Source: an uncultured Actinomycetes bacterium (lineage in GTDB: Bacteria; Actinomycetota; UBA4738; HRBIN12). From it: a stretch of 64,000 nucleotides of DNA. How positions within the stretch are numbered: the stretch's first letter is position 1; the number at the start of each line of letters is the position of its first letter. The notes beneath the pieces are model-generated. The model searched no databases. It was not told where the DNA came from and saw only the letters and a program-made list of their open reading frames with translations. The stretch covers positions 402,474 through 466,473 of the forward strand of contig CAVQPR010000001.1 of the NCBI GenBank assembly GCA_963714865.1, written 5' to 3'. Both the position numbers and the translations under genes were made by a program. Positions 1 through 64,000 of this stretch are shown in pieces.

Positions 1-352
1 TCCACGGGTTCATGTTGTCCGTGCGCTTGTCGCGCTCGTGGAACTTGCTTTCGCGGGCGTAGTAGCGCGGGCTCCCCTCCAGCAGGAGGTAGTTGATCTG
101 ACGGAGGGCCTCGAGGGCGATCAGCAGGAGGAGCCACCATCGCTCGCGCGCCTGGTTGTAGAAGGCTTCGCGCACGCCCAGCCCGTCGATCGACATCGAG
201 CTCCACATCAAGATCAGGAACGCGCCGATCAGGAACGCGAGGATCCGGAATCGATCCCACAGCAACATGGGTTTCCGCGTCAGCCGCTCGGACTCTTTGG
301 GACGGCTCTTGAACACCGGAGCGGGCCCGCGTCCGTTGCCAGTCTGGCTCAT
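1..352 (-). CDS. hypothetical membrane protein, N-terminal part. The gene continues past the window start.
   Basis: The minus-strand frame is open from an ATG (reverse complement at about 350-352) to the window edge. Predicted TM helix RFRILAFLIGAFLILMW. A GGAG lies 7 nt upstream. The gene is absent from the ORF track because no stop codon falls inside the window. Confidence 0.45.
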   Translation of the reverse strand, partial: MSQTGNGRGPAPVFKSRPKESERLTRKPMLLWDRFRILAFLIGAFLILMWSSMSIDGLGVREAFYNQARERWWLLLLIALEALRQINYLLLEGSPRYYARESKFHERDKRTDNMNPW

Positions 353-436
353 GTGGGTCTCCGTGGGTCGGCCGGTGGTCTACCGAGCCATTATCGGCCC
401 ATCCAGGGCGAACGTGGAGGTGTTTCGCCGGTCGTC

Positions 437-880
437 TCAGGTCCGGAGCGGACGGCCCTCGAACGGGATCGAGAGCGCGATCGTGGTCTTGGTGGCCACG
501 CCCGCCTTCTCCCGCAGGCGGCGGATCAGGTCTTCGAGCTCGGCCGTGGTGGCCGTACGGACCTTCAGCACGTAGCTGGCCTCGCCCGCCACGCTGTAGC
601 AGTCCTCGACCTCTGCGAAGTCGGCGACCCGATCGGGGAGGTCATCGGGCTGTGAGCGATCGAACGGCCGCACCTCGATCAGGGACGTCACGTAGAGGCC
701 GAGAGAACCCGGATCGATGACGGCGCGATATCCGCGGATCACCCCCTGCTGTTCGAGTTTGCGCACGCGCTCGTGGACGGCGGACGCGGACAGACCCACG
801 CGAGCCGCGACATCCGCATAGGTGGCGCGGGCATCGTCTTGCAGGGCCGCCACGATGTCCCGATCCCGCTCGTCCAGCAC
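437..880 (-). CDS. Lrp/AsnC-family transcriptional regulator
   Basis: The C-terminal 147 aa of track ORF 437..1225 show an HTH followed by a RAM domain (DERDRDIVAALQDDARATYADVAARVGLSASAVHERVRKL...GYRAVIDP...). The start is reassigned to an in-frame GTG at 880 because the track ORF's N-terminal extension is low-complexity Arg/Pro. Confidence 0.8.
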   Translation of the reverse strand: MLDERDRDIVAALQDDARATYADVAARVGLSASAVHERVRKLEQQGVIRGYRAVIDPGSLGLYVTSLIEVRPFDRSQPDDLPDRVADFAEVEDCYSVAGEASYVLKVRTATTAELEDLIRRLREKAGVATKTTIALSIPFEGRPLRT

Positions 881-1010
881 GCGCCCATGATAGGGGGATG
901 CCTGCGGGGGAGCGAGGTGCCCCCGAATGGCCGATTGCCCTGCAGGTGGCCCTCGGCGTACAACCGTGGCACCCCCGCCTCCCCAACGAAGACGGGCGAG
1001 AGGTGTGCCG

Positions 1011-1733
1011 ATGTCCGTTCGACCCGACAGCTGCGGGCCCGCACGGGATCTGCGCTGGACGCTCGGCGTGGGGAGCGGACCCCGGCGACGAGCCGTCGTA
1101 CGGCTCGATCCCCGGGCCGCAGCGGGATACGGCCGTGCGGTGGCGGCGGTGGCGGTCCCCGTCGAGGCCGCCCTGGGGCCGGAGGTCCTCGCGAACCGGG
1201 CGGTGGGTCGGGGACGCCTATCCACCGCCAGGCTGGAGCCGTGGCGACCCGCGCGAGCCCGGTGGGAAGCCGCGATGCTCGCCCCACGAGACGGACTCGT
1301 CGTCGCGACCGACGTCAGGGACTGCTACGGGTCGATCGGACCCGAGGCCGTCGACAGGGCGCTGGGGCGTCGAGGCGTGTCCCGCCACGATCGACGACGC
1401 GTCGCCTCGTGGCTGGAGTCCGCCGCTCGTGCCGGCATCGCAGGACTGCCGGTCGGCCCACCCGGATCGGCGATCCTGGCCAACGCCGCGCTCTGCGAGC
1501 TCGACGAGGCCCTACGGGCCTTGCCGGTGCGCCACGTGCGCTGGGTGGACGACATCGTCGTGTTCGCACGCGACCGAGTGACCGCCGAGGCCGCTCTCGA
1601 CGCGCTCCGCGAGGCCGTCGGCGACTTCGGCGGCTCGCTCAACGACGCCAAGACGTCGATCACAGAGGTCCTTGCGGGCAGCAGAGCGATACCCGGGCCG
1701 AGCTCGCTCTCCCGCGCCGAGGACGTGCCATGA
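1011..1733 (+). CDS. small reverse-transcriptase-like protein of 240 aa (possible alternative start at 927)
   Basis: RT motifs occur in canonical order and spacing: motif 2 DVRDCYGSI, motif 4 GLPVGPPGSAILANAAL, motif 5 VRWVDDIVVFA (xDD in place of YADD), motif 6 GGSLNDAKT. The stop TGA overlaps the ATG of the downstream gene (ATGA). A GGCGAGAGG lies upstream of ATG 1011. Confidence 0.55.
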   Translation: MSVRPDSCGPARDLRWTLGVGSGPRRRAVVRLDPRAAAGYGRAVAAVAVPVEAALGPEVLANRAVGRGRLSTARLEPWRPARARWEAAMLAPRDGLVVATDVRDCYGSIGPEAVDRALGRRGVSRHDRRRVASWLESAARAGIAGLPVGPPGSAILANAALCELDEALRALPVRHVRWVDDIVVFARDRVTAEAALDALREAVGDFGGSLNDAKTSITEVLAGSRAIPGPSSLSRAEDVP

Positions 1734-3253
1734 TGCGGGCCGCCGTGAGGACCCTGTTTCGCGCCACCCGTGTTCACACCCTGAGCCTCCCGGAGGTGGG
1801 GGAGTGGATACTGGTCGACGGCCGCCACGTCGAGCGTGTGGGCGTGGGCGATCCGCCCGCCGCCGATCGCGTCGTCGACCTGCCGGGGGTCACGATCGTG
1901 CCGGGTTTCATCGATACGCACGTGCATCTCACGTCCACGGGGCTCGGCCTCGCCGACGGCGAGACCGTGGCAGCGGGTTCGGCGACGGCGCTGCTCGACA
2001 TCGCGCGCGGGCGGAGTGGGGTCGGCCAGGGACCGCTGTACATGCAGGGCTATGACGAGAGCCGCTGGGCGCACCCTGGACTGCCGACGATCGATGAGCT
2101 GGACGCCGCCTCCCCTCGGCCGCTCGTGATCCGGCGTGCCGACGGCCACATCGCGCTCGCCAACCGAACCGCGATCGAGCAGTCGGGCATCGCGGACGTC
2201 GCCGGCGTGGAACGGGGGGCCGACGGGGCGCCGACCGGCCGCATAACGCAGGAGGCGAACGATCGTCTCGGGCTGTGGGCGATGTCCGCGATCACCGACC
2301 ACGAGCGCCAAGAGCTGCAGCTGAAGGCGGCCGGACTCGCGGCCTCTCGAGGCATCACGACGGTCCACGAGATGTCGATGCCGCACTGGACAGGCGGGAC
2401 CGACCTCGACGTGTTCCTCGGTCACCGGGATCGTCTTCCGGTCGACGCCGTTCCGGCGGCGGCCACGATGGATCTCTCGGTCGCGATGGAGGCCGGTCTC
2501 GGTTCGATCGGCGGCGATCTGCCGACCGACGGCTCGATCGGGGCTCGCACCGCCTGGGTGGGCGAGGCGTACGAGGATGGGGGGAGCGGGGCCCCGTACC
2601 ACGACGACGACCAGCTCGCCGAGTTCTTCCACGGTGGGCACGTGGCCGGGCTCCAGGTGGGGGTTCATGCGATCGGCGACAGAGCGATCGAGCAAGTGAT
2701 CGGCGTGTGGGAGCGCGTGTATCACTCCCTGGATTCCCGGCAGCGACGGCATTTCCGCGCTCGGCGGCACCGCATCGAGCACTTCGAGATGCCGTCGGTG
2801 TCTCAGATCGAGCGCGCGGCGATGCTCGGGCTCGTGGCCTCGGTCCAGCCCGCTTTCGACCTGTACTGGGGCCATCCCGAGGGGCTGTACGCAACCGGTT
2901 TGGGATGGGATCGCGCCGTATCGATGAACCCGTTCCGGACGATGCTCGACCGGGGCATCGTGGTGGGCGTGGGGTCCGACGCCCCGATCACTCCCTTGGA
3001 TCCGCTGCTGGCCGTCCACGCCCTGACCACCCATCATGCAGTGGCGCAACGACTCTCGCGCGCCGAGGCGATCCGCCTCCACACGGTCGGCTCCGCCCGC
3101 GTGGGCCACCAGGAGGCCAAGAAGGGGATGCTCGCGCCCGGCATGCATGCCGACCTGGTTGCCTACGAGGACGATCCGATGGACGCTCCCGACATCGGCG
3201 CGCTCGCCCCGGTCCTCACGGTGTCGCTGGGTCGGGAGGTCTTCGCGGCCTAG
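1730..3253 (+). CDS. metal-dependent amidohydrolase (YtcJ-like, Amidohydro_3 type)
   Basis: N-terminal signature VPGFIDTHVHL, with distal His and Asp metal ligands (HAIGD, GSDAP). The start is placed at the ATG overlapping the RT-like stop. The track ORF 773..3253 carries a non-coding in-frame upstream extension. Confidence 0.85.
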   Translation: MMRAAVRTLFRATRVHTLSLPEVGEWILVDGRHVERVGVGDPPAADRVVDLPGVTIVPGFIDTHVHLTSTGLGLADGETVAAGSATALLDIARGRSGVGQGPLYMQGYDESRWAHPGLPTIDELDAASPRPLVIRRADGHIALANRTAIEQSGIADVAGVERGADGAPTGRITQEANDRLGLWAMSAITDHERQELQLKAAGLAASRGITTVHEMSMPHWTGGTDLDVFLGHRDRLPVDAVPAAATMDLSVAMEAGLGSIGGDLPTDGSIGARTAWVGEAYEDGGSGAPYHDDDQLAEFFHGGHVAGLQVGVHAIGDRAIEQVIGVWERVYHSLDSRQRRHFRARRHRIEHFEMPSVSQIERAAMLGLVASVQPAFDLYWGHPEGLYATGLGWDRAVSMNPFRTMLDRGIVVGVGSDAPITPLDPLLAVHALTTHHAVAQRLSRAEAIRLHTVGSARVGHQEAKKGMLAPGMHADLVAYEDDPMDAPDIGALAPVLTVSLGREVFAA

Positions 3254-3572
3254 CGCTGCCGTTTGTCACTCTTGTTCGCCGGGACTCCTTGACCCTCGAG
3301 TCCGGCGGACGGTACCGTGCGCATGCGTCGCCGCCTCGGCGGTGACGCGTGAGGACCCGAGAGGCGGAGTAGAGAACGCGGCGCCCCGGCGCCGCGGCCC
3401 CAAACGTCCCTCGGGTCCTCGTCTGTTCCCCTCCGTCCCGGTGCGCTCGCGTCGGGAATGGATTCCGCCCCCGCACGCGTTTGGCCGACGACGTTGCATC
3501 CGCGAACTGCCGCAGTACAATCCGCGCGCGGCGACGGGTCAGAGCGGTCGATCCGTCGCAGGGGGATGACAC

Positions 3573-3971
3573 ATGGGCGATACCACCGACACGATGGTCG
3601 ACGACGACGCGACAGAGGACAAGGACGATTCAGAACCCAACGCGGACGACCTCGAGGGCGACGCGGAGGTGCCCGAGCCGGCGAGCGACGAGGACGCCGA
3701 GATCGAGGTCGAGTCCATCGAGGAGCTCCTCACCAAGGAGGAGAGCGAGGACGACGACGACAAGGACGAGGACGCGCCGGCGGCCACGCCGGCCCGCGCT
3801 CCCTCCATCGCCTCAGACACGAACCCAGCCTCAGACACGAACCCAGAAGGCGTCGACAGTCGTGTCGTTCCGATCCAGTCCACGGAATTCACCTGCACTC
3901 GATGCTTCCTCGTGAAGCACCGCGGTCAGCTCGCCGACAAGAAGAAGACCCTGTGCAGGGACTGCGCCTAA
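3573..3971 (+). CDS. DUF4193 family protein
   Basis: Acidic N-terminus and a conserved C-terminus (EFTCTRCFLVKHRGQLADKKKTLCRDCA). GGGGGA RBS. Confidence 0.85.
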   Translation: MGDTTDTMVDDDATEDKDDSEPNADDLEGDAEVPEPASDEDAEIEVESIEELLTKEESEDDDDKDEDAPAATPARAPSIASDTNPASDTNPEGVDSRVVPIQSTEFTCTRCFLVKHRGQLADKKKTLCRDCA

Positions 3972-6214
3972 CGGCGCCCCGTCGGCTCCCTCTCGCCTCC
4001 CTGATCGCGGCCGCTTCCGGACTGGGGATGTCCTTGGCGTTCCCTCCCGCCGGGGCCTGGCCGATCGCCTTCGTGTCGATGGTCCCGCTGTTGTGGGTGA
4101 TCCAGGGCCTGCGCCCACGCCACGCCTTCGTCGTCGGACTCGTGTTCGGCCTCGGGTTCTTCGGCGCGACGTTGTACTGGATCTGGCGGTTCGGCGAGAT
4201 GGCCTACCTGTCCCTGACGTTGCTGATGGCGCTGTGGATCGGCGTATTCGGCGCCGGCTACGCCGTGCTGCGCCGTCCTGGACATCCCCTCGCATCGGCG
4301 TTCGCGGCGGCCGCCCTATGGACGGTGCTGGAGTGGGGGAGATCATCCTGGCCACTCGGCGGGTTCTCCTGGGCCGGCCTAGGGATCGGACAGGTGGACA
4401 ACACGGTCCTGCTGCGACTGGCGTCGATCTCCGGCGTGTGGGGGATCACGTTCGTCGTTGTGGCCGTGAACGCCCTGCTCCTGGTCGTGATCGAGGGAGG
4501 CACGGCCATTCGCCGGCGTATCGCCGCCGGGGGGCTGGCGGTCACCCTGGTCTTGGCGCCGGCGGCGGTCGCGTTCCCGCGGGCGCTCGGGGACGAGCTC
4601 GACGTCGCCGCGATCCAGGTCGACGTCCGCGAGGCGGAGCGCGGATCGGCGCGAGTCGAGGACCGAGCGGTCGCGAGGCTCAACATCGAGGCGCACGCGG
4701 GGCTGGCCGATGACCCTCCCGACCTCATCTCATGGGGAGAGGGCGCGCTCGACCCCTCCGCGGCGGCCGATCCCGAGGTGGTCGCGGCCGTACAGGCGGT
4801 CATCGCCGGCGTCGGGGTCCCGACGCTCGTAGGCGCCGTGACCGACGACGCCGACGGTGCGCAGCGCACCAACGTGCTGCTGTTCGACGGGATGGGAGCG
4901 CTCGTTGACCGTTACGACAAGACCCATCTCGTGCCGTTCGGCGAGTACGTGCCGTTCCGCAGGCGCCTGTCATGGATCGGAGCCCTGGAGCAGATCCCCG
5001 TCGATCGCGCGCCGGGGGAGGAACCTCACGCCCTGAGCCTTCTCGAGGTCGGAACATTCGGCGCCCCCATCTGCTTCGAGAACGGGTTTCCGCAGATACC
5101 CCGATCGATGGTGAACGACGGTGCCGAGTACCTGATCGTCACCGTGAACAACGCCTCGTACGGGTTCACGGCGGCCTCGGCGCAGCACGGGCAGATGAGC
5201 CGTATGCGCGCCGTCGAGACGGGGCGCTGGGTGGTCAACGCCGCCGTGTCGGGAGTCAGCATGTTCATCGACCCCTCCGGGCACGTCGTCGACGAGAGCG
5301 AGCTGTTCGAGCCGACCGTCCTTCGGAACACGATCCGAACGTCGCAGACCCGAACCTGGTACGTCCGGCTGGGGGACTGGGTGCCATGGGCGGCCCTTGT
5401 CTTCCTCGCGGCCTTCTTTCTTCTCCCGAGGCGGCGGGAGCCGGCTCCCCGCCGCCCCGCAGCTCTCGGTCCCTCGCATTCGACGCTCGTGGTGCTGCCG
5501 ACCTACGACGAGGCGGCGACGATCCAGCAAGTGATCGGCGGCGTGCTGGCGGCAGAAGGGACATCGATCGTGGTGGTCGACGACTCGTCCCCCGATGGGA
5601 CGGGAGATCTCGTCAGCAAGATCGCCCAGGAGGACCCTCGGGTTCGGCTGATCCGACGTCCGGCCAAGGCCGGACTCGCGAGCGCGTACCTCGAGGGATT
5701 CAGGATGGGCCTGTCCGAGGGAGCCGACCTGATCGTCGAGATGGATTCAGATCTCTCGCACGACCCCGAGGAACTCCCGTCCCTCCTGCATGCCACCGCC
5801 TCGGGGCACGACCTCGTGGTCGGCAGCCGGTACGTGACGGGCGGGTCCGTGTCGGACTGGAGTCGCACGCGCGTGGCCCTGTCGCGCGCGGGCAACCGAT
5901 ACGCGCGGACGATGCTCGGCCTCCCGATCCACGACGCCACGAGCGGCTTCCGTGTGTACCGACGGAACCTCCTGGCCGACCTCGTCGCGAGGCCCTTCCG
6001 TTCGGACGGCTACGGGTTCCAGATCGAGCTGGCGATGCGGGCCGTCGACATGGGATACGACGTCGCCGAGGCACCGATCACGTTCAGGGATCGCATCCAC
6101 GGGCATTCCAAGATCTCTCGCGGGATCGTCGTCGAGGCGCTGTGGCTCGTGACGCTCTGGGGGCTGAGGAAGCGGCTGAGGTGGCAGCGCCCCGATCCCG
6201 CCGTTCCCCGATAA
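3953..6214 (+). CDS. lnt-ppm1: apolipoprotein N-acyltransferase (Lnt-like CN-hydrolase domain) fused to polyprenol-phosphate mannosyltransferase (GT2, Ppm1-like)
   Basis: N-terminal multi-TM region with an LAFPP motif and a nitrilase-fold domain (ICFENGFP). C-terminal GT2 domain (VVLPTYDEAATI...VVDDSSPDGT...EMDSDLSHDP). Start taken as the in-frame GTG at 3953, which overlaps the DUF4193 stop by 19 nt. The first ATG is at 4028. Confidence 0.85.
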   Translation: MQGLRLTAPRRLPLASLIAAASGLGMSLAFPPAGAWPIAFVSMVPLLWVIQGLRPRHAFVVGLVFGLGFFGATLYWIWRFGEMAYLSLTLLMALWIGVFGAGYAVLRRPGHPLASAFAAAALWTVLEWGRSSWPLGGFSWAGLGIGQVDNTVLLRLASISGVWGITFVVVAVNALLLVVIEGGTAIRRRIAAGGLAVTLVLAPAAVAFPRALGDELDVAAIQVDVREAERGSARVEDRAVARLNIEAHAGLADDPPDLISWGEGALDPSAAADPEVVAAVQAVIAGVGVPTLVGAVTDDADGAQRTNVLLFDGMGALVDRYDKTHLVPFGEYVPFRRRLSWIGALEQIPVDRAPGEEPHALSLLEVGTFGAPICFENGFPQIPRSMVNDGAEYLIVTVNNASYGFTAASAQHGQMSRMRAVETGRWVVNAAVSGVSMFIDPSGHVVDESELFEPTVLRNTIRTSQTRTWYVRLGDWVPWAALVFLAAFFLLPRRREPAPRRPAALGPSHSTLVVLPTYDEAATIQQVIGGVLAAEGTSIVVVDDSSPDGTGDLVSKIAQEDPRVRLIRRPAKAGLASAYLEGFRMGLSEGADLIVEMDSDLSHDPEELPSLLHATASGHDLVVGSRYVTGGSVSDWSRTRVALSRAGNRYARTMLGLPIHDATSGFRVYRRNLLADLVARPFRSDGYGFQIELAMRAVDMGYDVAEAPITFRDRIHGHSKISRGIVVEALWLVTLWGLRKRLRWQRPDPAVPR

Positions 6215-6277
6215 CGTACATTATGTAACTTCGTCGAGAACTCCTCTCGGGCCTCCTTCCCCTCCGCCACCCGTCTC

Positions 6278-6808
6278 ATGGCATCATCCATGCCCATGAC
6301 GGACCCGTTCGAGCCGAACGTCGCGGAACTCCTCGACAACAACGCTCGGTATGCGGCGGCGTTCGCCGACCCGGGCGACGCGGTATCGCCGACACGTCGC
6401 TTGGCCGTCGTGGCCTGCATGGACTCGCGGATGGACGTGTTCGCTCTGCTGGGGCTCTCGCACGGCGAGGCCCACGTGCTGCGCAATGCCGGCGGGATCG
6501 TCACGGACGACGTGATCCGCTCCCTGTGCTTGTCTCAGCGCCTGCTCGGAACGAGAGAGATCATCCTGCTCCATCACACCGATTGCGGTCTCCAGCGCAT
6601 CACCGAGGACGGGTTCGGGGCCGAGCTGGAGGCCGAGTTGGGCGACGCGCCTCCCTGGGCCGTGGAGGCCTTCGCGGATGCCTCCGACAGCGTGCGGATC
6701 TCGATGGCCCGGCTCCGCGCGACACCCTTCGTGCCCCACACCGACCTCGTGCGCGGATTCGTCTACGACGTCACGACGGGGAATCTGCGCGAGGTGTCGG
6801 GCGACTGA
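6278..6808 (+). CDS. beta-class carbonic anhydrase
   Basis: CMDSR and HTDCG zinc-ligand motifs. Confidence 0.85.
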   Translation: MASSMPMTDPFEPNVAELLDNNARYAAAFADPGDAVSPTRRLAVVACMDSRMDVFALLGLSHGEAHVLRNAGGIVTDDVIRSLCLSQRLLGTREIILLHHTDCGLQRITEDGFGAELEAELGDAPPWAVEAFADASDSVRISMARLRATPFVPHTDLVRGFVYDVTTGNLREVSGD

Positions 6809-6811
6809 CCC

Positions 6812-8284
6812 TCACCAACGGAGCTTCAACTGGCGGGCGGCGCGCGCCTCGTCCAGCCGGCGCACCGGCGTCGAGACCGGGGCCTCGTGGAGCAGATCCG
6901 GGTCGCTCGATGCCTCCGCGACCGCCCGAGCGAGCGCGTCCGCGAAGGCATCCAGGGTCTCCTGCGTCTCGGTCTCGGTCGGCTCGACCATCATCGCCTC
7001 CTCCACGACCAGCGGGAAGTAGACCGTCGAGGGGTGGAAGCCGAGATCGATGACGCGCTTGGCCAGATCCATGGCGCGGATGCCCGTCGCGTCCTTCAGA
7101 TCGGCGGCCGTCGAGACGAACTCGTGCATGGGTCGCCCCTGTGGATACGCGAGCGGCACCGACTCCGACACCCTGGCGGCCAGGTAGTTGGCGTTCAGCA
7201 CAGCACGCTCGGCGACCTCTTCGAGCCCATCGGATCCATGGATGAACACGTAGAGGTAGGCGCGCACCAGGACTCCGAAATTCCCGAGATAGCCGTGCAT
7301 CCGACCCACCGAGTTGGGCGCCTCGAGGTCGACGCGGAACGTGCCGTCTGGATCGCGTTCGACGCGGGGCACCGGTAGGAACTCAACGAGCCGATCGACG
7401 ACCCCAACCGGGCCGGCGCCGGGCCCTCCCCCGCCGTGGGGAGTGGCGAAGGTCTTGTGCGTGTTGATGTGGACGATGTCGAAGCCCATGTCGCCCGGGC
7501 GCGTCTTGCCGAGGATCGCGTTGAGGTTGGCGCCGTCGTAGTACACGAGACCGCCTACGCCATGGACGATCGAGGTGATCTCGGCGATGTCCTCCTCGAA
7601 CAACCCGAGCGTGTTGGGGTTCGTGAGCATGAGCCCTGCGACCTCGTCATCGATGATCCCGCGAAGAGCCTCGACGTCCACCAGTCCTCGCGGATCGGCG
7701 GGCACGCTCACGGACTCGTAGCCGCCGAGGCGCACACTGGCAGGGTTCGTCCCGTGGGCGGCGTCGGGGATGATGACCTTCCTGCGCTGCCGGCCCCGTG
7801 CCTGATGATGCGCGCGCATGATCAGCAGACCCGTGAGCTCTCCACAGGCGCCGGCCGGTGGCTGGAGCGTGGCCCGGGACATGCCGGTGATCTCACACAG
7901 CGCTCGTTCGAGCCTCCACACCAGCTCGAGCGCGCCCTGGACCGTGTGATCTGGCTGGAGCGGATGCAGGCGCTGGAATCCCGGCATCGCCGCCGCCGCC
8001 TCGGCCGACTTCGGGTTGTACTTCATGCTGCATGACCCGAGCGGGTAGAAGCCGTTGTCGACCCCGAAGTTCATCTGCGACAGGCGGGTGTAGTGACGCG
8101 CAAGCTCGTTCTCGGAGATCTCGGGCAGCGCGGGAGCCGCGTCTCGGGCATACGCGCTCGCGACCTCGACGGGATCGACATCGAGGTCCGCGAAGCTGAA
8201 CGCGCGGCGTCCGGGGCGCGAGCGCTCCACGATCGTCCCCTCCCCCGGCGGGCCGTGCTGGCGGATGGGGGCCCCGACGTCCAT
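6812..8284 (-). CDS. gcvPB: glycine dehydrogenase (decarboxylating) subunit 2
   Basis: Full-length similarity pattern of the PLP-dependent GcvP C-terminal subunit. Stop/start-adjacent to gcvPA. Confidence 0.95.
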   Translation of the reverse strand: MDVGAPIRQHGPPGEGTIVERSRPGRRAFSFADLDVDPVEVASAYARDAAPALPEISENELARHYTRLSQMNFGVDNGFYPLGSCSMKYNPKSAEAAAAMPGFQRLHPLQPDHTVQGALELVWRLERALCEITGMSRATLQPPAGACGELTGLLIMRAHHQARGRQRRKVIIPDAAHGTNPASVRLGGYESVSVPADPRGLVDVEALRGIIDDEVAGLMLTNPNTLGLFEEDIAEITSIVHGVGGLVYYDGANLNAILGKTRPGDMGFDIVHINTHKTFATPHGGGGPGAGPVGVVDRLVEFLPVPRVERDPDGTFRVDLEAPNSVGRMHGYLGNFGVLVRAYLYVFIHGSDGLEEVAERAVLNANYLAARVSESVPLAYPQGRPMHEFVSTAADLKDATGIRAMDLAKRVIDLGFHPSTVYFPLVVEEAMMVEPTETETQETLDAFADALARAVAEASSDPDLLHEAPVSTPVRRLDEARAARQLKLRW

Positions 8285-9604
8285 TCAGGCGATCGCCTCT
8301 TCCACCGCCGCGACCAACGTGTCGATCTCTGAGCGAGACCGACGTTCGGTGACGGCCACCAGCAGCGCGTCGTCGCGCCCGACGGCGGGCACGCCCGCGA
8401 GGACGCCGCTCGCCAGGGCCGCTTCGACCACCTCCGAGGCCGGCCTGGGCAACCGGATCGCGAACTCCTTGAAGAATGGCGCGGCCGGCCAGAGGGCCTC
8501 GACGTCGTCGAGAGCGGTCAGGGCGTCGAACGCGTAGGCGGCCTTCGCGGCGCACTGTCGTCCGAGTTCCACGATGCCGTCGGGGCCCAACCACGACATG
8601 TAGATGGTGGCGGCCAGCGCCATGAGGGTCTGATTCGTGCAGATGTTCGACGTTGCCTTGTCGCGGCGGATGTGCTGCTCGCGCGCCTGCAACGTGAGCA
8701 CGTATCCCGTGCGGCCGTCCACGTCGACGGTCTCCCCCACGATCCGGCCGGGCATCCTGCGGACATCGGCCATCCGGGCCGCGATCAACCCCAGATACGG
8801 TCCGCCGAAGCTCAGATGGTTGCCCAGGCCCTGTCCCTCGGCGACCGCCACGTCGGCGCCCATCTCGCCTGGAGGCCGCAACACGCCGAGCGAGAGCGGG
8901 TCGAAGAGCTGTACCAGCCGGGCTCCTCCCGCATGAGCCGCCTCGGCGAACGCCGGCACATCCTCGAGGATCCCGTAGTAGTTCGGGTGCTGGACGACCA
9001 CCGCCCCGACATCGTGGGCGACATCGGGCACGACGCCTCGCCCGTCAGCGGCGTCCACCACCTCCGGCTCGAAGCCCGCTCCCCGTCCGTAGGCAGCCAG
9101 CGTCGCGACGTACCTGGGGTCGACCGTTCCGGCGACCAGGACCCGGCCGCGGGCGCGATCCCGGCACATGTTGACCGCCTCAACGAGCGACGTGGCCCCG
9201 TCGTACAGGGAGGCGTTCGAGACCTCCATCCCCGTGAGCTCGCAGATCATGGATTGGAACTCGAACAACGCCTGCAGGACCCCTTGCGACAGTTCCGGCT
9301 GGTAGGGCGTGTACGAGGTAGCGAACTCCGAGCGCCCGGCGAGCGCCCAGACGACGCTCGGCACGTAGTGGTCGTACGCCCCGGCCCCAGCGAAACATGC
9401 GAGCTCGTCCAGGTTCCGGTTCCGCCGGGCCATGGTCCGCAGGTCGGCGAGGATCTCCATCTCCGATACCCCTGCGGGGATGTCGAGGTCGCGCTCGAGG
9501 CGAACGTCGCTGGGCACCTGTTCGAACAGCTGATCCAGGGAATCGAGCCCGATCGCTCCGAGCATGCGGGCGACGTCGTCGTCGGTATGCGGGGCGAATC
9601 TCAC
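8285..9604 (-). CDS. gcvPA: glycine dehydrogenase (decarboxylating) subunit 1
   Basis: GcvP N-terminal subunit (TSYTPYQPELSQG...). Confidence 0.95.
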   Translation of the reverse strand: MRFAPHTDDDVARMLGAIGLDSLDQLFEQVPSDVRLERDLDIPAGVSEMEILADLRTMARRNRNLDELACFAGAGAYDHYVPSVVWALAGRSEFATSYTPYQPELSQGVLQALFEFQSMICELTGMEVSNASLYDGATSLVEAVNMCRDRARGRVLVAGTVDPRYVATLAAYGRGAGFEPEVVDAADGRGVVPDVAHDVGAVVVQHPNYYGILEDVPAFAEAAHAGGARLVQLFDPLSLGVLRPPGEMGADVAVAEGQGLGNHLSFGGPYLGLIAARMADVRRMPGRIVGETVDVDGRTGYVLTLQAREQHIRRDKATSNICTNQTLMALAATIYMSWLGPDGIVELGRQCAAKAAYAFDALTALDDVEALWPAAPFFKEFAIRLPRPASEVVEAALASGVLAGVPAVGRDDALLVAVTERRSRSEIDTLVAAVEEAIA

Positions 9605-9639
9605 GGTGGGCAGTGTACGGACCGCCGGGCGGGCTGACC

Positions 9640-10011
9640 TCAGCCCGAGGCGTTCTCAAGGCCGTACTTGGTTACGAGCGACAGGTAGTCGCGCTGGTAG
9701 AAGATCTTGCAGGTCACCTCCGGGTAGCGCTCCCGGAGCCGGCGGACCTTGCGGTTCTTCTTGGTCACGAGCTTCTGGTTCAGCGTCGTGATCTCGATGT
9801 AGAGATCGAACTCTGGAAGGTAGAAGTCGGGCGTGAACCGCTGGATCACCCGCCCCTCGCGGTCCCAGTCGATGTCGAAGGACGTCGGCTCGTACTCCCA
9901 CTCGATCGCATAGAAGTCCAGGACCCGCGCGAACTGGCGCTCGGATGCGTGGGCGAAGCCGATGGTGTCGCTCTTGCGGAGGTGCTCGACGGCAGCCGAG
10001 GAAGGGCTCAC
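9640..10011 (-). CDS. hypothetical protein, with a possible PD-(D/E)xK-like core
   Basis: Diverse composition and a TPDFYLPEFDLYIEIT motif. Overlaps the upstream MerR gene by 4 nt, which suggests an operon. Its position matches the small ORF between gcvP and the MerR regulator in mycobacteria. Confidence 0.6.
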   Translation of the reverse strand: MSPSSAAVEHLRKSDTIGFAHASERQFARVLDFYAIEWEYEPTSFDIDWDREGRVIQRFTPDFYLPEFDLYIEITTLNQKLVTKKNRKVRRLRERYPEVTCKIFYQRDYLSLVTKYGLENASG

Positions 10012-10448
10012 GGGCCCCCGGACGCCCTACGACGCTTCGGCGGACCGGCGGCCACGTCCGTCTCCAGGTCGTTCCACACCGCGTCCAGTGAGATCGCGAA
10101 CACGCCCTGGCCGTTGCGGAGGAGGTCGACGACGGCCTCGGGCGAGTGCGCCTCGTACACGCCATCGCCGTCCGACATCAGGGTCACGCCGTGCGGACGC
10201 TCATCCATCTCGCGCAGGTGGGCGACCGCCTTGCGGATTCGTTGCAATGCGACGCCGGTGTCGAGGAGGCGCTTGATCACCTTCAGGGTCGCGAGGTCTT
10301 GGAACGAGTAGAGCCGCTGGCTTCCCGAGCCATGCGCATCCTTGATCGACGGCGTCACGAGATCGGTGCGCGCCCAGTAGTCCAGTTGGCGGTACGTCAC
10401 CCCGGTGATGCGCACTGCCTCGGGCGCACGGAACCCTTGTTCGCTCAT
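10008..10448 (-). CDS. MerR-family transcriptional regulator
   Basis: N-terminal HTH (ITGVTYRQLDYWARTDLV). Start placed at MSEQGF. Confidence 0.85.
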   Translation of the reverse strand: MSEQGFRAPEAVRITGVTYRQLDYWARTDLVTPSIKDAHGSGSQRLYSFQDLATLKVIKRLLDTGVALQRIRKAVAHLREMDERPHGVTLMSDGDGVYEAHSPEAVVDLLRNGQGVFAISLDAVWNDLETDVAAGPPKRRRASGGP

Positions 10449-10597
10449 CTCGTCTCCGAAATCACGTCGATGTAGTTCCGCAGCGTAGGTCCCCTTTGAA
10501 TGCATGTCAACGGCCGCAGAGTCCCCTCGAGGGCTCAAGTCGCCGGCCTACGTCACCGATGTATGGGGATAGCCCGAACTGACTAGACAAGGACCGG

Positions 10598-11065
10598 ATG
10601 GACATGACCCCCGCGCACAGCATCCGCACACGCCTTGCGGCCGTCGTTGTCGTGGCCCTGTTGGTGGGCCTCGTGCCCGCGAACCTGGCCCATGCCGGCG
10701 AGCCCAACTACTCCTGGCGCATGTTCAAGGCCACGAACCAGGCCCGCATCCGCCACGGCCTTCCGCGCCTGGAGCGCAACAAGGTCTCGAGTCTGGTGGC
10801 CTTCCGCCATTCGAGGCGTATGGCCGAGCGCAAGAGCCTGTTCCATTCGACGGATGTGGCGAGCTACCTCGACGGCGTCGGCCGGTGGCGTGCCTGGGGC
10901 GAGAATATCGGCTGGACCACGGGCGAGATCGAGGATCTGCAGCGCGCCTTCATGAACAGCCCGGCGCATCGCGCCAACCTGATGAACCGCTCGTTCCGCC
11001 ACGTCGCGGTAGGGGCATACAAGCAGGGCGGCAAGATCTGGGCCACGGTCTTCTTCTACGGCTGA
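10598..11065 (+). CDS. secreted CAP/SCP/PR1-like domain protein
   Basis: Signal peptide followed by CAP-domain motifs (HSRRM...GENI...). Confidence 0.8.
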   Translation: MDMTPAHSIRTRLAAVVVVALLVGLVPANLAHAGEPNYSWRMFKATNQARIRHGLPRLERNKVSSLVAFRHSRRMAERKSLFHSTDVASYLDGVGRWRAWGENIGWTTGEIEDLQRAFMNSPAHRANLMNRSFRHVAVGAYKQGGKIWATVFFYG

Positions 11066-11084
11066 GCTCTCCGGGGAGCGTCTG

Positions 11085-11558
11085 TCAGCTCTCGAAGTCC
11101 TCTGGCGTCACCGTGTCGAGGAACTCTCGGAACTTCTCGACCTCCTCTTCCTCTTCACCGGGGATGAGGATCGAGGCCTCATCGAGGACATCCTCGTTCG
11201 CGTAGATCGGGATCGACATGCGCACGGCGAGCGCGATCGCATCCGAGGGACGTGATGACACCTCGTAGGCCTCGCCTTGCCGATCCATCTCGATGGAGGC
11301 GAAGAAGGTGGAGTCGCGGAGCTCGGTGACGACGATGCGATGCACCTGGACCGTGAGGTCGTCGAGTATGTTCTTGAGCAGGTCGTGGGTCATCGGCCGC
11401 GGGGTGACGACTCCCTGGAGCGACAGCGCGATCGCCGCGGCTTCGGACGCGCCGATCCATATCGGCAGGTAGCGCTCCCCTCCCCGCTCACGCAGGAGGA
11501 CGATGGGCTGGTTCGTCGGCAGCTCGACCCGAACACCAGTGAGCTCCATCTCGATCAT
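11085..11558 (-). CDS. DUF151 bifunctional nuclease family protein
   Basis: Conserved DUF151 core. The position matches Rv1829 in mycobacteria. Confidence 0.85.
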   Translation of the reverse strand: MIEMELTGVRVELPTNQPIVLLRERGGERYLPIWIGASEAAAIALSLQGVVTPRPMTHDLLKNILDDLTVQVHRIVVTELRDSTFFASIEMDRQGEAYEVSSRPSDAIALAVRMSIPIYANEDVLDEASILIPGEEEEEVEKFREFLDTVTPEDFES

Positions 11559-11594
11559 CCAGCGAGCGTACCGGCGCCTCGACGGGCGGGCAAC

Positions 11595-12176
11595 CTATGC
11601 GGTGGGGACGCCAAGCAGCGGCACGAGCGCGCGCGGATCAGCCTCGAGCGCGGCGATATCGTCCACTTGGAAGATGTCGGGCAGGTTGCGGTACCGCTCA
11701 TGGAAGTCGAGTCCGTAGCCGACCACGAACCGGTCCGGACAGTCGAATCCGACGTATCGGGGCATGATGGGAGCGATCCGACGCACCGACTTGTCCAGGA
11801 GCGTGACCAACTCGAGCGAGGACGGGCCTCGCGACTCCAGGACCGATATCAGGTAGCGCAGGGTGAGTCCGGTATCGACGATGTCCTCGACGACGAGTAC
11901 GTCGCGGCCATCGAGGTCGACGTCGACGTCCAGGAGGATGCGCACGCGCCCCATCGACTCCGCGGCGCCGTCGTAACGGCTGGTCGACATGAAGTGCGAC
12001 TCCACGGGGAGTTGGACGTGACGCATCAGGTCCGCGAGGAACGGCACGCCACCCTTGAGGACCGAGATGAGCACGGGCTCACGCCCCACGTAGTCCCCGG
12101 TGATCGTGCGGCCCAGGTCCTCGACCCGGCGGCGGATGTCCTCGCGTCCGAACAGGACGCTGGCGACCTCCGTCAT
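11595..12176 (-). CDS. hpt: hypoxanthine-guanine phosphoribosyltransferase
   Basis: PRPP-binding motif VLVVEDIVDTGLT. Start placed at MTEV. Confidence 0.9.
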   Translation of the reverse strand: MTEVASVLFGREDIRRRVEDLGRTITGDYVGREPVLISVLKGGVPFLADLMRHVQLPVESHFMSTSRYDGAAESMGRVRILLDVDVDLDGRDVLVVEDIVDTGLTLRYLISVLESRGPSSLELVTLLDKSVRRIAPIMPRYVGFDCPDRFVVGYGLDFHERYRNLPDIFQVDDIAALEADPRALVPLLGVPTA

Positions 12177-12213
12177 GAGGCCGCAGCCTAACAGGCCCGG
12201 GCACGACCCCCGT

Positions 12214-13470
12214 TCACGAGGCGAGTCCGGCGGCCACCTCGACCACGGCGCCCGCAACCGCCCCTGCCGCGCGCCACCACCAGGCTCCGGGGTCCGGCTG
12301 TGGCGGGAGCTCAACCTGGGCGGCCAGCAGCGGGGACGACCCGAGGGTGACACCGGGCAGGCTCACCACCATGCTGCCCACCCGCTCCCCCACCGTGGGA
12401 GGGTAGGCCGCCTTCGGGTCGGCGACGAGCCGTACCCGGACGTCGGCGATCTGTGTCGCCGGGACCAGCGCCGTGATGGCGCGAGCGGCCACGACGGGCA
12501 CGGTTCCTCCTCGAACGGCCAGATCCCCGGCGGCAGCGCCCTCCTCGACGAACGTCGCCTCCTCGAAGGCCGTGAACCCGAACTCGAGGAGAGCTGCGGC
12601 CTCGGAGAAGGGCTCGTCCTCGTCCCCCAGGACGATGCTGACGAGACGACGATCCTCGCGCTCGGTCACCGCGATCACGCAGTACCCCGCGCCGAAAGTC
12701 AGTCCGGTCTTCACTCCGGTCGTGCCGGGGTACAGCCACAGCAACACGTTGCGGTTCTGGATCCGGCGATCGGGGCCCTCGGATGAGGACACCGTGCGCT
12801 GTTTGGTGCGCATGATCCTCGGCAAGCCCGCCGTGCCGTAGGCGGCCCGGGTGAGTATCAACAGATCGCGGGCGGTGGAGATCCCTCGGTCGTCCAAGCC
12901 GTGAGGAGAGGCGAAGCTCGTATCGCGCATCCCCAGCCGTTCAGCGCGCCGGTCCATGAGCCCGACGAACCCCTCCACGCTGCCCGCGACATGGATCGCG
13001 AGGGCCTCGGCGGCGTCGTTGGAAGACTGAAGCATCAGGCCGTAGAGGAGGTCCTCAACGCTGACCCTCTCGCCGGCACGCAGGCCCAGGGAGGATCCCT
13101 CGCCGTAGTCGCCGGGCTCGAACACGGCGGCCGGGGGGACGACGACGATGTCGTCGGGGTCGGTGCGCTCGATGACGACGATCGCGGTCATCACCTTGGT
13201 GAGACTCGCGATCGGCCTCGGAACGCCCGGGGCCCGGGCGAACATCGCCTGGCCTGAGTCCAGGTCGGCCAGCAGCGCCTCGGGCGCCTCGATCACGGGG
13301 CGACCGGCGGGGAACCGCTCGAGCTCGGAGACGAACGGCGAGGGCGAGCCCCGAGGGGGCACGGGCGTCGGCGGCGGGGTCGATGCGCCTCGCGCGGGGC
13401 CGGTGAGGAGGGCGACCGCCAGGACGGCAGCGGCGACCGCGGCGGCGACCCGCTCTCGGGCCGGATTCAC
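12214..13470 (-). CDS. D-alanyl-D-alanine carboxypeptidase (serine-type, PBP5-like)
   Basis: SxxK active-site motif (SLTKVM), SxN (SSN) and a KTG triad. N-terminal signal/TM segment. Confidence 0.85.
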   Translation of the reverse strand: MNPARERVAAAVAAAVLAVALLTGPARGASTPPPTPVPPRGSPSPFVSELERFPAGRPVIEAPEALLADLDSGQAMFARAPGVPRPIASLTKVMTAIVVIERTDPDDIVVVPPAAVFEPGDYGEGSSLGLRAGERVSVEDLLYGLMLQSSNDAAEALAIHVAGSVEGFVGLMDRRAERLGMRDTSFASPHGLDDRGISTARDLLILTRAAYGTAGLPRIMRTKQRTVSSSEGPDRRIQNRNVLLWLYPGTTGVKTGLTFGAGYCVIAVTEREDRRLVSIVLGDEDEPFSEAAALLEFGFTAFEEATFVEEGAAAGDLAVRGGTVPVVAARAITALVPATQIADVRVRLVADPKAAYPPTVGERVGSMVVSLPGVTLGSSPLLAAQVELPPQPDPGAWWWRAAGAVAGAVVEVAAGLAS

Positions 13471-14204
13471 GCGCCCTGGAGGTGATCCCGCAGGTTGCTT
13501 CGGAGCAGGGCCTGCTTGAACCGGCGGGACGTCACGGACAGCTCGGACAGCGTGTCGCCGGCCGCCCGGCGCGCGTCGGGGTTCTTCTGGCGCAGCGTCG
13601 GCGCGACGAGGTTCTCGAACAACGACGCCTCGCGATCGGTGAAGTGCTTGTACATCGTCAGGTGCCGGGGCTCGATCCCGTGGCGCAGGAAGTCCTTGAC
13701 GATCGACAGGATCACGTAGTCGTCGCCGTCGTAGTAGCGGCCACCGTCAGGACCATGGGAACACACGATGCTGAAGGACTCGAGCTCCCTGATGCGATCG
13801 CGGTCGACGCCCGTAGCAGCCGACATCTCCTCGAGCGACATCTGGAGACCGCTTGGCGCCTCGGCGACCTCGTCACCCCCGCTCTCGCGGTCCTCCGCTG
13901 CCGCGCCCGAGTCTTCGTCGTCGCCCTCTAGCGCCTGGTCGACGTCCTGTTTGACGAGCCGCTCCTTGATCACCTTGAGTGGCAGGTACTCGTCGCGCTG
14001 CATCCGAAGGATCGATCGGAGCCGCTCGACGTCGTCGGGATAGAACTTGCGATACCCGGACGGGGTCCGTTCGGGCTCGATCAGCCCCTCGGCCTCCAGG
14101 AACCGGATCTTCGAGATCGTGATGTCAGGGAACTCGGTCTTCACGGCGACCAGCACCTCGCCGATCGATTGGTAGTTCCTGGTGCCCGCCATCGTCTGCC
14201 TCAC
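13467..14204 (-). CDS. MerR-like transcriptional regulator (Rv1828-like)
   Basis: HTH at the N-terminus (SIGEVLVAVKTEFPDITISKIRFLEAEGLI). Confidence 0.8.
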   Translation of the reverse strand: MRQTMAGTRNYQSIGEVLVAVKTEFPDITISKIRFLEAEGLIEPERTPSGYRKFYPDDVERLRSILRMQRDEYLPLKVIKERLVKQDVDQALEGDDEDSGAAAEDRESGGDEVAEAPSGLQMSLEEMSAATGVDRDRIRELESFSIVCSHGPDGGRYYDGDDYVILSIVKDFLRHGIEPRHLTMYKHFTDREASLFENLVAPTLRQKNPDARRAAGDTLSELSVTSRRFKQALLRSNLRDHLQGA

Positions 14205-14662
14205 TCCTCCGCCGCGAAGAACGTCAATTTGAATTTGCCGATCTGGACCTCGTCACCCGACGCGAGCTTCGTCTCGTCTACCTGTTCGCCGTTGACGTAC
14301 GTGCCGTTGAGGCTTCCCACGTCCTGTACGAACCACGACCCGTCCTGGCGGCGCTCGAGGACCGCGTGTGCCCGCGACACCGTGATGTCGTCGAGGAACA
14401 CGCCGCTGTCCGGGCTCCGCCCGATCGGCGTCGACCCGGTATCGAGCAGGAACGTCGATCCCGCGTTCGGGCCACGCTTCACCAGAAGGAGACCCTGACC
14501 GGCTTCGAGTTCGTCGTGAGGGAAGGGGAACTCATCGTGTTGCTCATCGTCGGGCTCGAGCGACGTAAGCGACAGCGTGTTGTCGGCCTGCAGGGAAGCT
14601 CCACACTGCGCGCAGAACCGAGCGTCGTCCTTGTTGGGATGTCCACAATGGGTGCAGAACAC
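14201..14662 (-). CDS. FHA-domain protein with an N-terminal zinc ribbon
   Basis: CTHCG...CAQCG zinc ribbon, then an FHA domain (GRSPDSGVFLDDITVSRAHAVL...NGTYVNG). Confidence 0.85.
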   Translation of the reverse strand: MFCTHCGHPNKDDARFCAQCGASLQADNTLSLTSLEPDDEQHDEFPFPHDELEAGQGLLLVKRGPNAGSTFLLDTGSTPIGRSPDSGVFLDDITVSRAHAVLERRQDGSWFVQDVGSLNGTYVNGEQVDETKLASGDEVQIGKFKLTFFAAEE

Positions 14663-14862
14663 CGTTGAGTCCTCGTTTCGGTCTGCCTCTGGGCGAGGGT
14701 CGTGGTCGTGACCTCACGCTCGACCCTGAACGCCAACCAGACCCTATCCTAGCCGGTAACAACCTTCAACCGCACCCAGCATGCACCCTCGACGGTGGCG
14801 ACGCCTCGACCTCGAGCCTTGGTCGAGGTCGGCTCGAAGGTTCAGGGAGCGAGGAAAAGGCT

Positions 14863-15249
14863 CTAGGTGGAGGAGTCGAGGAACGCTCGATAGGCCGCCG
14901 CATCCATGAGGTCGTCGATGGCCGACGGGTCGGCGATCTCCAGCACGACCAGCCAGCCGTCACCATAGGGCTGCTCGTTGACGAGCTCCGGTCGCTCGTC
15001 GACCAGCCGATTGCGCTCGGAGATGGTGCCGGTCAAGGGGCTGTAGACGTCCGACACCGACTTGGTCGACTCCACCTCGCCGAAGGGTTGGTCCGCCTCA
15101 ACCGCGGCGCCGACTTCGGGCAGATCGACGTACACCACGTCGCCGAGAGCATCCTGCGCGAAATCGGTGATCCCCACCCGCGCACGAGAGCCTTCGGCCC
15201 GGACCCATTCGTGCTCTTTCGTGAAGCGAAGATCCTCCGGGAACTCCAC
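14863..15249 (-). CDS. gcvH: glycine cleavage system H protein
   Basis: Lipoyl-lysine motif ESTKSV. Start placed at a GTG preceded by GAGGGAGG. The track ORF's upstream extension is non-coding. Confidence 0.9.
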   Translation of the reverse strand: MEFPEDLRFTKEHEWVRAEGSRARVGITDFAQDALGDVVYVDLPEVGAAVEADQPFGEVESTKSVSDVYSPLTGTISERNRLVDERPELVNEQPYGDGWLVVLEIADPSAIDDLMDAAAYRAFLDSST

Positions 15250-15307
15250 CGCGCCTCCCTCGTCTGTGTGACCACGGACCCGATCGCCGTGGCTCGCGTG
15301 CGACACC

Positions 15308-15916
15308 CTAGTGCGTGATCCCATCCCGCGCAGCGCCCGCGCGCTTCGCGGTTCGGATGTCCTCCATGTACAGGAGCGCCGCCAGGTAGTACTCGACGAT
15401 GCCGACGGGGTAGGCGACCCATCCGACGACGAGCGCGGCATCGCCTAGCGGGTAGCCCAGTGTCCCCCAGGCGATGGCGGGGATCGCCGTCATCAGGGTG
15501 AACGTGGCCGCCTTGCCGATGAACCTGACGTCCACACGCTCGTGCCACAGGAACAGCACCGCCGCGCCGACGCCGAGCACGGCCAGGTCTCGAGCCAGGA
15601 CCAGCACGCCCGCCCACATCGGAAAGGCGCCACGTACCATCAGCGCGATCAGGCCGGCGGCGATCGCAAGTCGATCGGCCACGGGGTCGAGGATCTTGCC
15701 GAGGTCGGACACCTGCCCCGTCGTTCGCGCCACCCAGCCGTCGACCCAATCGGTCGCAAGGACAAAGCCGAACAACACGATCCCCCACTCCGTCGTGTCG
15801 GGATCGACGATGAGCGCCCAGAAGACAGGGATCAACAGGATGCGCAGCGTCGACAGGAGATTGGGGATCGTCCAGACGGCGGACGATGCCGGCGTGGACT
15901 CCCCCGTCGGTCTCAT
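15308..15916 (-). CDS. pgsA: CDP-alcohol phosphatidyltransferase (PgsA-like)
   Basis: CDP-OH transferase motif (DxxDGxxAR...G...DxxxD) and several TM segments. Start at the ATG directly abutting the tRNA-Pro 3' end. Confidence 0.8.
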   Translation of the reverse strand: MRPTGESTPASSAVWTIPNLLSTLRILLIPVFWALIVDPDTTEWGIVLFGFVLATDWVDGWVARTTGQVSDLGKILDPVADRLAIAAGLIALMVRGAFPMWAGVLVLARDLAVLGVGAAVLFLWHERVDVRFIGKAATFTLMTAIPAIAWGTLGYPLGDAALVVGWVAYPVGIVEYYLAALLYMEDIRTAKRAGAARDGITH

Positions 15917-15918
15917 TC

Positions 15919-15995
15919 GGTCGGGCCGGCCGGATTCGAACCGGCGACCTTCTGACCCCCAGTCAGACGCGCTAACCAAGCTGCGCCACGGCCCG
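15919..15995 (-). tRNA. tRNA-Pro (anticodon GGG)
   Basis: Full cloverleaf folded by hand: acceptor CGGGCCG/CGGCCCG, D-arm GCGC/GCGC, anticodon stem TCTGA/TCAGA with loop CTGGGGG, T-arm GCCGG-TTCGAAT-CCGGC, discriminator A. CCA is not encoded. Confidence 0.9.
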
Positions 15996-15996
15996 T
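15955..15996. repeat. attL core: left copy of a 42-nt direct repeat, lying inside the tRNA-Pro gene (its 5' 41 nt)
   Basis: Identical to 32010-32051, compared base by base. Confidence 0.85.
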
Positions 15997-16103
15997 TGAC
16001 CTGCGGTTATGCCCCTGCCACCGCTTGCACACCGACTTTACAGATGATAACCTGTCGGCGACTAACCAGGACAGGACAGCATCCGCAAGGGAGGGAGCTA
16101 GCG

Positions 16104-17087
16104 ATGGCAGAGACAAGAACCACGCTGCGAAGTGTACCGGAGCCGGACGCGCCGCAGGGCGACATCGAAGTCTGGGCCGCACGCTGGCGCAGGGAGCTAC
16201 GCGCCGACGGCAAGCAGGCCCGCACGATCACCGACTACGGGCGGACGCTGGACTACTTCGACGCCTGGCTCGCCGAGGAAGGTCGCTCCCGGTTCGTGGG
16301 CGATCTCACCCGCGCCGATGTCGAGGACTTCCGCGACCACTACCTCGACGGGACCAAGCCCGACGGCACCCCGTACTCCCGGGCCTCAGCGAAGGCGTAC
16401 ACGGCTTGCCTGCGGTCGTTCTTCCGCTGGCTGGCTGACGACCTCCCCGACCCGGACGGCATCCCCACCAACATCGCCGAGAAGGTCAAGCTGCCCATCG
16501 TCAAGCCCCAGGTGCAGGACGTGCCCACCGACGAGGACGTAGAGCGGGTGTTCAAGACCACCAAGGGGACGACGTTCGAGGATCTGCGGGACCGGGCCAT
16601 CCTCGGCTTCCTCATCACCACCGGCACCCGACTGAGCGGGGTCGCGGGGATCAAGCTGGAGGACGTCGACCTGGACGCCCACAACCCCCACTGCAAGATC
16701 ACGCTCAAGGGCGGGGCCGAGCATCGGGCGTACCTCAACCGCAAGGGACCACTCCCCCGCGACTTCGACCGCTACCTCGCTCGACGCGCCAAGCACCCGC
16801 ACGCCTCAAGCCCCTACCTGTGGATCGGCCGGCGGGGCAAGATGGGAACGTCGGGGATCTACCAGATGGTGCAGCGCCGAGCCGAGTCGGTCGGGGTCAA
16901 GATCACCGTCCACGACTTCCGCCGCTACGCCGCGTCGACGATGCTCAACCGAGGGGCGCGTCCCGACGACGTTCAGAACCTCCTCGGGTGGCAGGATCGG
17001 TCGATGCTGAACCACTACGTTGCCGCAACCGCGTCGGACCGGGCTGCCGAAGCTCTGACCCAGTTCGACCCTTCGATGCGGGAGTAG
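16104..17087 (+). CDS. int: tyrosine-type site-specific integrase
   Basis: C-terminal catalytic region (HDFRRYAASTML...LLGWQDRSMLNHY). AAGGGAGGG RBS. Immediately adjacent to the tRNA att site. Confidence 0.9.
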   Translation: MAETRTTLRSVPEPDAPQGDIEVWAARWRRELRADGKQARTITDYGRTLDYFDAWLAEEGRSRFVGDLTRADVEDFRDHYLDGTKPDGTPYSRASAKAYTACLRSFFRWLADDLPDPDGIPTNIAEKVKLPIVKPQVQDVPTDEDVERVFKTTKGTTFEDLRDRAILGFLITTGTRLSGVAGIKLEDVDLDAHNPHCKITLKGGAEHRAYLNRKGPLPRDFDRYLARRAKHPHASSPYLWIGRRGKMGTSGIYQMVQRRAESVGVKITVHDFRRYAASTMLNRGARPDDVQNLLGWQDRSMLNHYVAATASDRAAEALTQFDPSMRE

Positions 17088-17272
17088 CGAACCCTCAACC
17101 CGCCGATCCTCTAGTTGAGGTGGACCCCCCAAACTTTCTCGGCGACCACAAGATGTAGTGGGTCACGGCGACTTTCCACAGGAGATGCGTCCACACCATC
17201 CAGTAGAATCCGATTCGTACACCGCTTGCCGTCAACATCGGGACAGGCCATGGAGCGGTCCCGGTGAGGTGG

Positions 17273-17383
17273 TCCCAGGGGGACCCGGCGGAAGCAGCCG
17301 CAGGCAGGTCGCGGGTTAGGAACCGGCTTCCAGGGGGAGCCGAGACCGGCGGCTAGTTCGGAGCCCAGGGGGCACCGAGGCGG
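17273..17383. repeat. three imperfect direct repeats, YCCAGGGGGMNCCGRG..GGCGG
   Basis: Copies at 17273-17291, 17328-17352 and 17363-17383, between int and the excisionase-like gene. Confidence 0.6.
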
Positions 17384-17437
17384 TCCGTTGAGAGTCAGCT
17401 CTGCTAGCCGCTCTCCGGATCTCCTTAGGAGGTCTCC

Positions 17438-17653
17438 ATGAGTGGTTCCGTTGCGGAGCCTGGGGTCATCACCGACCCGGACCGGCCCCGACACGATGCC
17501 GCGTACGTCGGCGAGTTGTTCGGCGTACCGACGAGGCGGGTCTATGACTGGGCAGCCAGCGGCCAGATCGGCTGCTATCGACTCGGCCACCGGACGCTGA
17601 GGTTCAGCGACCGCCAGCTTGCAGAGTTCGCCCGCGCGCGGAAGGTGGCCTAG
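17438..17653 (+). CDS. xis: excisionase/AlpA-like helix-turn-helix DNA-binding protein
   Basis: 71 aa, with an HTH (TRRVYDWAASGQIGCYRLGHRTLRF). Strong RBS (TTAGGAGG). Lies next to int. Confidence 0.7.
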   Translation: MSGSVAEPGVITDPDRPRHDAAYVGELFGVPTRRVYDWAASGQIGCYRLGHRTLRFSDRQLAEFARARKVA

Positions 17654-17899
17654 ATGGCCGCTGCGGTGAACCTGACCCCCGAGCAGCTATCGACGCGAGG
17701 GCGGGCCGGGGCCTACGCCCTGCACGCGCAGCGCGATCCGAGGGAAACGACGGCTGCCGCACGCGCTGCCTTCCGCCGTCGATTCGAACCCGACGACCCC
17801 GACCTGTCCGACGCTGAACGCGAGCGGCGTACCGATGCCGCGCTGAAGGCGTACATGACCGGCCTGAGTCTCAAGGCTTCCAAGGCGAGGTCGGCATGA
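17654..17899 (+). CDS. hypothetical protein
   Basis: The ATG follows the xis stop directly. 81 aa. Confidence 0.45.
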   Translation: MAAAVNLTPEQLSTRGRAGAYALHAQRDPRETTAAARAAFRRRFEPDDPDLSDAERERRTDAALKAYMTGLSLKASKARSA

Positions 17900-18043
17900 C
17901 AACCGCCCCGCACACCGTCCACCCATCGAACGGGATAGCACGCGCATGCGTGGCTTTCGCCGGGAGCCCGTTCGATTCAAAGACGAGAGCCGCCCGCAAC
18001 ACCCCTGGCGGACGGCTCCCTAGCGCATTGGAAAGGCGCGATC

Positions 18044-18460
18044 ATGAATCCAGCCAAGGATACCGCACCCGGCACATCCACTAGCGGCGACTTCCCCGAG
18101 TCGTGGCGTGGCTTCAACGCTGACGGCGATCTGTTCGTCGGCACCGTTGACGGCTACTCCGAGGGTCCAGGCAAGTTCGGCCCCGTCCCGATCCTGCAAG
18201 CGTCCGACACTGAGGGCAAGGCGTGGTCGATCTGGCTGTTCTCGTCGATCCTGCGCGAGAAGGTCGGCAAGGCTGCACCGAAACCCGGCGAGAAGATCGT
18301 CGTCACCTACCTGGGTGAGGCGACCTCGCAGGCCAGCGGCAACACCTACAAGCGGTGGGCCGTCGAGATGCCGGAGCGGGATGCGACCCTGCCCGACTTC
18401 AGCGAGTGGGCATTGCAGAACCCCGACGAGGGCAAGCCCGACTGGGGTGAGGGGTCGTGA
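18044..18460 (+). CDS. hypothetical protein
   Basis: 138 aa with a non-repetitive composition. Confidence 0.55.
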   Translation: MNPAKDTAPGTSTSGDFPESWRGFNADGDLFVGTVDGYSEGPGKFGPVPILQASDTEGKAWSIWLFSSILREKVGKAAPKPGEKIVVTYLGEATSQASGNTYKRWAVEMPERDATLPDFSEWALQNPDEGKPDWGEGS

Positions 18461-18912
18461 CGCTGCTCCGCGAACCTCGCCACGATCCCCGGCTCGCCCG
18501 TGAGCCGGAGCTAGAGGCCGTCCACACCCTGCGCCGGCTGGCTCGCCGCATCGTCGAGGGTGCCCAGGATGGAGTCATCCCTCCCTCTGGACCCGATGGG
18601 TGGCCCCTGCGCCTGGTCAAGCTCGCCGAGATGATCCGCAAGGAGCCCTCCCCCATCCGCCAGTGGGCCGAACACGCGCTGGCACGCGAGGCCGAGCCAC
18701 TGTTCCGCGACCCCGACGCCGGCCAGCCCATCGCCCCATCGAGGGCGTACCGCGACCCGCTGCGGCAGATGATCCGCAAGGGGTTGGCAGCCTGCCCCGA
18801 GTGCAAGCGACCCCTCCCCTCCGATGCGGAGTGGGAACACTGGGCGATGCTCGACAGCCTGCAAGCGCGCCGGCGGGACGTTCGCAAGGGGGCCGTCGAT
18901 GGTCGCCTATGA
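18457..18912 (+). CDS. hypothetical protein
   Basis: GTG start overlapping the upstream stop. Contains a CPECKRP motif. Confidence 0.5.
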   Translation: MTLLREPRHDPRLAREPELEAVHTLRRLARRIVEGAQDGVIPPSGPDGWPLRLVKLAEMIRKEPSPIRQWAEHALAREAEPLFRDPDAGQPIAPSRAYRDPLRQMIRKGLAACPECKRPLPSDAEWEHWAMLDSLQARRRDVRKGAVDGRL

Positions 18913-20269
18913 GGAAGCCGAGCGGGTGTTAGGGCTCGTGTCCGAACCGGAGGTAGCGGCCGCGACAAGCCGCGAGTCCACGGCCCGTGACAAGTATTGG
19001 TACGCCGATCGGTTCCAACCTCCGCTGCTCGGGAGGGCTGCCGAGGCCCGGGTGCGACTCCGACTCGGCCCCGACGGACATCTGTGGCGTTACTCCCACG
19101 GCGTCTACCTCCCCGACGGCTCCGAGTGGTTGGCCGAGTTCGTCCGGGGAGAGTTGGGCGACGAGTTCCGCCGGCATCGACTCGGCGAGGTCGAAGCGTG
19201 GTGCAAGGCGAAGCACTCTGACCGGATCTCCATCGACCCCTCCCCCGATTGCGTCAACGTCAGGAACGGGTTGCTGTATCCGTTCGGCGACTCGCCCGAG
19301 CTGGAGCCGCATGACCCCGAGGTCGTGAGCCTCGCCCAGATAGATGCGGCGTGGGAACCCGAGGCCGACTGCCCCAACATCCTGCGTTTCCTGATCCAGT
19401 CATTCCCCGATCAGACGAACGAGGTCGTCGCCTTCTTGATGGAGTGGGTCGGGTACTGCCTGGTCCCGTCCCAGCGACTCAAGAAGGCCCTGATGCTCTG
19501 CGGGCCGTCGAACACCGGCAAGTCGGTCCTGTTGGCGGTCATCGAGCGATTGCTGGGGTCGGTCAACGTGAGCAACAAGACGTTGCAGACGATCTCGGAT
19601 AACCGCTTCGCGGCGGCAGGGCTGTACGGCAAGCTCGCCAACATCTGCGCCGACCTGGACGCAAAGACGCTCAAGCAGACCGGCATGTTCAAGGCGATCA
19701 CGGGGGGTGTTGACTCCATCGACGCCGAGCGCAAGTACGGCGACTCGTTCTCGTTCGTGCCGTATAGCCGCCTGATGTTCTCGGCCAACAATCCCCCCGG
19801 CACGCCTGACCAGACGACCGCGTACTACGGTCGGTGGCTACTGTTGCCGATGGCGCAGGTTCGCACACAAGCCGACCAAGATCCAGGGTTGATCGACCGT
19901 CTGACGACCGATGCGGAGATGTCGGGCCTGCTGCGCCACGGCGTCAACGGGATGCGGCGACTGATGGATCGGGGCCACTTCGATGAACCCCCGCTGATGA
20001 CGAAAGCCGGGACCGACTACCGGGCCAAGACCGATACCGTCGTCGGCTACGTCGAGGACCGATGCGAGTTCGACCCCGACGCGCGAACCCGAACCTCTGC
20101 GCTCTATTCCGACTACAAGACGTGGTGCGAGGAGGTCGGCAAGCACCACTTGAGTGAGGGCAACTTCCGAGCGCAACTAGACGACACCTACGAGCTAGCG
20201 GACCTGCATCCGAAGTCGGCGGGATACCCAACGTGGTTCGGGATCAGACCGGCGTACCGCGACCCATAA
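18899..20269 (+). CDS. phage/plasmid primase, P4 family (D5-like NTPase C-terminal domain)
   Basis: Walker A motif LCGPSNTGKS, plus the D5_N-like and primase C-terminal architecture. Start overlaps the upstream gene. Confidence 0.85.
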   Translation: MVAYEEAERVLGLVSEPEVAAATSRESTARDKYWYADRFQPPLLGRAAEARVRLRLGPDGHLWRYSHGVYLPDGSEWLAEFVRGELGDEFRRHRLGEVEAWCKAKHSDRISIDPSPDCVNVRNGLLYPFGDSPELEPHDPEVVSLAQIDAAWEPEADCPNILRFLIQSFPDQTNEVVAFLMEWVGYCLVPSQRLKKALMLCGPSNTGKSVLLAVIERLLGSVNVSNKTLQTISDNRFAAAGLYGKLANICADLDAKTLKQTGMFKAITGGVDSIDAERKYGDSFSFVPYSRLMFSANNPPGTPDQTTAYYGRWLLLPMAQVRTQADQDPGLIDRLTTDAEMSGLLRHGVNGMRRLMDRGHFDEPPLMTKAGTDYRAKTDTVVGYVEDRCEFDPDARTRTSALYSDYKTWCEEVGKHHLSEGNFRAQLDDTYELADLHPKSAGYPTWFGIRPAYRDP

Positions 20270-20322
20270 GCAAGGGTGTAGAATCCGCGACCGGACCCCT
20301 GGGGGTGATCTCCTTTCACGAG

Positions 20323-20729
20323 GATGTATCAGCCAAGCCCCCGGGGGTTCTTTCTACCCCCACCCCATAAGCACGACCCCTCGCGTGACCCCCACCCCAT
20401 AAGCAAGTGCCGGCGATCCGGGGGGGTCCCTTGTGCTTCGGCGACACCCCCACCGGGGGCCTATCCCAGTGTCCGCGCCCATTAGAGTCGCAGCCGACGG
20501 TTATACGCACTGATAGCAAACCCGGCCACCGAACATAATGGGATGAGATACCCCCTACCCCTCGCGTGATCCCCTACGCGCGGAGGTATTCAGTGTCTAT
20601 CTTCGCAGGTCAGACCCCCTATGGCAGTCATCCCCCGTTACGATCTCGTGACGAGATCCCTTGAGAATCTTCCGCGAAAGGCTTTACTTCCATGCCTATA
20701 TGTCCGATACTTTCCTTGGCTGATACATC
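20323..20729. repeat. noncoding repeat module of about 400 bp, bounded by 15-bp perfect inverted repeats (GATGTATCAGCCAAG)
   Basis: Inverted repeats at 20323-20337 and 20715-20729. Inside are two copies of CCCCCACCCCATAAGCA (20357-20373 and 20389-20405), two copies of CCCCTCGCGTGA, and an ATAAGCAAG motif that recurs at 20262 and 22479. Confidence 0.65.
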
Positions 20730-20747
20730 GAGTGAAAGGAGTCAGCC

Positions 20748-20945
20748 ATGCGGACAGTAGAGATTCCTTGGTATTGCGCTAACGCGGAAGATCCATCCGC
20801 GCTAGAGCAGATCGAATCGGGTTGGGACGATTGCCCCGGCTGCGGCGGGTTGGCGTGCGTTCTGGAGTCCAACCCGCTTGACGAGTACCTCGCGCAATGC
20901 CCGAACCCGGGATGCGAGCTGCGCTATGTGGTCGTGATCCCATGA
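20748..20945 (+). CDS. small zinc-ribbon-like protein
   Basis: Strong RBS (AAAGGAG). Cysteine pairs CPGCGG...CPNPGC. Confidence 0.55.
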   Translation: MRTVEIPWYCANAEDPSALEQIESGWDDCPGCGGLACVLESNPLDEYLAQCPNPGCELRYVVVIP

Positions 20946-21193
20946 CCGCCATGACGCGCCAACACTTCACGTTCATCGCCGACGTGCTGAGCGAGTCTTA
21001 CCCGGTCGGCGGATACCCCAGCGGGCCCGACGACGACGCTATGCGGCGAGCCTATTGGGAATGGCTCGTGCGCTACTTCGGCGAACGGCTGCGCGAAACG
21101 AATCCGGGTTTCAATCCGGAACGGTTCGCCGACGCATGCCGGCGGGTTATCGAGATCGACGAGACATCCAGCGCGAACTACGGGGAGGTCTGA
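20942..21193 (+). CDS. hypothetical protein
   Basis: ATGA overlap with the upstream gene. 83 aa. Confidence 0.5.
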   Translation: MTAMTRQHFTFIADVLSESYPVGGYPSGPDDDAMRRAYWEWLVRYFGERLRETNPGFNPERFADACRRVIEIDETSSANYGEV

Positions 21194-21195
21194 CC

Positions 21196-21681
21196 ATGAC
21201 ACTCGACCATGACGTCCTATTCGATATCGAGACCTACGCTGACCGTAGCGGCACCCCCTACCCCACGATCCAGCTAACGGCCGGCACCTATGGGGATGAC
21301 CGCTACCGCGCCGTCAAACGGCTGGAGCGCGACGGTAGGGTCCGCATCGTTCACGACCGCTGGGGATGGTCCTATGTCTCGACGCTCCGCGCGTCGATCA
21401 GCATCGGGCGCGAGGTTCACGGGTTGCCGCACGAGGTACAGGGTTCGGCCGACCACGCGCTGCGATGGGAAACGGGGGAACGCGAGCAACACTGCGCCTA
21501 CCTCGAGAACACCTATGCGGACGGATACCCGGGATACCTCGAGCGGTACCTCGCGGGGATCTCGAGCCGCGCACGGTGCGACAACGCGCGGAGGTCCGAC
21601 GGCTGTATCTACTGCGACGGCCGACCGCACGATAGGCGCGCGTCACACTTCGCGCGCACGGCACGGGAGGTGGCAGCATGA
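21196..21681 (+). CDS. hypothetical protein
   Basis: GGGGAGG RBS. 161 aa. C-terminal Cys/His cluster (CDNARRSDGCIYCDGRPHD). Confidence 0.55.
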   Translation: MTLDHDVLFDIETYADRSGTPYPTIQLTAGTYGDDRYRAVKRLERDGRVRIVHDRWGWSYVSTLRASISIGREVHGLPHEVQGSADHALRWETGEREQHCAYLENTYADGYPGYLERYLAGISSRARCDNARRSDGCIYCDGRPHDRRASHFARTAREVAA

Positions 21682-21992
21682 CCGTTGACCTGACCACGCC
21701 GACGTTCGAAACGATCAGCGAAACGCGACTGCCGTTCAAGGACGGCAAAGAGATAGTCGTCGCGCTGCGGCGCTCGCCCAACGGCCATGCTGCGGTCGAT
21801 GTACGCGAGCACGTGCTGGCATCGGATGCGCCCGTGATCGTGGGCAAGGGTAAGTCTCGACGGGTCCGCTCAGACTTCACGGGTCCGACTCGATGCGGAT
21901 TCTGGATGCCGAACCCGTCAACCCTGCTGGATCTGGCCGACGCTATCGCACGCTACGCGCTGGAGCTGGAGACCCTGCAAACGACGGATTGA
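21678..21992 (+). CDS. hypothetical protein
   Basis: Start overlaps the upstream stop. 104 aa. Confidence 0.5.
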   Translation: MTVDLTTPTFETISETRLPFKDGKEIVVALRRSPNGHAAVDVREHVLASDAPVIVGKGKSRRVRSDFTGPTRCGFWMPNPSTLLDLADAIARYALELETLQTTD

Positions 21993-22166
21993 CTGCACTG
22001 AGCGCGCGGCACGCTGGCCCCTCGACGCTACCGCGAGGTCGGGGGGTCTCGTGCGCCCGAGGGGGGAACCCGACGCGCCGGCCACCGATCTGGCCCCCGA
22101 AACACTCCCCCAACCGGATAGGGCCACTGACCTGGGCATATGCGAAAGTCGGGGGAGTCACGGGAC

Positions 22167-22210
22167 CCAAAAACCGTTAGATGAAAGTCAGTTTCATTCT
22201 AGGGTTTTTG
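22167..22210. terminator. bidirectional intrinsic-terminator-like hairpin
   Basis: CCAAAAACC...ATGAAA-gtcag-TTTCAT...GGTTTTTG. Stem-loop with U-runs on both strands, located between convergent gene sets. Confidence 0.5.
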
Positions 22211-22899
22211 ACTCCCCAAGACTCCCCAAGGTCCCCCAACCAGATCACTACCGCTGATGGCGGATGCTAAGCATTACTCCCCGCACGGGCGAACCTCCGC
22301 CCTCGCATGGCCGCATGGCACGCGAGACACCCCCACGATCCCAGCTACCGCACGCTCAGCTACAGTCTGCTAACCAGTTGTTAGCCTCTCTACCCCGCGC
22401 GACCACGACGCGCTGACCTGCACGTTTGTCCGTCGTCGGTCGCGCTACTCCGCGTGGTTAGTGACTGTACGCATGGGATAAGCAAGTAGGTGAGCGTGGG
22501 GTGCGGGCCAACTATCGGTACCGTCCGCCGGCGGGCGGGGGTGTGTCCCTGTCTCGCGATCATGACGGGGGCGAGGGGGGTGCCCCGACCGGGGTCCATT
22601 ACGTGGGGGCACTGTGATGTATATGTGAACCGTGAAACATTACCCCGCAGTGTTTCTCACCGATGAGCTTACCAGCCTCCCGCTGCGAACTACAGAAGTG
22701 TCATTCTCCACGTTTCTAAGCCCTCGCCGAAGGTTGACTAGGTACTTCGTACTAGTCCGGGGCGACCCACGGCTTAGAGGGGCTGAGAACGCCGAAAGCG
22801 GGGTGCCTAGCCGCCAGGACGGCTGGAACGGATCCGTTGGGTCGGGTCTCCTGGCGGCAAGCCGAAGCCACCGGAGCGACCCTTGGTAGTCGAGATGGC

Positions 22900-23205
22900 T
22901 CATGGGGCCACGGTTGAGCGGGTGCAGCGATTGAACGCCGCATCCCAGGTTCCGCCGTTCGTGACGCAGGCGAGGTATAGGTCCTCTCGGATCTCGATGA
23001 AGCCAGGCGTCTGGGTCTGTGAGGCTTCCTCTGGTCGTGAGTCGGCCCACAGGATGCCGCCCACCACTGCAATGATGACCGCTAGGGCCACGACGACCGA
23101 GACCCACTGCCGCGTCTCGTCCTTCTTCGACTTGTCGCGTGCCTGCGTCTTTCGAAGCTCGGCAATCTCGCGTTCGAGTCGTTCGATCCGGTCATCGTCG
23201 GGCAT
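22900..23205 (-). CDS. hypothetical membrane-anchored coiled-coil protein
   Basis: Coiled coil (IERLEREIAELRK) followed by a TM helix (WVSVVVALAVIIAVVGGILW). Confidence 0.5.
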   Translation of the reverse strand: MPDDDRIERLEREIAELRKTQARDKSKKDETRQWVSVVVALAVIIAVVGGILWADSRPEEASQTQTPGFIEIREDLYLACVTNGGTWDAAFNRCTRSTVAP

Positions 23206-23410
23206 GGTTCTCAGGGTCCTATGCGGTGCTGGTCGGGTCAAGGCTCCGACTGCATCAGGTCCAACTCGAACGCCATGCGTAGATCGTCGTCGGCCTCTAG
23301 ATCGATCAGGATCTCAGCCATGCCCGGATTCCGTTCGGCCAACTCCGAGATGATGCGGGCACGCTCGGCCGATGAGGCGAGAAGGTAGGTCACCAGATTT
23401 CCGCGCAAGC

Positions 23411-23770
23411 TCATCGGGGTTCCAGTTCTTGCTCCAGTTCCTTCGCCCGCTCCAGGAGGCCGTCAAGTTCCACAATCTGAGGGTTCCACGCCTCTAGGTC
23501 CTCAGCCATCTCCCTCTCAGCATTCTGCAGGGCCTCTTCGTTGAACGAAGTCTCGCTGAGAGCCTTCTGCATCTCTACATCCCTCACTGCATCGAAGACC
23601 CCTGCGGCATGAAGCTCGACAAGGAGCTGACCGACGCGCCGCTGGATCGCGTCCGCCAAGTCGAAGTTCGGAAGGACCGGGCGCTGTTGCCTATGCGCCC
23701 GGGTGATGTATTCGATCTCGGGCCTGTACTCCTTGTGAAGCTCCGCACCGTCGTGGGTCTGCTGCTCCAT
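23411..23770 (-). CDS. hypothetical protein
   Basis: Strong RBS (GGGGGAAGGAAGG) before the start at MEQQTHDG. Confidence 0.5.
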   Translation of the reverse strand: MEQQTHDGAELHKEYRPEIEYITRAHRQQRPVLPNFDLADAIQRRVGQLLVELHAAGVFDAVRDVEMQKALSETSFNEEALQNAEREMAEDLEAWNPQIVELDGLLERAKELEQELEPR

Positions 23771-23828
23771 CGCCCTTCCTTCCCCCTCGAGGGCCGCCCG
23801 CCCGGAGTCGCCTTCCTCGTCCATGGCC

Positions 23829-24143
23829 TCACCTGACCCTGGGAGATCCGACTCGTCGAGCCACGTCCTGCGCCACGACCCCCGGATGCACCTCGCCCAG
23901 CCGAGCGAACGTGCGATCAACCGCAGTCAGGAACCCAGCCGGATCGGAGTTGCGACCGCTCCGCGTCCATACCGAGTAGGCGGTGGAGTCGATGACGATG
24001 CAGTCCCCGTGAGTCGTCAGGAACACCCCGTACCCCTCGCGCTCGCGGACCGCTTGGGCGTCAAAGAAGACCCTCACGTCATAGCCGGCAGCATCCCGCG
24101 TGGAGAAGTCTCGGCTGAGGATCGGTTCTTGAAGCTTCTGCAT
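23829..24143 (-). CDS. hypothetical protein
   Basis: GGAGGAGG RBS before the start at MQKLQEP. Confidence 0.5.
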   Translation of the reverse strand: MQKLQEPILSRDFSTRDAAGYDVRVFFDAQAVREREGYGVFLTTHGDCIVIDSTAYSVWTRSGRNSDPAGFLTAVDRTFARLGEVHPGVVAQDVARRVGSPRVR

Positions 24144-24383
24144 CGCTGCCTCCTCCCTAGGCGTCCACATCCTCCACATCGTCGATGACGTGTGGAAACT
24201 CACCCAAGCACCCGGACCCGCATCAAGGGAACTAGACAGCGAGGAAGATGGCCCGAAAGCACCATTGACGCGCAGCGCGGCTAGGACTGGCGGCGTTCGA
24301 TGCGGCGCAGCCTCGACGAAAGACTCTGCGGCGTGATGCCCAACCCTTGGTCAGTCATGGTCCCAAATCAGCAAGCGGGGCGA

Positions 24384-25581
24384 TCAACAAGAGGAGAGTC
24401 GGTCCCTCGAGTCCCGGCGGCAGGCATCAGCTCCGGAACCCCCCTTTGCAGCGTCATTCCCCTTCTTGCCGTCCGCAGAATCGACGGCGTCATTCCCGGA
24501 ACCCGCCACAAGCAAATCCGCGCCCGGTCCACCCACGAGGATGTCGGATCCGGCACCCCCATACATCTTGTCGTCGCCCGGACCGCCAAGAAGGATGTCG
24601 TGTCCGCCAAGCCCACGGATTGTGTCCTTCCCTCCAAGTCCGCAGATGAAGTCGTCCCCGCTCGTTCCTATGAGCAAGTCTGGCCCTCCGGTTCCGACAA
24701 CGGTGCACGTCGGTTGCCAGCTAGGGAACAGCCATCCGCCCAATGATGGTGAGAGCAGGAGACGATCGTTGCTCCCATCAGCGTCCATGACGCGAAGGCC
24801 GCCACTGCCTTTGTAGATGATCTGCGTTCCATCCGGCGACCAGTCCGGGGACCCCGATACTGTTGGTCTCGTCAAACACCAGCTCGGTAGGGTTCGATCC
24901 GTCCGCATCCATCGTCACGATTGCGGACCCGCTCGGTCCGATCACCTTGTAGAGGATGTGGAATCCGTCAGGGGACCAGTGCGGTGACACTTCCTCCACC
25001 GATGGCGTCTGTGTCAGATTGACGGGCACACCCCCAGCTGCCGGCATGACATAGATGTCCTTGGACGTCCCGTAGGTGACATAGGCGATGGCCGAACCGT
25101 CCGGTGAATACGTCGGGGAGCCCTCGTGTTCCGGGGTATTCGTTAGCCGTTTGACATGCCGCCCGTTGAAGTCCATCGAGTACAGGTCAGCGGGCGAACC
25201 TGAATCAGCTGCTCGGCCAAAGACGATGAACGATCCGTCTGGAGACCAACTTGGACTTGTGCCCCCGGGAGGAGCGATCCGTTTGACTGCCTTGAACTCT
25301 GAGGACATTACGTAGACGCCTGAGCTCTGCGAGAAGGCGATTCGACCACCATCAGGCGACCACTCAAGCCGGGTCATGTAGACGTCTTCCACGTCGTGAA
25401 GTCGTTGGTTCGACCCGTTAGCGTTCGCAGTCCATACCCCAACCCCAGGAGCCCAGGCTATCTTCCCGTTCGCTCCTGGGAAGGCGGCACCGGCTGGGAC
25501 GCTCTGCGCCACGATCGGAACGCACACGGTCACCATCAAGAGCAGTCTCATCAGCATCGCACTGGCCGATCTTGTTGACAT
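24384..25581 (-). pseudogene. secreted TolB-like PD40 beta-propeller protein with C-terminal RTX-type GGxGxD repeats, carrying a 1-nt frameshift near 24850-24880
   Basis: Signal peptide. Repeated SP(D/H)WSPDG PD40 motifs continue across a shift from the frame of ORF 24778..25734 to that of ORF 24384..24908. The frameshift may be a sequencing artefact. Confidence 0.6.
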
Positions 25582-25664
25582 GGCCTTGTTGTCGGCACGA
25601 GCAACGAGGCACTTGAGCAGGCGCAAGGTGCCTGTGCCAGGCCTCGGGCGGACACGCTGCTCAG

Positions 25665-26180
25665 TTATCCAAGCGCTTGGGCTATGTCCAAGAAGAACCG
25701 CTCTCGACAGCCCGGCAGGTTCCTCACGACACATGAAGGGTGGTACGTCACCCAGACCTCGATCGCAGGGTCTAGGTAGCGGGAGCGGTGCGGGTTGTCA
25801 GCGCGTAGATCTCGAATGACAGTCCTCACATCGAGAACGGCGCGCACCGCGACCTCCCCGAGAGCGATTACCTTCGCGGGTCGACGCTGTTGAATCTCGG
25901 TGACCAAGCGACCATGGCAAGCGTCGATCTCAGCTTGCTTGGGCTTGGCCTGTTCGGGATGGCAGAGCACGACATTCGTGATGTATGCGGACGACCGTTC
26001 GAAACGGGCGTTCTTCAGGGCCTCGTCCAGGATCCCTCCCGATGGTCCGACGAACGGCTTTCCAAGACCGACCTCGGTCTCCCCGGGGGCCCAGCCCACA
26101 ATCACGACATCCGCGTCGTCGGGGCCATCACTGGGGACGAACTCACGATCGCCAAGGGGGCAGTCGAGACAGCGGGCCAA
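25665..26180 (-). CDS. uracil-DNA glycosylase, family 4
   Basis: GWAPGETE (the GE[AP]PG motif), PFVGPSG and a C-terminal HPS motif. Start assigned to an in-frame TTG (uncertain) immediately after the upstream stop. Confidence 0.7.
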   Translation of the reverse strand: MARCLDCPLGDREFVPSDGPDDADVVIVGWAPGETEVGLGKPFVGPSGGILDEALKNARFERSSAYITNVVLCHPEQAKPKQAEIDACHGRLVTEIQQRRPAKVIALGEVAVRAVLDVRTVIRDLRADNPHRSRYLDPAIEVWVTYHPSCVVRNLPGCRERFFLDIAQALG

Positions 26181-26187
26181 AGGTGCC

Positions 26188-26577
26188 TCAGATTCCGCCA
26201 GACGAGGCCTCTGCGGGGACGAACAGGCACCCGCAGAACCGGCACTTCCGGGCGGCGAAGCGGATCTCCTCGGCGCAGTCAGGGCAGACCCTGTTCTCAG
26301 GTGGAGGAGCGATGTGCTGCCTAGGCAGTTGTGGTTCGACCGCATTTTGGGGTGTGCCGCCGGCACGCGGATGTCCCGCCAATCGATAGACGACCGCGCC
26401 AAAGACTCCAGTCAGCAGGATCAAGGCCACCCAAGGGAGCTTGCTTCCCGACCGAAAGCTCGTTCCCTCCGGCACCCGAAGACATACGATGAGCGTTTCG
26501 ATGGTGAAGAACGCGGCAATCCCCACGAGTAGCAGGACATTCACCGCAAGGATCTGATCTGTGGGGCTGCCGTTCAT
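26188..26577 (-). CDS. membrane protein with a C-terminal zinc ribbon
   Basis: Two TM helices, then CPDCAEEIRFAARKCRFCGC. Confidence 0.55.
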   Translation of the reverse strand: MNGSPTDQILAVNVLLLVGIAAFFTIETLIVCLRVPEGTSFRSGSKLPWVALILLTGVFGAVVYRLAGHPRAGGTPQNAVEPQLPRQHIAPPPENRVCPDCAEEIRFAARKCRFCGCLFVPAEASSGGI

Positions 26578-26748
26578 TGGGCTTTCATCGGCGTTGGCAC
26601 TCGGCGGCTTGAACCATTTGCGTCGCCCGTCCCGTGGTGCTCCTCGACAAGCGGCCCGCCGGGTCATCGAAGTTGGCCTCCCGTGACCGACTGCGCAGGC
26701 TGGGCATCCAGCGCCCCGTTTGACCTTCGAACGGCGATGCCCTTCCTA

Positions 26749-27123
26749 CTAATGAAGCACCACGTAGGTCACGAAAAAGCTGGAGCAGCTCTCCATCTTG
26801 GGTGAAGAGGCTGGAATGGCCGCCGCCACGTTCTCGAGAATCTCAATCAAGCTTTCGCTCTGACCGGCCTTCTCCAACTCTTGCTGCGACACCACGGCGA
26901 AGTCCCCGAGTCGGGTCTCCGAATCGCCGCAGCTGAGGGAGAGCTGGTCCAAGGCGCTCTGGAAGTCATCCACGACTGGGTCATCGGGCCAGACGTAGCT
27001 TCCAGCATCCACCGCCGCGAGCTTGCAGGCTGCCGTTGCGCAGGCACTTGACCCGGTTCCGCCGCCCGAAGAGCACGAACCGACAAGGGCAGATACGACG
27101 ACTAGGGTGGCTATTCGTCTCAT
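26749..27123 (-). CDS. lipoprotein
   Basis: Signal peptide with a lipobox (LVGSC). Confidence 0.6.
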   Translation of the reverse strand: MRRIATLVVVSALVGSCSSGGGTGSSACATAACKLAAVDAGSYVWPDDPVVDDFQSALDQLSLSCGDSETRLGDFAVVSQQELEKAGQSESLIEILENVAAAIPASSPKMESCSSFFVTYVVLH

Positions 27124-27298
27124 GGTTCCTAGTGAACCGTACGCTGAATCCAGCCTGCCCGCGAGGCCCACCCCGGGTTCCCCCAAGGAGAGGTAACGAT
27201 CCAGGAACGGTCAACCCATGATGTAGGCGGCGCCGCCGGGCGAGCCCACCCGGGACACCTCGCTTGAGTGAGATAGCCCTCATGCCGATACCTCATCG

Positions 27299-28979
27299 AT
27301 GACCCGGACAGCAGCGGCACTTGGGGGCATGATCCTAGTCTTGACGCTCGTCGTCCCTGTGACCGCAACCGCTGAGGCCCCCGCGTGCACTCCTGGGACC
27401 TGGGAAGTTCAAGAGACACCCGCAAGCAGCATGGACGTCCGCGACATAGCAGCCATCGGCCCGTCGAATGTCTGGGCCATCGGGTCGCTCGGCCCAACAC
27501 CGGCTGCTCTCCACTACGACGGCTCGGCCTGGACACAGATTCCAGTGCCCGCACCAGCAGGATCATCGAGGGTCGTTCTGAATGGGGTTGGAGGTACCTT
27601 GACATCCGACGCTTGGGCCGTTGGGACGGCCGTCTGGCCGGATGGAAGCCTCACCGAGGTACTCGAACACTGGGACGGGGCAACGTGGAGTGTGGTGCCG
27701 CCACCGACGCCCTTGCAGCCGTCAGACCGGAGACAGCTCAGTGACTTGACGGTCATATCGTCCTCCGACGCTGGGCTGTCGGATGGTCGCGGCTTTCAGA
27801 CCCCGACTCCCCTAGTGGATTCGTCGGGCGAACTCTCACGATGCACTGGGACGGATCGTCGTGGACGGAAGTGCCGAGCCCGAACCATCCGAACAGCAAC
27901 TACGACCTGCTACTCACGGTCTCCGCCTCGTCTTCAGACAACGTATGGGCACGTGGTCAGTGGGACGATGAATCCGCCTCAACTTGGGGAACTCCATCAT
28001 CCGCTGGGACGGAGCGAGGTGGCGTCTCGCCAAGAACCCGTTCGGAGACTTCCCGACTCCGGGCCCTGCAACGGCCTTCTGGAACATCGCTGCTCTATCT
28101 CCGACAGATGTGTGGCTCGCTGGCTACGAGGTGAAGGGTGGCAACCTTCTCCCCGCTGTCCAGCACTGGGATGGCTCATCCTGGCAGGAGATCGATGTTC
28201 ATGCGGGCGGACAGCTGATCGATATCACGGCATCCTCAGCTCAAGACATCTGGATGCTGGGGACGAACGACATCAGCACGTTCTCGTTCGGCCAGCACTG
28301 GGATGGTTCGCAAGCCTCGGCGTTTCCCAATGCCCAAGGACGTCAAGTGCTGTTCTGGTTCGGACACGCCCTCACGTCACTTCCCTCAGGTGATGTGTGG
28401 GCGGCGGGCAATTCGAGTTCCGATTCCAAGGTCTACATCCAGCACCTCTGCCCTATCCCCGTAGGAGATGCCTCGGCGAGCCTCGGCAACCGAGCCGCCT
28501 CCTCCGCGATCACCAAGGCCCGGCTGGGCCACGCCGTCGCCTGGAAGTTCCTTCGCAAGAATCGCAATCGACACGAGGTCAAGGACACGACAGGGATGAA
28601 GCTGTTCGATTCCGGTCTCAAGGCTCCCGGTGCTTCCTTCACCTGGCGCTTCCGGTGGTCGGGGACATACACCTGGAAAGACGCGGTGACCGGGCGTCGT
28701 GGCACTATCCGAGTCCCGATCGTCCTGAGCAAGACGCGGGGGCCGAAGACAACGGTGACGTGGTCAAGGTCCGATGCGCATGGCAAGTACGTCTTCGATG
28801 TGCAGGTCAAGGCACGAGGAACGGGCAAGTTCGTCATCTGGAAGAAGGGCGTCACGGTGCGCAAGGCGGTCTTCTCCCCGGATCGAGCGGGCCGCTACTA
28901 CTTCAGATCGCGGGTCAGGAAGCTCGGCGAGCATGCGCACTCGGGATGGTCTCCGGCAAGAGTGTTCACTAGGTGGTAG
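27299..28979 (+). pseudogene. secreted repeat protein (HWDGxxW...WAVG beta-propeller-like repeats) with at least 2 frameshifts (about 27770 and about 27990)
   Basis: Signal peptide. At least six HWDG(S/A)xW repeats run through three reading frames (track ORFs 27299..28393, 27841..28134 and 27984..28979). The frameshifts may be sequencing artefacts. Confidence 0.6.
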
Positions 28980-29151
28980 CACCGTGAGGGGCGCTACTCG
29001 ACCTTAGCCTTCTGCGGCCCGTTCCTCCGAAGCGGTGTCGTACTTGGGGACGCTGCTTGCGCACCACTCGCCCGGGGGGATAAAGGATCGGATGGTCGTC
29101 CTGCGTACTGCCCCCCAGGAGCGAGCGGCGGACGGTCGCGCCGATGAGGAG

Positions 29152-29867
29152 TCAGCGACCTCCTCTGCGGTCCACGGTTCGCCGGAGGGTGACGAAATGC
29201 CGCTGGCCCGCAGAAGTATGGCGATATCTTCGAAGCGACGCGCCGTGTTCGCGTTCCTGCTCGATCACGTCGGCCACGGTAGCGACCGCCACTAGACAGC
29301 GCGCCTTTGCGAACCACATCGGGTGGCACATCTCGACGAACGTCTGCGAGGGCCTGATCCCCCGCCATCGTGGCTGCGATGTCGGCAGCGAGGAGCTGGG
29401 GCGGCATCTGTTCGACGAGGGCGTCGAGTATCGCGGCGTCATCCCCACCCCACACCGACAGGTACATGCCATCGGGGCCTATCTCGTCAAGGGCGTGTAT
29501 CTCACCGATCCAGTGGGGGTCGCGGTTGCGCCACGACCGATGCGTTCCCGAGGGCGTGCCGCTGTTCTTTGCAGCCCTCGTCAGCGTCGGGCGGTGTCCC
29601 TGGTCGATGAGCCACTGATAGGCCCGGGTGAGCTTGGGCTTGCCCTCAAGCGGCGGGGGCCAGCCGTGGTTGTCCACCCCCATGACGGCTGGGTCGAACC
29701 ACGCCCCCGATGCCCCGAGCGCGCCGGCACAATCCATAGATCCAATCTCCGGGCGCATGCAGCACCGCGCTGTCGGGCACCTTCTCGCCGATGATCTTGG
29801 CGACGATCTTGCGGAACTCAGGATCGTCACTTCGCATGGCGGATACGTCGGGCCACCACCGCGTCAT
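29152..29867 (-). pseudogene. hypothetical protein split across three frames
   Basis: Protein-like segments (MTRWWPDVSAMRSDDPEFRKIVAKIIGEK... and ...WFDPAVMGVDNHGWPP...IGEIHALDEIGPDGMYLSVWGGDD...) are joined only by frameshifts. No family assignment. Confidence 0.35.
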
Positions 29868-30054
29868 ACGTCCACCTCGTCAGCGATGCGGAGCATGTTG
29901 TCGGCGTGGTTGAGGATGTCCACCAGGGTTTCGACCTGATCGGCGGTCAGTCCCCCTCGGAGAGAACTTCCACGGTGCGGGCCTTCACCTCGTGCGCGAG
30001 CCCGCGATAACCCGCGAAGTCGATGTTGGCCCGCAACCGGGCGTCCAGCGTCAT
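29864..30054 (-). pseudogene. small protein of about 63 aa, frameshifted at a G5 run
   Basis: MTLDARLRANIDFAGYRGLAHEVKARTVEVLSEG continues as GLTADQVETLVDILNHADNMLRIADEVDV after a 1-nt shift at GAGGGGGAC. Confidence 0.4.
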
Positions 30055-30087
30055 GCGCCGAGCCTGTCCTTCTGAGCGGCCACCCAG

Positions 30088-30905
30088 TCATTGGCGAACG
30101 GGGTCGAGATCCCCGACTCCGAGGCTTGACGGATGACCGACTGCTCGACTTCGGTGAACGGCAGCCCGCATCTCGGCCATGAACGCCGCAGAGGGCGGCT
30201 CCTGAGCCTTGGCTCGCATCTCCTCGATCTCATGGGGTGCCGCACCCTCAAGCCGCAGGTTCTCGGCGAGCCCCAGCCAGTTCTGCCGCCACTCGTCGGC
30301 AGCGCGTCGTTTCGTGCGAGCGTCGACCCACTGATTGACGATGGCGTCAGACAGCGAGTCGGAGCTGCGGGCCTTGGTCTCGGCTTGCAGGCGTGCAGCG
30401 CCCATGCGGGCCTGCTCCAACTCCGCTGACGCAGCCCTGTGGCGGGCGGTGCCGTCGGTGAGGGCCTTGAGCCCTTCTGCCAGCTCCTCCGCGTGGACCT
30501 GAGAGGCCAGCAGATCGGCCGCAAGCTCCTCGTCGGAGATGCCGGCGAACGGTGCCCGGGCCTCTGCGATCAGCAGCAGCGGCTTCGAGCTGGTCGGCCT
30601 CCCGCTGGGCGTCGAACTTCTCGCGGGCGTCGGTGGTGAGCTTGCCGGCCATCTGTTTCTCAGCCCGGGCAGCCCTCAACTCCTCGATGCGCTTGGTCGG
30701 CCTTGCGGGCCAGCGCGGCGTCGGTGTCGGTGGGCTTGCGCGTCGCCTTGGGCTTGCTGAGGGCGGTACGACGCTCCTCTAGCCGGGACTGTTTCTCAAG
30801 GAGCGCGTCGAACTCCTGCTCACTCCCATCGCCCGAGATGTTCTCGTCGATCTCGGCTTCGAGCTTGTCGATCTGTCGGGTGAGTCCTTCGTAGGTGTCG
30901 GCCAT
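30088..30905 (-). pseudogene. coiled-coil protein spread over three frames
   Basis: Charged heptad-rich segments (MADTYEGLTRQIDKLEAEIDEN..., ...RAARAEKQMAGKLTTDAREKFDAQREADQLEAAAADR..., ...ARLQAETKARSSDSLSDAIVNQWVDARTKRRAADEWRQNW...) are contiguous only if frameshifted. Confidence 0.4.
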
Positions 30906-31645
30906 CAGATATCGACCTTCTCCAACTGCGCCCGCGTCTTACCGGGGTTCATGGTCCCGACCTCACGGGCTCCGTAGACGAGGTTCCCGTTCGCATCGGT
31001 GGACCGCATCCCCACCAGCCGGGCCTCGACCTCGCGGCAGAACGTCCCGAACTTGTATCGCTTGAGGTCGGTCTGCGAACGGCACCCCCGGAACTCACAG
31101 AACGCCGCGATGCCGTGCGGGTACAGCGGGGAGACAAGCTCGGTCGGCAGGATGTAGCCCTTCGCGCGGGCCTTCTCCACACCCATGCCGGAGTTGGCGA
31201 CCATCTCCTGAATCACGTCAACCACATTGGGATGCGGTGTCCAGGTGACCTGCTCCTCCATCTTCTCCACGACGACTGAGCCGTCGGCGCGTGGTTCGGA
31301 GTAGATCGGCACCGGGGTGCGCTTCTCGACCTGCTGCACGTAGGGCTCGTGGTCGCAACTCGCGTACCAGTCGCGTTGCACGTTCTCGGCCCTCTGGCAT
31401 GCGTGACAGATCGGGCGAAGCATCGTGACGCCCTTGATCCCGACGCTGAGGTTCGGGGTCCGGCGCATGCCTTCCAAGATGGCGGGCTCACCGATGGCGG
31501 ACGGTGCCGCTGCTTCCTCGACGATGACTACGGGCTCGGTGAGGGGCTGCTTGGAAGTGCCGGCGTGGTACTTGCATAGCGGGCCACCGTCAGCGGCCTT
31601 GCCCTTGCACCGTTGGCCGTTCGTCTTACTGGCTGAACACTGCAT
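30905..31645 (-). CDS. hypothetical protein with an N-terminal Cys-rich (zinc-finger-like) segment
   Basis: 246 aa. MQCSASKTNGQRCKGKAADGGPLCKYHAG. Non-repetitive composition. Confidence 0.6.
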   Translation of the reverse strand: MQCSASKTNGQRCKGKAADGGPLCKYHAGTSKQPLTEPVVIVEEAAAPSAIGEPAILEGMRRTPNLSVGIKGVTMLRPICHACQRAENVQRDWYASCDHEPYVQQVEKRTPVPIYSEPRADGSVVVEKMEEQVTWTPHPNVVDVIQEMVANSGMGVEKARAKGYILPTELVSPLYPHGIAAFCEFRGCRSQTDLKRYKFGTFCREVEARLVGMRSTDANGNLVYGAREVGTMNPGKTRAQLEKVDI

Positions 31646-31680
31646 GGATCTGTCCCTTCTATTGACGTGCGATTGCCGTG

Positions 31681-31848
31681 CTAGCTGCCGTGGCGCTCTG
31701 CCTGCTTGGCCGCGTGGGCGAGCTGGTCGGCGTAGATCTCGGCCATCCGCTCGGCGGCTTGGCGCTTGCGAGCGTCCTCATCCTTCGATCTCTGGGCCGC
31801 GTGCTTCGCCCTGGCCTTGGCCTGGACCTCGGCTCCTTCGGTCGTCAT
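31681..31848 (-). CDS. small basic protein of 55 aa
   Basis: ATG preceded by GAAGGGGGAA. Lys/Arg-rich. Below the track's size cutoff. Coordinates are hand-derived and approximate. Confidence 0.4.
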   Translation of the reverse strand: MTTEGAEVQAKARAKHAAQRSKDEDARKRQAAERMAEIYADQLAHAAKQAERHGS

Positions 31849-31875
31849 CTGCTATTCCCCCTTCCGCTTGTGCGT

Positions 31876-31888
31876 TTGTGATTCACAA
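31876..31888. promoter_or_regulatory. perfect palindrome TTGTGA-T-TCACAA, a candidate operator
   Basis: Lies in a lower-GC segment between the small basic gene and attR. Confidence 0.4.
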
Positions 31889-32009
31889 GGGTACATGGTG
31901 GTGACGACACGCTCAGGAATGTGCTGTAACTACACCGTCTAAAACCTTGCACACCGGTAAGATTCGGTGCGGTGTAAGGCTAGGTAGGCACAGCGGTAGG
32001 GCCTAGCGA

Positions 32010-32051
32010 ACCCCCAGTCAGACGCGCTAACCAAGCTGCGCCACGGCCCGT
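32010..32051. repeat. attR: right copy of the 42-nt direct repeat (partial tRNA-Pro 5' half)
   Basis: Identical to 15955-15996. No T-arm or acceptor 3' half follows it. Confidence 0.85.
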
Positions 32052-32095
32052 GGGGGCTGATTGTACCCGGCTCGCGCCGAGCCGCGGTTCGCCCA

Positions 32096-33406
32096 TCAGC
32101 CACGCGACGAGCGGGATCTTGGGCGAAAGATCATCCGCGCGGGCACGCCCTGGAGCCCGCATTCGCGGCGGAACCGGTTCTCGAGGTACCGCCGGTACCC
32201 GGGATCGGGCGCGGTGGCGCCCCCGAAGATCACGAAGGACGGCGGGCCGGTCGCTACCTGGGTGGCGTAATGCAACGTGCCGGTGTCGCGCTTGGTGGGC
32301 AGTTCGCGCTGAGCGCGCTGCAAGATGTCGTTCACCCTCGATGTCGAGATAGTGGTTCGCCAGCGCATGTGGAGGTCGACCAGGAGGGCCGGGAGCCTGC
32401 GAACGCCTTGGCCCGTCTTTGCCGACGTCCGCACCGCGAGTGCAGCGGCAAACTGCCCGGCCGCGTCGTCGATGTGGCGGAACTCTCGGGTCTTGTCCTC
32501 CACGAGGTCCCACTTGTTGGCGATCAGGATGAGGGCCCGACCCGCGTCGAGCACGCGGGTGGCGATCTTCTTGTCCTCTGAGGTGAAGCCCTCCTGAGCG
32601 TCGATCACGAGCATCACCACGTGGGCCCGATCGATCGCCCTCGTCGCTCGAACGAAGCTGTAGTACTCGACCCCCTGGACCTTCACCTGACGGCGCATGC
32701 CGGCGGTGTCCACGAACCGGACGGGGCCGTCGGACCACTCCACGAGGGCGTCCACCGAGTCCCGCGTGGTGCCTGCCTCTTCGTAGACGACCGAGCGCTG
32801 CTCGCCCACGAGCCGGTTGAACAGGCTGGACTTGCCCACGTTGGGGCGCCCGACCACTGCGAACCGAGGTTCCTCCTCCTCGTCCTCGAGCACGTCGGGG
32901 GCCTCGTCCAGCAGGTGCACGACACGATCGAGGAGCTCGCCCGCTCCCCTGCCGTGCAGGCCCGAAACGGGCAGCGGCTCACCGAGTCCCAGCGCGTTGA
33001 ACGGCGCGACCTCTGCCTCGTCCTCGGCGGTATCAACCTTGTTGGTCACCACCAGCACCGGCACCGTGGCGCGGCGCAATCGGCGAGCGAGGCCGGCGTC
33101 TTCCTCGGTGATGCCGGTCTGTGCGTCGACGACGAGGAGGATGAGCTGCGCCTCCTCCATGGCCCTGTCGGCCTGACCCCTCGTCAGCGCCTCGATGCCG
33201 CCGACGCCGGCCACATAGCCCGCCGTGTCGACGAGACCGAACCGACGCCCTCTCCAGCTGGCTTCCAGTTGGACTCGATCACGGGTGACTCCCGGCTGGT
33301 CGTGAGCGATCGTCTCCCGGCGACCGAATAGCCGGTTGACCAGCGTGGACTTGCCGACATTCTGCCGACCGACCACGGCTACGCGCGGGACGGCCCGGGC
33401 AGTCAT
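32096..33406 (-). CDS. der: ribosome-biogenesis GTPase Der (EngA)
   Basis: Two tandem GTPase domains (GRQNVGKST, GRPNVGKSS) and a KH-like C-terminus. Confidence 0.95.
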   Translation of the reverse strand: MTARAVPRVAVVGRQNVGKSTLVNRLFGRRETIAHDQPGVTRDRVQLEASWRGRRFGLVDTAGYVAGVGGIEALTRGQADRAMEEAQLILLVVDAQTGITEEDAGLARRLRRATVPVLVVTNKVDTAEDEAEVAPFNALGLGEPLPVSGLHGRGAGELLDRVVHLLDEAPDVLEDEEEEPRFAVVGRPNVGKSSLFNRLVGEQRSVVYEEAGTTRDSVDALVEWSDGPVRFVDTAGMRRQVKVQGVEYYSFVRATRAIDRAHVVMLVIDAQEGFTSEDKKIATRVLDAGRALILIANKWDLVEDKTREFRHIDDAAGQFAAALAVRTSAKTGQGVRRLPALLVDLHMRWRTTISTSRVNDILQRAQRELPTKRDTGTLHYATQVATGPPSFVIFGGATAPDPGYRRYLENRFRRECGLQGVPARMIFRPRSRSSRG

Positions 33407-34059
33407 GGCACGAGGCCAGGCGCCCGGGCGCGGACGGCGGTGAGGGCGGTCCCCAGCGTCTGGGTCGGCGTCATGTGTGTCGTGTCGATCGTCGTTGCAC
33501 CCTCAGGGGGCTCGAAGGGGTTCACGTCCGCGTCGCGATCGTCGCGACGGCTCAACTCCCGTGCGACGTCCCCGTCCTCGCGGGTCCGCTCTGACGCCCG
33601 CCGGGCAGCCCGCTCGCCCGGCTCTGCCACGAGATACAGCTTGGCCGCGGCGTCCGGGAACACGACGGAGCCGATGTCGCGCCCCTCCATCACCGCACCC
33701 GTGGCCCCGAGCCGCCGCTGCTCCTCTCGCATGCGGATCCGCACGGCAGGATGCGCCGCGACCCGCGAGACCGCAGCCTCGACCTCGCTCGAGAACAGCT
33801 CGCCGGCGGGTGGCGCACCGTCGATCCACAGCTCGCCGGGAGGCCCTCCGTCGACCGTGAACCTCAACCCCTCCATGAGAGTGACGAGCACATCCGCGTC
33901 GCCCGGATCAGCCGATCGGCGACGCGCCTCGAGGGTGAGGGCGCGGTACATCAATCCGGTGTTGACGTACGCGAGGCCGAGCTGGCGGGCCAGTGAACGT
34001 GCGAGGGTACTCTTTCCGCTTCCGGCCGCCCCGTCGATCGTCACCACGCGAGGGGTCAT
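33403..34059 (-). CDS. cmk: cytidylate kinase
   Basis: P-loop GAAGSGKST. Overlaps the der start by 4 nt. Confidence 0.9.
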   Translation of the reverse strand: MTPRVVTIDGAAGSGKSTLARSLARQLGLAYVNTGLMYRALTLEARRRSADPGDADVLVTLMEGLRFTVDGGPPGELWIDGAPPAGELFSSEVEAAVSRVAAHPAVRIRMREEQRRLGATGAVMEGRDIGSVVFPDAAAKLYLVAEPGERAARRASERTREDGDVARELSRRDDRDADVNPFEPPEGATTIDTTHMTPTQTLGTALTAVRARAPGLVP

Positions 34060-35426
34060 CCGATCGCCTCTACCCGCGCCCCGAGGGAGGTCAGCGCGGG
34101 GATGAACCCAGGGAACGACACGTCGATCGATTCCGCACCATCGATCTCCACGGGCCCCGACGCGGCAAGGGCTCCGATCGTGAGGGCCATCGCCATGCGA
34201 TGGTCGCCCGATGCGTCCCCCGAGCCACCCGGGAGGCCTCCACCCGCGACCACGATATCCTCCCCTTCGACCGCGGCCTCGCCACCGAGTCCTCGGATAC
34301 CGTCGACCACCGCGCTCATCCGATCGGATTCCTTCAGGCGGAGCTCTCCAGCGCCCCGGAATCGGCTCTCCCCCGGGGCATGCGCCGCCACGAGCGCGAG
34401 GACCGGGATCTCATCGATCACGAACGGCAGCTCCGTCGCGTCGACCGTCACCGGGACGAGTCCGGCGCCCGGCGCAACCCGGAGACGGCCGACGGGCTCA
34501 CCTGCCTCTTCCCGCTCCAGCTCCACCGTCGTGCGAACGCCCATGCGGTCGAGCACCTCGAGGAACCCGGTGCGGCTGGGATTGAGGCCCACGTCGACGA
34601 TCGCGAGTTCAGCGCCAGTCAGGGCCGCGGCAGCCACGAGGAACGCCGCGGAACTCGGGTCGCCCGGCACCGAGCCGCGGAGGCCGCCATGCTGAAACCG
34701 GCGAACGTGAACCGTCGCGTTCTCGATGGACACCGGCGCGCCCAGCCACGCCAAGACACGCTCCGTGTGGTCTCGCGTGACCACAGGCTCGGTGAACGAC
34801 GTCTCGTCGTCGGCGCTGAGGCCCGCCAGCAGGACGGCCCCCTTGACCTGAGCCGACGGTACCGGCGCCTGGTACGACACACCGACGAGGTCGCCGCCGT
34901 GGATCGTCACGGGCGCATGTCCGTCGGTCGTCACGACCCCCGCTCCCATCAGTCGGAGCGGCTCGGCCACCCGCTCCATCGGGCGACGCGAGAGGCTCTC
35001 GTCGCCGATCAGGCTGGTCCGGAAGGGGCGGCCGGCCGTCACCCCCGACAACAGGCGCATCGCGGTGCCGGCGTTGCCGCAATCGAGATCGGAGGCCGGG
35101 CGTGCGAGCCCTTCCCAGCCATCACCCTCGACCTCAAGTGTCGGAACGGGTTCCGGGGTAGGCCCCGGGTTCCACGTGGAACCGTGACCCTCACCCGTCC
35201 TCGCATGGTTCCGCGCCCAGGCCTCCAGTGCAGGTCGAGCCCGGGCCGACAGTGCCGCCATGCAGGCAGCTGTCGACAACACGTCGAGCGACAGGGGAAG
35301 GCCAGCCAGACGGCTGTGTCCTCTCGCCGTCGAGGCGAGGATCAACCAGCGATGCGCGATCGACTTGTCGCCGGGCACGGACACCGTCCCTTGTACCCGA
35401 CCTCCGGGAACGACGCGGATACGCAC
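34056..35426 (-). CDS. aroA: 3-phosphoshikimate 1-carboxyvinyltransferase (EPSP synthase)
   Basis: Typical N-terminus (PGDKSIAHR) and full length. Confidence 0.9.
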   Translation of the reverse strand: MRIRVVPGGRVQGTVSVPGDKSIAHRWLILASTARGHSRLAGLPLSLDVLSTAACMAALSARARPALEAWARNHARTGEGHGSTWNPGPTPEPVPTLEVEGDGWEGLARPASDLDCGNAGTAMRLLSGVTAGRPFRTSLIGDESLSRRPMERVAEPLRLMGAGVVTTDGHAPVTIHGGDLVGVSYQAPVPSAQVKGAVLLAGLSADDETSFTEPVVTRDHTERVLAWLGAPVSIENATVHVRRFQHGGLRGSVPGDPSSAAFLVAAAALTGAELAIVDVGLNPSRTGFLEVLDRMGVRTTVELEREEAGEPVGRLRVAPGAGLVPVTVDATELPFVIDEIPVLALVAAHAPGESRFRGAGELRLKESDRMSAVVDGIRGLGGEAAVEGEDIVVAGGGLPGGSGDASGDHRMAMALTIGALAASGPVEIDGAESIDVSFPGFIPALTSLGARVEAIG

Positions 35427-35433
35427 GATGTCC

Positions 35434-36528
35434 TCAGGCCAGCCTGACGGGGTCGAAGTCGTGTTCCGCCAGGACGGCCGTGGCCGCGGCGGCCGCGTCC
35501 GCGACCACGGTCAGATGTACGGTCCCTCGTCCGCCTTCGGGGGAGTGGACGATCTGGAGGTCCTCGATGTTCACGCCGCGTTCGCCCAATGCCGCGGTGA
35601 GCACGGCCAGGGAACCGGGGCGGTCGGGCACAGGAACCTGGAGCACCGCCACGCCGGCACGAACCCGGGGCTTCGTCGCGAGGCGCAACCGAGCGTTCTT
35701 CGCACGGGCGAAGGTGTCCTCGACCACCGCGCTCTCCCGTTCGACGATCGCGGCACGGAGCGTCTGCAACCCGGCCGCGTAGAGGTCGATCGCCTCGGCG
35801 ATGGCCGCCCGGTTCGACACCAAGATGTCGCTCCACAGCGCGGGGTCCGACGCCGCGAGCCGGGTCAGGTCGCGGAATCCACCCGCCGCGAGCAGCAGGA
35901 TCTCGGGCTCGCCGGCCTCCTCTGTCGCCGCCAGATCCATCAGAGCGGTGGATGCCACCTGTGGGAGGTGGCTCACGAAGGCCACCAGCCGATCGTGTCG
36001 CTCGGGCGACATGCGCGCGGGCCGCCCGCCGATCCTCACTATCCAGCTCTCCAAACGCTCGACCGCCGCCTGCGACGACGACCTCAATGGCGTGACCGCC
36101 CACACGATCGAATCGACCAGGGAGGCGGAGGCGTGCTCGGGACCAGAGCGCTCGCTCCCGCCCATCGGATGGCCCGGGACGAATCCGCTGATCCCGCTCG
36201 GCGCGAGCTCGGCCACCTCCTCGATCACCGGCCGCTTGACGCTGGCGGCGTCGGTGATCACCGCTGCCGGGGCAAGTTCGGCGATCCGGACCACCAATCC
36301 CGCGACCGACGAGATCGGGGTGGCCACCACGATCAGGTCGGCGTCCTCGACCGCGGTGCGCAGATCGGGGGCCCGCAGGAACGAACCGATCCGTGCGGCA
36401 TGGCGTGTGATGCCTGTATCGACGTCCCATCCCGATACCTCGCAGCCCACTCGGACGGCTGCCATCGCCACGGACGTGCCGATCAGGCCGGTCCCGACGA
36501 TCGCGACTCGATCAACCTTCGATGTCAT
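35434..36528 (-). CDS. tyrA: prephenate dehydrogenase
   Basis: Rossmann motif IVGTGLIGTS. C-terminal ACT-like region. Confidence 0.85.
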   Translation of the reverse strand: MTSKVDRVAIVGTGLIGTSVAMAAVRVGCEVSGWDVDTGITRHAARIGSFLRAPDLRTAVEDADLIVVATPISSVAGLVVRIAELAPAAVITDAASVKRPVIEEVAELAPSGISGFVPGHPMGGSERSGPEHASASLVDSIVWAVTPLRSSSQAAVERLESWIVRIGGRPARMSPERHDRLVAFVSHLPQVASTALMDLAATEEAGEPEILLLAAGGFRDLTRLAASDPALWSDILVSNRAAIAEAIDLYAAGLQTLRAAIVERESAVVEDTFARAKNARLRLATKPRVRAGVAVLQVPVPDRPGSLAVLTAALGERGVNIEDLQIVHSPEGGRGTVHLTVVADAAAAATAVLAEHDFDPVRLA

Positions 36529-36874
36529 CTCGCAGCGACTCCGCGCCATCCAGATAGACGTGAACGATCTGCACCAGGGACCGATCCGTATGGAAGTGCA
36601 TCAGCACCCGCACCACCGCCGACATCGATCCGGCCACCGGGATCTCCTGGGCGCACATCAGCGGAACGATGCCGAGGCCCATCCTGCGCGCGGCCTCGGC
36701 CGGGAACGCCGAGCGCAGGTCCGCCGTGGCGGTGAACAGGATGCTCACCAGCTCCTCGATCGGCACCTCGTTGCGCTCGAGCATCGCCCCCAATAGCCTG
36801 GACGTGGCGTCCCAGATCGATTCGGGGGCGTCCTGTCCAACGACGATGGCCCCTCGGGCCGCCCGCACCTTCAT
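36512..36874 (-). CDS. chorismate mutase, AroH class
   Basis: MKVRAARGAI...TSRLLGAMLERN...ILFTATADL signature. Confidence 0.8.
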   Translation of the reverse strand: MKVRAARGAIVVGQDAPESIWDATSRLLGAMLERNEVPIEELVSILFTATADLRSAFPAEAARRMGLGIVPLMCAQEIPVAGSMSAVVRVLMHFHTDRSLVQIVHVYLDGAESLRDDIEG

Positions 36875-36911
36875 CCGCTCCCCCATGTCCGCCGCGTCGC
36901 AACGCCTCAGG

Positions 36912-37631
36912 CTACCCTCCGGCGGCCTCCCGAAGCCCGCGCACTTCGTCGTGCGTCAACTCGCGCAGCTCGCCGGCCGCAAGACGCCCGAGACGCACCC
37001 CGCCGACGCGCAGCCGAACCAAGCGTGTGACGGGGAGGCCCACCTCCGCCAGCATGCGCCGGACCTCACGCTTTCGGCCCTCCGTGAGCACCAAGCGGAC
37101 GGCGCCCCGACCCGACGCCGCGGCCACCACGTTCGCGCGCACGGCGCGAGCCACTCCGTCGTCCAACTCCACCCCACGCTTCAGCGAGGCGATGTGTCTC
37201 GTCGTGGGGACCCCTTCCACCTCGGCGAGATACTCCTTCTCGACACCGTAGCGCGGGTGCGTCAGGCGGTCGGCCAGATCCCCGTCGTTCGTCAGCAGGA
37301 TCAGCCCCTCGGAGTCGCGGTCGAGGCGCCCGACGGGGAATACGCGCGGTCCATCCGGGACGAGCCCGCGCATATCGGGCCGGCCTTGCGGATCCATCAT
37401 CGTCGTCACGACACCAGCCGGCTTGTGCAGAGCGAAGTACCTCACGTTCGGGTCGAGGTTCACCTTCGCGCCGTCGACCTCCACCGCGTCAGTGGAGGGT
37501 TCCACCTTGTCGCCCAGGGTTACCGTCCTTCCGTCGAGGGTCACCCGCCCCTCGAGGATGAGCGCCTCGCAGGCTCGACGTGAACCGAACCCCGCGCGGG
37601 CAAGGACTTTCTGCACGCGCTCGGGCGCCAT
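36912..37631 (-). CDS. rluB: rRNA pseudouridine synthase (RluB/RsuA family)
   Basis: S4 domain followed by the catalytic motif GRLDRDSEGL. Confidence 0.85.
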   Translation of the reverse strand: MAPERVQKVLARAGFGSRRACEALILEGRVTLDGRTVTLGDKVEPSTDAVEVDGAKVNLDPNVRYFALHKPAGVVTTMMDPQGRPDMRGLVPDGPRVFPVGRLDRDSEGLILLTNDGDLADRLTHPRYGVEKEYLAEVEGVPTTRHIASLKRGVELDDGVARAVRANVVAAASGRGAVRLVLTEGRKREVRRMLAEVGLPVTRLVRLRVGGVRLGRLAAGELRELTHDEVRGLREAAGG

Positions 37632-38308
37632 CAGTCCGGTTCGGCGGCGCCGGCGACCTCACCCTCGGAGACCGCGTCCTCGGTGACCTCGATTCGCGCC
37701 TCGACGTCGTCGATCCCCGAGTCGGCCACGTCATCCGCGCCCGCGCCGCCCTCACCTCCGGGCTCGTCCGCCCCGAGCAGCGGAGCCAGGGATGGGAGGG
37801 AGGCCAGGGACGGCAGTCCCAGCCGCTCGAGGAACGCCGGAGTGGTCGCGTACAGGAGCGGCCGCCCAGGCGTCTCCTCGCGGCCGGCCTCCTCGACGAT
37901 CCCTCGATCCACGAGCGCCCGAAGCACGCCATCGGAGTTCACGCCGCGGATGCTTGCCACCTGATGCCGGGTGACCGGCTGCTTGTACGCCACGATCGAC
38001 AGTGTCTCCAGGGCGGCCTTCGTAAGACGCGCCTGACGCGAGGACAGGACGAAGCGCTCCACGATCGGCGCCGTATCGGGATGCGTATACAGCCGCCAGC
38101 CCCCGGCCACGTTGCGCAGCACAAGACCCGAGCGACGTTCGTCCAGCTCAACGCCGAGGCGGTCGCACATCGCCTCCACGGTGCGCCGGTCGAGCTCGAG
38201 CGCCTGCGCGAGCAGCGACGCTGCCAGGGGCTCGTCGGAAACGAACAACAGCGCCTCCAGCGCGCGTGTGTCGTGGGCCTGGGCTCCGTCCGTGCTCATC
38301 GCCTCCAC
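37631..38308 (-). CDS. scpB: segregation and condensation protein B
   Basis: ScpB winged-helix repeats (LEALLFVSDEPL...). Confidence 0.85.
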   Translation of the reverse strand: MEAMSTDGAQAHDTRALEALLFVSDEPLAASLLAQALELDRRTVEAMCDRLGVELDERRSGLVLRNVAGGWRLYTHPDTAPIVERFVLSSRQARLTKAALETLSIVAYKQPVTRHQVASIRGVNSDGVLRALVDRGIVEEAGREETPGRPLLYATTPAFLERLGLPSLASLPSLAPLLGADEPGGEGGAGADDVADSGIDDVEARIEVTEDAVSEGEVAGAAEPD

Positions 38309-39048
38309 TCCACCTCGATCTCGCCGAACGTCGCACCTTGGGCGAGATCGATCTTGCCCTCACGGTACAGCTCGAGGACCGCCAGGAAACGCACGACCAC
38401 GTGGATCCGATCCTCGCAGTCAGCCACCAGCTCGCGGAAGCTGGCGATTCGTCCCGTCAGCGCGCCGATCCGCTCCTCGAGCGTCTCCATGGCGTCGGAG
38501 ACCGTGAAACGGATCGGCGTGACGTGGGTGAGATCCAGTGTCGGCTGCGGGCGCAAGAGTACGGCGGCGACCGTCGCCAGGGTATCGGGGCTCAGGTGGG
38601 CCATCGGATCGGGGTACAGGTGCGAGTACTCGGGCCCCGGCCCGATGTCGCGCGCGAAGTAGCCGGCCTCGTCCTCCAACCTTCGCGCCACCTCGGTCGC
38701 AACCCGGCGGTACGCGGACAGCTCGAGCGCGCGCGCGTAACGCAAGTCCGGCGATCCTCCCAGCAGATCGTCCTCGTCCATCTCGGTGTGCCGTGGCATC
38801 AGCCGGCCGACCTTGAGCTCGAGCAGCACCGCGCAGATCGCCAGGAACCAGGTCGCGTCCTCCAGGTTCCACGCGTCGGCATCCGACGCATGGGCCAGGT
38901 AGGCGTCGGTGACCGCGGCGACCTGCACGTCGCACACGTCGATCTTCTGCTCCAGGATCAGCTCCGCCAAGAGGCGGAAGGGTCCGGCGAACACCGGCAG
39001 ATCGACGGCGAAGCCGCCCCCGCGCCCCTCGGTTGCCGGCGTGGTCAT
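38296..39048 (-). CDS. scpA: segregation and condensation protein A
   Basis: ScpA N-terminal motif (FAGPFRLLAELI). Confidence 0.85.
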   Translation of the reverse strand: MTTPATEGRGGGFAVDLPVFAGPFRLLAELILEQKIDVCDVQVAAVTDAYLAHASDADAWNLEDATWFLAICAVLLELKVGRLMPRHTEMDEDDLLGGSPDLRYARALELSAYRRVATEVARRLEDEAGYFARDIGPGPEYSHLYPDPMAHLSPDTLATVAAVLLRPQPTLDLTHVTPIRFTVSDAMETLEERIGALTGRIASFRELVADCEDRIHVVVRFLAVLELYREGKIDLAQGATFGEIEVEWRR

Positions 39049-40040
39049 CCGAACCGCATCGCGGCCCGGACCGCCGCGAGCGTCTCGCGGGCGAGGGGGC
39101 GCGCTCGCTCGGCGCCGTCGGCCAGAACACGCGCGGCGATGCCGGGCTCGGTTGCCAATTCGGCCCTGCGTTCCCGGTACGGACGGAAGTATTCGACGAT
39201 ATGGTCTGCCAGCAGCGATTTACAGTCGACGCAACCGAGCTCCCCGGAACGACACTCGCGCTCGACGCGCCCGACGTCATCTGGAGAGAACTTGCGATGC
39301 AGCGCGAAGACGGGACAGATCTCGGGCCGTCCCGGATCGCCTCGCCGCACTTTTTGGGGATCGGTGACGAATGAGCGGACCTTCGCGCGGACCTCGTCGG
39401 GCTCGTCGCGCACCCCGATCGAGTTGTCGAGCGACTTGGACATCTTTCGCCCGTCGCTGCCCGGGATCAGGGGCGTCTCCGACAGGAGCGCCTGCGGCTC
39501 GATGAGCGTTGGCCCGTAGAGCCGGTTGAATCTGCGTACGATCTCGCGGCTGAGCTCGAGGTGAGCGACCTGGTCCTCCCCCACGGGCACCAGCTCGCCG
39601 TGAACGATGACGATGTCGACGGTCTGGAGCACGGGGTAGCCCAACAGACCCAGGTTCGCACTGTCCCGCTCCGCCATGTCGCGCAGACGCTCCTTGTACG
39701 TGGGGACCCGCTCGAGCCAGCCGAGTGGAGTGATCATCCCCAGGAGCAGGGCCAGCTCGGCCACCTCGGGCAGGTCGGACTGCAGGTAGATCGTCGCCTT
39801 CTCCGGATCGAGCCCGGCCGCCAGGAAGTCGAGCACCAGCTCCTCGACGAACCCGGGCAGCTCGTCGGTTCGGTCGTAGTGGGTCGTGAGCATGTGCCAG
39901 TCGGCGATGAAGAAGAACGCGTCGAGCTCCTCCTGGAGACTGAGCATGTTCTCGATGTTGCCGGCCCAGTGCCCGACGTGCAGCGGCCCCGTGGGGCGAT
40001 AGCCCGTGAGGACGCGGCGCTTCCTGGTTTCGGAGGTCAC
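39045..40040 (-). CDS. trpS: tryptophanyl-tRNA synthetase
   Basis: HVGH and KMSKS motifs. Confidence 0.9.
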   Translation of the reverse strand: MTSETRKRRVLTGYRPTGPLHVGHWAGNIENMLSLQEELDAFFFIADWHMLTTHYDRTDELPGFVEELVLDFLAAGLDPEKATIYLQSDLPEVAELALLLGMITPLGWLERVPTYKERLRDMAERDSANLGLLGYPVLQTVDIVIVHGELVPVGEDQVAHLELSREIVRRFNRLYGPTLIEPQALLSETPLIPGSDGRKMSKSLDNSIGVRDEPDEVRAKVRSFVTDPQKVRRGDPGRPEICPVFALHRKFSPDDVGRVERECRSGELGCVDCKSLLADHIVEYFRPYRERRAELATEPGIAARVLADGAERARPLARETLAAVRAAMRFG

Positions 40041-40089
40041 GATGCCGCGGATGATAGCGCGGGCCCGCCCCGCCGCCGTGCAGCCGGCC

Positions 40090-40752
40090 TCACCGGATGC
40101 AAGGGGCTCCGGAGATCGAGGAGCACAGCGCGTCGACCAGCGAATACACGATCGAGTTCACGGGGCCCGCGAAGATGAACAGCAGCACGAGGACGATGAG
40201 CGGCAGGTACTGATCGAAGTTGCGGTACACCTCGGCGGGCCGCGGCGGCAGGAAGCAGGCGACGATCCGGGCGCCGTCCAGCCCGGGGATCGGGAGGAGG
40301 TGGAACACGGCGAGACACAGGTTCGTGAACAACAGCGCGTTGAGCACGAGGAACAGCTCGCCTGAGGAGACGCCCCGCAGGGCGACGCCGGCGATGATCC
40401 CCACGACCAGGTTGGCGGCCGGTCCGGCGAGCGCCGATATGACCGAGTCGCGGGTACGGCGCCTGAAGTAGTTGGGGTCGATCGGCGCGGACTTGCCATA
40501 GGCAACCGGTGGCGGACGGAACGTGGCGGTAGCCGCCCACAACACGAGGATCAGCAGTGGCACGAGGGCGCTGCCGAACGGCTCGAACCAACTCCTCGGG
40601 TTCAGCGTGAGGCGTCCCCACAGCCGGGGCGTGGGATCGCCGAGCCGCGATGCCACCCAGGCCCTGGCGTACTCCCGCGCGACCATGCCCACGAGCAGCG
40701 AGCCGCCCAGGTACGCGGCATATCGCACGCTTAGGACCGAGAAGTTGCCCAC
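40090..40752 (-). CDS. M50 (site-2 protease) family protein with a substituted HExxH motif
   Basis: M50 architecture (RLTLNPRSWFEPFG, HLLPIPGLDG), but the zinc-binding HExxH reads REYAR. Start at a GTG preceded by GAGGGAGG. Confidence 0.75.
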   Translation of the reverse strand: MGNFSVLSVRYAAYLGGSLLVGMVAREYARAWVASRLGDPTPRLWGRLTLNPRSWFEPFGSALVPLLILVLWAATATFRPPPVAYGKSAPIDPNYFRRRTRDSVISALAGPAANLVVGIIAGVALRGVSSGELFLVLNALLFTNLCLAVFHLLPIPGLDGARIVACFLPPRPAEVYRNFDQYLPLIVLVLLFIFAGPVNSIVYSLVDALCSSISGAPCIR

Positions 40753-40762
40753 CACGCCTCCC

Positions 40763-42076
40763 TCATCCGAACCAGCCGTGCACAAGCGGCGGTGACTCGA
40801 CATCCTCGTCGGTGATCGATACCGCGTCGAGCACCCGGCGGGCCGCCTCGCCCGCGGCGTCCTCATCTCGAGCGTGGATCTCGCCCACGTACTGTCCGGA
40901 CGCGACCCGGTCGGAGATCTTGGCGCGGAGCACGACGCCCACCGCGGGGTCGATCGGATCGCCCTTGTGGAGCCGCCCGGCGCCCAAGAGCACGCCCGCA
41001 GATCCGATCGCCTCGGCGTCCATGGCGGCCACGACGCCATCGCGATCCACGACGAGCGGCGAGACGACCGGCGCCACGGGCAGGACCGCCCACGGGTCCT
41101 CGACCACCCGCGGATCGCCCCCTTGGGCGGCGACCATCGCGCCGAACCGCTCGAGGGCGCTGCCGTCGTCGATCGCGCCCTCGGCGCGCTCGAGGGCGAC
41201 CTGCATCTCCAGTCCCAGCGCGTTCGCGGCCCCTTCGGCAGCGAACAGCACCGCGAGCTCACGGAGCCGGCCTCGGTGACGGCCCGACAGGAGCTCGACC
41301 GCCTCGGCGACATCCAAGGCATTCCCCACGGCATCGCCGAGCGGCTGCGACATGTCGGTGACGGCGACGCGTGCCGGCCTCCCCCACCCTCGAGCCAGCT
41401 CGAGGCAGGCGTCGGCGAGCTCGCGGGCCGTATCGACGGTCTTCATGAACGCCCCGGAGCCTGCCTTCACGTCAAGCAGGATGAGATCCGTGGCGACCGC
41501 CAGCTTCTTCGACATCACGCTCGCAGCGATCAGCGGGATCGAGGGCACCGTTGCGGTGGCGTCGCGAAGGGCGTAGAGCGCCCCGTCGGCCGGCACGAGA
41601 TTGGCGGACTGGGCGGCCACCGCACATCCGATCTCGCCCACCTGCCGCTCGATCTCGAAGGCGGACAGATCGGTCCGCAGACCCGGGATCGACTCGAGCT
41701 TGTCGAGGGTTCCGCCCGTATGGCCGAGACCGCGGCCCGACAGCTTCGCCACGCCCATCCCGAGGGTCGCGGCCAGCGGTGCGAAGGCGAGCGTCACGCC
41801 GTCGGCCACGCCGCCCGTGGAATGCTTATCGACCGTCGGCAAGGGCAGCCCGGAGAACTCCACGACGTCACCGGAGGCGATCATCGCCCGGGTCATCGCG
41901 AGGGTCTCCGCCGCATCGAGGCCGTTCAGTACGGCCGCCATCAGGAACGCCGCGGCCAACGAATCGTCGATGTCACCCGCCGTATACCCCTCGATGAAGG
42001 CCGCCACCTCTCGTGGAGCCAGCGTCTCGCCATCCCGCTTCCTCGCGACGATGGCGCGGGGATCCATCAGGGTCAT
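40763..42076 (-). CDS. deoA: thymidine phosphorylase
   Basis: TGGVADGVTLA / SGRGLGHTGGTLDKL signature. GGAGG RBS. Confidence 0.9.
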   Translation of the reverse strand: MTLMDPRAIVARKRDGETLAPREVAAFIEGYTAGDIDDSLAAAFLMAAVLNGLDAAETLAMTRAMIASGDVVEFSGLPLPTVDKHSTGGVADGVTLAFAPLAATLGMGVAKLSGRGLGHTGGTLDKLESIPGLRTDLSAFEIERQVGEIGCAVAAQSANLVPADGALYALRDATATVPSIPLIAASVMSKKLAVATDLILLDVKAGSGAFMKTVDTARELADACLELARGWGRPARVAVTDMSQPLGDAVGNALDVAEAVELLSGRHRGRLRELAVLFAAEGAANALGLEMQVALERAEGAIDDGSALERFGAMVAAQGGDPRVVEDPWAVLPVAPVVSPLVVDRDGVVAAMDAEAIGSAGVLLGAGRLHKGDPIDPAVGVVLRAKISDRVASGQYVGEIHARDEDAAGEAARRVLDAVSITDEDVESPPLVHGWFG

Positions 42077-42197
42077 CGAGGTCCTCCCGGGAACCTCAGG
42101 GTCGCATCCATCCCGGTCTCCACTCGACATCGATGGTTACGGCTGCGGCAGCCAGCGACAACTATCGACCCCCACTCGAGGTCATGCGAACCCTCCA

Positions 42198-43373
42198 TCA
42201 GAACCCAAGCTCCCGTGTGAAGCTCACGCCGGGGCCCACCGAGACTCCCAGCAGATCCGCCACCGTTGCTCCGAGGTCCTCGAACCCGTCGCGGGTCCCG
42301 ATGGCGGCAGCCGGGCCCTCGAGACCGGCGACGAGCAGGGGGGTTCGCTCGCGCGTGTGATCCGTTGAGTCCTCGATCGTCGGATCGCAGCCGTGGTCAC
42401 CGGTGATGAGCAGCACGCCGCCGTCGAGCGCTTCGATCACCGACCCAAGGCGCCGGTCGAACGCCTCGATCGCGCCCGCATAACCTTCGGGATCATTGCG
42501 GTGCCCGTACTTCGAATCGAAGTCCACCAGGTTCGTGAACACGAACGAGGGGCCCGGCCGCTTCATGAACGACAGCGTCAGGTCGACGCCGTGGTCGTTC
42601 GAGTCCGAGTACCGAGACTCGGTCAGCCCCTGACCGCAGAAGATGTCCCCGATCTTGCCGACCCCGTAGACCGGGATGCCGGCGTCCTGCACTGCCTCGA
42701 GCACGGTCGGGCCGGGCGGCGGGACCGAGAAGTCGCGACGCTCGGCACTGCGCACGAAGGCGCCCACGGGACCCTCGAACGGACGCGCGATCACTCGTCC
42801 CACGGCGTGAGGCCCCACGAGCAGGCGACGGGCGATCCTGCACCACTCGTAGAGCGTCGCGAGGGCGACCCTGTCCTTGTGAGCCGCCACCTGGAAGACC
42901 GAGTCGCCGCTCGTGTACACGATCGGTCGCCCGGACTCCAGGTGGATCGCCCCGAGCCTCTCGATGATCTCGGTCCCCGACGCAGGTTCGTTCCCGAGCG
43001 CGGTCGCGCCCACTGCAGCCTCGAACGGTTCCATGATCTCCGGCGGGAAGCCGGCGGGGTACAGGGGGAACGGCTCGTCGAGCCGCAGCCCCATCATCTC
43101 CCAGTGCCCCGTGGTTGTGTCCTTGCCCGCAGAGCGCTCCGTGGCCCGTCCGCTGGCCGTGCCGTCGACCGCCCATGCTCCGATCCCGACGATCTCGGTC
43201 AGGAGCCCGAGCCCAAGCCCCTCCAGGGTTGGGGCGCGGAGCCCGCCCGTCGTCCGGGCGACGTGTCCGAGCGTGTTCGAGCCGGCGTCCCCGTACCGTT
43301 CGGCATCGGGCGCATCCCCGACCCCCCAGGAGTCACAGACGATGACGACGACGCGAGGGACCTTGGTCGTCAT
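42198..43373 (-). CDS. deoB: phosphopentomutase
   Basis: VVVIVCDSWGVGD metal-binding N-terminus, then GHWEMMG. Confidence 0.9.
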   Translation of the reverse strand: MTTKVPRVVVIVCDSWGVGDAPDAERYGDAGSNTLGHVARTTGGLRAPTLEGLGLGLLTEIVGIGAWAVDGTASGRATERSAGKDTTTGHWEMMGLRLDEPFPLYPAGFPPEIMEPFEAAVGATALGNEPASGTEIIERLGAIHLESGRPIVYTSGDSVFQVAAHKDRVALATLYEWCRIARRLLVGPHAVGRVIARPFEGPVGAFVRSAERRDFSVPPPGPTVLEAVQDAGIPVYGVGKIGDIFCGQGLTESRYSDSNDHGVDLTLSFMKRPGPSFVFTNLVDFDSKYGHRNDPEGYAGAIEAFDRRLGSVIEALDGGVLLITGDHGCDPTIEDSTDHTRERTPLLVAGLEGPAAAIGTRDGFEDLGATVADLLGVSVGPGVSFTRELGF

Positions 43374-43717
43374 CGAGAGGCCGTCTTCTGTTTGCAATCG
43401 ATACACATCGTCGCCCACGGCAGCGCCTCGAGTCGCTCGGGGTCGATCCGACGGCCGCATCGCTCGCATGCTCCGTACGTGCCGTCGTCAAGGCGGGCCA
43501 GGGCTCGGTCGACCTCGTCGAGGTTCGACCGTAGCGCCTGTACGAGCGAGATCAGGCGGGAACGCTCCTCGGTCGAGTGCGATCGGTCAGAGAAGCCTGC
43601 ATCGTCGCTGAACGTGAGATCGTCGACGTCGGGATCGGCCCCCTGTTCCTCGATCTCGCCGCGCAGGTTCGCGCGCTGCGCTTCCAGCGCCCTGCGGGCC
43701 TGCCCCTCATCCGTCAT
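43370..43717 (-). CDS. DksA/TraR-family C4 zinc-finger protein
   Basis: C-terminal [25 protein letters not shown]. Confidence 0.8.
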
Positions 43718-44661
43718 GTCGTTCCCTCCACCGTGCCACCACGGGCGCGAGGGTGGGACGTGAGGTACACCTCGCGCAGGTGTTCGTCGGTCACCAGCGT
43801 GTAGATCTGGGTCGTCGCCACACTCGCATGGCCCAGGAGTTCCTGCACCACGCGGACGTCGGCCCCGCCCTCGAGCAGATGTGTCGCGAACGAGTGTCGC
43901 AGGGTGTGCGGGGTCACGCGCGCCTGGATGCCGGCGAGCCTCGCGTGGTTGGCGATGAGCCGGTTGGCGCTTTGGCGGGTCAGGCGCCCTCCCCTGCTGT
44001 TGAGGAACAGCGCCCCGCGGGTCGTCGGCCCCGCCAGCTCCGGGCGCGCCCGCGACAGATAGGCCTCCGCCGCCGCTCGGGCGTATCCGCCCAGCGGTAC
44101 CTCGCGCTCCTTTCCCCCTTTGCCCAAGACACGCACCGTCGCCCCTTCCGTCTCGATGTCGTCGACGTCGAGCGCGGTCAGCTCTGAGATGCGCAGCCCG
44201 GCCCCGTACAAGATCTCGAGGATCGCCCGATCGCGGATCCCCGTCACGGTATCCTCGTCCGGCGCGTCGATGAGGCGCAGTACCTCCTCGACCGAGATGG
44301 GATGAGGCAGGGCGCGCGGCAGCTTCGGACGAGCCACGCTCGCTGCAGGATCGCGGTCCGTGACCCCTTCACGAAGCAGGAACCGGTGGAACGACCGGAC
44401 GCTGGACAACGCGCGGGCCACCGTGGTCGGCCGGTACGGACGCTCGTCAGGACCATGGGTCGAAGCGGACACCGCTGCCACGAACGCCCGGATCACCCGT
44501 TCGTCGACCTGAGAGGCCCGTGAGACGCCCCGCGAGCCCAGGAACTTCACGTAGCGGGTCAGGTCGCGCCGATAGGCACCTAGCGTGTGGTCGGATAGGC
44601 CCCGCTCCACCACGAGGTGATCCAGGTACCTGCCGACCTCCACTGCGAGGGTCTCGGCCAC
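43714..44661 (-). CDS. xerD: tyrosine recombinase XerD
   Basis: Catalytic [12 protein letters not shown]...[13 protein letters not shown]. Start at a GTG preceded by GGAGGG. Confidence 0.85.
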
Positions 44662-44671
44662 CGGCCCTCCC

Positions 44672-45797
44672 TCAGGCCGTGTCCCCGAGGAGCTCGCCGA
44701 GCGGCACGAACGGCAAGCCGTGAGCGCCGGCGACACCCTCGTTGGTCAGCGCCCCGTCCCAGACATTGACCCCCGTGGCGAGCGCGGGATCGGAGGCGAC
44801 CGACGCGACCGCGCCCTTCCCGGCGACGGCGAGCACATAAGGCCACGTCGCGTTCGTGAGCGCGTAGGTCGAGGTACGAGGCACGGCTCCGGGCATGTTC
44901 CCGACGCAGTAGTGGACCACGTCGTCCACGACGTAGGTCGGCTCGGAGTGAGTGGTCATCCGGGACGTCTCGAAACACCCACCCTGGTCGATCGAGATGT
45001 CGACGAGCACGGAGCCCGGCTGCATCCGTGACACGAGTTCGGCGCTCACGAGCCGTGGGGCCTTCGCGCCGGGGATGAGGACGGCGCCGATCACGAGGTC
45101 GGCGCCCAGCACGAGTCGTTCGATCGCCAGCGAGGAGCCAGCCACCGTCTGGATCCGCCCGTGCCACACGCGATCGATCTCCCGCAACCGGTCGATGTTG
45201 CGATCGACGACCGTGACCTCCGCCTCCATGCCGGCCGCGATCTGCGCGGCGTTGCCCCCCGCCATTCCGGCGCCGAGCACCACGACCCGCGCCGGGGCCA
45301 CACCGGACGCGCCGCCCATCAGGACCCCGCGCCCGCCGCGCGGGCGCTCGAGTGCCGACGCGCCTTCCTGCGGCGCCATCCGACCCGCGATCTCCGACAT
45401 CGGGGCGAGCAACGGGAGTCGCCCGTCGGCAAGCTGGACCGTCTCGTAGGCGATCGCTCGGACCTCGCGCTCGACGAAGGAACCGCGTGAGCTCCGGGTC
45501 GGCGGCGAGATGCAGATATGTGAACAGGGTCTGTCCGGTCCGGAATCGCTCGTACTCGACGGCCTGTGGCTCCTTGACCTTCACGATCATGTCGGCCTCG
45601 GCGAAGACGCCGGCGGCGTCGGGCGCGATCCGGCCTCCCGCGTGCACGAAGTCGATATCGGCCACGGCCGACCCGAGCCCGGCGCCCGCCTCAACGATCA
45701 CGTCGTGACCGGCGGCCACCGCCTCGCGCACGCCCTCCGGCGTTCCGGCCACCCGGTGCTCGTGGTCCTTGACTTCTTTGGGGATCCCGATGATCAC
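44672..45797 (-). CDS. ald: alanine dehydrogenase, frameshifted near 45450-45490
   Basis: The N-terminal 100 aa ([23 protein letters not shown]...) sit in one frame and the remainder ([12 protein letters not shown]...) in another. Probable sequencing indel. Confidence 0.75.
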
Positions 45798-45837
45798 GGG
45801 AGCCGGCTCCCTCTACGAGGACTCATCGGGCGCAAGC

Positions 45838-46389
45838 CTACTGAACGTGTCCGGGGGCGGACCCCTGGTCCGTCGTCGGGAGCGGCGGTCGACCCGATGC
45901 CAGCAGCAACGCGAGCGCCGTTTTCGCATCGCGGACCCGACCGGACCGCGCCGCATCGATCATCCTCTCCAACGGCTCGCGGATGATCTCGATGCCCGGC
46001 TCCGGAGCAGACAGGGGATCGGGGCCGGTGCGCGCCCAGAACAGGTGCACGTACTCGTCCGAGCTCCCCGAGCTCGTGTGGACACCCCCGAGGAATTCGA
46101 TGGCGACAGGTGCGTATCCGGTCTCCTCGTTCAGCTCCCGTGCCGCACAGGTCAGGGCGTCTTCCCCCTCCACGTCGAGGAGGCCGGCCGGGACCTCCGT
46201 CGTGACCTGGCGGATAGCCGGCCGGAACTGTCGAACCAGCACCACGTCGTTCTCGGGAGTCACCGGCAACACCGCCGAGGCGCCCGGGTGCCGCATGACC
46301 TCGTACAGCCCGATGCCGTCCCAGTGCTCGACATCGATCGAGAGGAAGCGACCCTGGAACGCCCGCTCGCTCGCCCGGGGCCCGGGCAC
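45838..46389 (-). CDS. NUDIX hydrolase (ADP-ribose pyrophosphatase-like)
   Basis: Nudix box (AARELNEETGY). Start at a GTG directly after the pyrG stop. Confidence 0.75.
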   Translation of the reverse strand: MPGPRASERAFQGRFLSIDVEHWDGIGLYEVMRHPGASAVLPVTPENDVVLVRQFRPAIRQVTTEVPAGLLDVEGEDALTCAARELNEETGYAPVAIEFLGGVHTSSGSSDEYVHLFWARTGPDPLSAPEPGIEIIREPLERMIDAARSGRVRDAKTALALLLASGRPPLPTTDQGSAPGHVQ

Positions 46390-46393
46390 CGGC

Positions 46394-48040
<1,647 letters not shown>

Positions 48041-48094
48041 GAGCCGACTCTATCAGAGGCCACCGACGGACTCGGGCGGTTCGGGTCGCGAACT

Positions 48095-49809
48095 TCACGG
48101 ATCTCGCTCGTAGCCCGCCCGAGGTCCTAGGTGGCGGCCTTCACCTTCCGCGCCTCGGTGAGCAGCTCCTCGGCATGCGAGACCCCGCTCTGAGCTCTCG
48201 TCGAGACCTGCGAGCATGCGTGACAGCTCCCGGATCCGGTCGTCGTCGTCGAGGACCTCGACCTGCGCCGTGCCGTTCGACTTCGTCACCAGCACGTGGC
48301 GATCCGCGAAGCACGCGATCTGCGGCAGGTGGGTCACGACGAGCACCTGACGCGTGGCTGCCAAGCGTGCCAGTCGGCGCCCCACCGCCAGTCCCGCCCG
48401 TCCTCCGATACCCGCGTCGACCTCGTCGAACACCAGGGTGGGGATCGCGTCGAGGTCGGCAAGAACGCTGCGACACGCGAGCATCGTGCGGGAGAGCTCT
48501 CCGCCCGAGGCGGCGACGGTGAGCCGGCGGGGAGGCTGTTGCGGTCCAGCCGCGAGGAGCAGGACCGCCTGCTCGGCCCCGTTCGCCCCCACGGCGGCGG
48601 AGGCCTCGAGCTCCACCTCGACGTGCGCCCCCGCCATGCCGAGCTCCTCGAGCTCGGCGGTGAGCGCCCTCGAGAGTTCTGGGGCCGCCGCCGCTCGGCC
48701 CGCGGACACGCGATCGGCGACGGCTCGGAGCGCTCCCGCGAGCTCGGCCTCCTCGGCCTCCAGCTCGGCGAGTCGTTCATCCGCGGCCTCGAGGTCGGCC
48801 AGGCGCGCCGACGAGTCGGCCAGGAACGCCAACACGTCCGCATCGCTGTCGCCGTACTTGCGTCGAAGGGTGTGCAGGGTCGCGATCCGGTCGCGGATCT
48901 CGGCGAGTCGTGCGGGATCCGCGACGAGTGTCTCGCCGTAGTCTCGGAGGTCCCGTCCGAGCTCGGCTACCTCGGCCGCGGTCGCGCGGGCCCGTTCCGC
49001 GAACTCGCGCGCGGCCGGGTCGAGCTCCGAGGTCTCGCCCAATGTCGCCGCCGCGAGACTCAGGCGGTCCGCTCCCCCACCATCCCCGGTGAGTGCCTCG
49101 GCGGCCGACCCGGCGGATCTCGGCGAGCCGCTCGATGTGCCCGAGGCGCGCCTCCTCGGCCCCGAGCCGCTCCAGCTCCCCTTCGTCGAGGCCGACCGCC
49201 TCGATCTCGCGCACCTGATAGGCGAGGAGGTCGATCTCGCGCTCGCGTTCCCGGATGGATGAACGGAGGCGTTCCAAGGCGATCGATGTGTCGCGCCAAT
49301 GGTCGTGAGCCTCTCGGCACGATGCCACCGCCGCGAGCTGCCCCGCACCTGCGGATCGGTCGAGGAAGTCCGTCTGCATGTCGGCGCGCATCAGACGCTG
49401 GGCCTGGTGCTGGCCGTGGACCTCCAGCAGGACGTCGCCGAGGCCCGCGAGCGAGGTTGCGGTGGCCATCTGTCGGCCGATACGCGCTGCGCTCTTCCCG
49501 TCGGCCCGCACGGTCCGGGCAAGGATGACCTCGCCGTCTTCAGCCCAGTCCTCGGCGCCGGCCGGCGCGTCGAACCGCGCCTGGACCCGAGCAGCCTCGG
49601 CCCCCGGCGCGGACGAGCGAGGCGCTCGCGCGCGCGCCGGTCGCAAGCGTCAGCCCGACGGTGATCATCGTCTTGCCCGCGCCGGTCTCGCCCGTCAGGA
49701 CGGTGAGTCCGGGATGGACCTCGAGGTCGAGGTCGTCGATGACTCCCAGGTCGCTGATGTGCAGCTCGCGGAGCACTGCGCGGAGCCTAGCGGCCGTCGC
49801 CGACATCAC
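48095..49809 (-). CDS. recN: DNA repair protein RecN, spread across three frames (shifts near 49620 and near 49090)
   Basis: Walker A (GETGAGKTMI) in ORF 49540..49809, the coiled-coil middle in ORF 48777..49646, and the signature and Walker B (GGELSRTMLA...LVFDEVDAGIGG) in ORF 48095..49348. Confidence 0.8.
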
Positions 49810-50639
49810 GGCTCCGAACCGTCCCGACCCGGGAGGCCGAACTTCCCACGAACCAGCGTCAGGAACGCCGGTGCGTCGTCGCGGCGCACGAGGCGGGCCG
49901 GGCGCGACGAGGCGCGGATCTGCACCGCCGTGCCGACCGGCAGCTCGATGCTGCGGCGCCCATCGGCCGACAATATGCCGCTCTCCTCACCCTCGACGGT
50001 CAGACGGGCGACGCTGCCAGGTGCGAGCACGAACGAGCGATCGAACACCATGTGAGGCGCGATCGGAGTGAGCACGAGGCAGCCGACGCCGGGGTCGACG
50101 ATCGGGCCGCGCGCCGAGAACGAGTAGGCGGTGGAGCCCGTCGGCGTGGCCACGATCACGCCGTCGGCCGAGAACGTCGTGACGTAGCGGCCGTCGACCT
50201 CGACCGCCAGGCGGATGAGGCGGTGGCGGGCTCGCTTCTCCACCATGACCTCGTTGAGTCCCCACTGCGCGGCGAAGGCCACGCCTTCGATCGCCTCGGC
50301 CGTGAGCGCAAGGCGCTCCTCGATCCGGGCTGACCCCGCCAAGACCGCTTGGATCAGCTCGGGGGCTTCCTCCGGCTCGACTTCGGTGAGGAACCCAAGG
50401 CGCCCCACCTTCACGCCGAGGACCGGGCAGCCGAGCTCGCTTGCCGCCTGGGCCGCGCGCAGGAAGGTGCCGTCTCCTCCGATAGATACGACGAGGTCGA
50501 CCGTTCCCGGGTCTCCGAATGGCGGCTGGTCGGGGACGTCGGTTGTCGTCACCTGGGGAGCGAGCCGCCCGCGAACCAGCTCGGCCGCGGCCGAGGCCGC
50601 CGCTCGGCGCGGATGCACAACGAGCCCCACCACGCTCAT
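49806..50639 (-). CDS. ppnK: NAD kinase
   Basis: GGDGT motif. Start at MSVVGLVVHP. Confidence 0.85.
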   Translation of the reverse strand: MSVVGLVVHPRRAAASAAAELVRGRLAPQVTTTDVPDQPPFGDPGTVDLVVSIGGDGTFLRAAQAASELGCPVLGVKVGRLGFLTEVEPEEAPELIQAVLAGSARIEERLALTAEAIEGVAFAAQWGLNEVMVEKRARHRLIRLAVEVDGRYVTTFSADGVIVATPTGSTAYSFSARGPIVDPGVGCLVLTPIAPHMVFDRSFVLAPGSVARLTVEGEESGILSADGRRSIELPVGTAVQIRASSRPARLVRRDDAPAFLTLVRGKFGLPGRDGSEP

Positions 50640-51436
50640 CGGCGCAACTCCTCGGCCTCCGCGATCGCCACGCTGACATCGAGCGGGCTCTCGGCGTGGG
50701 CGTCGGCGCGCTGGCACCACATCAAGAACTCGACGTTGCCCGCGGGTCCGAGCAGCGGCGAGGCCATCACGTCGCGGGGCGGGAGTCCTCGCCCACTGAA
50801 CCCACCCGCGATCTCATGCAGCACTCGCTCCCAGGTCGCGGCGTCGGTTACCACGCCCCCCCTGCCCACCTCGGCTGCCCCGGCCTCGAACTGGGGCTTC
50901 ACGAGCACCACGAAGGCCGCATCGTCCGCGCCGGCGAGCGCGAGCGCACCGAGCACTAGCCGAAGCGAGATGAACGACAGATCCGCGACGACGACCCCGG
51001 GGCGGGCCGGCAACTGGTCGGCTCGCAGGTCGCGCACGTTGGTGCGCTCCATCACGACGACGCGCGGGTCGTTGCGCAACCGCCACGCCAGTTGCCCGTA
51101 CCCGACGTCGACGGCCGTCACCCTGGCCGCTCCGGCCTGGAGCAAGCAGTCGGTGAATCCCCCGGTCGAGGCCCCTGCATCGAGACATTCGGCTCCGTCG
51201 ACGGCGATCGCGAACCGATCGAGGGCGGCCCGCAGCTTGTCGCCGCCGCGCGACACGAATCGACGAGCGGGGCCAGCGAGCGCGAGCGCCACGTCGTCGG
51301 CCACCATCGTCGCCGTCTTGAGCGCCGGCGATCCCGCGATCGTCACCAGCCCCGCCTCGACCGCGACCTTGGCCTCGGACCGGCTGGTCACCAACCCGCG
51401 GCGCACGAGTTCGGTGTCCAGGCGCCGGCGCGGCAC
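50636..51436 (-). CDS. tlyA: TlyA-family rRNA 2'-O-methyltransferase / hemolysin
   Basis: S4 domain and an FtsJ-like methyltransferase domain (LDAGASTGGFTDCLL). Confidence 0.85.
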   Translation of the reverse strand: MPRRRLDTELVRRGLVTSRSEAKVAVEAGLVTIAGSPALKTATMVADDVALALAGPARRFVSRGGDKLRAALDRFAIAVDGAECLDAGASTGGFTDCLLQAGAARVTAVDVGYGQLAWRLRNDPRVVVMERTNVRDLRADQLPARPGVVVADLSFISLRLVLGALALAGADDAAFVVLVKPQFEAGAAEVGRGGVVTDAATWERVLHEIAGGFSGRGLPPRDVMASPLLGPAGNVEFLMWCQRADAHAESPLDVSVAIAEAEELRR

Positions 51437-51439
51437 GGG

Positions 51440-51887
51440 TCAGCCGTTCGAACCCTTGGCGGATCCACCCGGCTGCTTCGCTGCGGCCCGCTTCTTTGCA
51501 GAGGACTTCTTGGCCACGGACTTCTTTGCCGTCGGCTTCTTCGCGGCAGCCTTCTTCGCGGTGGGCTTCGGCCTCGCTGCCGTTCCACCCGAGGCGGTCA
51601 TCCCCGCCTCCCGCTCCAGCGTCCGGACCCGCTTCTTGAGGGCGTCGAGCTCGCTATGGGTGGCCACGCCGACGTTGTTCATCTGCTCGGCGATCTCGCG
51701 ATCGTACGAACTCCCGGATACGGGCACGGTTGTTCTGCGACCACTCGAGCATGTCGGCCGCCGTCTTGGCCACCTGCTCCTTGGCGGCGCCCGGCTCCAT
51801 CATCTGGCGAGCGAGCTCTCTGGCCCGATCGGGCGTGAGTTGTCCGAACGTAGCCTCGATGGCCTTACGAACGTCGTCGAACTGCAT
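51440..51887 (-). CDS. hypothetical Lys/Ala-rich protein, frameshifted near 51700
   Basis: MQFDDVRKAIEATFGQLTPDRARELARQMMEP... continues in the frame of ORF 51440..51727 (...SSYDREIAEQMNNVGVATHSELDALKKRVRTLEREAG...KKAAAKK). Confidence 0.45.
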
Positions 51888-51950
51888 CGTGCGGCATCCT
51901 TTCGTGCGGTCCGCTCCCAGCATACTCGCCGGTCCGGGCCCGCCGCGGGC

Positions 51951-52734
51951 TCACGAGTCGGGGTCGACGAGCAGGGACAGGTCGTCCCAGACGTAGCTGG
52001 GAGCGAAGGGCATCCGAGCGATGTCGGCACGCGAGGAGATGCCCGTTAGCACCAGGAACGAGGCCCAGCCGAGCGCGACGGCCCCCGCGATGTCGGTGTC
52101 GAGGCGATCGCCAACCACGAGGGGATCCCCGCCGCCGGCCCGGGCCAGCGCGAACTCGAACAACGAGGGACTCGGCTTGCCGACGACCTCGGCCCGGACC
52201 CCCGTCGTCGTCTCCACCACGGCGACCAACGCCCCCGTTCCCGGCCATCGCTCCCCGTCGTGTGAGGGGAAGGACGAGTCGGGGTTCGTCGCGATCAGGG
52301 GAACGCCGGCCTGCACGAGCAGGCTGGCCCGCCGCAGCTGGGCGTAGTCGCACCTCGGGGTCGAACCCGATCACGACCGCGTCCGCCTCGGAGGGTTCCC
52401 CCTCCAGAACGCGTATCCCCGCGTCGGCGAGCGCTACGCGGACCCCGGCACCGCCGATCGCGAACACCCGCTCGACCTCACGGGCGGCTAGCAGTTCGGC
52501 GGTCGCCACGCCCGAGGTGACGACCTCGGCGGGATCGGCCGTCACTCCCACGGACACGAGCTTGGCTGCCACCTGGGCCGGGGTGCGGAGTGAGCTGTTC
52601 GTCACGAAGACGACGCGCTTCGACATGTTCCGTAGCGCCGCCAGCACGTCCACGGCTCCGGGGATCGCGCGATCTCCCCGATACACCACACCGTCGAGGT
52701 CGAACAGGAACGCATCGAATCGCTCGGCAATCAT
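51951..52734 (-). CDS. HAD-superfamily hydrolase (NagD-like), frameshifted near 52335
   Basis: Motif I (FLFDLDGVVY) in the N-terminal frame. Motifs III/IV (GKPSP...GDRLDTD) in the C-terminal frame. A single missing nucleotide between GAGGTGC and GACTAC would restore the frame. Confidence 0.6.
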
Positions 52735-52828
52735 CGCGACTCCCGGCGAGAGCCGTCGAGCGGGCTCGAGTGGGCCGCACCCGACGGCGCCGACGTCCGT
52801 CTCGGGGTCCGGCTGCTATACAAGGGGC

Positions 52829-53995
52829 ATGCCTCGAGTCTCCCCGTTCCGTGGCCTGCGATACGACACCGAAGTTGCGGGGCCGCTCCTTCGTGTGACG
52901 GCGCCGCCGTACGACGTTATCAGCGAGGCCGGCCGGCGGGACTACCTGGACGCCAACGGATTCAGCGTGGTGCACCTGGACCTCGCCGAAGGCGACCAGG
53001 ACGCCGATCGGCCCGACAGCCGCTATCGGCGCGCCGCGCGCCTGCTCGACCGGTGGGAAGCCAGGGGCGTGGTCGTCCGCGATCCGGAGCCGGGCTACTA
53101 CGCCTACGAGATGGCGCCGCCGCCCGACACCGGCATCCCTGTGATCCGCGGGGTGTTCGCCGCGATGACCCTCGAACCGTGGGGAGGCAGCGGTGCTCCC
53201 GCACGAGCACACCATGGCGGGGCCGGTCCGCGACCGTCTGGAGCTCCTCAAGGCCACCGACACCCATCTGTCGGCCGTCTACGGGACCGTGGCGGGTCCC
53301 TGCCCCGGGCTCGCCGACGCGCTGGGTCGAGTGCGGAGCGACGAGCCCGCCGCCGAAGTCATCGACGGGCAGGGGTTCGGCATCGCCTCTGGCTGCTCGG
53401 AGACGATCCGGCGATCGCGCGTTCCCTCGCGAGCGAGCAACTGCTCATCGCCGACGGGCACCATCGCTACACGACCTCCCTCGAGTTTCGGAACCTCCGA
53501 CATGCTGCCGAGGGATCGGGCGCCTGGGACCGCGTTCTCACCTTCATCGTCGATGCGTCCGCCTCGTCTCTGAGCGTGCTGCCGTTCCACCGCATCCAGC
53601 TAGCGGGCGCCTCGCCCAACGGAGGCGCCGAGGCCGGGGGATTGGAGTCGCTCCTTGCGGCCTTGTCTGACGACGCAACGGTGGTCGGCAGCGCCCACGC
53701 GGACGGAGACGGGTCGATCGCGTACCGGATCCATCGCCTTGACGGTCCGCCTCCCGTGGTTCGGGCCCTCCACGAGGAGATCCTGGGCGACGACGAGCTG
53801 CGCTTCGTCGCCGACGCGGCAGCGGCCGACGCCTCGGTGCGATCGGGAGAGGCCGTCGCCGCATGGTTCCTGCCTCCGACGACGCCCGAGCGGATCCGAT
53901 CGGTGGCGCAGGCCGGCGAACGTCTGCCCCAGAAGTCGACCTACTTCTGGCCGAAACCGCGCACCGGCATGGTGATGATGCCGGTTCGCGACTGA
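52829..53995 (+). CDS. DUF1015 family protein, with compensating frameshifts near 53190 and near 53390
   Basis: The DUF1015 N-terminus (FRGLRYDTEVAGPLLRVTAPPYDVI) and C-terminus are in one frame. The middle (LPHEHTMAGPVRDRLELLKATDTHLSAVYG) is in another. Confidence 0.65.
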   Translation: MPRVSPFRGLRYDTEVAGPLLRVTAPPYDVISEAGRRDYLDANGFSVVHLDLAEGDQDADRPDSRYRRAARLLDRWEARGVVVRDPEPGYYAYEMAPPPDTGIPVIRGVFAAMTLEPWGGSGAPARAHHGGAGPRPSGAPQGHRHPSVGRLRDRGGSLPRARRRAGSSAERRARRRSHRRAGVRHRLWLLGDDPAIARSLASEQLLIADGHHRYTTSLEFRNLRHAAEGSGAWDRVLTFIVDASASSLSVLPFHRIQLAGASPNGGAEAGGLESLLAALSDDATVVGSAHADGDGSIAYRIHRLDGPPPVVRALHEEILGDDELRFVADAAAADASVRSGEAVAAWFLPPTTPERIRSVAQAGERLPQKSTYFWPKPRTGMVMMPVRD

Positions 53996-54332
53996 GGTTC
54001 GACTACCCCGATACTGACTCGTCGACGGGCTCGAGGCGTCTTGATGCCGGTGGCGACCACCTCGGTCAGGCTGCGAGCGCCCGCCCCACTGCGATAGAAG
54101 CGGCGGACGAGCTGCCCGTGAACGAGGACCTGATCGCCCTTGGCGAGTTTCGTCCAGCGTCGTGGTCCCCGACCGTGACGTGCCACGCCGCGACGGGCAG
54201 CGGCAGCAGCCGACGCCCCTGCTCGGGAACCGATACGCGCAACTCGGTCACCTCGTCGCCCGACGGCATCGACCGGCGGACCGGCTCGGTCGCGATGGTG
54301 CCTGCGAGCACCACGACGTTGACGGTGACCAT
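53941..54332 (-). CDS. SSB-like OB-fold protein, frameshifted near 54200
   Basis: MVTVNVVVLAGTIATEPVRRSMPSGDEVTELRVSV...VAAWH in one frame, then ...LAKGDQVLVHGQLVRRFYRSG..RSLTEVVA in another. No acidic tail. Confidence 0.5.
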
Positions 54333-54405
54333 CTGCACACCCCCTTGGGGGAGGAAACGCCCAACGTACCGGACGGGGGTGACACGCCCTGCCACACTGG
54401 CGGAC

Positions 54406-55392
54406 ATGACAAGCGGCACTGGTCGGCCCGCCCCTCGCTTCGATCGGGTTGCCGAGGGAGTACTCCTCCTCGACACCCACATGACCGGAGAGCTCGAATT
54501 CAACGCCGTATACCTTCTGGAAGGGGACGAGCCCGCCCTGATCGAGACCGGTCCCGCAGCCGACACGGCCGTCGTGCTCGAGGCGCTCTCGGCGATCGGG
54601 CTTGATGGCCCGGACCTCGCCCACGTGTCGTCACCCACGTCCACCTCGATCACGCCGGCGGCGCCGGCGGCCTCGCTGACGCCTATCCTCGGCGCCACGG
54701 TCTGGGCAAGCGAACGTGGAGCTCCCCACCTCGCGGACCCGACCCGGCTCGATCGCCTCGCACGGCGCGGACCTACGGCGAGGAACGCATGCGCGCGCTG
54801 TTCGGCGTGACTCAGGCCGTGGCCTGCCGACCGCCTCGAGCCGACTCGCCGGACGGTTCCGACGATCCACCTCGGTTCGCGGTCGGTCAGCGTCATCGCA
54901 CACGCCGGGCCACGCCTCGCACCACGTGGCGCTTCCTCGACTCCGGCACCGGCGTCGTCTTCACCGGGGAGGCGATCGGTTCCTACCTCCCGTGGGTCCG
55001 GCGTCTATCGGCCCGCTCTGCCCCCGCCCGAGGTCGACGTCGAGGCCGCGCTGGCGAGCATCGAGCGATCGACGCCATCGGCGGCCACCGCCCTCATGAC
55101 GTCGCACTTCGGCCCGGTCGCCCGACCCGCGAGGAGGGGTGCGACACGGCGGCCGAGCGCATCCGCGCCTGGAGCGAGACGGTCCGCCGGATCGCTCGAC
55201 GAGGACCTCACGACCGCCGTCGACGTCGTCACGCGCGCCCTGCGTGATCAGGCGGCGCGGGAGTTCGAGCCGCGAGACGCGGGCGGGCCCATCGACATGG
55301 ACCGCTACGACGCGATCGGCTCGATCGAGATGAACGCGCAGGGGCTTGCGCGGTACTGGCGGAAGCGACGGGAGGCTGAGGCCGCCGCTAGC
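54406..55392 (+). pseudogene. MBL-fold metallo-hydrolase with multiple frameshifts
   Basis: AVYLLEGDEPALIETG...HVHLDHAGGAGG-like segments and the C-terminal part are scattered over at least four frames (track ORFs 53863.., 54716.., 54789.., 55096..). Confidence 0.5.
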
Positions 55393-56080
55393 CGAGCTCG
55401 GCGAGGCGTTCGGCGACGTCGAACGCCGCCGCGTCGTGGCGCATGATCTTGCGGAACTCCGCGGCAGCCTCTTCTCGCCGTCCGGCCCTCGCCAGGATGT
55501 CGCCCCGCACGTACCACAGCCGCAGCGTGTAGGCCTCCGCCACGTCCGCGCTGGTCCTCGCGCGACCCAGGAAGGCGAGCGCCTCGGCGAACCGACCCTG
55601 ATCCGCGAGGGCCGACGCGGCCACGATCACGGCCTCGGCCTTCGCCTCGTTGGGGACCTTCGCGCGCAGCTCCTCCTCGGCCAGCGGCACCGCTTCCCTC
55701 GGCCGGCCGAGCGCCCGCAGGCAGTCGGCGATGACGTGGTTCTGGTCGGCGCGCCCGCTGAATCGCCGGTAGGCCTTGAGCTCCGACGAGCGCCTCCTGC
55801 CACCGCTCCTGGCCGTAGAGCGCCAGTCCCGAGCACCTCGCGGACCGACGCCGACCGCGGCGACAACTGCTTCGCCTTCGTGGCCTCCGCGACCGCGGCT
55901 CCCGGAGTCGTCGCGGTCGAGCAGCTCGATCGCGCGCGACAGCCGCGACGAGCGCGTCGCGGACCTGCGGTGGGCTTCGTCGTCCGCTGCACCTCGTCCG
56001 GCCACGTCGCGCGGCAGGCCGGAGCGGAGCCGGCGACGGCCGACGTTGCCGCCGGGACGAGGTGCAAGTGACTTCGGCAT
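55388..56080 (-). CDS. TPR-repeat protein
   Basis: AGGAG RBS. Basic N-terminus, then TPR-like helices (EAYTLRLWYVRGDILARAGRREEAAAEFRKIM). Confidence 0.6.
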   Translation of the reverse strand: MPKSLAPRPGGNVGRRRLRSGLPRDVAGRGAADDEAHRRSATRSSRLSRAIELLDRDDSGSRGRGGHEGEAVVAAVGVGPRGARDWRSTARSGGRRRSSELKAYRRFSGRADQNHVIADCLRALGRPREAVPLAEEELRAKVPNEAKAEAVIVAASALADQGRFAEALAFLGRARTSADVAEAYTLRLWYVRGDILARAGRREEAAAEFRKIMRHDAAAFDVAERLAELG

Positions 56081-56111
56081 CGAAGGCTCCTAGGCGTACG
56101 GCGAGGCGGAG

Positions 56112-56142
56112 ACGGAACGGGCCGCCCCGAAGGCGGCCCGTT
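56112..56142 (-). terminator. GC-rich hairpin downstream of the 5S rRNA (11-bp perfect stem, CCGAA loop)
   Basis: AACGGGCCGCC-ccgaa-GGCGGCCCGTT. No U-tract follows it, so it may be a processing hairpin or a factor-dependent terminator. Confidence 0.5.
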
Positions 56143-56147
56143 CCGAA

Positions 56148-56274
56148 CGATGTCCCGGCAGCGACCTACTCTCCCACCCAGTCGCCCGGGCAGTACCATC
56201 GGCGCTGGAGGGCTTAACTTCCGGGTTCGGGATGGGACCGGGTGTTTCCCCTCCGCTATGGCCACCGAAACGGT
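56148..56274 (-). rRNA. rrf: 5S ribosomal RNA
   Basis: Reverse-complement matches the 5S consensus (GGCCATAGCGGAGGGGAAACACCCGGTCCCATCCCGAACCCGGAAGTTAAGCCCTCCAGCGCCGATGGTACTG...). Ends approximate. Confidence 0.85.
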
Positions 56275-56357
56275 GGTTCTCCGGATCGAGATCCGAGACG
56301 GATATGAGGGTGCGTCCCTCGAGCAGAGCTCGAAGAACTGCGATAGCGAGCGCGAGC

Positions 56358-59462
<3,105 letters not shown>

Positions 59463-59710
59463 GTAGATGCTCGCGCTCGCTATCGAGTTCTCAAGGTGCT
59501 CGAGGATTCGCACCCTCAAAGCTGAACAGTGTGCCCGCCGAGCTCAACGTATCCGCCCGATCGCGTTCCTCTCCCCACGTGTGCGGGGCGTACTAACGGG
59601 TGGGAGGTTGCCGGTCATCACCGACGGGGGCCAGTGCTATCGACCTGGAGTCTTCCGGGGTGCAGCGACACGGATCGGTCGTCCGAACGTGCACCGGTAT
59701 GCCAAAGGCT

Positions 59711-61235
<1,525 letters not shown>

Positions 61236-61579
61236 AGAAATGAGATCCCCTCGCCACGAGGGCGCGGGGTTCGTTTCCGTTGTTGAGAGTCGGCCGACCA
61301 CCGACAGGCACTGCCTGCGGCCGGCCATCGCTCGCCCGATGAAGCTCCCGCGAACGGGGGCTCCACCGAACTTGGTTCCGTCCGACGCGGGCACGGCGAA
61401 CCGCCCCCACGCATGACGGGGTAAAGCACTGGCTGTTACACACTGTTCAGTTCTCAAGGTGCGAGAAGTCGGGGCGACGCCGAGCAGGGAGACCCCCACG
61501 CGGAGGCCGCGCCGACTGCCCATGCTAGCAGCGCCACAGGCAGCGTCAACCCGAGCGTTCGCCCTCCGGGACAGATCGT

Positions 61580-62782
61580 TCACGCCAGCCGGACGAACCT
61601 TCGCCGGCCCAGCTGAAGAACCTTGCCCCGCAGTTCGTCGGCCGGCCACTCCGCGTCGGGATCGGAGAGGGGGCGATCGTCCAGCCGAACGCCTCCCCCC
61701 TGCACCGCCCGACGCGCCTCCGCGTTCGAGGTCGCGAGACCGGTCTCGACGAGCAGCCGCGGGAGCCAGACCAAGCCATCTCGCGCGGCGCCGTCAACCG
61801 GGGCGTCGGCGATCCCGTCGGGGACCAGATGCTCGCGGTGGACGCGGTCGAAGCGTTCCTCGGCGTCTCGACCCGCCCCTTCGCCTGCGTACATGTCGAC
61901 GATGGTCCGCGCCATGTGCCGCTTCTGCTCGCCCGCGTGCAGCGACCCGTCCGACAGACCCTGTTCGATCTCGTCGATCTCGGTCGCGTCGAGCGACGAG
62001 CACAGGCGCAGGTAGCGCACGATCAGCTCGTCGGGGATCGACATCAGCTTGCCGAACTGCTCGTCGGCCGGCTCGGTGATGGCCACGAAGTTGTCGAGCG
62101 ACTTCGACATCTTGCGCACCCCATCGGTGCCTTCGAGTAGCGGCATGGTGACCACGACCTGGGGATCCATCCCGTAGGCGCGCTGCACCTCTCTCCCCAT
62201 GAGAAGGTTGAAGGTCTGATCGGTGCCGCCGAGCTCCACGTCGGCGTCGACGGCCACGGAGTCGTAGCCCTGGAAGAGCGGATACAGCAGCTCCACGATG
62301 CTGATCGGCGTGCCGGCCCGGTATCGATGCTGGAAGTCGTCGCGCTCGAGCATCCGGGCGACCGTGGTCGTTGACGCCAACTCGAGCAGGCCCCCCATGC
62401 TCATCGGCGTGCTCCACTCGGCGTTTCCGCGGAGCTCGGCACGCTCGACGTCGATCACCTTTCCCGCCTGATCGAGGTACGTCCGGGAGTTCCCTGCGAC
62501 CTCTTCCTCGCTGAGCATGGGCCGCGTGTCGGAACGGCCCGAAGGGTCTCCGATCCTGGCGGTGAAGTCGCCGATGATCAGCACCGCGACGTGGCCGGCA
62601 TCCTGGAACTGGCGGAGCTTGCGCAGGACCACCGTGTGACCGAGGGTGAGGTCGGGGCGGCTGGGATCGACGCCCAGTTTGACCCTGAGCGGGCGTCCCA
62701 GCGCCAGCTTGCTCTCGAGGCCGCCGTCGGGCACGACCTCGACCGTGCCGGAGGCGAGGATGCCTGCCGCGTCCCGCTCCAT
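61580..62782 (-). CDS. tyrS: tyrosyl-tRNA synthetase
   Basis: HIGH-class motifs (GLHIGHLV-like, KMSKS) and a C-terminal S4 domain. Confidence 0.9.
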   Translation of the reverse strand: MERDAAGILASGTVEVVPDGGLESKLALGRPLRVKLGVDPSRPDLTLGHTVVLRKLRQFQDAGHVAVLIIGDFTARIGDPSGRSDTRPMLSEEEVAGNSRTYLDQAGKVIDVERAELRGNAEWSTPMSMGGLLELASTTTVARMLERDDFQHRYRAGTPISIVELLYPLFQGYDSVAVDADVELGGTDQTFNLLMGREVQRAYGMDPQVVVTMPLLEGTDGVRKMSKSLDNFVAITEPADEQFGKLMSIPDELIVRYLRLCSSLDATEIDEIEQGLSDGSLHAGEQKRHMARTIVDMYAGEGAGRDAEERFDRVHREHLVPDGIADAPVDGAARDGLVWLPRLLVETGLATSNAEARRAVQGGGVRLDDRPLSDPDAEWPADELRGKVLQLGRRRFVRLA

Positions 62783-62844
62783 CGGGCGGATGCTATCAGC
62801 GAACCTCCCGAACCCGGGGTGGGGCGAGGGTATGCTCGGCGCGA

Positions 62845-64000
62845 ATGAACCGCCGGGCTCTTCCCCTGCTCGCCGGCCTGTCCGCGGTGGTCATCCTCGT
62901 GGGCGCATGTGGTCTGCCCAAGCTCGAGGACTATCGGGCACTTCCCCTGGCCCAGACCTCGTTCCTCTACGCGAAGGACGGCTCGCTCATCACGGCGCTC
63001 CATGCGGCCGAGGACCGCGTCGTGCTCAGCCGCAGAGACATCCCCTCGAGCCTGCGAGACGCCGTCGTCGCGATCGAAGACCGACGGTTCTGGTTCCATC
63101 ACGGGGTCGATCTGCGGGCCATCGCTCGAGCCGCCGTGGTCAACGCCGAGGCCGGCGAGGTCGTGGAGGGCGGATCGACCATCACCCAGCAGCTCGTGAA
63201 GAACCTCTACGTGGGCGGCGAGGAGAGCCTCGACCGCAAGATCGACGAGGCGGCGCTCGCGTGGCAACTCGAGGATCGGCTGGGCAAGGACCGGATCCTC
63301 ACCAGGTACCTCAACACGGTGTACTTCGGCGAAGGCGCGTACGGGGCGCAGGCAGCCGCACAGACCTACTTCGACGTCGACGCCAAAGACCTCACGATGG
63401 GGCAGTCCGCCCTGCTCGCCGGACTGATCACGTCGCCGAACCATTTCGATCCGTACACGAGCCGGCGGTCGGCGCGCGGGCGACGCAACGTCGTCCTTCG
63501 GCTGATGCTGCGCCAAGACATGATCGCGAGGACCGACTATCGCGCGGCTCGCCACGAACGCATCCTCCTGCGGCGAGGCCAGGTCGAGCAACGCTATCCC
63601 TACCCCTACTTCGTCGACTACTTCAAGGAGTGGTTCCTGTCCAACCCGGCGTTCGGGGACACCCGTGAGGAGCGCTATCGGTTGCTGTTCACCGGCGGCC
63701 TGCGGATCCGAACCACGCTGGACCCGTCCCTGCAACGGTACGCGCAGACGGCCGTGCGGTCCGTGTTGTCCTACCCCGCAGATCCGGCCGGGGCCATGAC
63801 CGTGATCGACCCGCGGACCGGACACGTCCGGGCGATGGTCGGGGGCGCCGATGCGGACTACTGGCGTGACGCCGAGGCCGGGCGAGTCAACCTGGCGACG
63901 GGCCGAGGAGGCACCGGCCGGCAGTCGGGTTCGTCGTTCAAGCCGTTCGCGCTGGTCGCCGCGCTCGAGAGCGGCATATCCCCCAGCGCGGTCTTCCCCG
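62845..64000 (+). CDS. penicillin-binding protein 1A-type (glycosyltransferase plus transpeptidase), N-terminal part. The gene continues past the window end.
   Basis: Lipoprotein-like signal (LVGAC). GT51 motifs (EDRRFWFHHGVD, GGSTITQQL). Transpeptidase SxxK (SSFKP). Open frame to the window edge. Absent from the ORF track because no stop falls inside the window. Confidence 0.85.
   Translation, partial: MNRRALPLLAGLSAVVILVGACGLPKLEDYRALPLAQTSFLYAKDGSLITALHAAEDRVVLSRRDIPSSLRDAVVAIEDRRFWFHHGVDLRAIARAAVVNAEAGEVVEGGSTITQQLVKNLYVGGEESLDRKIDEAALAWQLEDRLGKDRILTRYLNTVYFGEGAYGAQAAAQTYFDVDAKDLTMGQSALLAGLITSPNHFDPYTSRRSARGRRNVVLRLMLRQDMIARTDYRAARHERILLRRGQVEQRYPYPYFVDYFKEWFLSNPAFGDTREERYRLLFTGGLRIRTTLDPSLQRYAQTAVRSVLSYPADPAGAMTVIDPRTGHVRAMVGGADADYWRDAEAGRVNLATGRGGTGRQSGSSFKPFALVAALESGISPSAVFP

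Follow-up and report, generated by a model that had tools for sequence, protein, structure and literature searches.

Insertion site and tRNA junction

The window (the whole 64-kb stretch of DNA analysed) carries an intact tRNA-Pro(GGG) gene at 15919-15995 on the minus strand (ARAGORN; Rfam tRNA, 65.7 bits). Part of this gene belongs to a perfect 42-nt direct repeat, with one copy at 15955-15996 (attL) and the other at 32010-32051 (attR). The copies bracket a segment of 16,013 bp, and a chance origin of two perfect 42-mers 16 kb apart is far beyond expectation. The island, at 15997-32009 (16.0 kb, plus the duplicated 42-nt core), has a G+C content of 64.0% compared to 68.2% for the rest of the window. 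In eight related Actinomycetota species the site is empty (cmk-der-tRNA-Pro-pgsA-gcvH). Because der, tRNA-Pro and pgsA are contiguous in these relatives, the segment is an insertion, located between der and pgsA and inside tRNA-Pro(GGG). An initial annotation of the window had proposed an inserted element in this tRNA gene between perfect 42-nt repeats, and the tRNA predictions, repeat coordinates and empty sites all agree with it. Tandem tRNA duplication, which that annotation had named as another possible source of the repeat, is ruled out: the second copy comprises only 41 nt of tRNA plus 1 nt.

Instead of the customary 3' portion, the repeat takes in the 5' half of the tRNA gene, from position -1 up to and including the anticodon loop. 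The attachment site of the element therefore carries the 5' half (reversed orientation). The gene at 15919-15995 is a recombinant one, composed of a host 3' part and an element-supplied 5' part, and the host 5' half is displaced to attR. The sequence of this intact gene is identical to that of the tRNA in the empty-site relatives L005 and L007.

The stretch from the 5' end of the tRNA to the integrase gene (15997-16103) belongs to the element. It contains ACCTGCGG beside the tRNA and, on the minus strand at 16006-16011, a -10-like hexamer (CATAAC) 10 nt upstream of the tRNA that may serve its transcription. A probable int promoter (TTGCAC-17-TAACCT) in the same region includes CTTGCACACCG at 16024-16034; a second CTTGCACACCG is found at 31946-31956, 54 nt inside attR. 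At the opposite end, a native -10-like sequence, TACAAT (32060-32065, minus strand), lies 9 nt upstream of the displaced 5' half and is likely to be the original tRNA promoter. The empty sites L005 and L007 have a similar TACACT at this place. As the host promoter would remain beside the displaced 5' half at attR, the promoter of the rebuilt tRNA would have to come from the element. TACAAT now points into the right-arm operon of the element.

In the closest relative, L253/L254, the 5' end of a tRNA-Val(GAC) abuts the same int-proximal end, and in L009 a related integrase adjoins a lone tRNA-Pro 5' half. In an alignment of this element, L253 and L009, ACCTGCGG and TTGCAYACCG are kept beside the tRNA in all three. 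A 45-nt repeat in L122 is composed of the first 39 nt of a tRNA-Arg plus 6 nt upstream. Since the same junction and a conserved flank occur in the closest relative and in a second tRNA-Pro element, the reversed orientation is a trait of the lineage, seen in three or more related elements of actinobacteria and at two kinds of tRNA gene. The element type is ordinary; replacing the front half of a tRNA gene is its one uncommon habit, and one common to its relatives. Targeting of the 5'-distal part of a tRNA is described as rare in PMC6563490, which for the reversed orientation cites Zhao & Williams (2002, J Bacteriol 184:859), with a few archaeal cases. As in those elements, the att core includes 5'-distal tRNA sequence, and both the 5' half and the upstream promoter have to be restored by the element. 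In the present lineage, the orientation extends over several related actinobacterial members and two different tRNAs, with a conserved junction sequence.

Integration and replication genes

The gene next to the tRNA (16104-17087, plus strand) encodes an inward-facing tyrosine integrase of 327 aa, as initially annotated. This protein has the conserved domain Phage_integrase (E-value: 2.7e-22) and SAM-like N-domains and is similar to the phrog_1 integrase (E-value: 1.6e-41). Inspection of the translation by eye gave R, K, HxxR, W and Y as candidate catalytic residues. The AlpA/Xis-like HTH gene of the initial annotation is present at 17438-17653 (plus strand), but its 71-aa product, a candidate excisionase or AlpA-like regulator, falls slightly short of the curated cut-offs (HTH_17: 26.8 bits, cut-off 27; TIGR01764 'excise': 23 bits, cut-off 28.8; phrog_66 E-value: 1.3e-3). 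An HTH_17 gene occupies the same position in L164 and L255. Three conserved plus-strand ORFs follow. The first (17654-17899, 81 aa) is 45% identical to the same-position gene of L253 and 40% identical to L085. The second (18044-18460, 138 aa) shows 51-53% identity to a same-position 130-aa gene of L253/L254, and the third (18457-18912, 151 aa) 43% identity to a 149-aa gene of the same relatives; overall, the three small ORFs are 43-53% and the helicase 55% identical between L253/L254 and the element. The start of the 151-aa ORF overlaps the stop of the 138-aa ORF (translational coupling), and neither has a family match in profile searches.

The helicase gene (18899-20269, plus strand) encodes a 456-aa SF3 initiator-helicase of the P4/D5 family, identical to P0001 (TIGR01613: 189 bits, cut-off 108.7 bits). 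This protein has the domains D5_N, DUF5906 (with the P-loop GPSNTGKS) and, at the C-terminus, Pox_D5. Its Walker A is the only one in a substantial ORF that is placed as in a P-loop NTPase. It had been labelled a P4/D5-family primase; the family assignment stands, but the protein corresponds to the helicase/C-terminal part only. Neither it nor the neighbouring ORFs yielded a primase catalytic domain, and the PHROG matches of the protein cover only the C-terminal halves of 770-1060-aa primases. With no primase found, the element may not be able to replicate autonomously. Among solved structures, the helicase matches only SaPI5 PriRep5 by sequence (PDB 7OLA, residues 433-744; E-value: 2.5e-9 over the ATPase and C-terminal domains, at very low identity).

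Immediately 3' of the helicase gene, the region at 20270-20747 combines short direct repeats (CCCATAAGCA three times, ACCCCCACC three times and CCCCTCGCGTGAYCCCC twice) with the lowest G+C content of the element (59%). The initial description of this noncoding module as iteron-like is fair but modest. By analogy with SaPIs, in which the ori is directly downstream of rep and iterons surround an AT-rich centre (PMC9371898), this region is probably the replication origin. It is enclosed by a long inverted repeat (20310-20741; arms at 20310-20337 and 20715-20741, 25 matched nt) whose plus strand has an RNA fold z-score of -4.7 and whose right arm contains the ribosome-binding site of the ORF at 20748-20945.

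Cargo and right arm

Downstream of the putative origin, based on GC3 pattern, four small plus-strand ORFs are predicted at 20748-21992 (65 aa and Cys-rich, approximately 83 aa, approximately 161 aa and 104 aa), and small minus-strand ORFs at 22900-24203 (a 113-aa membrane protein and proteins of 58, 169 and 124 aa). Profile searches returned no family matches for either group; the 58-aa ORF shares 67% identity with L003 across 42 aa. Three larger cargo genes follow. The first (24384-25734, minus strand) encodes a secreted PD40 beta-propeller and RTX-repeat protein (PD40 E-value: 7.6e-21; HemolysinCabind E-value: 2.5e-21). The second (25665-26402, minus strand) encodes a protein similar to family-4 uracil-DNA glycosylases (UDG E-value: 1.2e-27), with a TIGR00758 score of 116.5 bits, below the 125.3 cut-off. 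The third (27299-28979, plus strand) encodes a secreted protein of 'HWDGxxW' repeats that carries a signal peptide and has no family match.

The right arm is a leftward operon on the minus strand. Its first gene is a 55-aa ORF (31681-31848, GC3 0.88) for which no homologue was found. A 246-aa Cys/His-rich protein is encoded at 30905-31645; its relatives carry an N-terminal DUF5763 motif, and its AlphaFold model (pLDDT 83) has no fold match in the PDB. This protein has no match among cultured phage genomes. In four phage-like contigs (L166, L169, L170 and L171), the gene for a member of its family comes one position downstream of that for the major capsid protein, which suggests, by gene neighbourhood only, a circumstantial link to a helper phage. 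The remains of a charged coiled-coil gene of approximately 320 aa (orf320) at 30088-30905 are split between two reading frames. Residues 57-106 of a 318-aa L085 protein correspond to 30917-30759 (frame -2) and residues 163-295 to 30564-30154 (frame -1); residues 148-245 of a 322-aa L168 protein correspond to 30564-30286. The same pair, with orf320 after the 246-aa gene, is present in L168, and the helicase-bearing L085 also has orf320.

The initial annotation had reported no structural or conjugation genes, and searches of Pfam, PHROGs, NCBIfam and PADLOC likewise found no capsid, tail, terminase, relaxase or FtsK/Tra genes in the element; the exception is the gene at 30905-31645, homologous to a phage head-module gene. 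Nor were lysis genes, a small terminase, a capsid-size or scaffold homologue or a cos/pac site identified in it. A single head-module homologue could be what is left of a full prophage that lost its structural genes, and the same helicase family occurs in actinophages as well as in many viral contigs of 35-50 kb. This origin is very improbable, as the closest relatives (L253, L255, L164, L001 and L003) have the same small int-HTH-helicase plan lacking structural modules, fragments of capsid, portal, terminase and tail genes are absent in every frame, and the two att ends, both intact, are separated by only 16 kb.

At least three genes are frameshifted: the PD40-RTX gene (near 24850) and the HWDG-repeat gene (at about 27780 and about 27980), both in three-frame readings, and orf320. 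Because of these frameshifts, this copy may be decaying or partly defective, and the earlier suggestion of a probably recent insertion is unsupported. The frameshifts, the head-module homologue and the use of the tRNA 5' half are observations absent from the initial annotation. Decay could have gone further, such that a once mobile element is now fixed and eroding and only supplies the tRNA 5' half and promoter. The frameshifts have accumulated while the flanking housekeeping genes are intact, about 900 nt (22001-22899) contain no convincing ORF, and the L009 integrase at the same site is truncated and frameshifted. An immobile relic is nevertheless rather unlikely. The integration and replication core is spared by the frameshifts, which affect cargo and a single accessory gene; the integrase, helicase and four small ORFs of the core are intact (27-55% amino-acid identity with L253). 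The two 42-nt cores are also perfect, though relatives show no variation in the tRNA sequence either.

Relation to known elements and proposed model

P4-like satellites carry defence systems as cargo. Relatives of the element do so as well, combining the same plan with other cargo (CRISPR-Cas in L001, McrBC and SIR2 in L003, a methylase and GmrSD in L164). The element further resembles P4-like satellites in its integrase, AlpA-type small HTH protein, TIGR01613 'P4 family' replication protein and tRNA integration, but lacks Psu, Delta, Sid and epsilon, and the primase half is missing from its alpha-like protein; in addition, P4-like elements are essentially enterobacterial (PMC10085698). With SaPI/PICI elements it shares a size of about 15 kb, site-specific integration, the absence of virion genes, the order int, small HTH regulator, initiator-helicase, and the placement of the (here putative) origin directly 3' of the helicase gene (PMC9371898); SaPI5 PriRep5 is the only solved relative of the helicase by sequence. 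Unlike these elements, it has no recognised small terminase, capsid-morphogenesis homologue, primase domain or primase gene, its host is actinobacterial and its target is a tRNA 5' half. The satellite-like layout remarked upon initially thus holds for gene order (int, HTH gene, P4-family protein and ori, as in PICI, P4 and tycheposon-type elements) but not for class membership, which fails with two to three of the seven P4-like and two to three of the five PICI core components present (definitions in PMC10085698). No helper prophage lies within the 64-kb window, and neither the core sequence nor the element was found among IMG/VR viral contigs.

The reading that we tentatively favour is that of a 16.0-kb site-specific island that inserts, excises and replicates itself but does not transfer itself, most likely a phage-satellite-like, helper-dependent element of an uncultured member of the Actinomycetota. 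The proposed model is as follows. The integrase and small HTH protein would recombine the DNA within the anticodon-loop region and excise a circle. The helicase would act as a self-loading initiator on the repeats and G+C-poor DNA just downstream of its own gene, as SaPI Rep proteins do, with priming and polymerase functions borrowed from the host. In the integrated state, the element would provide the promoter of the rebuilt tRNA, and the displaced host promoter would face the right-arm operon. Transfer would occur in helper-phage particles, with the 246-aa protein and its charged coiled-coil partner as the link. Among the points against this model, orf320, the candidate hijack partner, is frameshifted, and the excisionase call is sub-threshold; the negative searches for a primase, for packaging and capsid-size genes, for a helper prophage in the window and for the element among IMG/VR contigs also count against it.

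AICEs such as pSAM2, SLP1 and pMEA300 are 9-24-kb elements of actinobacteria that integrate in tRNA genes, have an int-xis-rep order and replicate autonomously after excision; pSAM2 also targets a tRNA-Pro. Host, size, target and gene order are AICE-like here, and P4-family helicases are frequent on Streptomyces plasmids (317 of the 456 plasmid matches). The element could be a mobilisable element or a tra-less AICE derivative that relies on a co-resident conjugative element, whose FtsK-like DNA translocase would move it. This is quite improbable. Searches of the element found no FtsK/SpoIIIE, Spd, Nudix/Pif or relaxase homologues and no second functional P-loop, and AICE membership fails for lack of FtsK/SpoIIIE-type Tra, Spd and Pif genes. 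An SF3 helicase takes the place of RepSA as the replication protein, and the identity block is the tRNA 5' part, not the 3' part. Relatives with complete ends, L164 (15.2 kb) and L127/L128 (8.2 kb), likewise have no tra genes in the parts examined, and the outside affinities of the one gene that has any are to a phage head module.

Tycheposons are defined by an inward-facing integrase at the tRNA-proximal end, an adjoining small replication module and cargo (Hackl et al., bioRxiv 10.1101/2020.12.28.424599). Tycheposons also have a defining integrase lineage. In its architecture, the element fits the definition, with an inward-facing tyrosine integrase by the tRNA, next to which lies a small replication module, and with variable cargo (including defence genes in relatives) and partial tRNA repeats. 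It could thus be a cargo element with no dedicated helper, spread by vesicles, generalised transduction or transformation, in which the 246-aa gene is incidental phage-derived cargo. We consider this improbable, as the cargo is largely pseudogenised and the recurrence of the 246-aa gene and orf320 as a pair in other elements suggests a backbone function, not chance cargo. The element also differs from tycheposons in its host phylum and its use of the tRNA 5' half. A further likeness is seen in the relative L009, which shows signs of tandem accretion at the same tRNA.

Insertion into the 5' half of a tRNA-Pro gene

The only tRNA gene in the window is a tRNA-Pro(GGG) on the minus strand (15919-15995; ARAGORN; Rfam 65.7 bits), and an Rfam scan of 15800-32200 found no other RNA family. 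A perfect 42-nt direct repeat (15955-15996 and 32010-32051) encloses 16,013 bp with a G+C content of 64.0%, against 68.2% for the remainder of the window. The neighbouring genes, all on the minus strand, are those for a MerR protein and an FHA protein, gcvH and pgsA on the left and der, cmk and aroA on the right, in agreement with the housekeeping neighbourhoods described in the initial annotation. The source species is absent from the GTDB representatives, with the top Der match (70% identity) in uncultured Actinomycetota MAGs, so an empty site is visible in other species rather than in other strains. In 8 of the 11 closest species (L004-L008, L010, L012 and L013), cmk-der-tRNA-Pro(GGG)-pgsA-gcvH is contiguous, with 40-117 nt between der and the tRNA and ~10 nt between the tRNA and pgsA. 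The tRNA of the window is identical to that of these empty-site species. One related species (L011, 4258-4333) has its tRNA-Pro(GGG), again between der and pgsA, in the opposite orientation to that of all other relatives. A tandem tRNA duplication was rejected as the source of the repeat: the second copy extends no further than nucleotide 41 of the tRNA, with 1 additional nt.

According to the account of Williams 2002 cited in PMC6563490, the identity block left by integration into a tRNA gene usually runs from the anticodon loop to the tRNA 3' end. On the tRNA strand, the repeat described here reads A followed by CGGGCCGTGGCGCAGCTTGGTTAGCGCGTCTGACTGGGGGT, from position -1 through the anticodon loop. 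One end of the core (...CTGGGGGT) therefore lies at the usual anticodon-loop sublocation, while the identity block runs to -1 at the tRNA 5' end and not to the 3' end of the gene. The initial annotation correctly recognized a 42-nt repeat bracketing an insertion in tRNA-Pro; the finding that the repeat consists of the tRNA 5' half corrects it.

The attR copy (32010-32051) is followed by der-side DNA resembling the natural tRNA upstream region of empty sites, with a -10-like TACAAT at 32060-32065 (TACACT in the empty sites of L005 and L007), and the DNA preceding the intact tRNA at attL is that of the element. Because attR faces native-like upstream DNA and the attL tRNA is preceded by element DNA, the attachment site of the element carries the 5' part of the tRNA. 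This arrangement is the reverse of the usual orientation. The rebuilt tRNA would then need an element-borne promoter, and CATAAC (16006-16011, 10 nt upstream of the rebuilt tRNA) is a candidate promoter element. The displaced host tRNA promoter would now be aimed into the right arm of the element. The predicted attP junction is ...GGGCCTAGCGA/ACCCCCAGTCAGACGCGCTAACCAAGCTGCGCCACGGCCCGT/TGACCTGCGGTTATGCC... and the predicted empty attB is ...GACCTTCTG/core/GGGGGCTGATTGTACCC... (boundaries marked by slashes). How a tRNA is kept expressed when the integrase uses its 5' half, such that the promoter must come with the element, is open to study in this family.

The same orientation is found in relatives. 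The closest related element (L253/L254) has a helicase 55% identical to that of the element, as well as 81-, 138- and 151-aa ORFs with 45%, 51-53% and 43% identity, and shares its gene order down to the minus-strand ORF after int. In L253/L254, a tRNA-Val(GAC) on the opposite strand touches the int-proximal end with its 5' end. The host-related MAG L009 encodes a related integrase (31-35% identity), apparently frameshifted, alongside a lone tRNA-Pro 5' half. The order in this MAG (5156-7144) is der, frameshifted integrase, lone tRNA-Pro 5' half and unrelated DNA, which looks like the pattern expected from successive (accreted or tandem) insertions at the same site. All three junctions (element, L253 and L009) have ACCTGCGG at 2-10 nt from the tRNA and share the motif TTGCAYACCG...GAYAA, which fits a putative int promoter (TTGCAC-17-TAACCT in the window, TTGCAC-17-TAAGAT in L253). 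CTTGCACACCG is present exactly and in the same orientation at 16024-16034 (~30 nt inside attL) and 31946-31956 (~54 nt inside attR), with no further exact copy among the 64 kb. Its attL copy is kept in L253 and L009; possible roles of the sequence are an integrase arm-type site and the -35 element of the int promoter. L122, a more distant helicase-bearing element, has a 45-nt repeat (copies 13.2 kb apart) that begins 6 nt upstream of tRNA-Arg and takes in its first 39 nt. At the anticodon-loop end the site of the element is like that of usual tRNA integration, but the repeats of the element and L122, like the junctions of L253 and L009, extend 5' and not 3'. On this comparison of junctions, reversed orientation is a trait of the lineage comprising the element, L253 and L009. 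Other relatives have the ordinary 3' orientation, at tRNA-Trp (L118/L164; 15.2 kb) and tRNA-Met (L127/L128; 8.2 kb). In a further relative (L125, 4615-7421), a tRNA-Leu has integrase genes on either side, which suggests that both the 3' and 5' sides of one tRNA are used by elements.

Integration and replication genes and a putative origin

The gene at the tRNA-proximal end (16104-17087) encodes, as initially annotated, a tyrosine integrase. This 327-aa protein has the conserved domain Phage_integrase (E-value: 2.7e-22) and SAM-like N-terminal domains, and candidate catalytic residues are discernible by eye in the translation. IMG/VR contains neither close relatives of this integrase nor the tRNA 5'-half core. 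A second tyrosine recombinase of the window (~43789-44508, minus strand), 26-29% identical to the integrases of the element and L128, is probably a housekeeping XerC/XerD protein. A small HTH gene is present where an AlpA/Xis-like gene had been proposed (17438-17653; 71 aa), but its HTH_17 and excisionase scores fall just under the cut-offs (HTH_17: 26.8 bits, cut-off 27; TIGR01764: 23, cut-off 28.8). An HTH_17 gene is found at the equivalent position in L164 and in another relative, L255.

The gene at 18899-20269 (plus strand; 456 aa) had been assigned to the P4/D5 primases. Its product matches TIGR01613, "phage/plasmid primase, P4 family, C-terminal domain" (189 bits, cut-off 108.7). In PHROGs, only the C-terminal half of phage primases of 770-1060 aa, the helicase part, aligns with it. 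No primase fold was found with Pfam, PHROGs or NCBIfam in this protein or in upstream and neighbouring ORFs, and the 138-aa and 151-aa ORFs had no meaningful match in PDB sequence searches. The assignment is thus retained for the P4-family helicase part and not for the primase part. Unlike the element, L085 (a related island) encodes a Prim-Pol N-terminus fused to the helicase, and in L164 a gene of its own (346 aa) gives a weak DnaG-like match. The sole sequence relative of the helicase among solved structures is that of a satellite protein, PriRep5 of SaPI5 (7OLA), a self-loading initiator-helicase (PMC9371898). How a helicase-only P4-family replicon without its own primase starts replication can be studied in this family. 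Same-type helicases of actinophages, plasmids and many viral contigs are at most 35% identical (up to 46% in IMG/VR). Closer relatives, at 38-55% identity, are small islands that share the int/HTH/helicase plan and differ in cargo.

In SaPIs, iterons around an AT-rich centre form the origin, which directly follows rep (PMC9371898). Similarly, the helicase gene of the element is followed by a 478-nt intergenic region (20270-20747) that contains CCCATAAGCA and ACCCCCACC three times each and CCCCTCGCGTGAYCCCC twice, and all copies of these repeats in the 64-kb window are confined to it. Nowhere else in the element is G+C content as low (59% overall, 42-50% locally), and in relatives, too, the helicase gene is soon followed by repeats or palindromes. 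By analogy with SaPIs, this region is probably the replication origin. The whole region is enclosed by a 27/28-nt inverted repeat (arms 20310-20337 and 20715-20741) with 10 and 15 perfectly matched nt on either side of a 2-3-nt bulge and a plus-strand RNA fold z-score of -4.7. As the right arm holds the Shine-Dalgarno sequence (GAAAGGAG) of an ORF at 20748-20945, the left arm is an anti-Shine-Dalgarno ~400 nt upstream. The inverted repeat could serve in long-range translational masking, mark an origin boundary or delimit an invertible segment.

Probable cargo decay and a phage head-module homologue

Of three recognisable cargo genes in the middle of the element (24384-28979), that of a PD40 beta-propeller and RTX protein is split by one frameshift and that of a secreted HWDGxxW-repeat protein by two; the third is a family-4 UDG-like gene. 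Further ORFs encode small membrane proteins or lipoproteins, and PADLOC detected no defence system in the cargo. Approximately 900 nt (22001-22899) have no convincing ORF and no Rfam match; short tandem repeats are found therein at 22210-22230 and 22304-22319. Near the right end, a gene for a charged coiled-coil protein of ~320 aa (orf320; remains at 30088-30905, minus strand) is split between two frames, while it is intact in L085 and in a metagenomic contig, L168. Because int, the helicase gene and all flanking housekeeping genes are intact, these four frameshifts are likelier to represent real pseudogenisation than sequencing error, which is an unlikely source. The broken PD40-RTX, HWDGxxW-repeat and orf320 genes weaken the initial proposal that the insertion is probably recent. 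A decaying relic would account for these genes while leaving the intact int and helicase genes to be explained; it is an unlikely alternative. Contig L167 (1-8059) encodes intact PD40/Tricorn and BNR/Sortilin-like secreted repeat proteins together with a homologue of the 246-aa protein discussed below. Its PD40 protein is 31-32% identical to the broken one of the window, and secreted repeat proteins of this type are possibly recurrent cargo.

The gene at 30905-31645 (minus strand) encodes a 246-aa protein with 23 homologues in metagenomes, some of which have a short N-terminal DUF5763 motif. In four phage-like contigs, the homologue lies one gene downstream of the major capsid gene in a long structural module: L166 (major head protein identified via phrog_544/267), L169 and L170 (from IMG/VR) and L171 (Phage_capsid_4 gene). 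In place of this arrangement, the window and L168 have the 246-aa gene followed by orf320, which is also present in the L085 element, whose helicase is 48% identical. A tblastn search of the window with the L166 structural proteins matched the 246-aa gene only, and one of cultured phage genomes with the 246-aa protein gave no match. A confident AlphaFold model based on the 23 sequences (pLDDT 83) had no match in the PDB, nor did an earlier low-confidence model in BFVD. Homology was also considered between a 55-aa ORF of the element and the small gene that comes before the 246-aa homologue in phages, and none was found. Upstream of their head modules, L166 (1-6174) and L171 (1-6892) each have a gene for a giant protein (2,400-2,600 aa) that lacks Pfam matches.

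Scans covering essentially every plausible ORF of the element (Pfam, PHROGs, NCBIfam and PADLOC) found no capsid, portal, terminase, tail, lysis, relaxase, type IV secretion or FtsK/SpoIIIE genes. In a six-frame Walker A scan, the helicase P-loop alone was in a meaningful position, the other motifs lying 17 residues before the C-terminal end of the 246-aa protein and within an antisense ORF of 69 aa. With neither virion nor conjugation genes and no second meaningful P-loop, the element is not self-transmissible by recognised routes. The initial statement that structural and conjugation genes are lacking holds for conjugation, but must now admit one phage head-module homologue. That homologue would fit a prophage remnant; the absence of the capsid, portal, terminase, tail and lysis genes of a temperate prophage makes such an origin highly improbable. 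Gene context suggests that a head-module homologue with a scaffold-like coiled coil, other virion genes being absent, is what a capsid-hijacking satellite would carry. Whether the 246-aa protein, a widespread neighbour of capsid genes, serves small islands as a handle for exploiting phages can likewise be studied in this family.

Relationship to satellites and other integrative elements

P4-like satellites are defined by seven core components and PICIs by five (PMC10085698), and the element scores 2-3 in each case. With respect to P4, it has the integrase, a candidate AlpA-type regulator scoring just under the cut-offs and the helicase/C-terminal part of the alpha protein, which in P4-like satellites combines primase with helicase activity; no element ORF has a Pfam or PHROG match to the capsid-hijack genes Psu, Delta and Sid or to epsilon/Ash. 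With respect to PICIs, the integrase-regulator-replicase order is present (int, HTH, helicase, ori), again with a sub-threshold regulator. No small terminase subunit was matched in Pfam or PHROGs and no known Cpm/Ppi-type capsid-morphogenesis homologue was found, the 246-aa protein and orf320 being candidates only. As it has only 2-3 core markers, standard satellite detectors would miss the element.

The integration, excision and replication modules, actinobacterial host and size (9-24 kb in AICEs) are those of an AICE, but the defining FtsK/SpoIIIE-domain Tra protein is missing (no Pfam match). Conjugative mobilisation, which these modules would allow and the lack of FtsK/SpoIIIE and relaxase genes speaks against, is quite improbable. 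Tycheposons have an inward-facing integrase next to a full-length tRNA, a partial tRNA at the opposite end, and a replication module plus cargo (10.1101/2020.12.28.424599). The element has the integrase by the full-length tRNA, the partial tRNA at its other end, and a small replication module beside the integrase, along with cargo. This likeness is one of layout, tycheposons being defined by a specific tyrosine recombinase lineage. A tycheposon-like, helper-free element is improbable. In summary of these comparisons, the element resembles a PICI or a tycheposon in the way it works, and membership of a named family is not demonstrable. We tentatively favour a helper-dependent, satellite-like integrative replicon, possibly partly defective. 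The int-HTH-helicase-ori plan and the empty site uphold this much of the original satellite or mobilisable-element interpretation, while P4-like or PICI membership is not upheld.

A more specific and doubtful proposal is that the element, L253/L254 and L009 form a new actinobacterial phage-satellite lineage with 5'-half targeting, its own tRNA promoter and a capsid-related operon behind the host tRNA promoter. The model would be as follows. The conserved upstream region (ACCTGCGG ... TTGCAYACCG) would re-promote the rebuilt tRNA. The operon of the 246-aa gene and orf320 would be placed right behind the displaced host tRNA promoter, which would drive these satellite morphogenesis genes while the element is integrated. 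Uncultured phages resembling L166, L169, L170 and L171 would act as helpers.

To our knowledge, no satellite or satellite-like island has so far been characterised from this uncultured Actinomycetota lineage, for which the element and its relatives provide a small, well-delimited model. Int-xis-rep islands in tRNA genes are commonplace, and this one is of moderate interest for its candidate link to helper phages and for the reversed tRNA targeting seen across its lineage. Defence genes, too, are transported by this family: relatives carry a type I CRISPR-Cas system with a 19-repeat array (L001, 6359-7746), McrBC and SIR2-STAND (L003, 5654-12647), and an EcoRI-type methylase with GmrSD (L164, 3803-6093).

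What the first reader, a model, noticed from the sequence alone, without database searches (positions are those of the whole stretch)
20323..20729. Noncoding module of about 400 bp bounded by 15-bp perfect inverted repeats, with internal direct repeats, directly downstream of the primase
GATGTATCAGCCAAG at 20323-20337 is matched by its exact reverse complement at 20715-20729. Between them lie two 17-nt direct repeats (CCCCCACCCCATAAGCA, 32 nt apart), two CCCCTCGCGTGA copies and poly-C/G tracts. An ATAAGCAAG motif recurs at 20262 and 22479. The position right after the primase gene and the iteron-like content suggest the element's replication origin. The inverted-repeat-bounded architecture would also fit a MITE-like insertion. 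The right repeat ends 19 nt before the next gene's RBS.
Basis: seen in the sequence. Interest (0 to 1): 0.55.

Follow-up and report, generated by a model that had tools for sequence, protein, structure and literature searches.

The report
Orphan control region after helicase gene
A 480-bp non-coding stretch in a 16-kb integrated mobile element really has a long inverted repeat and iteron-like repeats, but the repeat most plausibly clamps the ribosome-binding site of the next operon, while the family's conserved origin-like structure lies 1.9 kb further downstream.

Summary
The inverted repeat is longer than reported: 15 perfect bp plus 10 more perfect bp (20310-20337 / 20715-20741). The outer right arm is the Shine-Dalgarno sequence GAAAGGAG of the next gene, and the outer left arm copies the 16S rRNA 3' tail.

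The region follows an SF3 helicase gene homologous to the SaPI5 PriRep5 helicase, inside a 16-kb element integrated at tRNA-Pro.

It is non-coding, matches no Rfam family, and has no homologue in any collection searched.

GGGGGT/ACCCCC hexamers occur 8 times against 0.37 expected.

Close relatives carry a conserved SaPI-like origin palindrome: opposed iterons around an AT-rich centre. It starts about 10 nt after the helicase stop codon in two relatives. In this window it lies at 22151-22237. So the finding is probably not the element's main origin.

A MITE is unlikely. No other copy was found, and the internal repeats cross the inverted-repeat boundary.

Best reading (confidence about 0.4): a lineage-specific control region. 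The repeat forms a -43.5 kcal/mol RNA clamp that blocks translation of a tightly coupled four-gene operon. The repeats are protein-binding sites and may act as an auxiliary replication site.

Interest is modest.

The parts
18899..20269 (+).
   Evidence: Pfam hits. The identical protein is P0001. It is homologous to the helicase part of SaPI5 PriRep5 (PDB 7OLA, E 2.5e-9; identity of that entry confirmed).
20263..20274 (+). CCCATAAGCAAG, first copy of the repeat motif. It overlaps the helicase stop codon and lies outside the inverted repeat.
20279..20284 (+). TAGAAT, candidate -10 box upstream of the left arm. A transcript starting here would contain both arms.
   Evidence: TAGA[AG]T occurs only 5 times on the + strand of the 64-kb window. 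Its function as a promoter is inferred, not shown.
20310..20319 (+). Left outer arm CTCCTTTCAC, an anti-Shine-Dalgarno mimic. CTCCTTTC is identical to the 3' tail of the host 16S rRNA.
   Evidence: (I6)
20323..20337 (+). Left inner arm GATGTATCAGCCAAG
   Evidence: (I2)
20356..20405 (+). Two perfect 18-nt direct repeats, ACCCCCACCCCATAAGCA, at 20356-20373 and 20388-20405, spaced 32 nt apart. They sit in the most C-rich, G-poor stretch of the module.
20295..20640 (.). Cluster of GGGGGT/ACCCCC hexamers. On the + strand: 20301, 20343, 20422. On the - strand: 20356, 20388, 20446, 20550, 20614. This is also the densest region of G5+/C5+ runs in the whole window.
   Evidence: 8 observed against 0.37 expected
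20376..20569 (+). Two perfect 13-nt direct repeats, ACCCCTCGCGTGA, at 20376-20388 and 20557-20569, spaced 181 nt apart
20483..20488 (+). TAGAGT, candidate internal -10 box. A transcript starting here would lack the left arm.
   Evidence: Inferred only.
20715..20729 (+). Right inner arm CTTGGCTGATACATC
20732..20741 (+). Right outer arm GTGAAAGGAG. It contains the 8-nt Shine-Dalgarno sequence GAAAGGAG of gpA, 6 nt before the ATG.
20748..21992 (+). Four-gene operon: gpA 20748-20945, gpB 20942-21193, gpC 21196-21681, gpD 21678-21992. The genes are tightly packed: ATGA overlaps link gpA-gpB and gpC-gpD, and 2 nt separate gpB from gpC. gpA is an ORFan.
   Evidence: No homologues in the syntenic relatives. 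A few distant homologues exist for gpC and gpD.
22151..22237 (.). Family-conserved origin-like palindrome. GGGGGAGTC sits on the left, a 41-nt centre of 32% GC in the middle, and GACTCCCC x2 plus GGTCCCCC on the right. It opens a conserved non-coding region of about 500 nt ('nc2') running to about 22640.
15955..15996 (.). Left copy of the 42-nt direct repeat that bounds the 16-kb element. It is the 5' half of tRNA-Pro(GGG); the tRNA gene is at 15919-15995 on the - strand.
32010..32051 (.). Right copy of the 42-nt direct repeat (the other end of the element)

Best explanation
The whole intergenic stretch 20263-20747 is a lineage-specific control region, not only the part between the 15-mers. 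It lies between the SaPI-Rep-like helicase gene and a tightly coupled four-gene operon (gpA-gpD). In this element lineage that operon separates the helicase gene from the conserved origin-like palindrome at 22151-22237.

Two separate functions are proposed.

(1) RNA clamp. The 25-bp interrupted inverted repeat acts at the RNA level. The left arm is an anti-Shine-Dalgarno mimic about 420 nt upstream. It pairs with the right arm, which contains gpA's unusually strong Shine-Dalgarno sequence. Any transcript carrying both arms would be translationally closed or become an RNase III substrate. Such transcripts are read-through from the helicase operon or starts at the TAGAAT box at 20279. Transcripts starting inside the module, for example after TAGAGT at 20483, or RNAs processed there, would leave the Shine-Dalgarno sequence open. 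Because gpA-gpD are closely packed (two ATGA overlaps, one 2-nt gap) and so probably translationally coupled, this one site could gate the whole operon.

(2) Protein-binding sites. The direct repeats and G/C-tract hexamers are DNA-binding sites for an element-encoded protein, either the helicase/initiator or a regulator. The same kind of site recurs in the origin-proximal region nc2. The module may therefore also serve as an auxiliary cis-replication site, like crr of phage P4.

Shown here: the sequence features, their statistical excess, the thermodynamic switch, the synteny, and the lack of conservation.

Inferred: transcription start sites, actual RNA pairing in vivo, and any protein binding.
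For: - The inverted repeat extends to 15+10 perfect bp, and the right outer arm is the Shine-Dalgarno sequence.
- The left outer arm equals the 16S rRNA 3' tail.
- In 64 kb, GAAAGGAG sits in front of a gene at only two places: gpA, and on the minus strand near 44107 (the latter inferred, not checked). Its other matches are the left arm itself and the complement of the 16S 3' tail.
- The duplex energy is -43.5 kcal/mol. When the left arm is in the RNA, the pairing probability is 0.996 and the Shine-Dalgarno sequence is about 0% unpaired. Without the left arm, most of its positions are unpaired.
- The composite repeat was reached in 1 of 150 simulations.
- gpA-gpD are linked by two ATGA overlaps and a 2-nt gap.
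- Two of the five + strand TAGA[AG]T hexamers in the window lie in this region, one upstream of the left arm and one inside the module.
- The module is absent from syntenic relatives that share p81, p138, p151 and the helicase.
- For the DNA-binding part: GGGGGT/ACCCCC occurs 8 times against 0.37 expected. G5+/C5+ runs peak in the module and in nc2 and nowhere else in the window. ATAAGCAAG occurs only in the module region (twice) and in nc2 (once), against 0.02 expected.
Against: - There is no transcript evidence.
- The promoter calls rest on a hexamer only, and the standard sigma-70 scan found nothing convincing.
- All 25 pairs are Watson-Crick with no G-U. That equally fits a DNA-level or recently formed repeat.
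- With a single sequence and no homologues, no covariation test is possible.
- A strong local hairpin around the left arm (-33.5 kcal/mol) could compete kinetically with the long-range pairing.
- The interior is no more structured than shuffled sequence (z about -1.2). Nothing points to a ligand- or protein-sensing RNA fold.
- The iteron of the conserved palindrome (GGGGAGTC) is only weakly over-represented in the module.
Confidence: 0.4

Rival explanations
1. The module is a replication origin, or a second cis-replication region, used by the adjacent SF3 helicase/initiator. The repeats would be iterons. The inverted repeat would mark or structure the unwinding or priming zone.
For: - It starts at the helicase stop codon. 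In SaPIs the iterons lie immediately downstream of rep (PMC9371898). In many relatives opposed iterons lie 0-200 nt after the stop.
- There are 8 enriched hexamers in both orientations.
- It shares G/C-run density and the ATAAGCAAG 9-mer with the conserved origin-like region.
- GC falls from 0.75 to 0.45-0.5 towards the right end.
Against: - There is no central AT-rich core flanked by opposed tandem iterons. That structure, with the clade's conserved centre and the iteron GGGGAGTC, lies at 22151-22237.
- The module has no homologue in any relative.
- The 18-nt repeats occur in direct orientation only, and no inverted copy exists in the window.
- This reading does not explain why the inverted repeat contains the ribosome-binding site.
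Confidence: 0.25
2. The 407-bp unit is a MITE-like non-autonomous transposon with 15-bp terminal inverted repeats and a 3-bp GAG target duplication. It would have inserted into a pre-existing hairpin (CTCCTTTCAC-GAG-TGAAAGGAG) over the gpA ribosome-binding site.
For: - The terminal repeats are perfect.
- GAG flanks both 15-mers, at 20320-20322 and 20730-20732.
- Removing the unit leaves a 10-bp-arm palindrome.
- The unit has no coding capacity.
Against: - No second copy exists in the 64-kb window.
- The terminal repeat plus 5 degenerate bases gave only 20 single matches in unrelated taxa among 185,579 species genomes, within the number expected by chance (my estimate, about 34). None was paired.
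- The paired-terminus search found nothing in metagenomes. The terminal-repeat search found nothing in viral contigs.
- The whole region has no blastn match in phages or plasmids.
- The 12-mer CCCATAAGCAAG and the GGGGGT/ACCCC motifs occur both inside and outside the unit. The interior is therefore not foreign to its flanks.
- A 3-bp match has a 1/64 chance.
Confidence: 0.07
3. The inverted repeats are recombination sites of an invertible DNA switch, like fimS or other invertons, that flips an internal promoter towards or away from gpA-gpD.
For: - Inverted repeats of 15-28 bp flank about 380 bp of intergenic DNA directly upstream of an operon.
- A tyrosine recombinase is encoded in the element.
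- A candidate -10 box lies inside the segment.
Against: - No dedicated invertase is adjacent. The only recombinase is the integrase 3.2 kb upstream, which has its own att repeats.
- The candidate promoter is central rather than near an end.
- The inverted repeat includes the ribosome-binding site, which is not typical of invertons.
- No second orientation could be examined.
Confidence: 0.07
4. The arms form an rRNA-like processing stalk. RNase III would cut there and release a stable, C-rich non-coding RNA of about 380 nt.
For: - A 25-bp interrupted duplex is a plausible RNase III substrate.
- The fold z-score with the arms included is -4.4.
- The C-rich repeats could in principle pair with G-rich Shine-Dalgarno regions.
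Against: - The interior folds no better than shuffled sequence on either strand.
- No Rfam family matches even at E<=10.
- No tmRNA or tRNA was found there.
- There are no homologues, so there is no covariation support.
Confidence: 0.08
5. The inverted repeat is a neutral by-product, such as a template-switch (quasi-palindrome) mutation that copied the RBS region in inverted orientation. The repeats are decaying remnants without function.
For: - All pairs are Watson-Crick, consistent with recent formation.
- The sequence is an orphan.
- The element looks cryptic, with mostly ORFan genes.
Against: An RBS-blocking repeat would be costly if the operon matters. Several independent repeat families and a 20-fold motif enrichment in one 480-bp stretch are hard to explain as neutral.
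Confidence: 0.1

Closest known systems
SaPI/PICI replication origin (Rep self-loading helicase plus iterons; Ubeda et al. 2007 and 2012, as summarised in PMC9371898)
   Same: The adjacent protein is homologous to the SaPI5 PriRep5 helicase. The module begins at the stop codon of that gene and holds 8 short hexanucleotide repeats in both orientations.
   Different: The defining layout is missing from the module: an AT-rich centre with at least two iterons on each side pointing in opposite directions. That layout is present 1.9 kb downstream at 22151-22237 and is conserved in relatives. The module adds a 400-nt-range inverted repeat that SaPI origins do not have.
Phage P4 bipartite ori / crr (own knowledge: Flensburg & Calendar 1987; Ziegelin et al. 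1993). P4 alpha has an SF3 helicase followed by a C-terminal winged-helix DNA-binding domain (PMC2777425).
   Same: There are two separated non-coding regions in one small integrative element with a P4-alpha/D5-type helicase. One adjoins the helicase gene and is built of direct repeats. The two share short motifs (ATAAGCAAG and G/C runs).
   Different: The principal iteron of the conserved palindrome (GGGGAGTC) is not clearly reused in the module. A requirement in cis is untested. P4 crr has no flanking inverted repeat or RBS overlap.
Long-range RBS-masking RNA pairings (own knowledge: the MS2 Min Jou interaction, hok mRNA fold-back inhibition, RNase III-processed leaders of lambda and T7 genes)
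   Same: An upstream segment hundreds of nucleotides away is perfectly complementary to the Shine-Dalgarno region of the regulated gene. Predicted occupancy is about 100%.
   Different: The upstream arm lies in non-coding DNA rather than in a translated gene, so no obvious ribosome-driven opening exists. The duplex is unusually long and perfect. Nothing has been shown experimentally.
MITEs / foldback elements
   Same: A short non-coding unit with perfect terminal inverted repeats and a possible 3-bp duplication.
   Different: It is single-copy as far as can be seen. The inverted repeat continues beyond the putative duplication. The interior motifs are shared with the flanks.
Invertible promoter switches (fimS-type invertons; own knowledge)
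   Same: The geometry matches: short inverted repeats flanking a few hundred bp just upstream of an operon.
   Different: There is no neighbouring invertase, no promoter near an end, and no evidence of two orientations.

Membership tests
SaPI-type Rep/iteron origin | Located immediately downstream of the rep (helicase/initiator) ORF | tested here: met
   The non-coding stretch starts at the stop codon (20269), and the first repeat copy overlaps it. The helicase is homologous to PriRep5.
SaPI-type Rep/iteron origin | Six to twelve penta- or hexanucleotide iterons | tested here: inconclusive
   There are 8 GGGGGT/ACCCCC hexamers against 0.37 expected. Whether they are initiator sites is unknown. 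The clade's conserved iteron is GGGGAGTC.
SaPI-type Rep/iteron origin | Central AT-rich region with at least 2 iterons on each side pointing in opposite directions | tested here: not met
   The orientation order in the module is + + - - + - - -. The only opposed pair is 7 nt apart. The layout is met instead at 22151-22237, which has a 41-nt centre of 32% GC.
SaPI-type Rep/iteron origin | Cognate design conserved in related elements, with iterons co-varying with the initiator | tested here: not met
   The module has no nhmmer or blastn match in 115 related or other loci. The palindrome at 22.2 kb does match.
SaPI-type Rep/iteron origin | Initiator binds the iterons and the region supports replication | not testable with these tools
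   This needs EMSA or footprinting and a plasmid replication assay.
MITE | Terminal inverted repeats | tested here: met
   15 bp perfect.
MITE | Target-site duplication directly flanking the terminal repeats | tested here: inconclusive
   GAG lies on both sides. It is only 3 bp and is embedded in the outward continuation of the inverted repeat.
MITE | Multiple dispersed copies in the genome or in related genomes | tested here: not met
   None in the 64-kb window. None paired among 185,579 species genomes, in metagenomes or in viral contigs. Caveats: only exact patterns were searched, and the host genome itself is not in the collections.
MITE | Interior unrelated to the insertion-site flanks | tested here: not met
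   CCCATAAGCAAG occurs at 20263 (outside) and 20396 (inside). The ACCCC/GGGGGT motif occurs at 20295-20306 (outside) as well as inside.
Invertible promoter switch | Inverted repeats flanking an intergenic segment upstream of a gene | tested here: met
Invertible promoter switch | Dedicated site-specific invertase encoded nearby | tested here: not met
   The only recombinase domain found is the integrase in ORF 15474-17087.
Invertible promoter switch | Both orientations present in a population | not testable with these tools
   No reads or alternative assemblies are available.
Long-range RBS-sequestering leader RNA | Upstream segment complementary to the Shine-Dalgarno region and thermodynamically dominant | tested here: met
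   25 bp, -43.5 kcal/mol, pairing probability 0.996, Shine-Dalgarno sequence about 0% unpaired.
Long-range RBS-sequestering leader RNA | Both arms present on one transcript, and translation changes when the pairing is broken | not testable with these tools
   Only candidate -10 hexamers at 20279 and 20483 are available.
Described RNA families (Rfam 15) | Covariance-model match | tested here: not met
   No hit at gathering thresholds or at E<=10 on 20200-20800. No tRNA or tmRNA.
P4-like bipartite ori/crr | Two separated cis regions carrying the same initiator-binding repeat | tested here: inconclusive
   The two regions share ATAAGCAAG (3 copies in 64 kb) and G/C-run density. GGGGAGTC within 1 edit occurs at about 5 distinct sites in the module against about 1.5 expected.

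The most novel reading that the evidence does not exclude
The region is a promoter-choice-dependent (or RNase III-dependent) translational gate. A 16S-tail mimic about 420 nt upstream clamps the Shine-Dalgarno sequence of an accessory operon. The operon would then be silent on read-through transcripts of the replication module and open only on transcripts born inside the region. At the same time the region doubles as a crr-like second binding platform that communicates with the true origin 1.9 kb away. This would be a combined replication and translation control node in an actinobacterial SaPI-like element.
Probability: 0.2. Interest if true: 0.5.

Novelty: new member of a known kind. Interest (0 to 1): 0.3.

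Why it matters
Small integrative elements with P4/SaPI-type helicases are abundant in high-GC Gram-positive bacteria but almost unstudied. Knowing where their origin lies and how accessory operons are insulated from the replication module is needed to annotate and engineer them.

This case shows that 'iterons after the helicase gene' is not sufficient to call an origin. In this element the conserved origin-like palindrome has been displaced by a 1.9-kb insert. The insert starts with its own control region, whose most striking feature is a very long-range ribosome-binding-site clamp.

If the clamp works as predicted, it would be a simple, portable translational insulator. If not, the finding remains an ordinary orphan intergenic region.

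Tried and rejected
- Rfam at gathering thresholds on the whole window, and a sensitive scan of 20200-20800: nothing at the locus. ARAGORN found no tRNA or tmRNA there.
- Folding the interior alone: not more stable than shuffles on either strand. I therefore dropped the 'large structured ncRNA' idea as the main reading.
- Coding remnant: no codon-position GC signal. The internal ORFs of 53 and 67 aa lack a plausible RBS.
- Homology searches for the 481-bp region all gave nothing or chance-level hits:
  - blastn against phages and plasmids;
  - nhmmer and blastn against all fetched loci and the rest of the window;
  - exact-pattern scans of genome, metagenome and viral collections.
- The host genome itself could not be retrieved, so genome-wide copy number remains untested.
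- Single-protein search for related loci in genomes and viral contigs found no relatives. The alignment-based metagenome scan gave 80 distant loci.
- gpA homologue search, made to look for an 'empty site': gpA is an ORFan.
- A pattern for the conserved palindrome in viral contigs: no hit.
- A standard sigma-70 promoter/terminator scan and a TTGNNN/TANNNT scan gave nothing convincing.
- Retron, DGR, integron attC and CRISPR-like readings were considered and dropped. There is no reverse transcriptase, no recombinase and no array architecture nearby.

Full report
OBSERVATION. The reported 15-bp inverted repeat is exact: 20323-20337 and 20715-20729, with 377 nt between the arms. On its own it is not very improbable. 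About 0.23 perfect repeats of 15 bp or more, with a 50-1000 nt gap, are expected per 64-kb window of this composition.

The repeat continues outward. After a 3-nt/2-nt internal loop, a second perfect 10-bp arm follows: CTCCTTTCAC at 20310-20319 and GTGAAAGGAG at 20732-20741 (pair I6). Only 1 of 150 simulated windows reached 25 paired bases in this form; typical maxima were 15-20.

The direct repeats are real.
- ACCCCCACCCCATAAGCA, actually 18 nt, occurs at 20356 and 20388.
- ACCCCTCGCGTGA (13 nt) occurs at 20376 and 20557.
- CCCATAAGCAAG occurs at 20263 and 20396, with a one-mismatch copy at 20364.
- ATAAGCAAG occurs three times in 64 kb against 0.02 expected: at 20266, 20399 and 22478.

The stretch shows no codon-position GC periodicity, unlike its neighbours. 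One detail of the finding is wrong: the right 15-mer ends 19 nt before the ATG of the next gene, not before its RBS. The RBS lies inside the extended right arm.

CONTEXT. The window is a high-GC bacterial chromosome with an rRNA operon and one tRNA-Pro.

A perfect 42-nt direct repeat (15955-15996 and 32010-32051) delimits a 16-kb element of lower GC. The repeat equals the 5' half of the tRNA-Pro gene.

The left arm of the element encodes:
- a tyrosine integrase;
- a weak excisionase-like protein;
- two small proteins, p138 and p151;

The 'primase' is an SF3 helicase with D5_N, DUF5906 and Pox_D5 C-terminal domains. Its only solved relative is the helicase part of SaPI5 PriRep5 (7OLA, E 2.5e-9).

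Four genes follow the 478-nt non-coding stretch: gpA 20748-20945, gpB 20942-21193, gpC 21196-21681 and gpD 21678-21992. ATGA start/stop overlaps link gpA-gpB and gpC-gpD, and a 2-nt gap separates gpB from gpC. gpA carries an 8-nt perfect Shine-Dalgarno sequence. In the window, GAAAGGAG sits in front of a gene at only one other place, on the minus strand near 44107; that site was not checked.

RELATIVES. The closest helicase homologues are only 55% identical.

Loci L001-L003 share the order integrase, reverse gene, p81, p138, p151, helicase.

In this clade the helicase gene is followed by a palindrome of about 85 bp. It has two tandem iterons on one side, a conserved AT-rich centre (GAAAG..TTTCA..AGGG), and two inverted iterons on the other side.
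- In L006 and L112 it starts about 10 nt after the stop codon (centre motif at +43 and +45).
- In L001-L003 it follows one extra ORF (centre motif at +504 in L002 and L003).
- In the window its centre motif is 1,914 nt after the stop, and the palindrome spans 22151-22237.

The iteron GGGGAGTC is shared by the window, L001-L003 and L006. L112 uses GGTGAC/GTCACC.

More distant relatives use other iterons but the same layout, within 0-200 nt of the stop (L029, L030, L037, L044, L046, L056).

This is the design reported for SaPI origins: iterons immediately downstream of rep, a central AT-rich region, and at least two iterons on each side in opposite orientation (PMC9371898).

The window's region from 22100 onwards is homologous to L003 over about 490 nt (nhmmer E 1.3e-11) and to L002 and L001.

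By contrast, the 20270-20747 stretch matches nothing:
- not the relatives;
- not the rest of the window;
- not phages or plasmids;
- not genome, metagenome or viral collections, searched by exact patterns.

gpA is an ORFan. gpC and gpD have a handful of distant homologues.

So in this lineage about 1.9 kb sits between the helicase gene and the conserved origin-like palindrome. It consists of the module, gpA-gpD and a 158-nt spacer.

WHAT THE MODULE CONTAINS. GGGGGT/ACCCCC hexamers occur 8 times in 478 nt against 0.37 expected from the window.

Runs of five or more G or C are denser in 20251-20500 (8 per 250 nt) than anywhere else in the 64 kb. The next densest bins are in the conserved non-coding region at 22.0-22.75 kb.

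Together with the shared ATAAGCAAG 9-mer, this links the two non-coding regions. It suggests binding sites for a common element-encoded protein.

The clade iteron GGGGAGTC itself is only weakly over-represented in the module: about 5 distinct sites within one edit, against about 1.5 expected.

The repeat motifs are not confined by the inverted repeat. CCCATAAGCAAG overlaps the helicase stop codon at 20263, and ACCCCTGGGGGT lies at 20295-20306. Both are outside the left arm. The natural unit is therefore the whole intergenic region, not the 'IR-bounded module'.

THE INVERTED REPEAT. The right outer arm is gpA's Shine-Dalgarno sequence. The left outer arm, CTCCTTTC, is identical to the 3' tail of the host 16S rRNA.

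As RNA the two arms form a -43.5 kcal/mol duplex. In any transcript containing both arms, the pairing probability is 0.996 and the Shine-Dalgarno sequence is essentially never unpaired. In transcripts beginning downstream of the left arm, most of its positions are unpaired and sit in a hairpin loop.

The z-score of -4.4 for the whole region comes from this stem alone. The interior folds no better than shuffled sequence (z about -1.2 on both strands).

The Streptomyces-type -10 hexamer TAGA[AG]T is my own recollection of the consensus. It occurs only five times on the + strand of the window:
- once in the integrase-proximal intergenic region (17204);
- once just upstream of the left arm (20279);
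- once inside the module (20483);
- twice inside the rRNA genes.

This gives a simple but unproven model. RNAs that include the left arm are closed for translation, or are cut by RNase III. RNAs that start inside the module are open. Because gpA-gpD are closely packed and probably translationally coupled, the clamp could gate the entire operon.

RIVALS.
- Origin or auxiliary origin (0.25). Position and repeats fit, and SaPI and P4 provide precedents. But the family's defining layout is elsewhere in the element, and nothing in the module is conserved.
- MITE (0.07). The terminal repeats are perfect and there is a possible 3-bp GAG duplication. But there are no other copies, the repeat continues beyond the duplication, and the interior motifs recur in the flanks. 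The host genome could not be searched.
- Inverton (0.07). The geometry fits, but there is no invertase and orientation cannot be tested.
- Processed ncRNA (0.08). The interior is not structured, there is no Rfam match, and there are no homologues.
- Neutral quasi-palindrome (0.10). All pairs are Watson-Crick and the sequence is an orphan. But several independent non-random features coincide.

COMPARISON AND VERDICT. The region works most like two known things at once.

Its repeats resemble iteron or operator arrays next to SaPI/P4-type initiator genes. It fails the membership test for a SaPI-type origin on layout and on conservation.

Its inverted repeat resembles long-range RBS-masking pairings known from RNA phages and from hok-type mRNAs (own knowledge). 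Here the sequence prerequisites are met, but the transcript-level features cannot be tested.

It is not a member of any described RNA family.

I rate it a new member of a known kind: an element-specific cis-regulatory or replication-associated intergenic region. Interest is modest, and the mechanistic reading carries a confidence of about 0.4.

The more informative by-product is that the conserved origin-like palindrome and a conserved non-coding block of about 500 nt lie at 22.1-22.7 kb.

Noticed in passing
window 22100-22700 (palindrome 22151-22237): This is a conserved non-coding region. It opens with an origin-like palindrome: GGGGGAGTC, a 41-nt centre of 32% GC, then GACTCCCC x2 and GGTCCCCC. 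About 400 nt of G-tract-rich sequence follows.

The region is homologous to L003 (E 1.3e-11), L002 and L001. L006 and L112 carry a palindrome of the same design; no sequence match was detected for L112. It is probably the element's real origin. The conserved downstream block might be an extended origin, a promoter region or an ncRNA. Rfam gives no significant hit.
   Followed up: partly
window 22590-22630; L003 4462-4505; L115 about 1150-1200: A short conserved block (CCGGGGTC[C/G]AT.. GGGTG..GTGTAT/TATATG), preceded by G-runs, is shared by three otherwise divergent elements. In L115 it lies after a gpD homologue and before large + strand ORFs of 608, 606 and more than 2000 aa. It may be a conserved promoter or packaging signal.
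   Followed up: partly
window 15919-15996 and 32010-32051: The element's 42-nt att repeat equals the 5' half of tRNA-Pro(GGG), from nt -1 to the anticodon loop. The element therefore lies on the 5' side of the intact tRNA gene, and the tRNA must be transcribed from within the integrase-proximal end of the element. The usual arrangement duplicates the 3' half, so this orientation is uncommon.
   Followed up: no
L113 6505-7719 (also L114): A related helicase gene sits next to an integrase and a resolvase. It is followed by a CRISPR-like array (repeat about CTTTCAACTCCCAACCTTCCAGGAATGGGGTGAGAC) and by cas6, DevR/cas7 and cas3 genes. This may be an element-borne type I CRISPR-Cas system.
   Followed up: no
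L006 5654-9405: A related element carries McrB/McrC-like genes (ScoMcrA_N, AAA_5, McrBC) downstream of the helicase and its origin-like palindrome. This looks like defence cargo in the same family of elements.
   Followed up: no
window 20290-20350: A strong local hairpin (-33.5 kcal/mol, z -3.2) pairs GGACCCCUGGGG with CCCCGGGGGUUC and encloses the left arm. It could kinetically compete with the long-range clamp, giving a metastable alternative structure.
   Followed up: partly
window 17204, 20279, 20483 (+ strand); 22201 (- strand): The hexamer TAGA[AG]T is very rare in the window: 5 on the + strand and 2 on the - strand. It is concentrated in the element's intergenic regions, including the centre of the origin-like palindrome on the minus strand. 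These are candidate -10 boxes.
   Followed up: partly
window 20748-21992: gpA is a 65-aa Cys-rich (CxxC...CxxxxC) ORFan. gpB, gpC and gpD match no Pfam or PHROG family. gpC has about 8 homologues among 1.8 billion representative proteins, and gpD has two at about 51% identity. This small, rare operon may be element-specific.
   Followed up: partly
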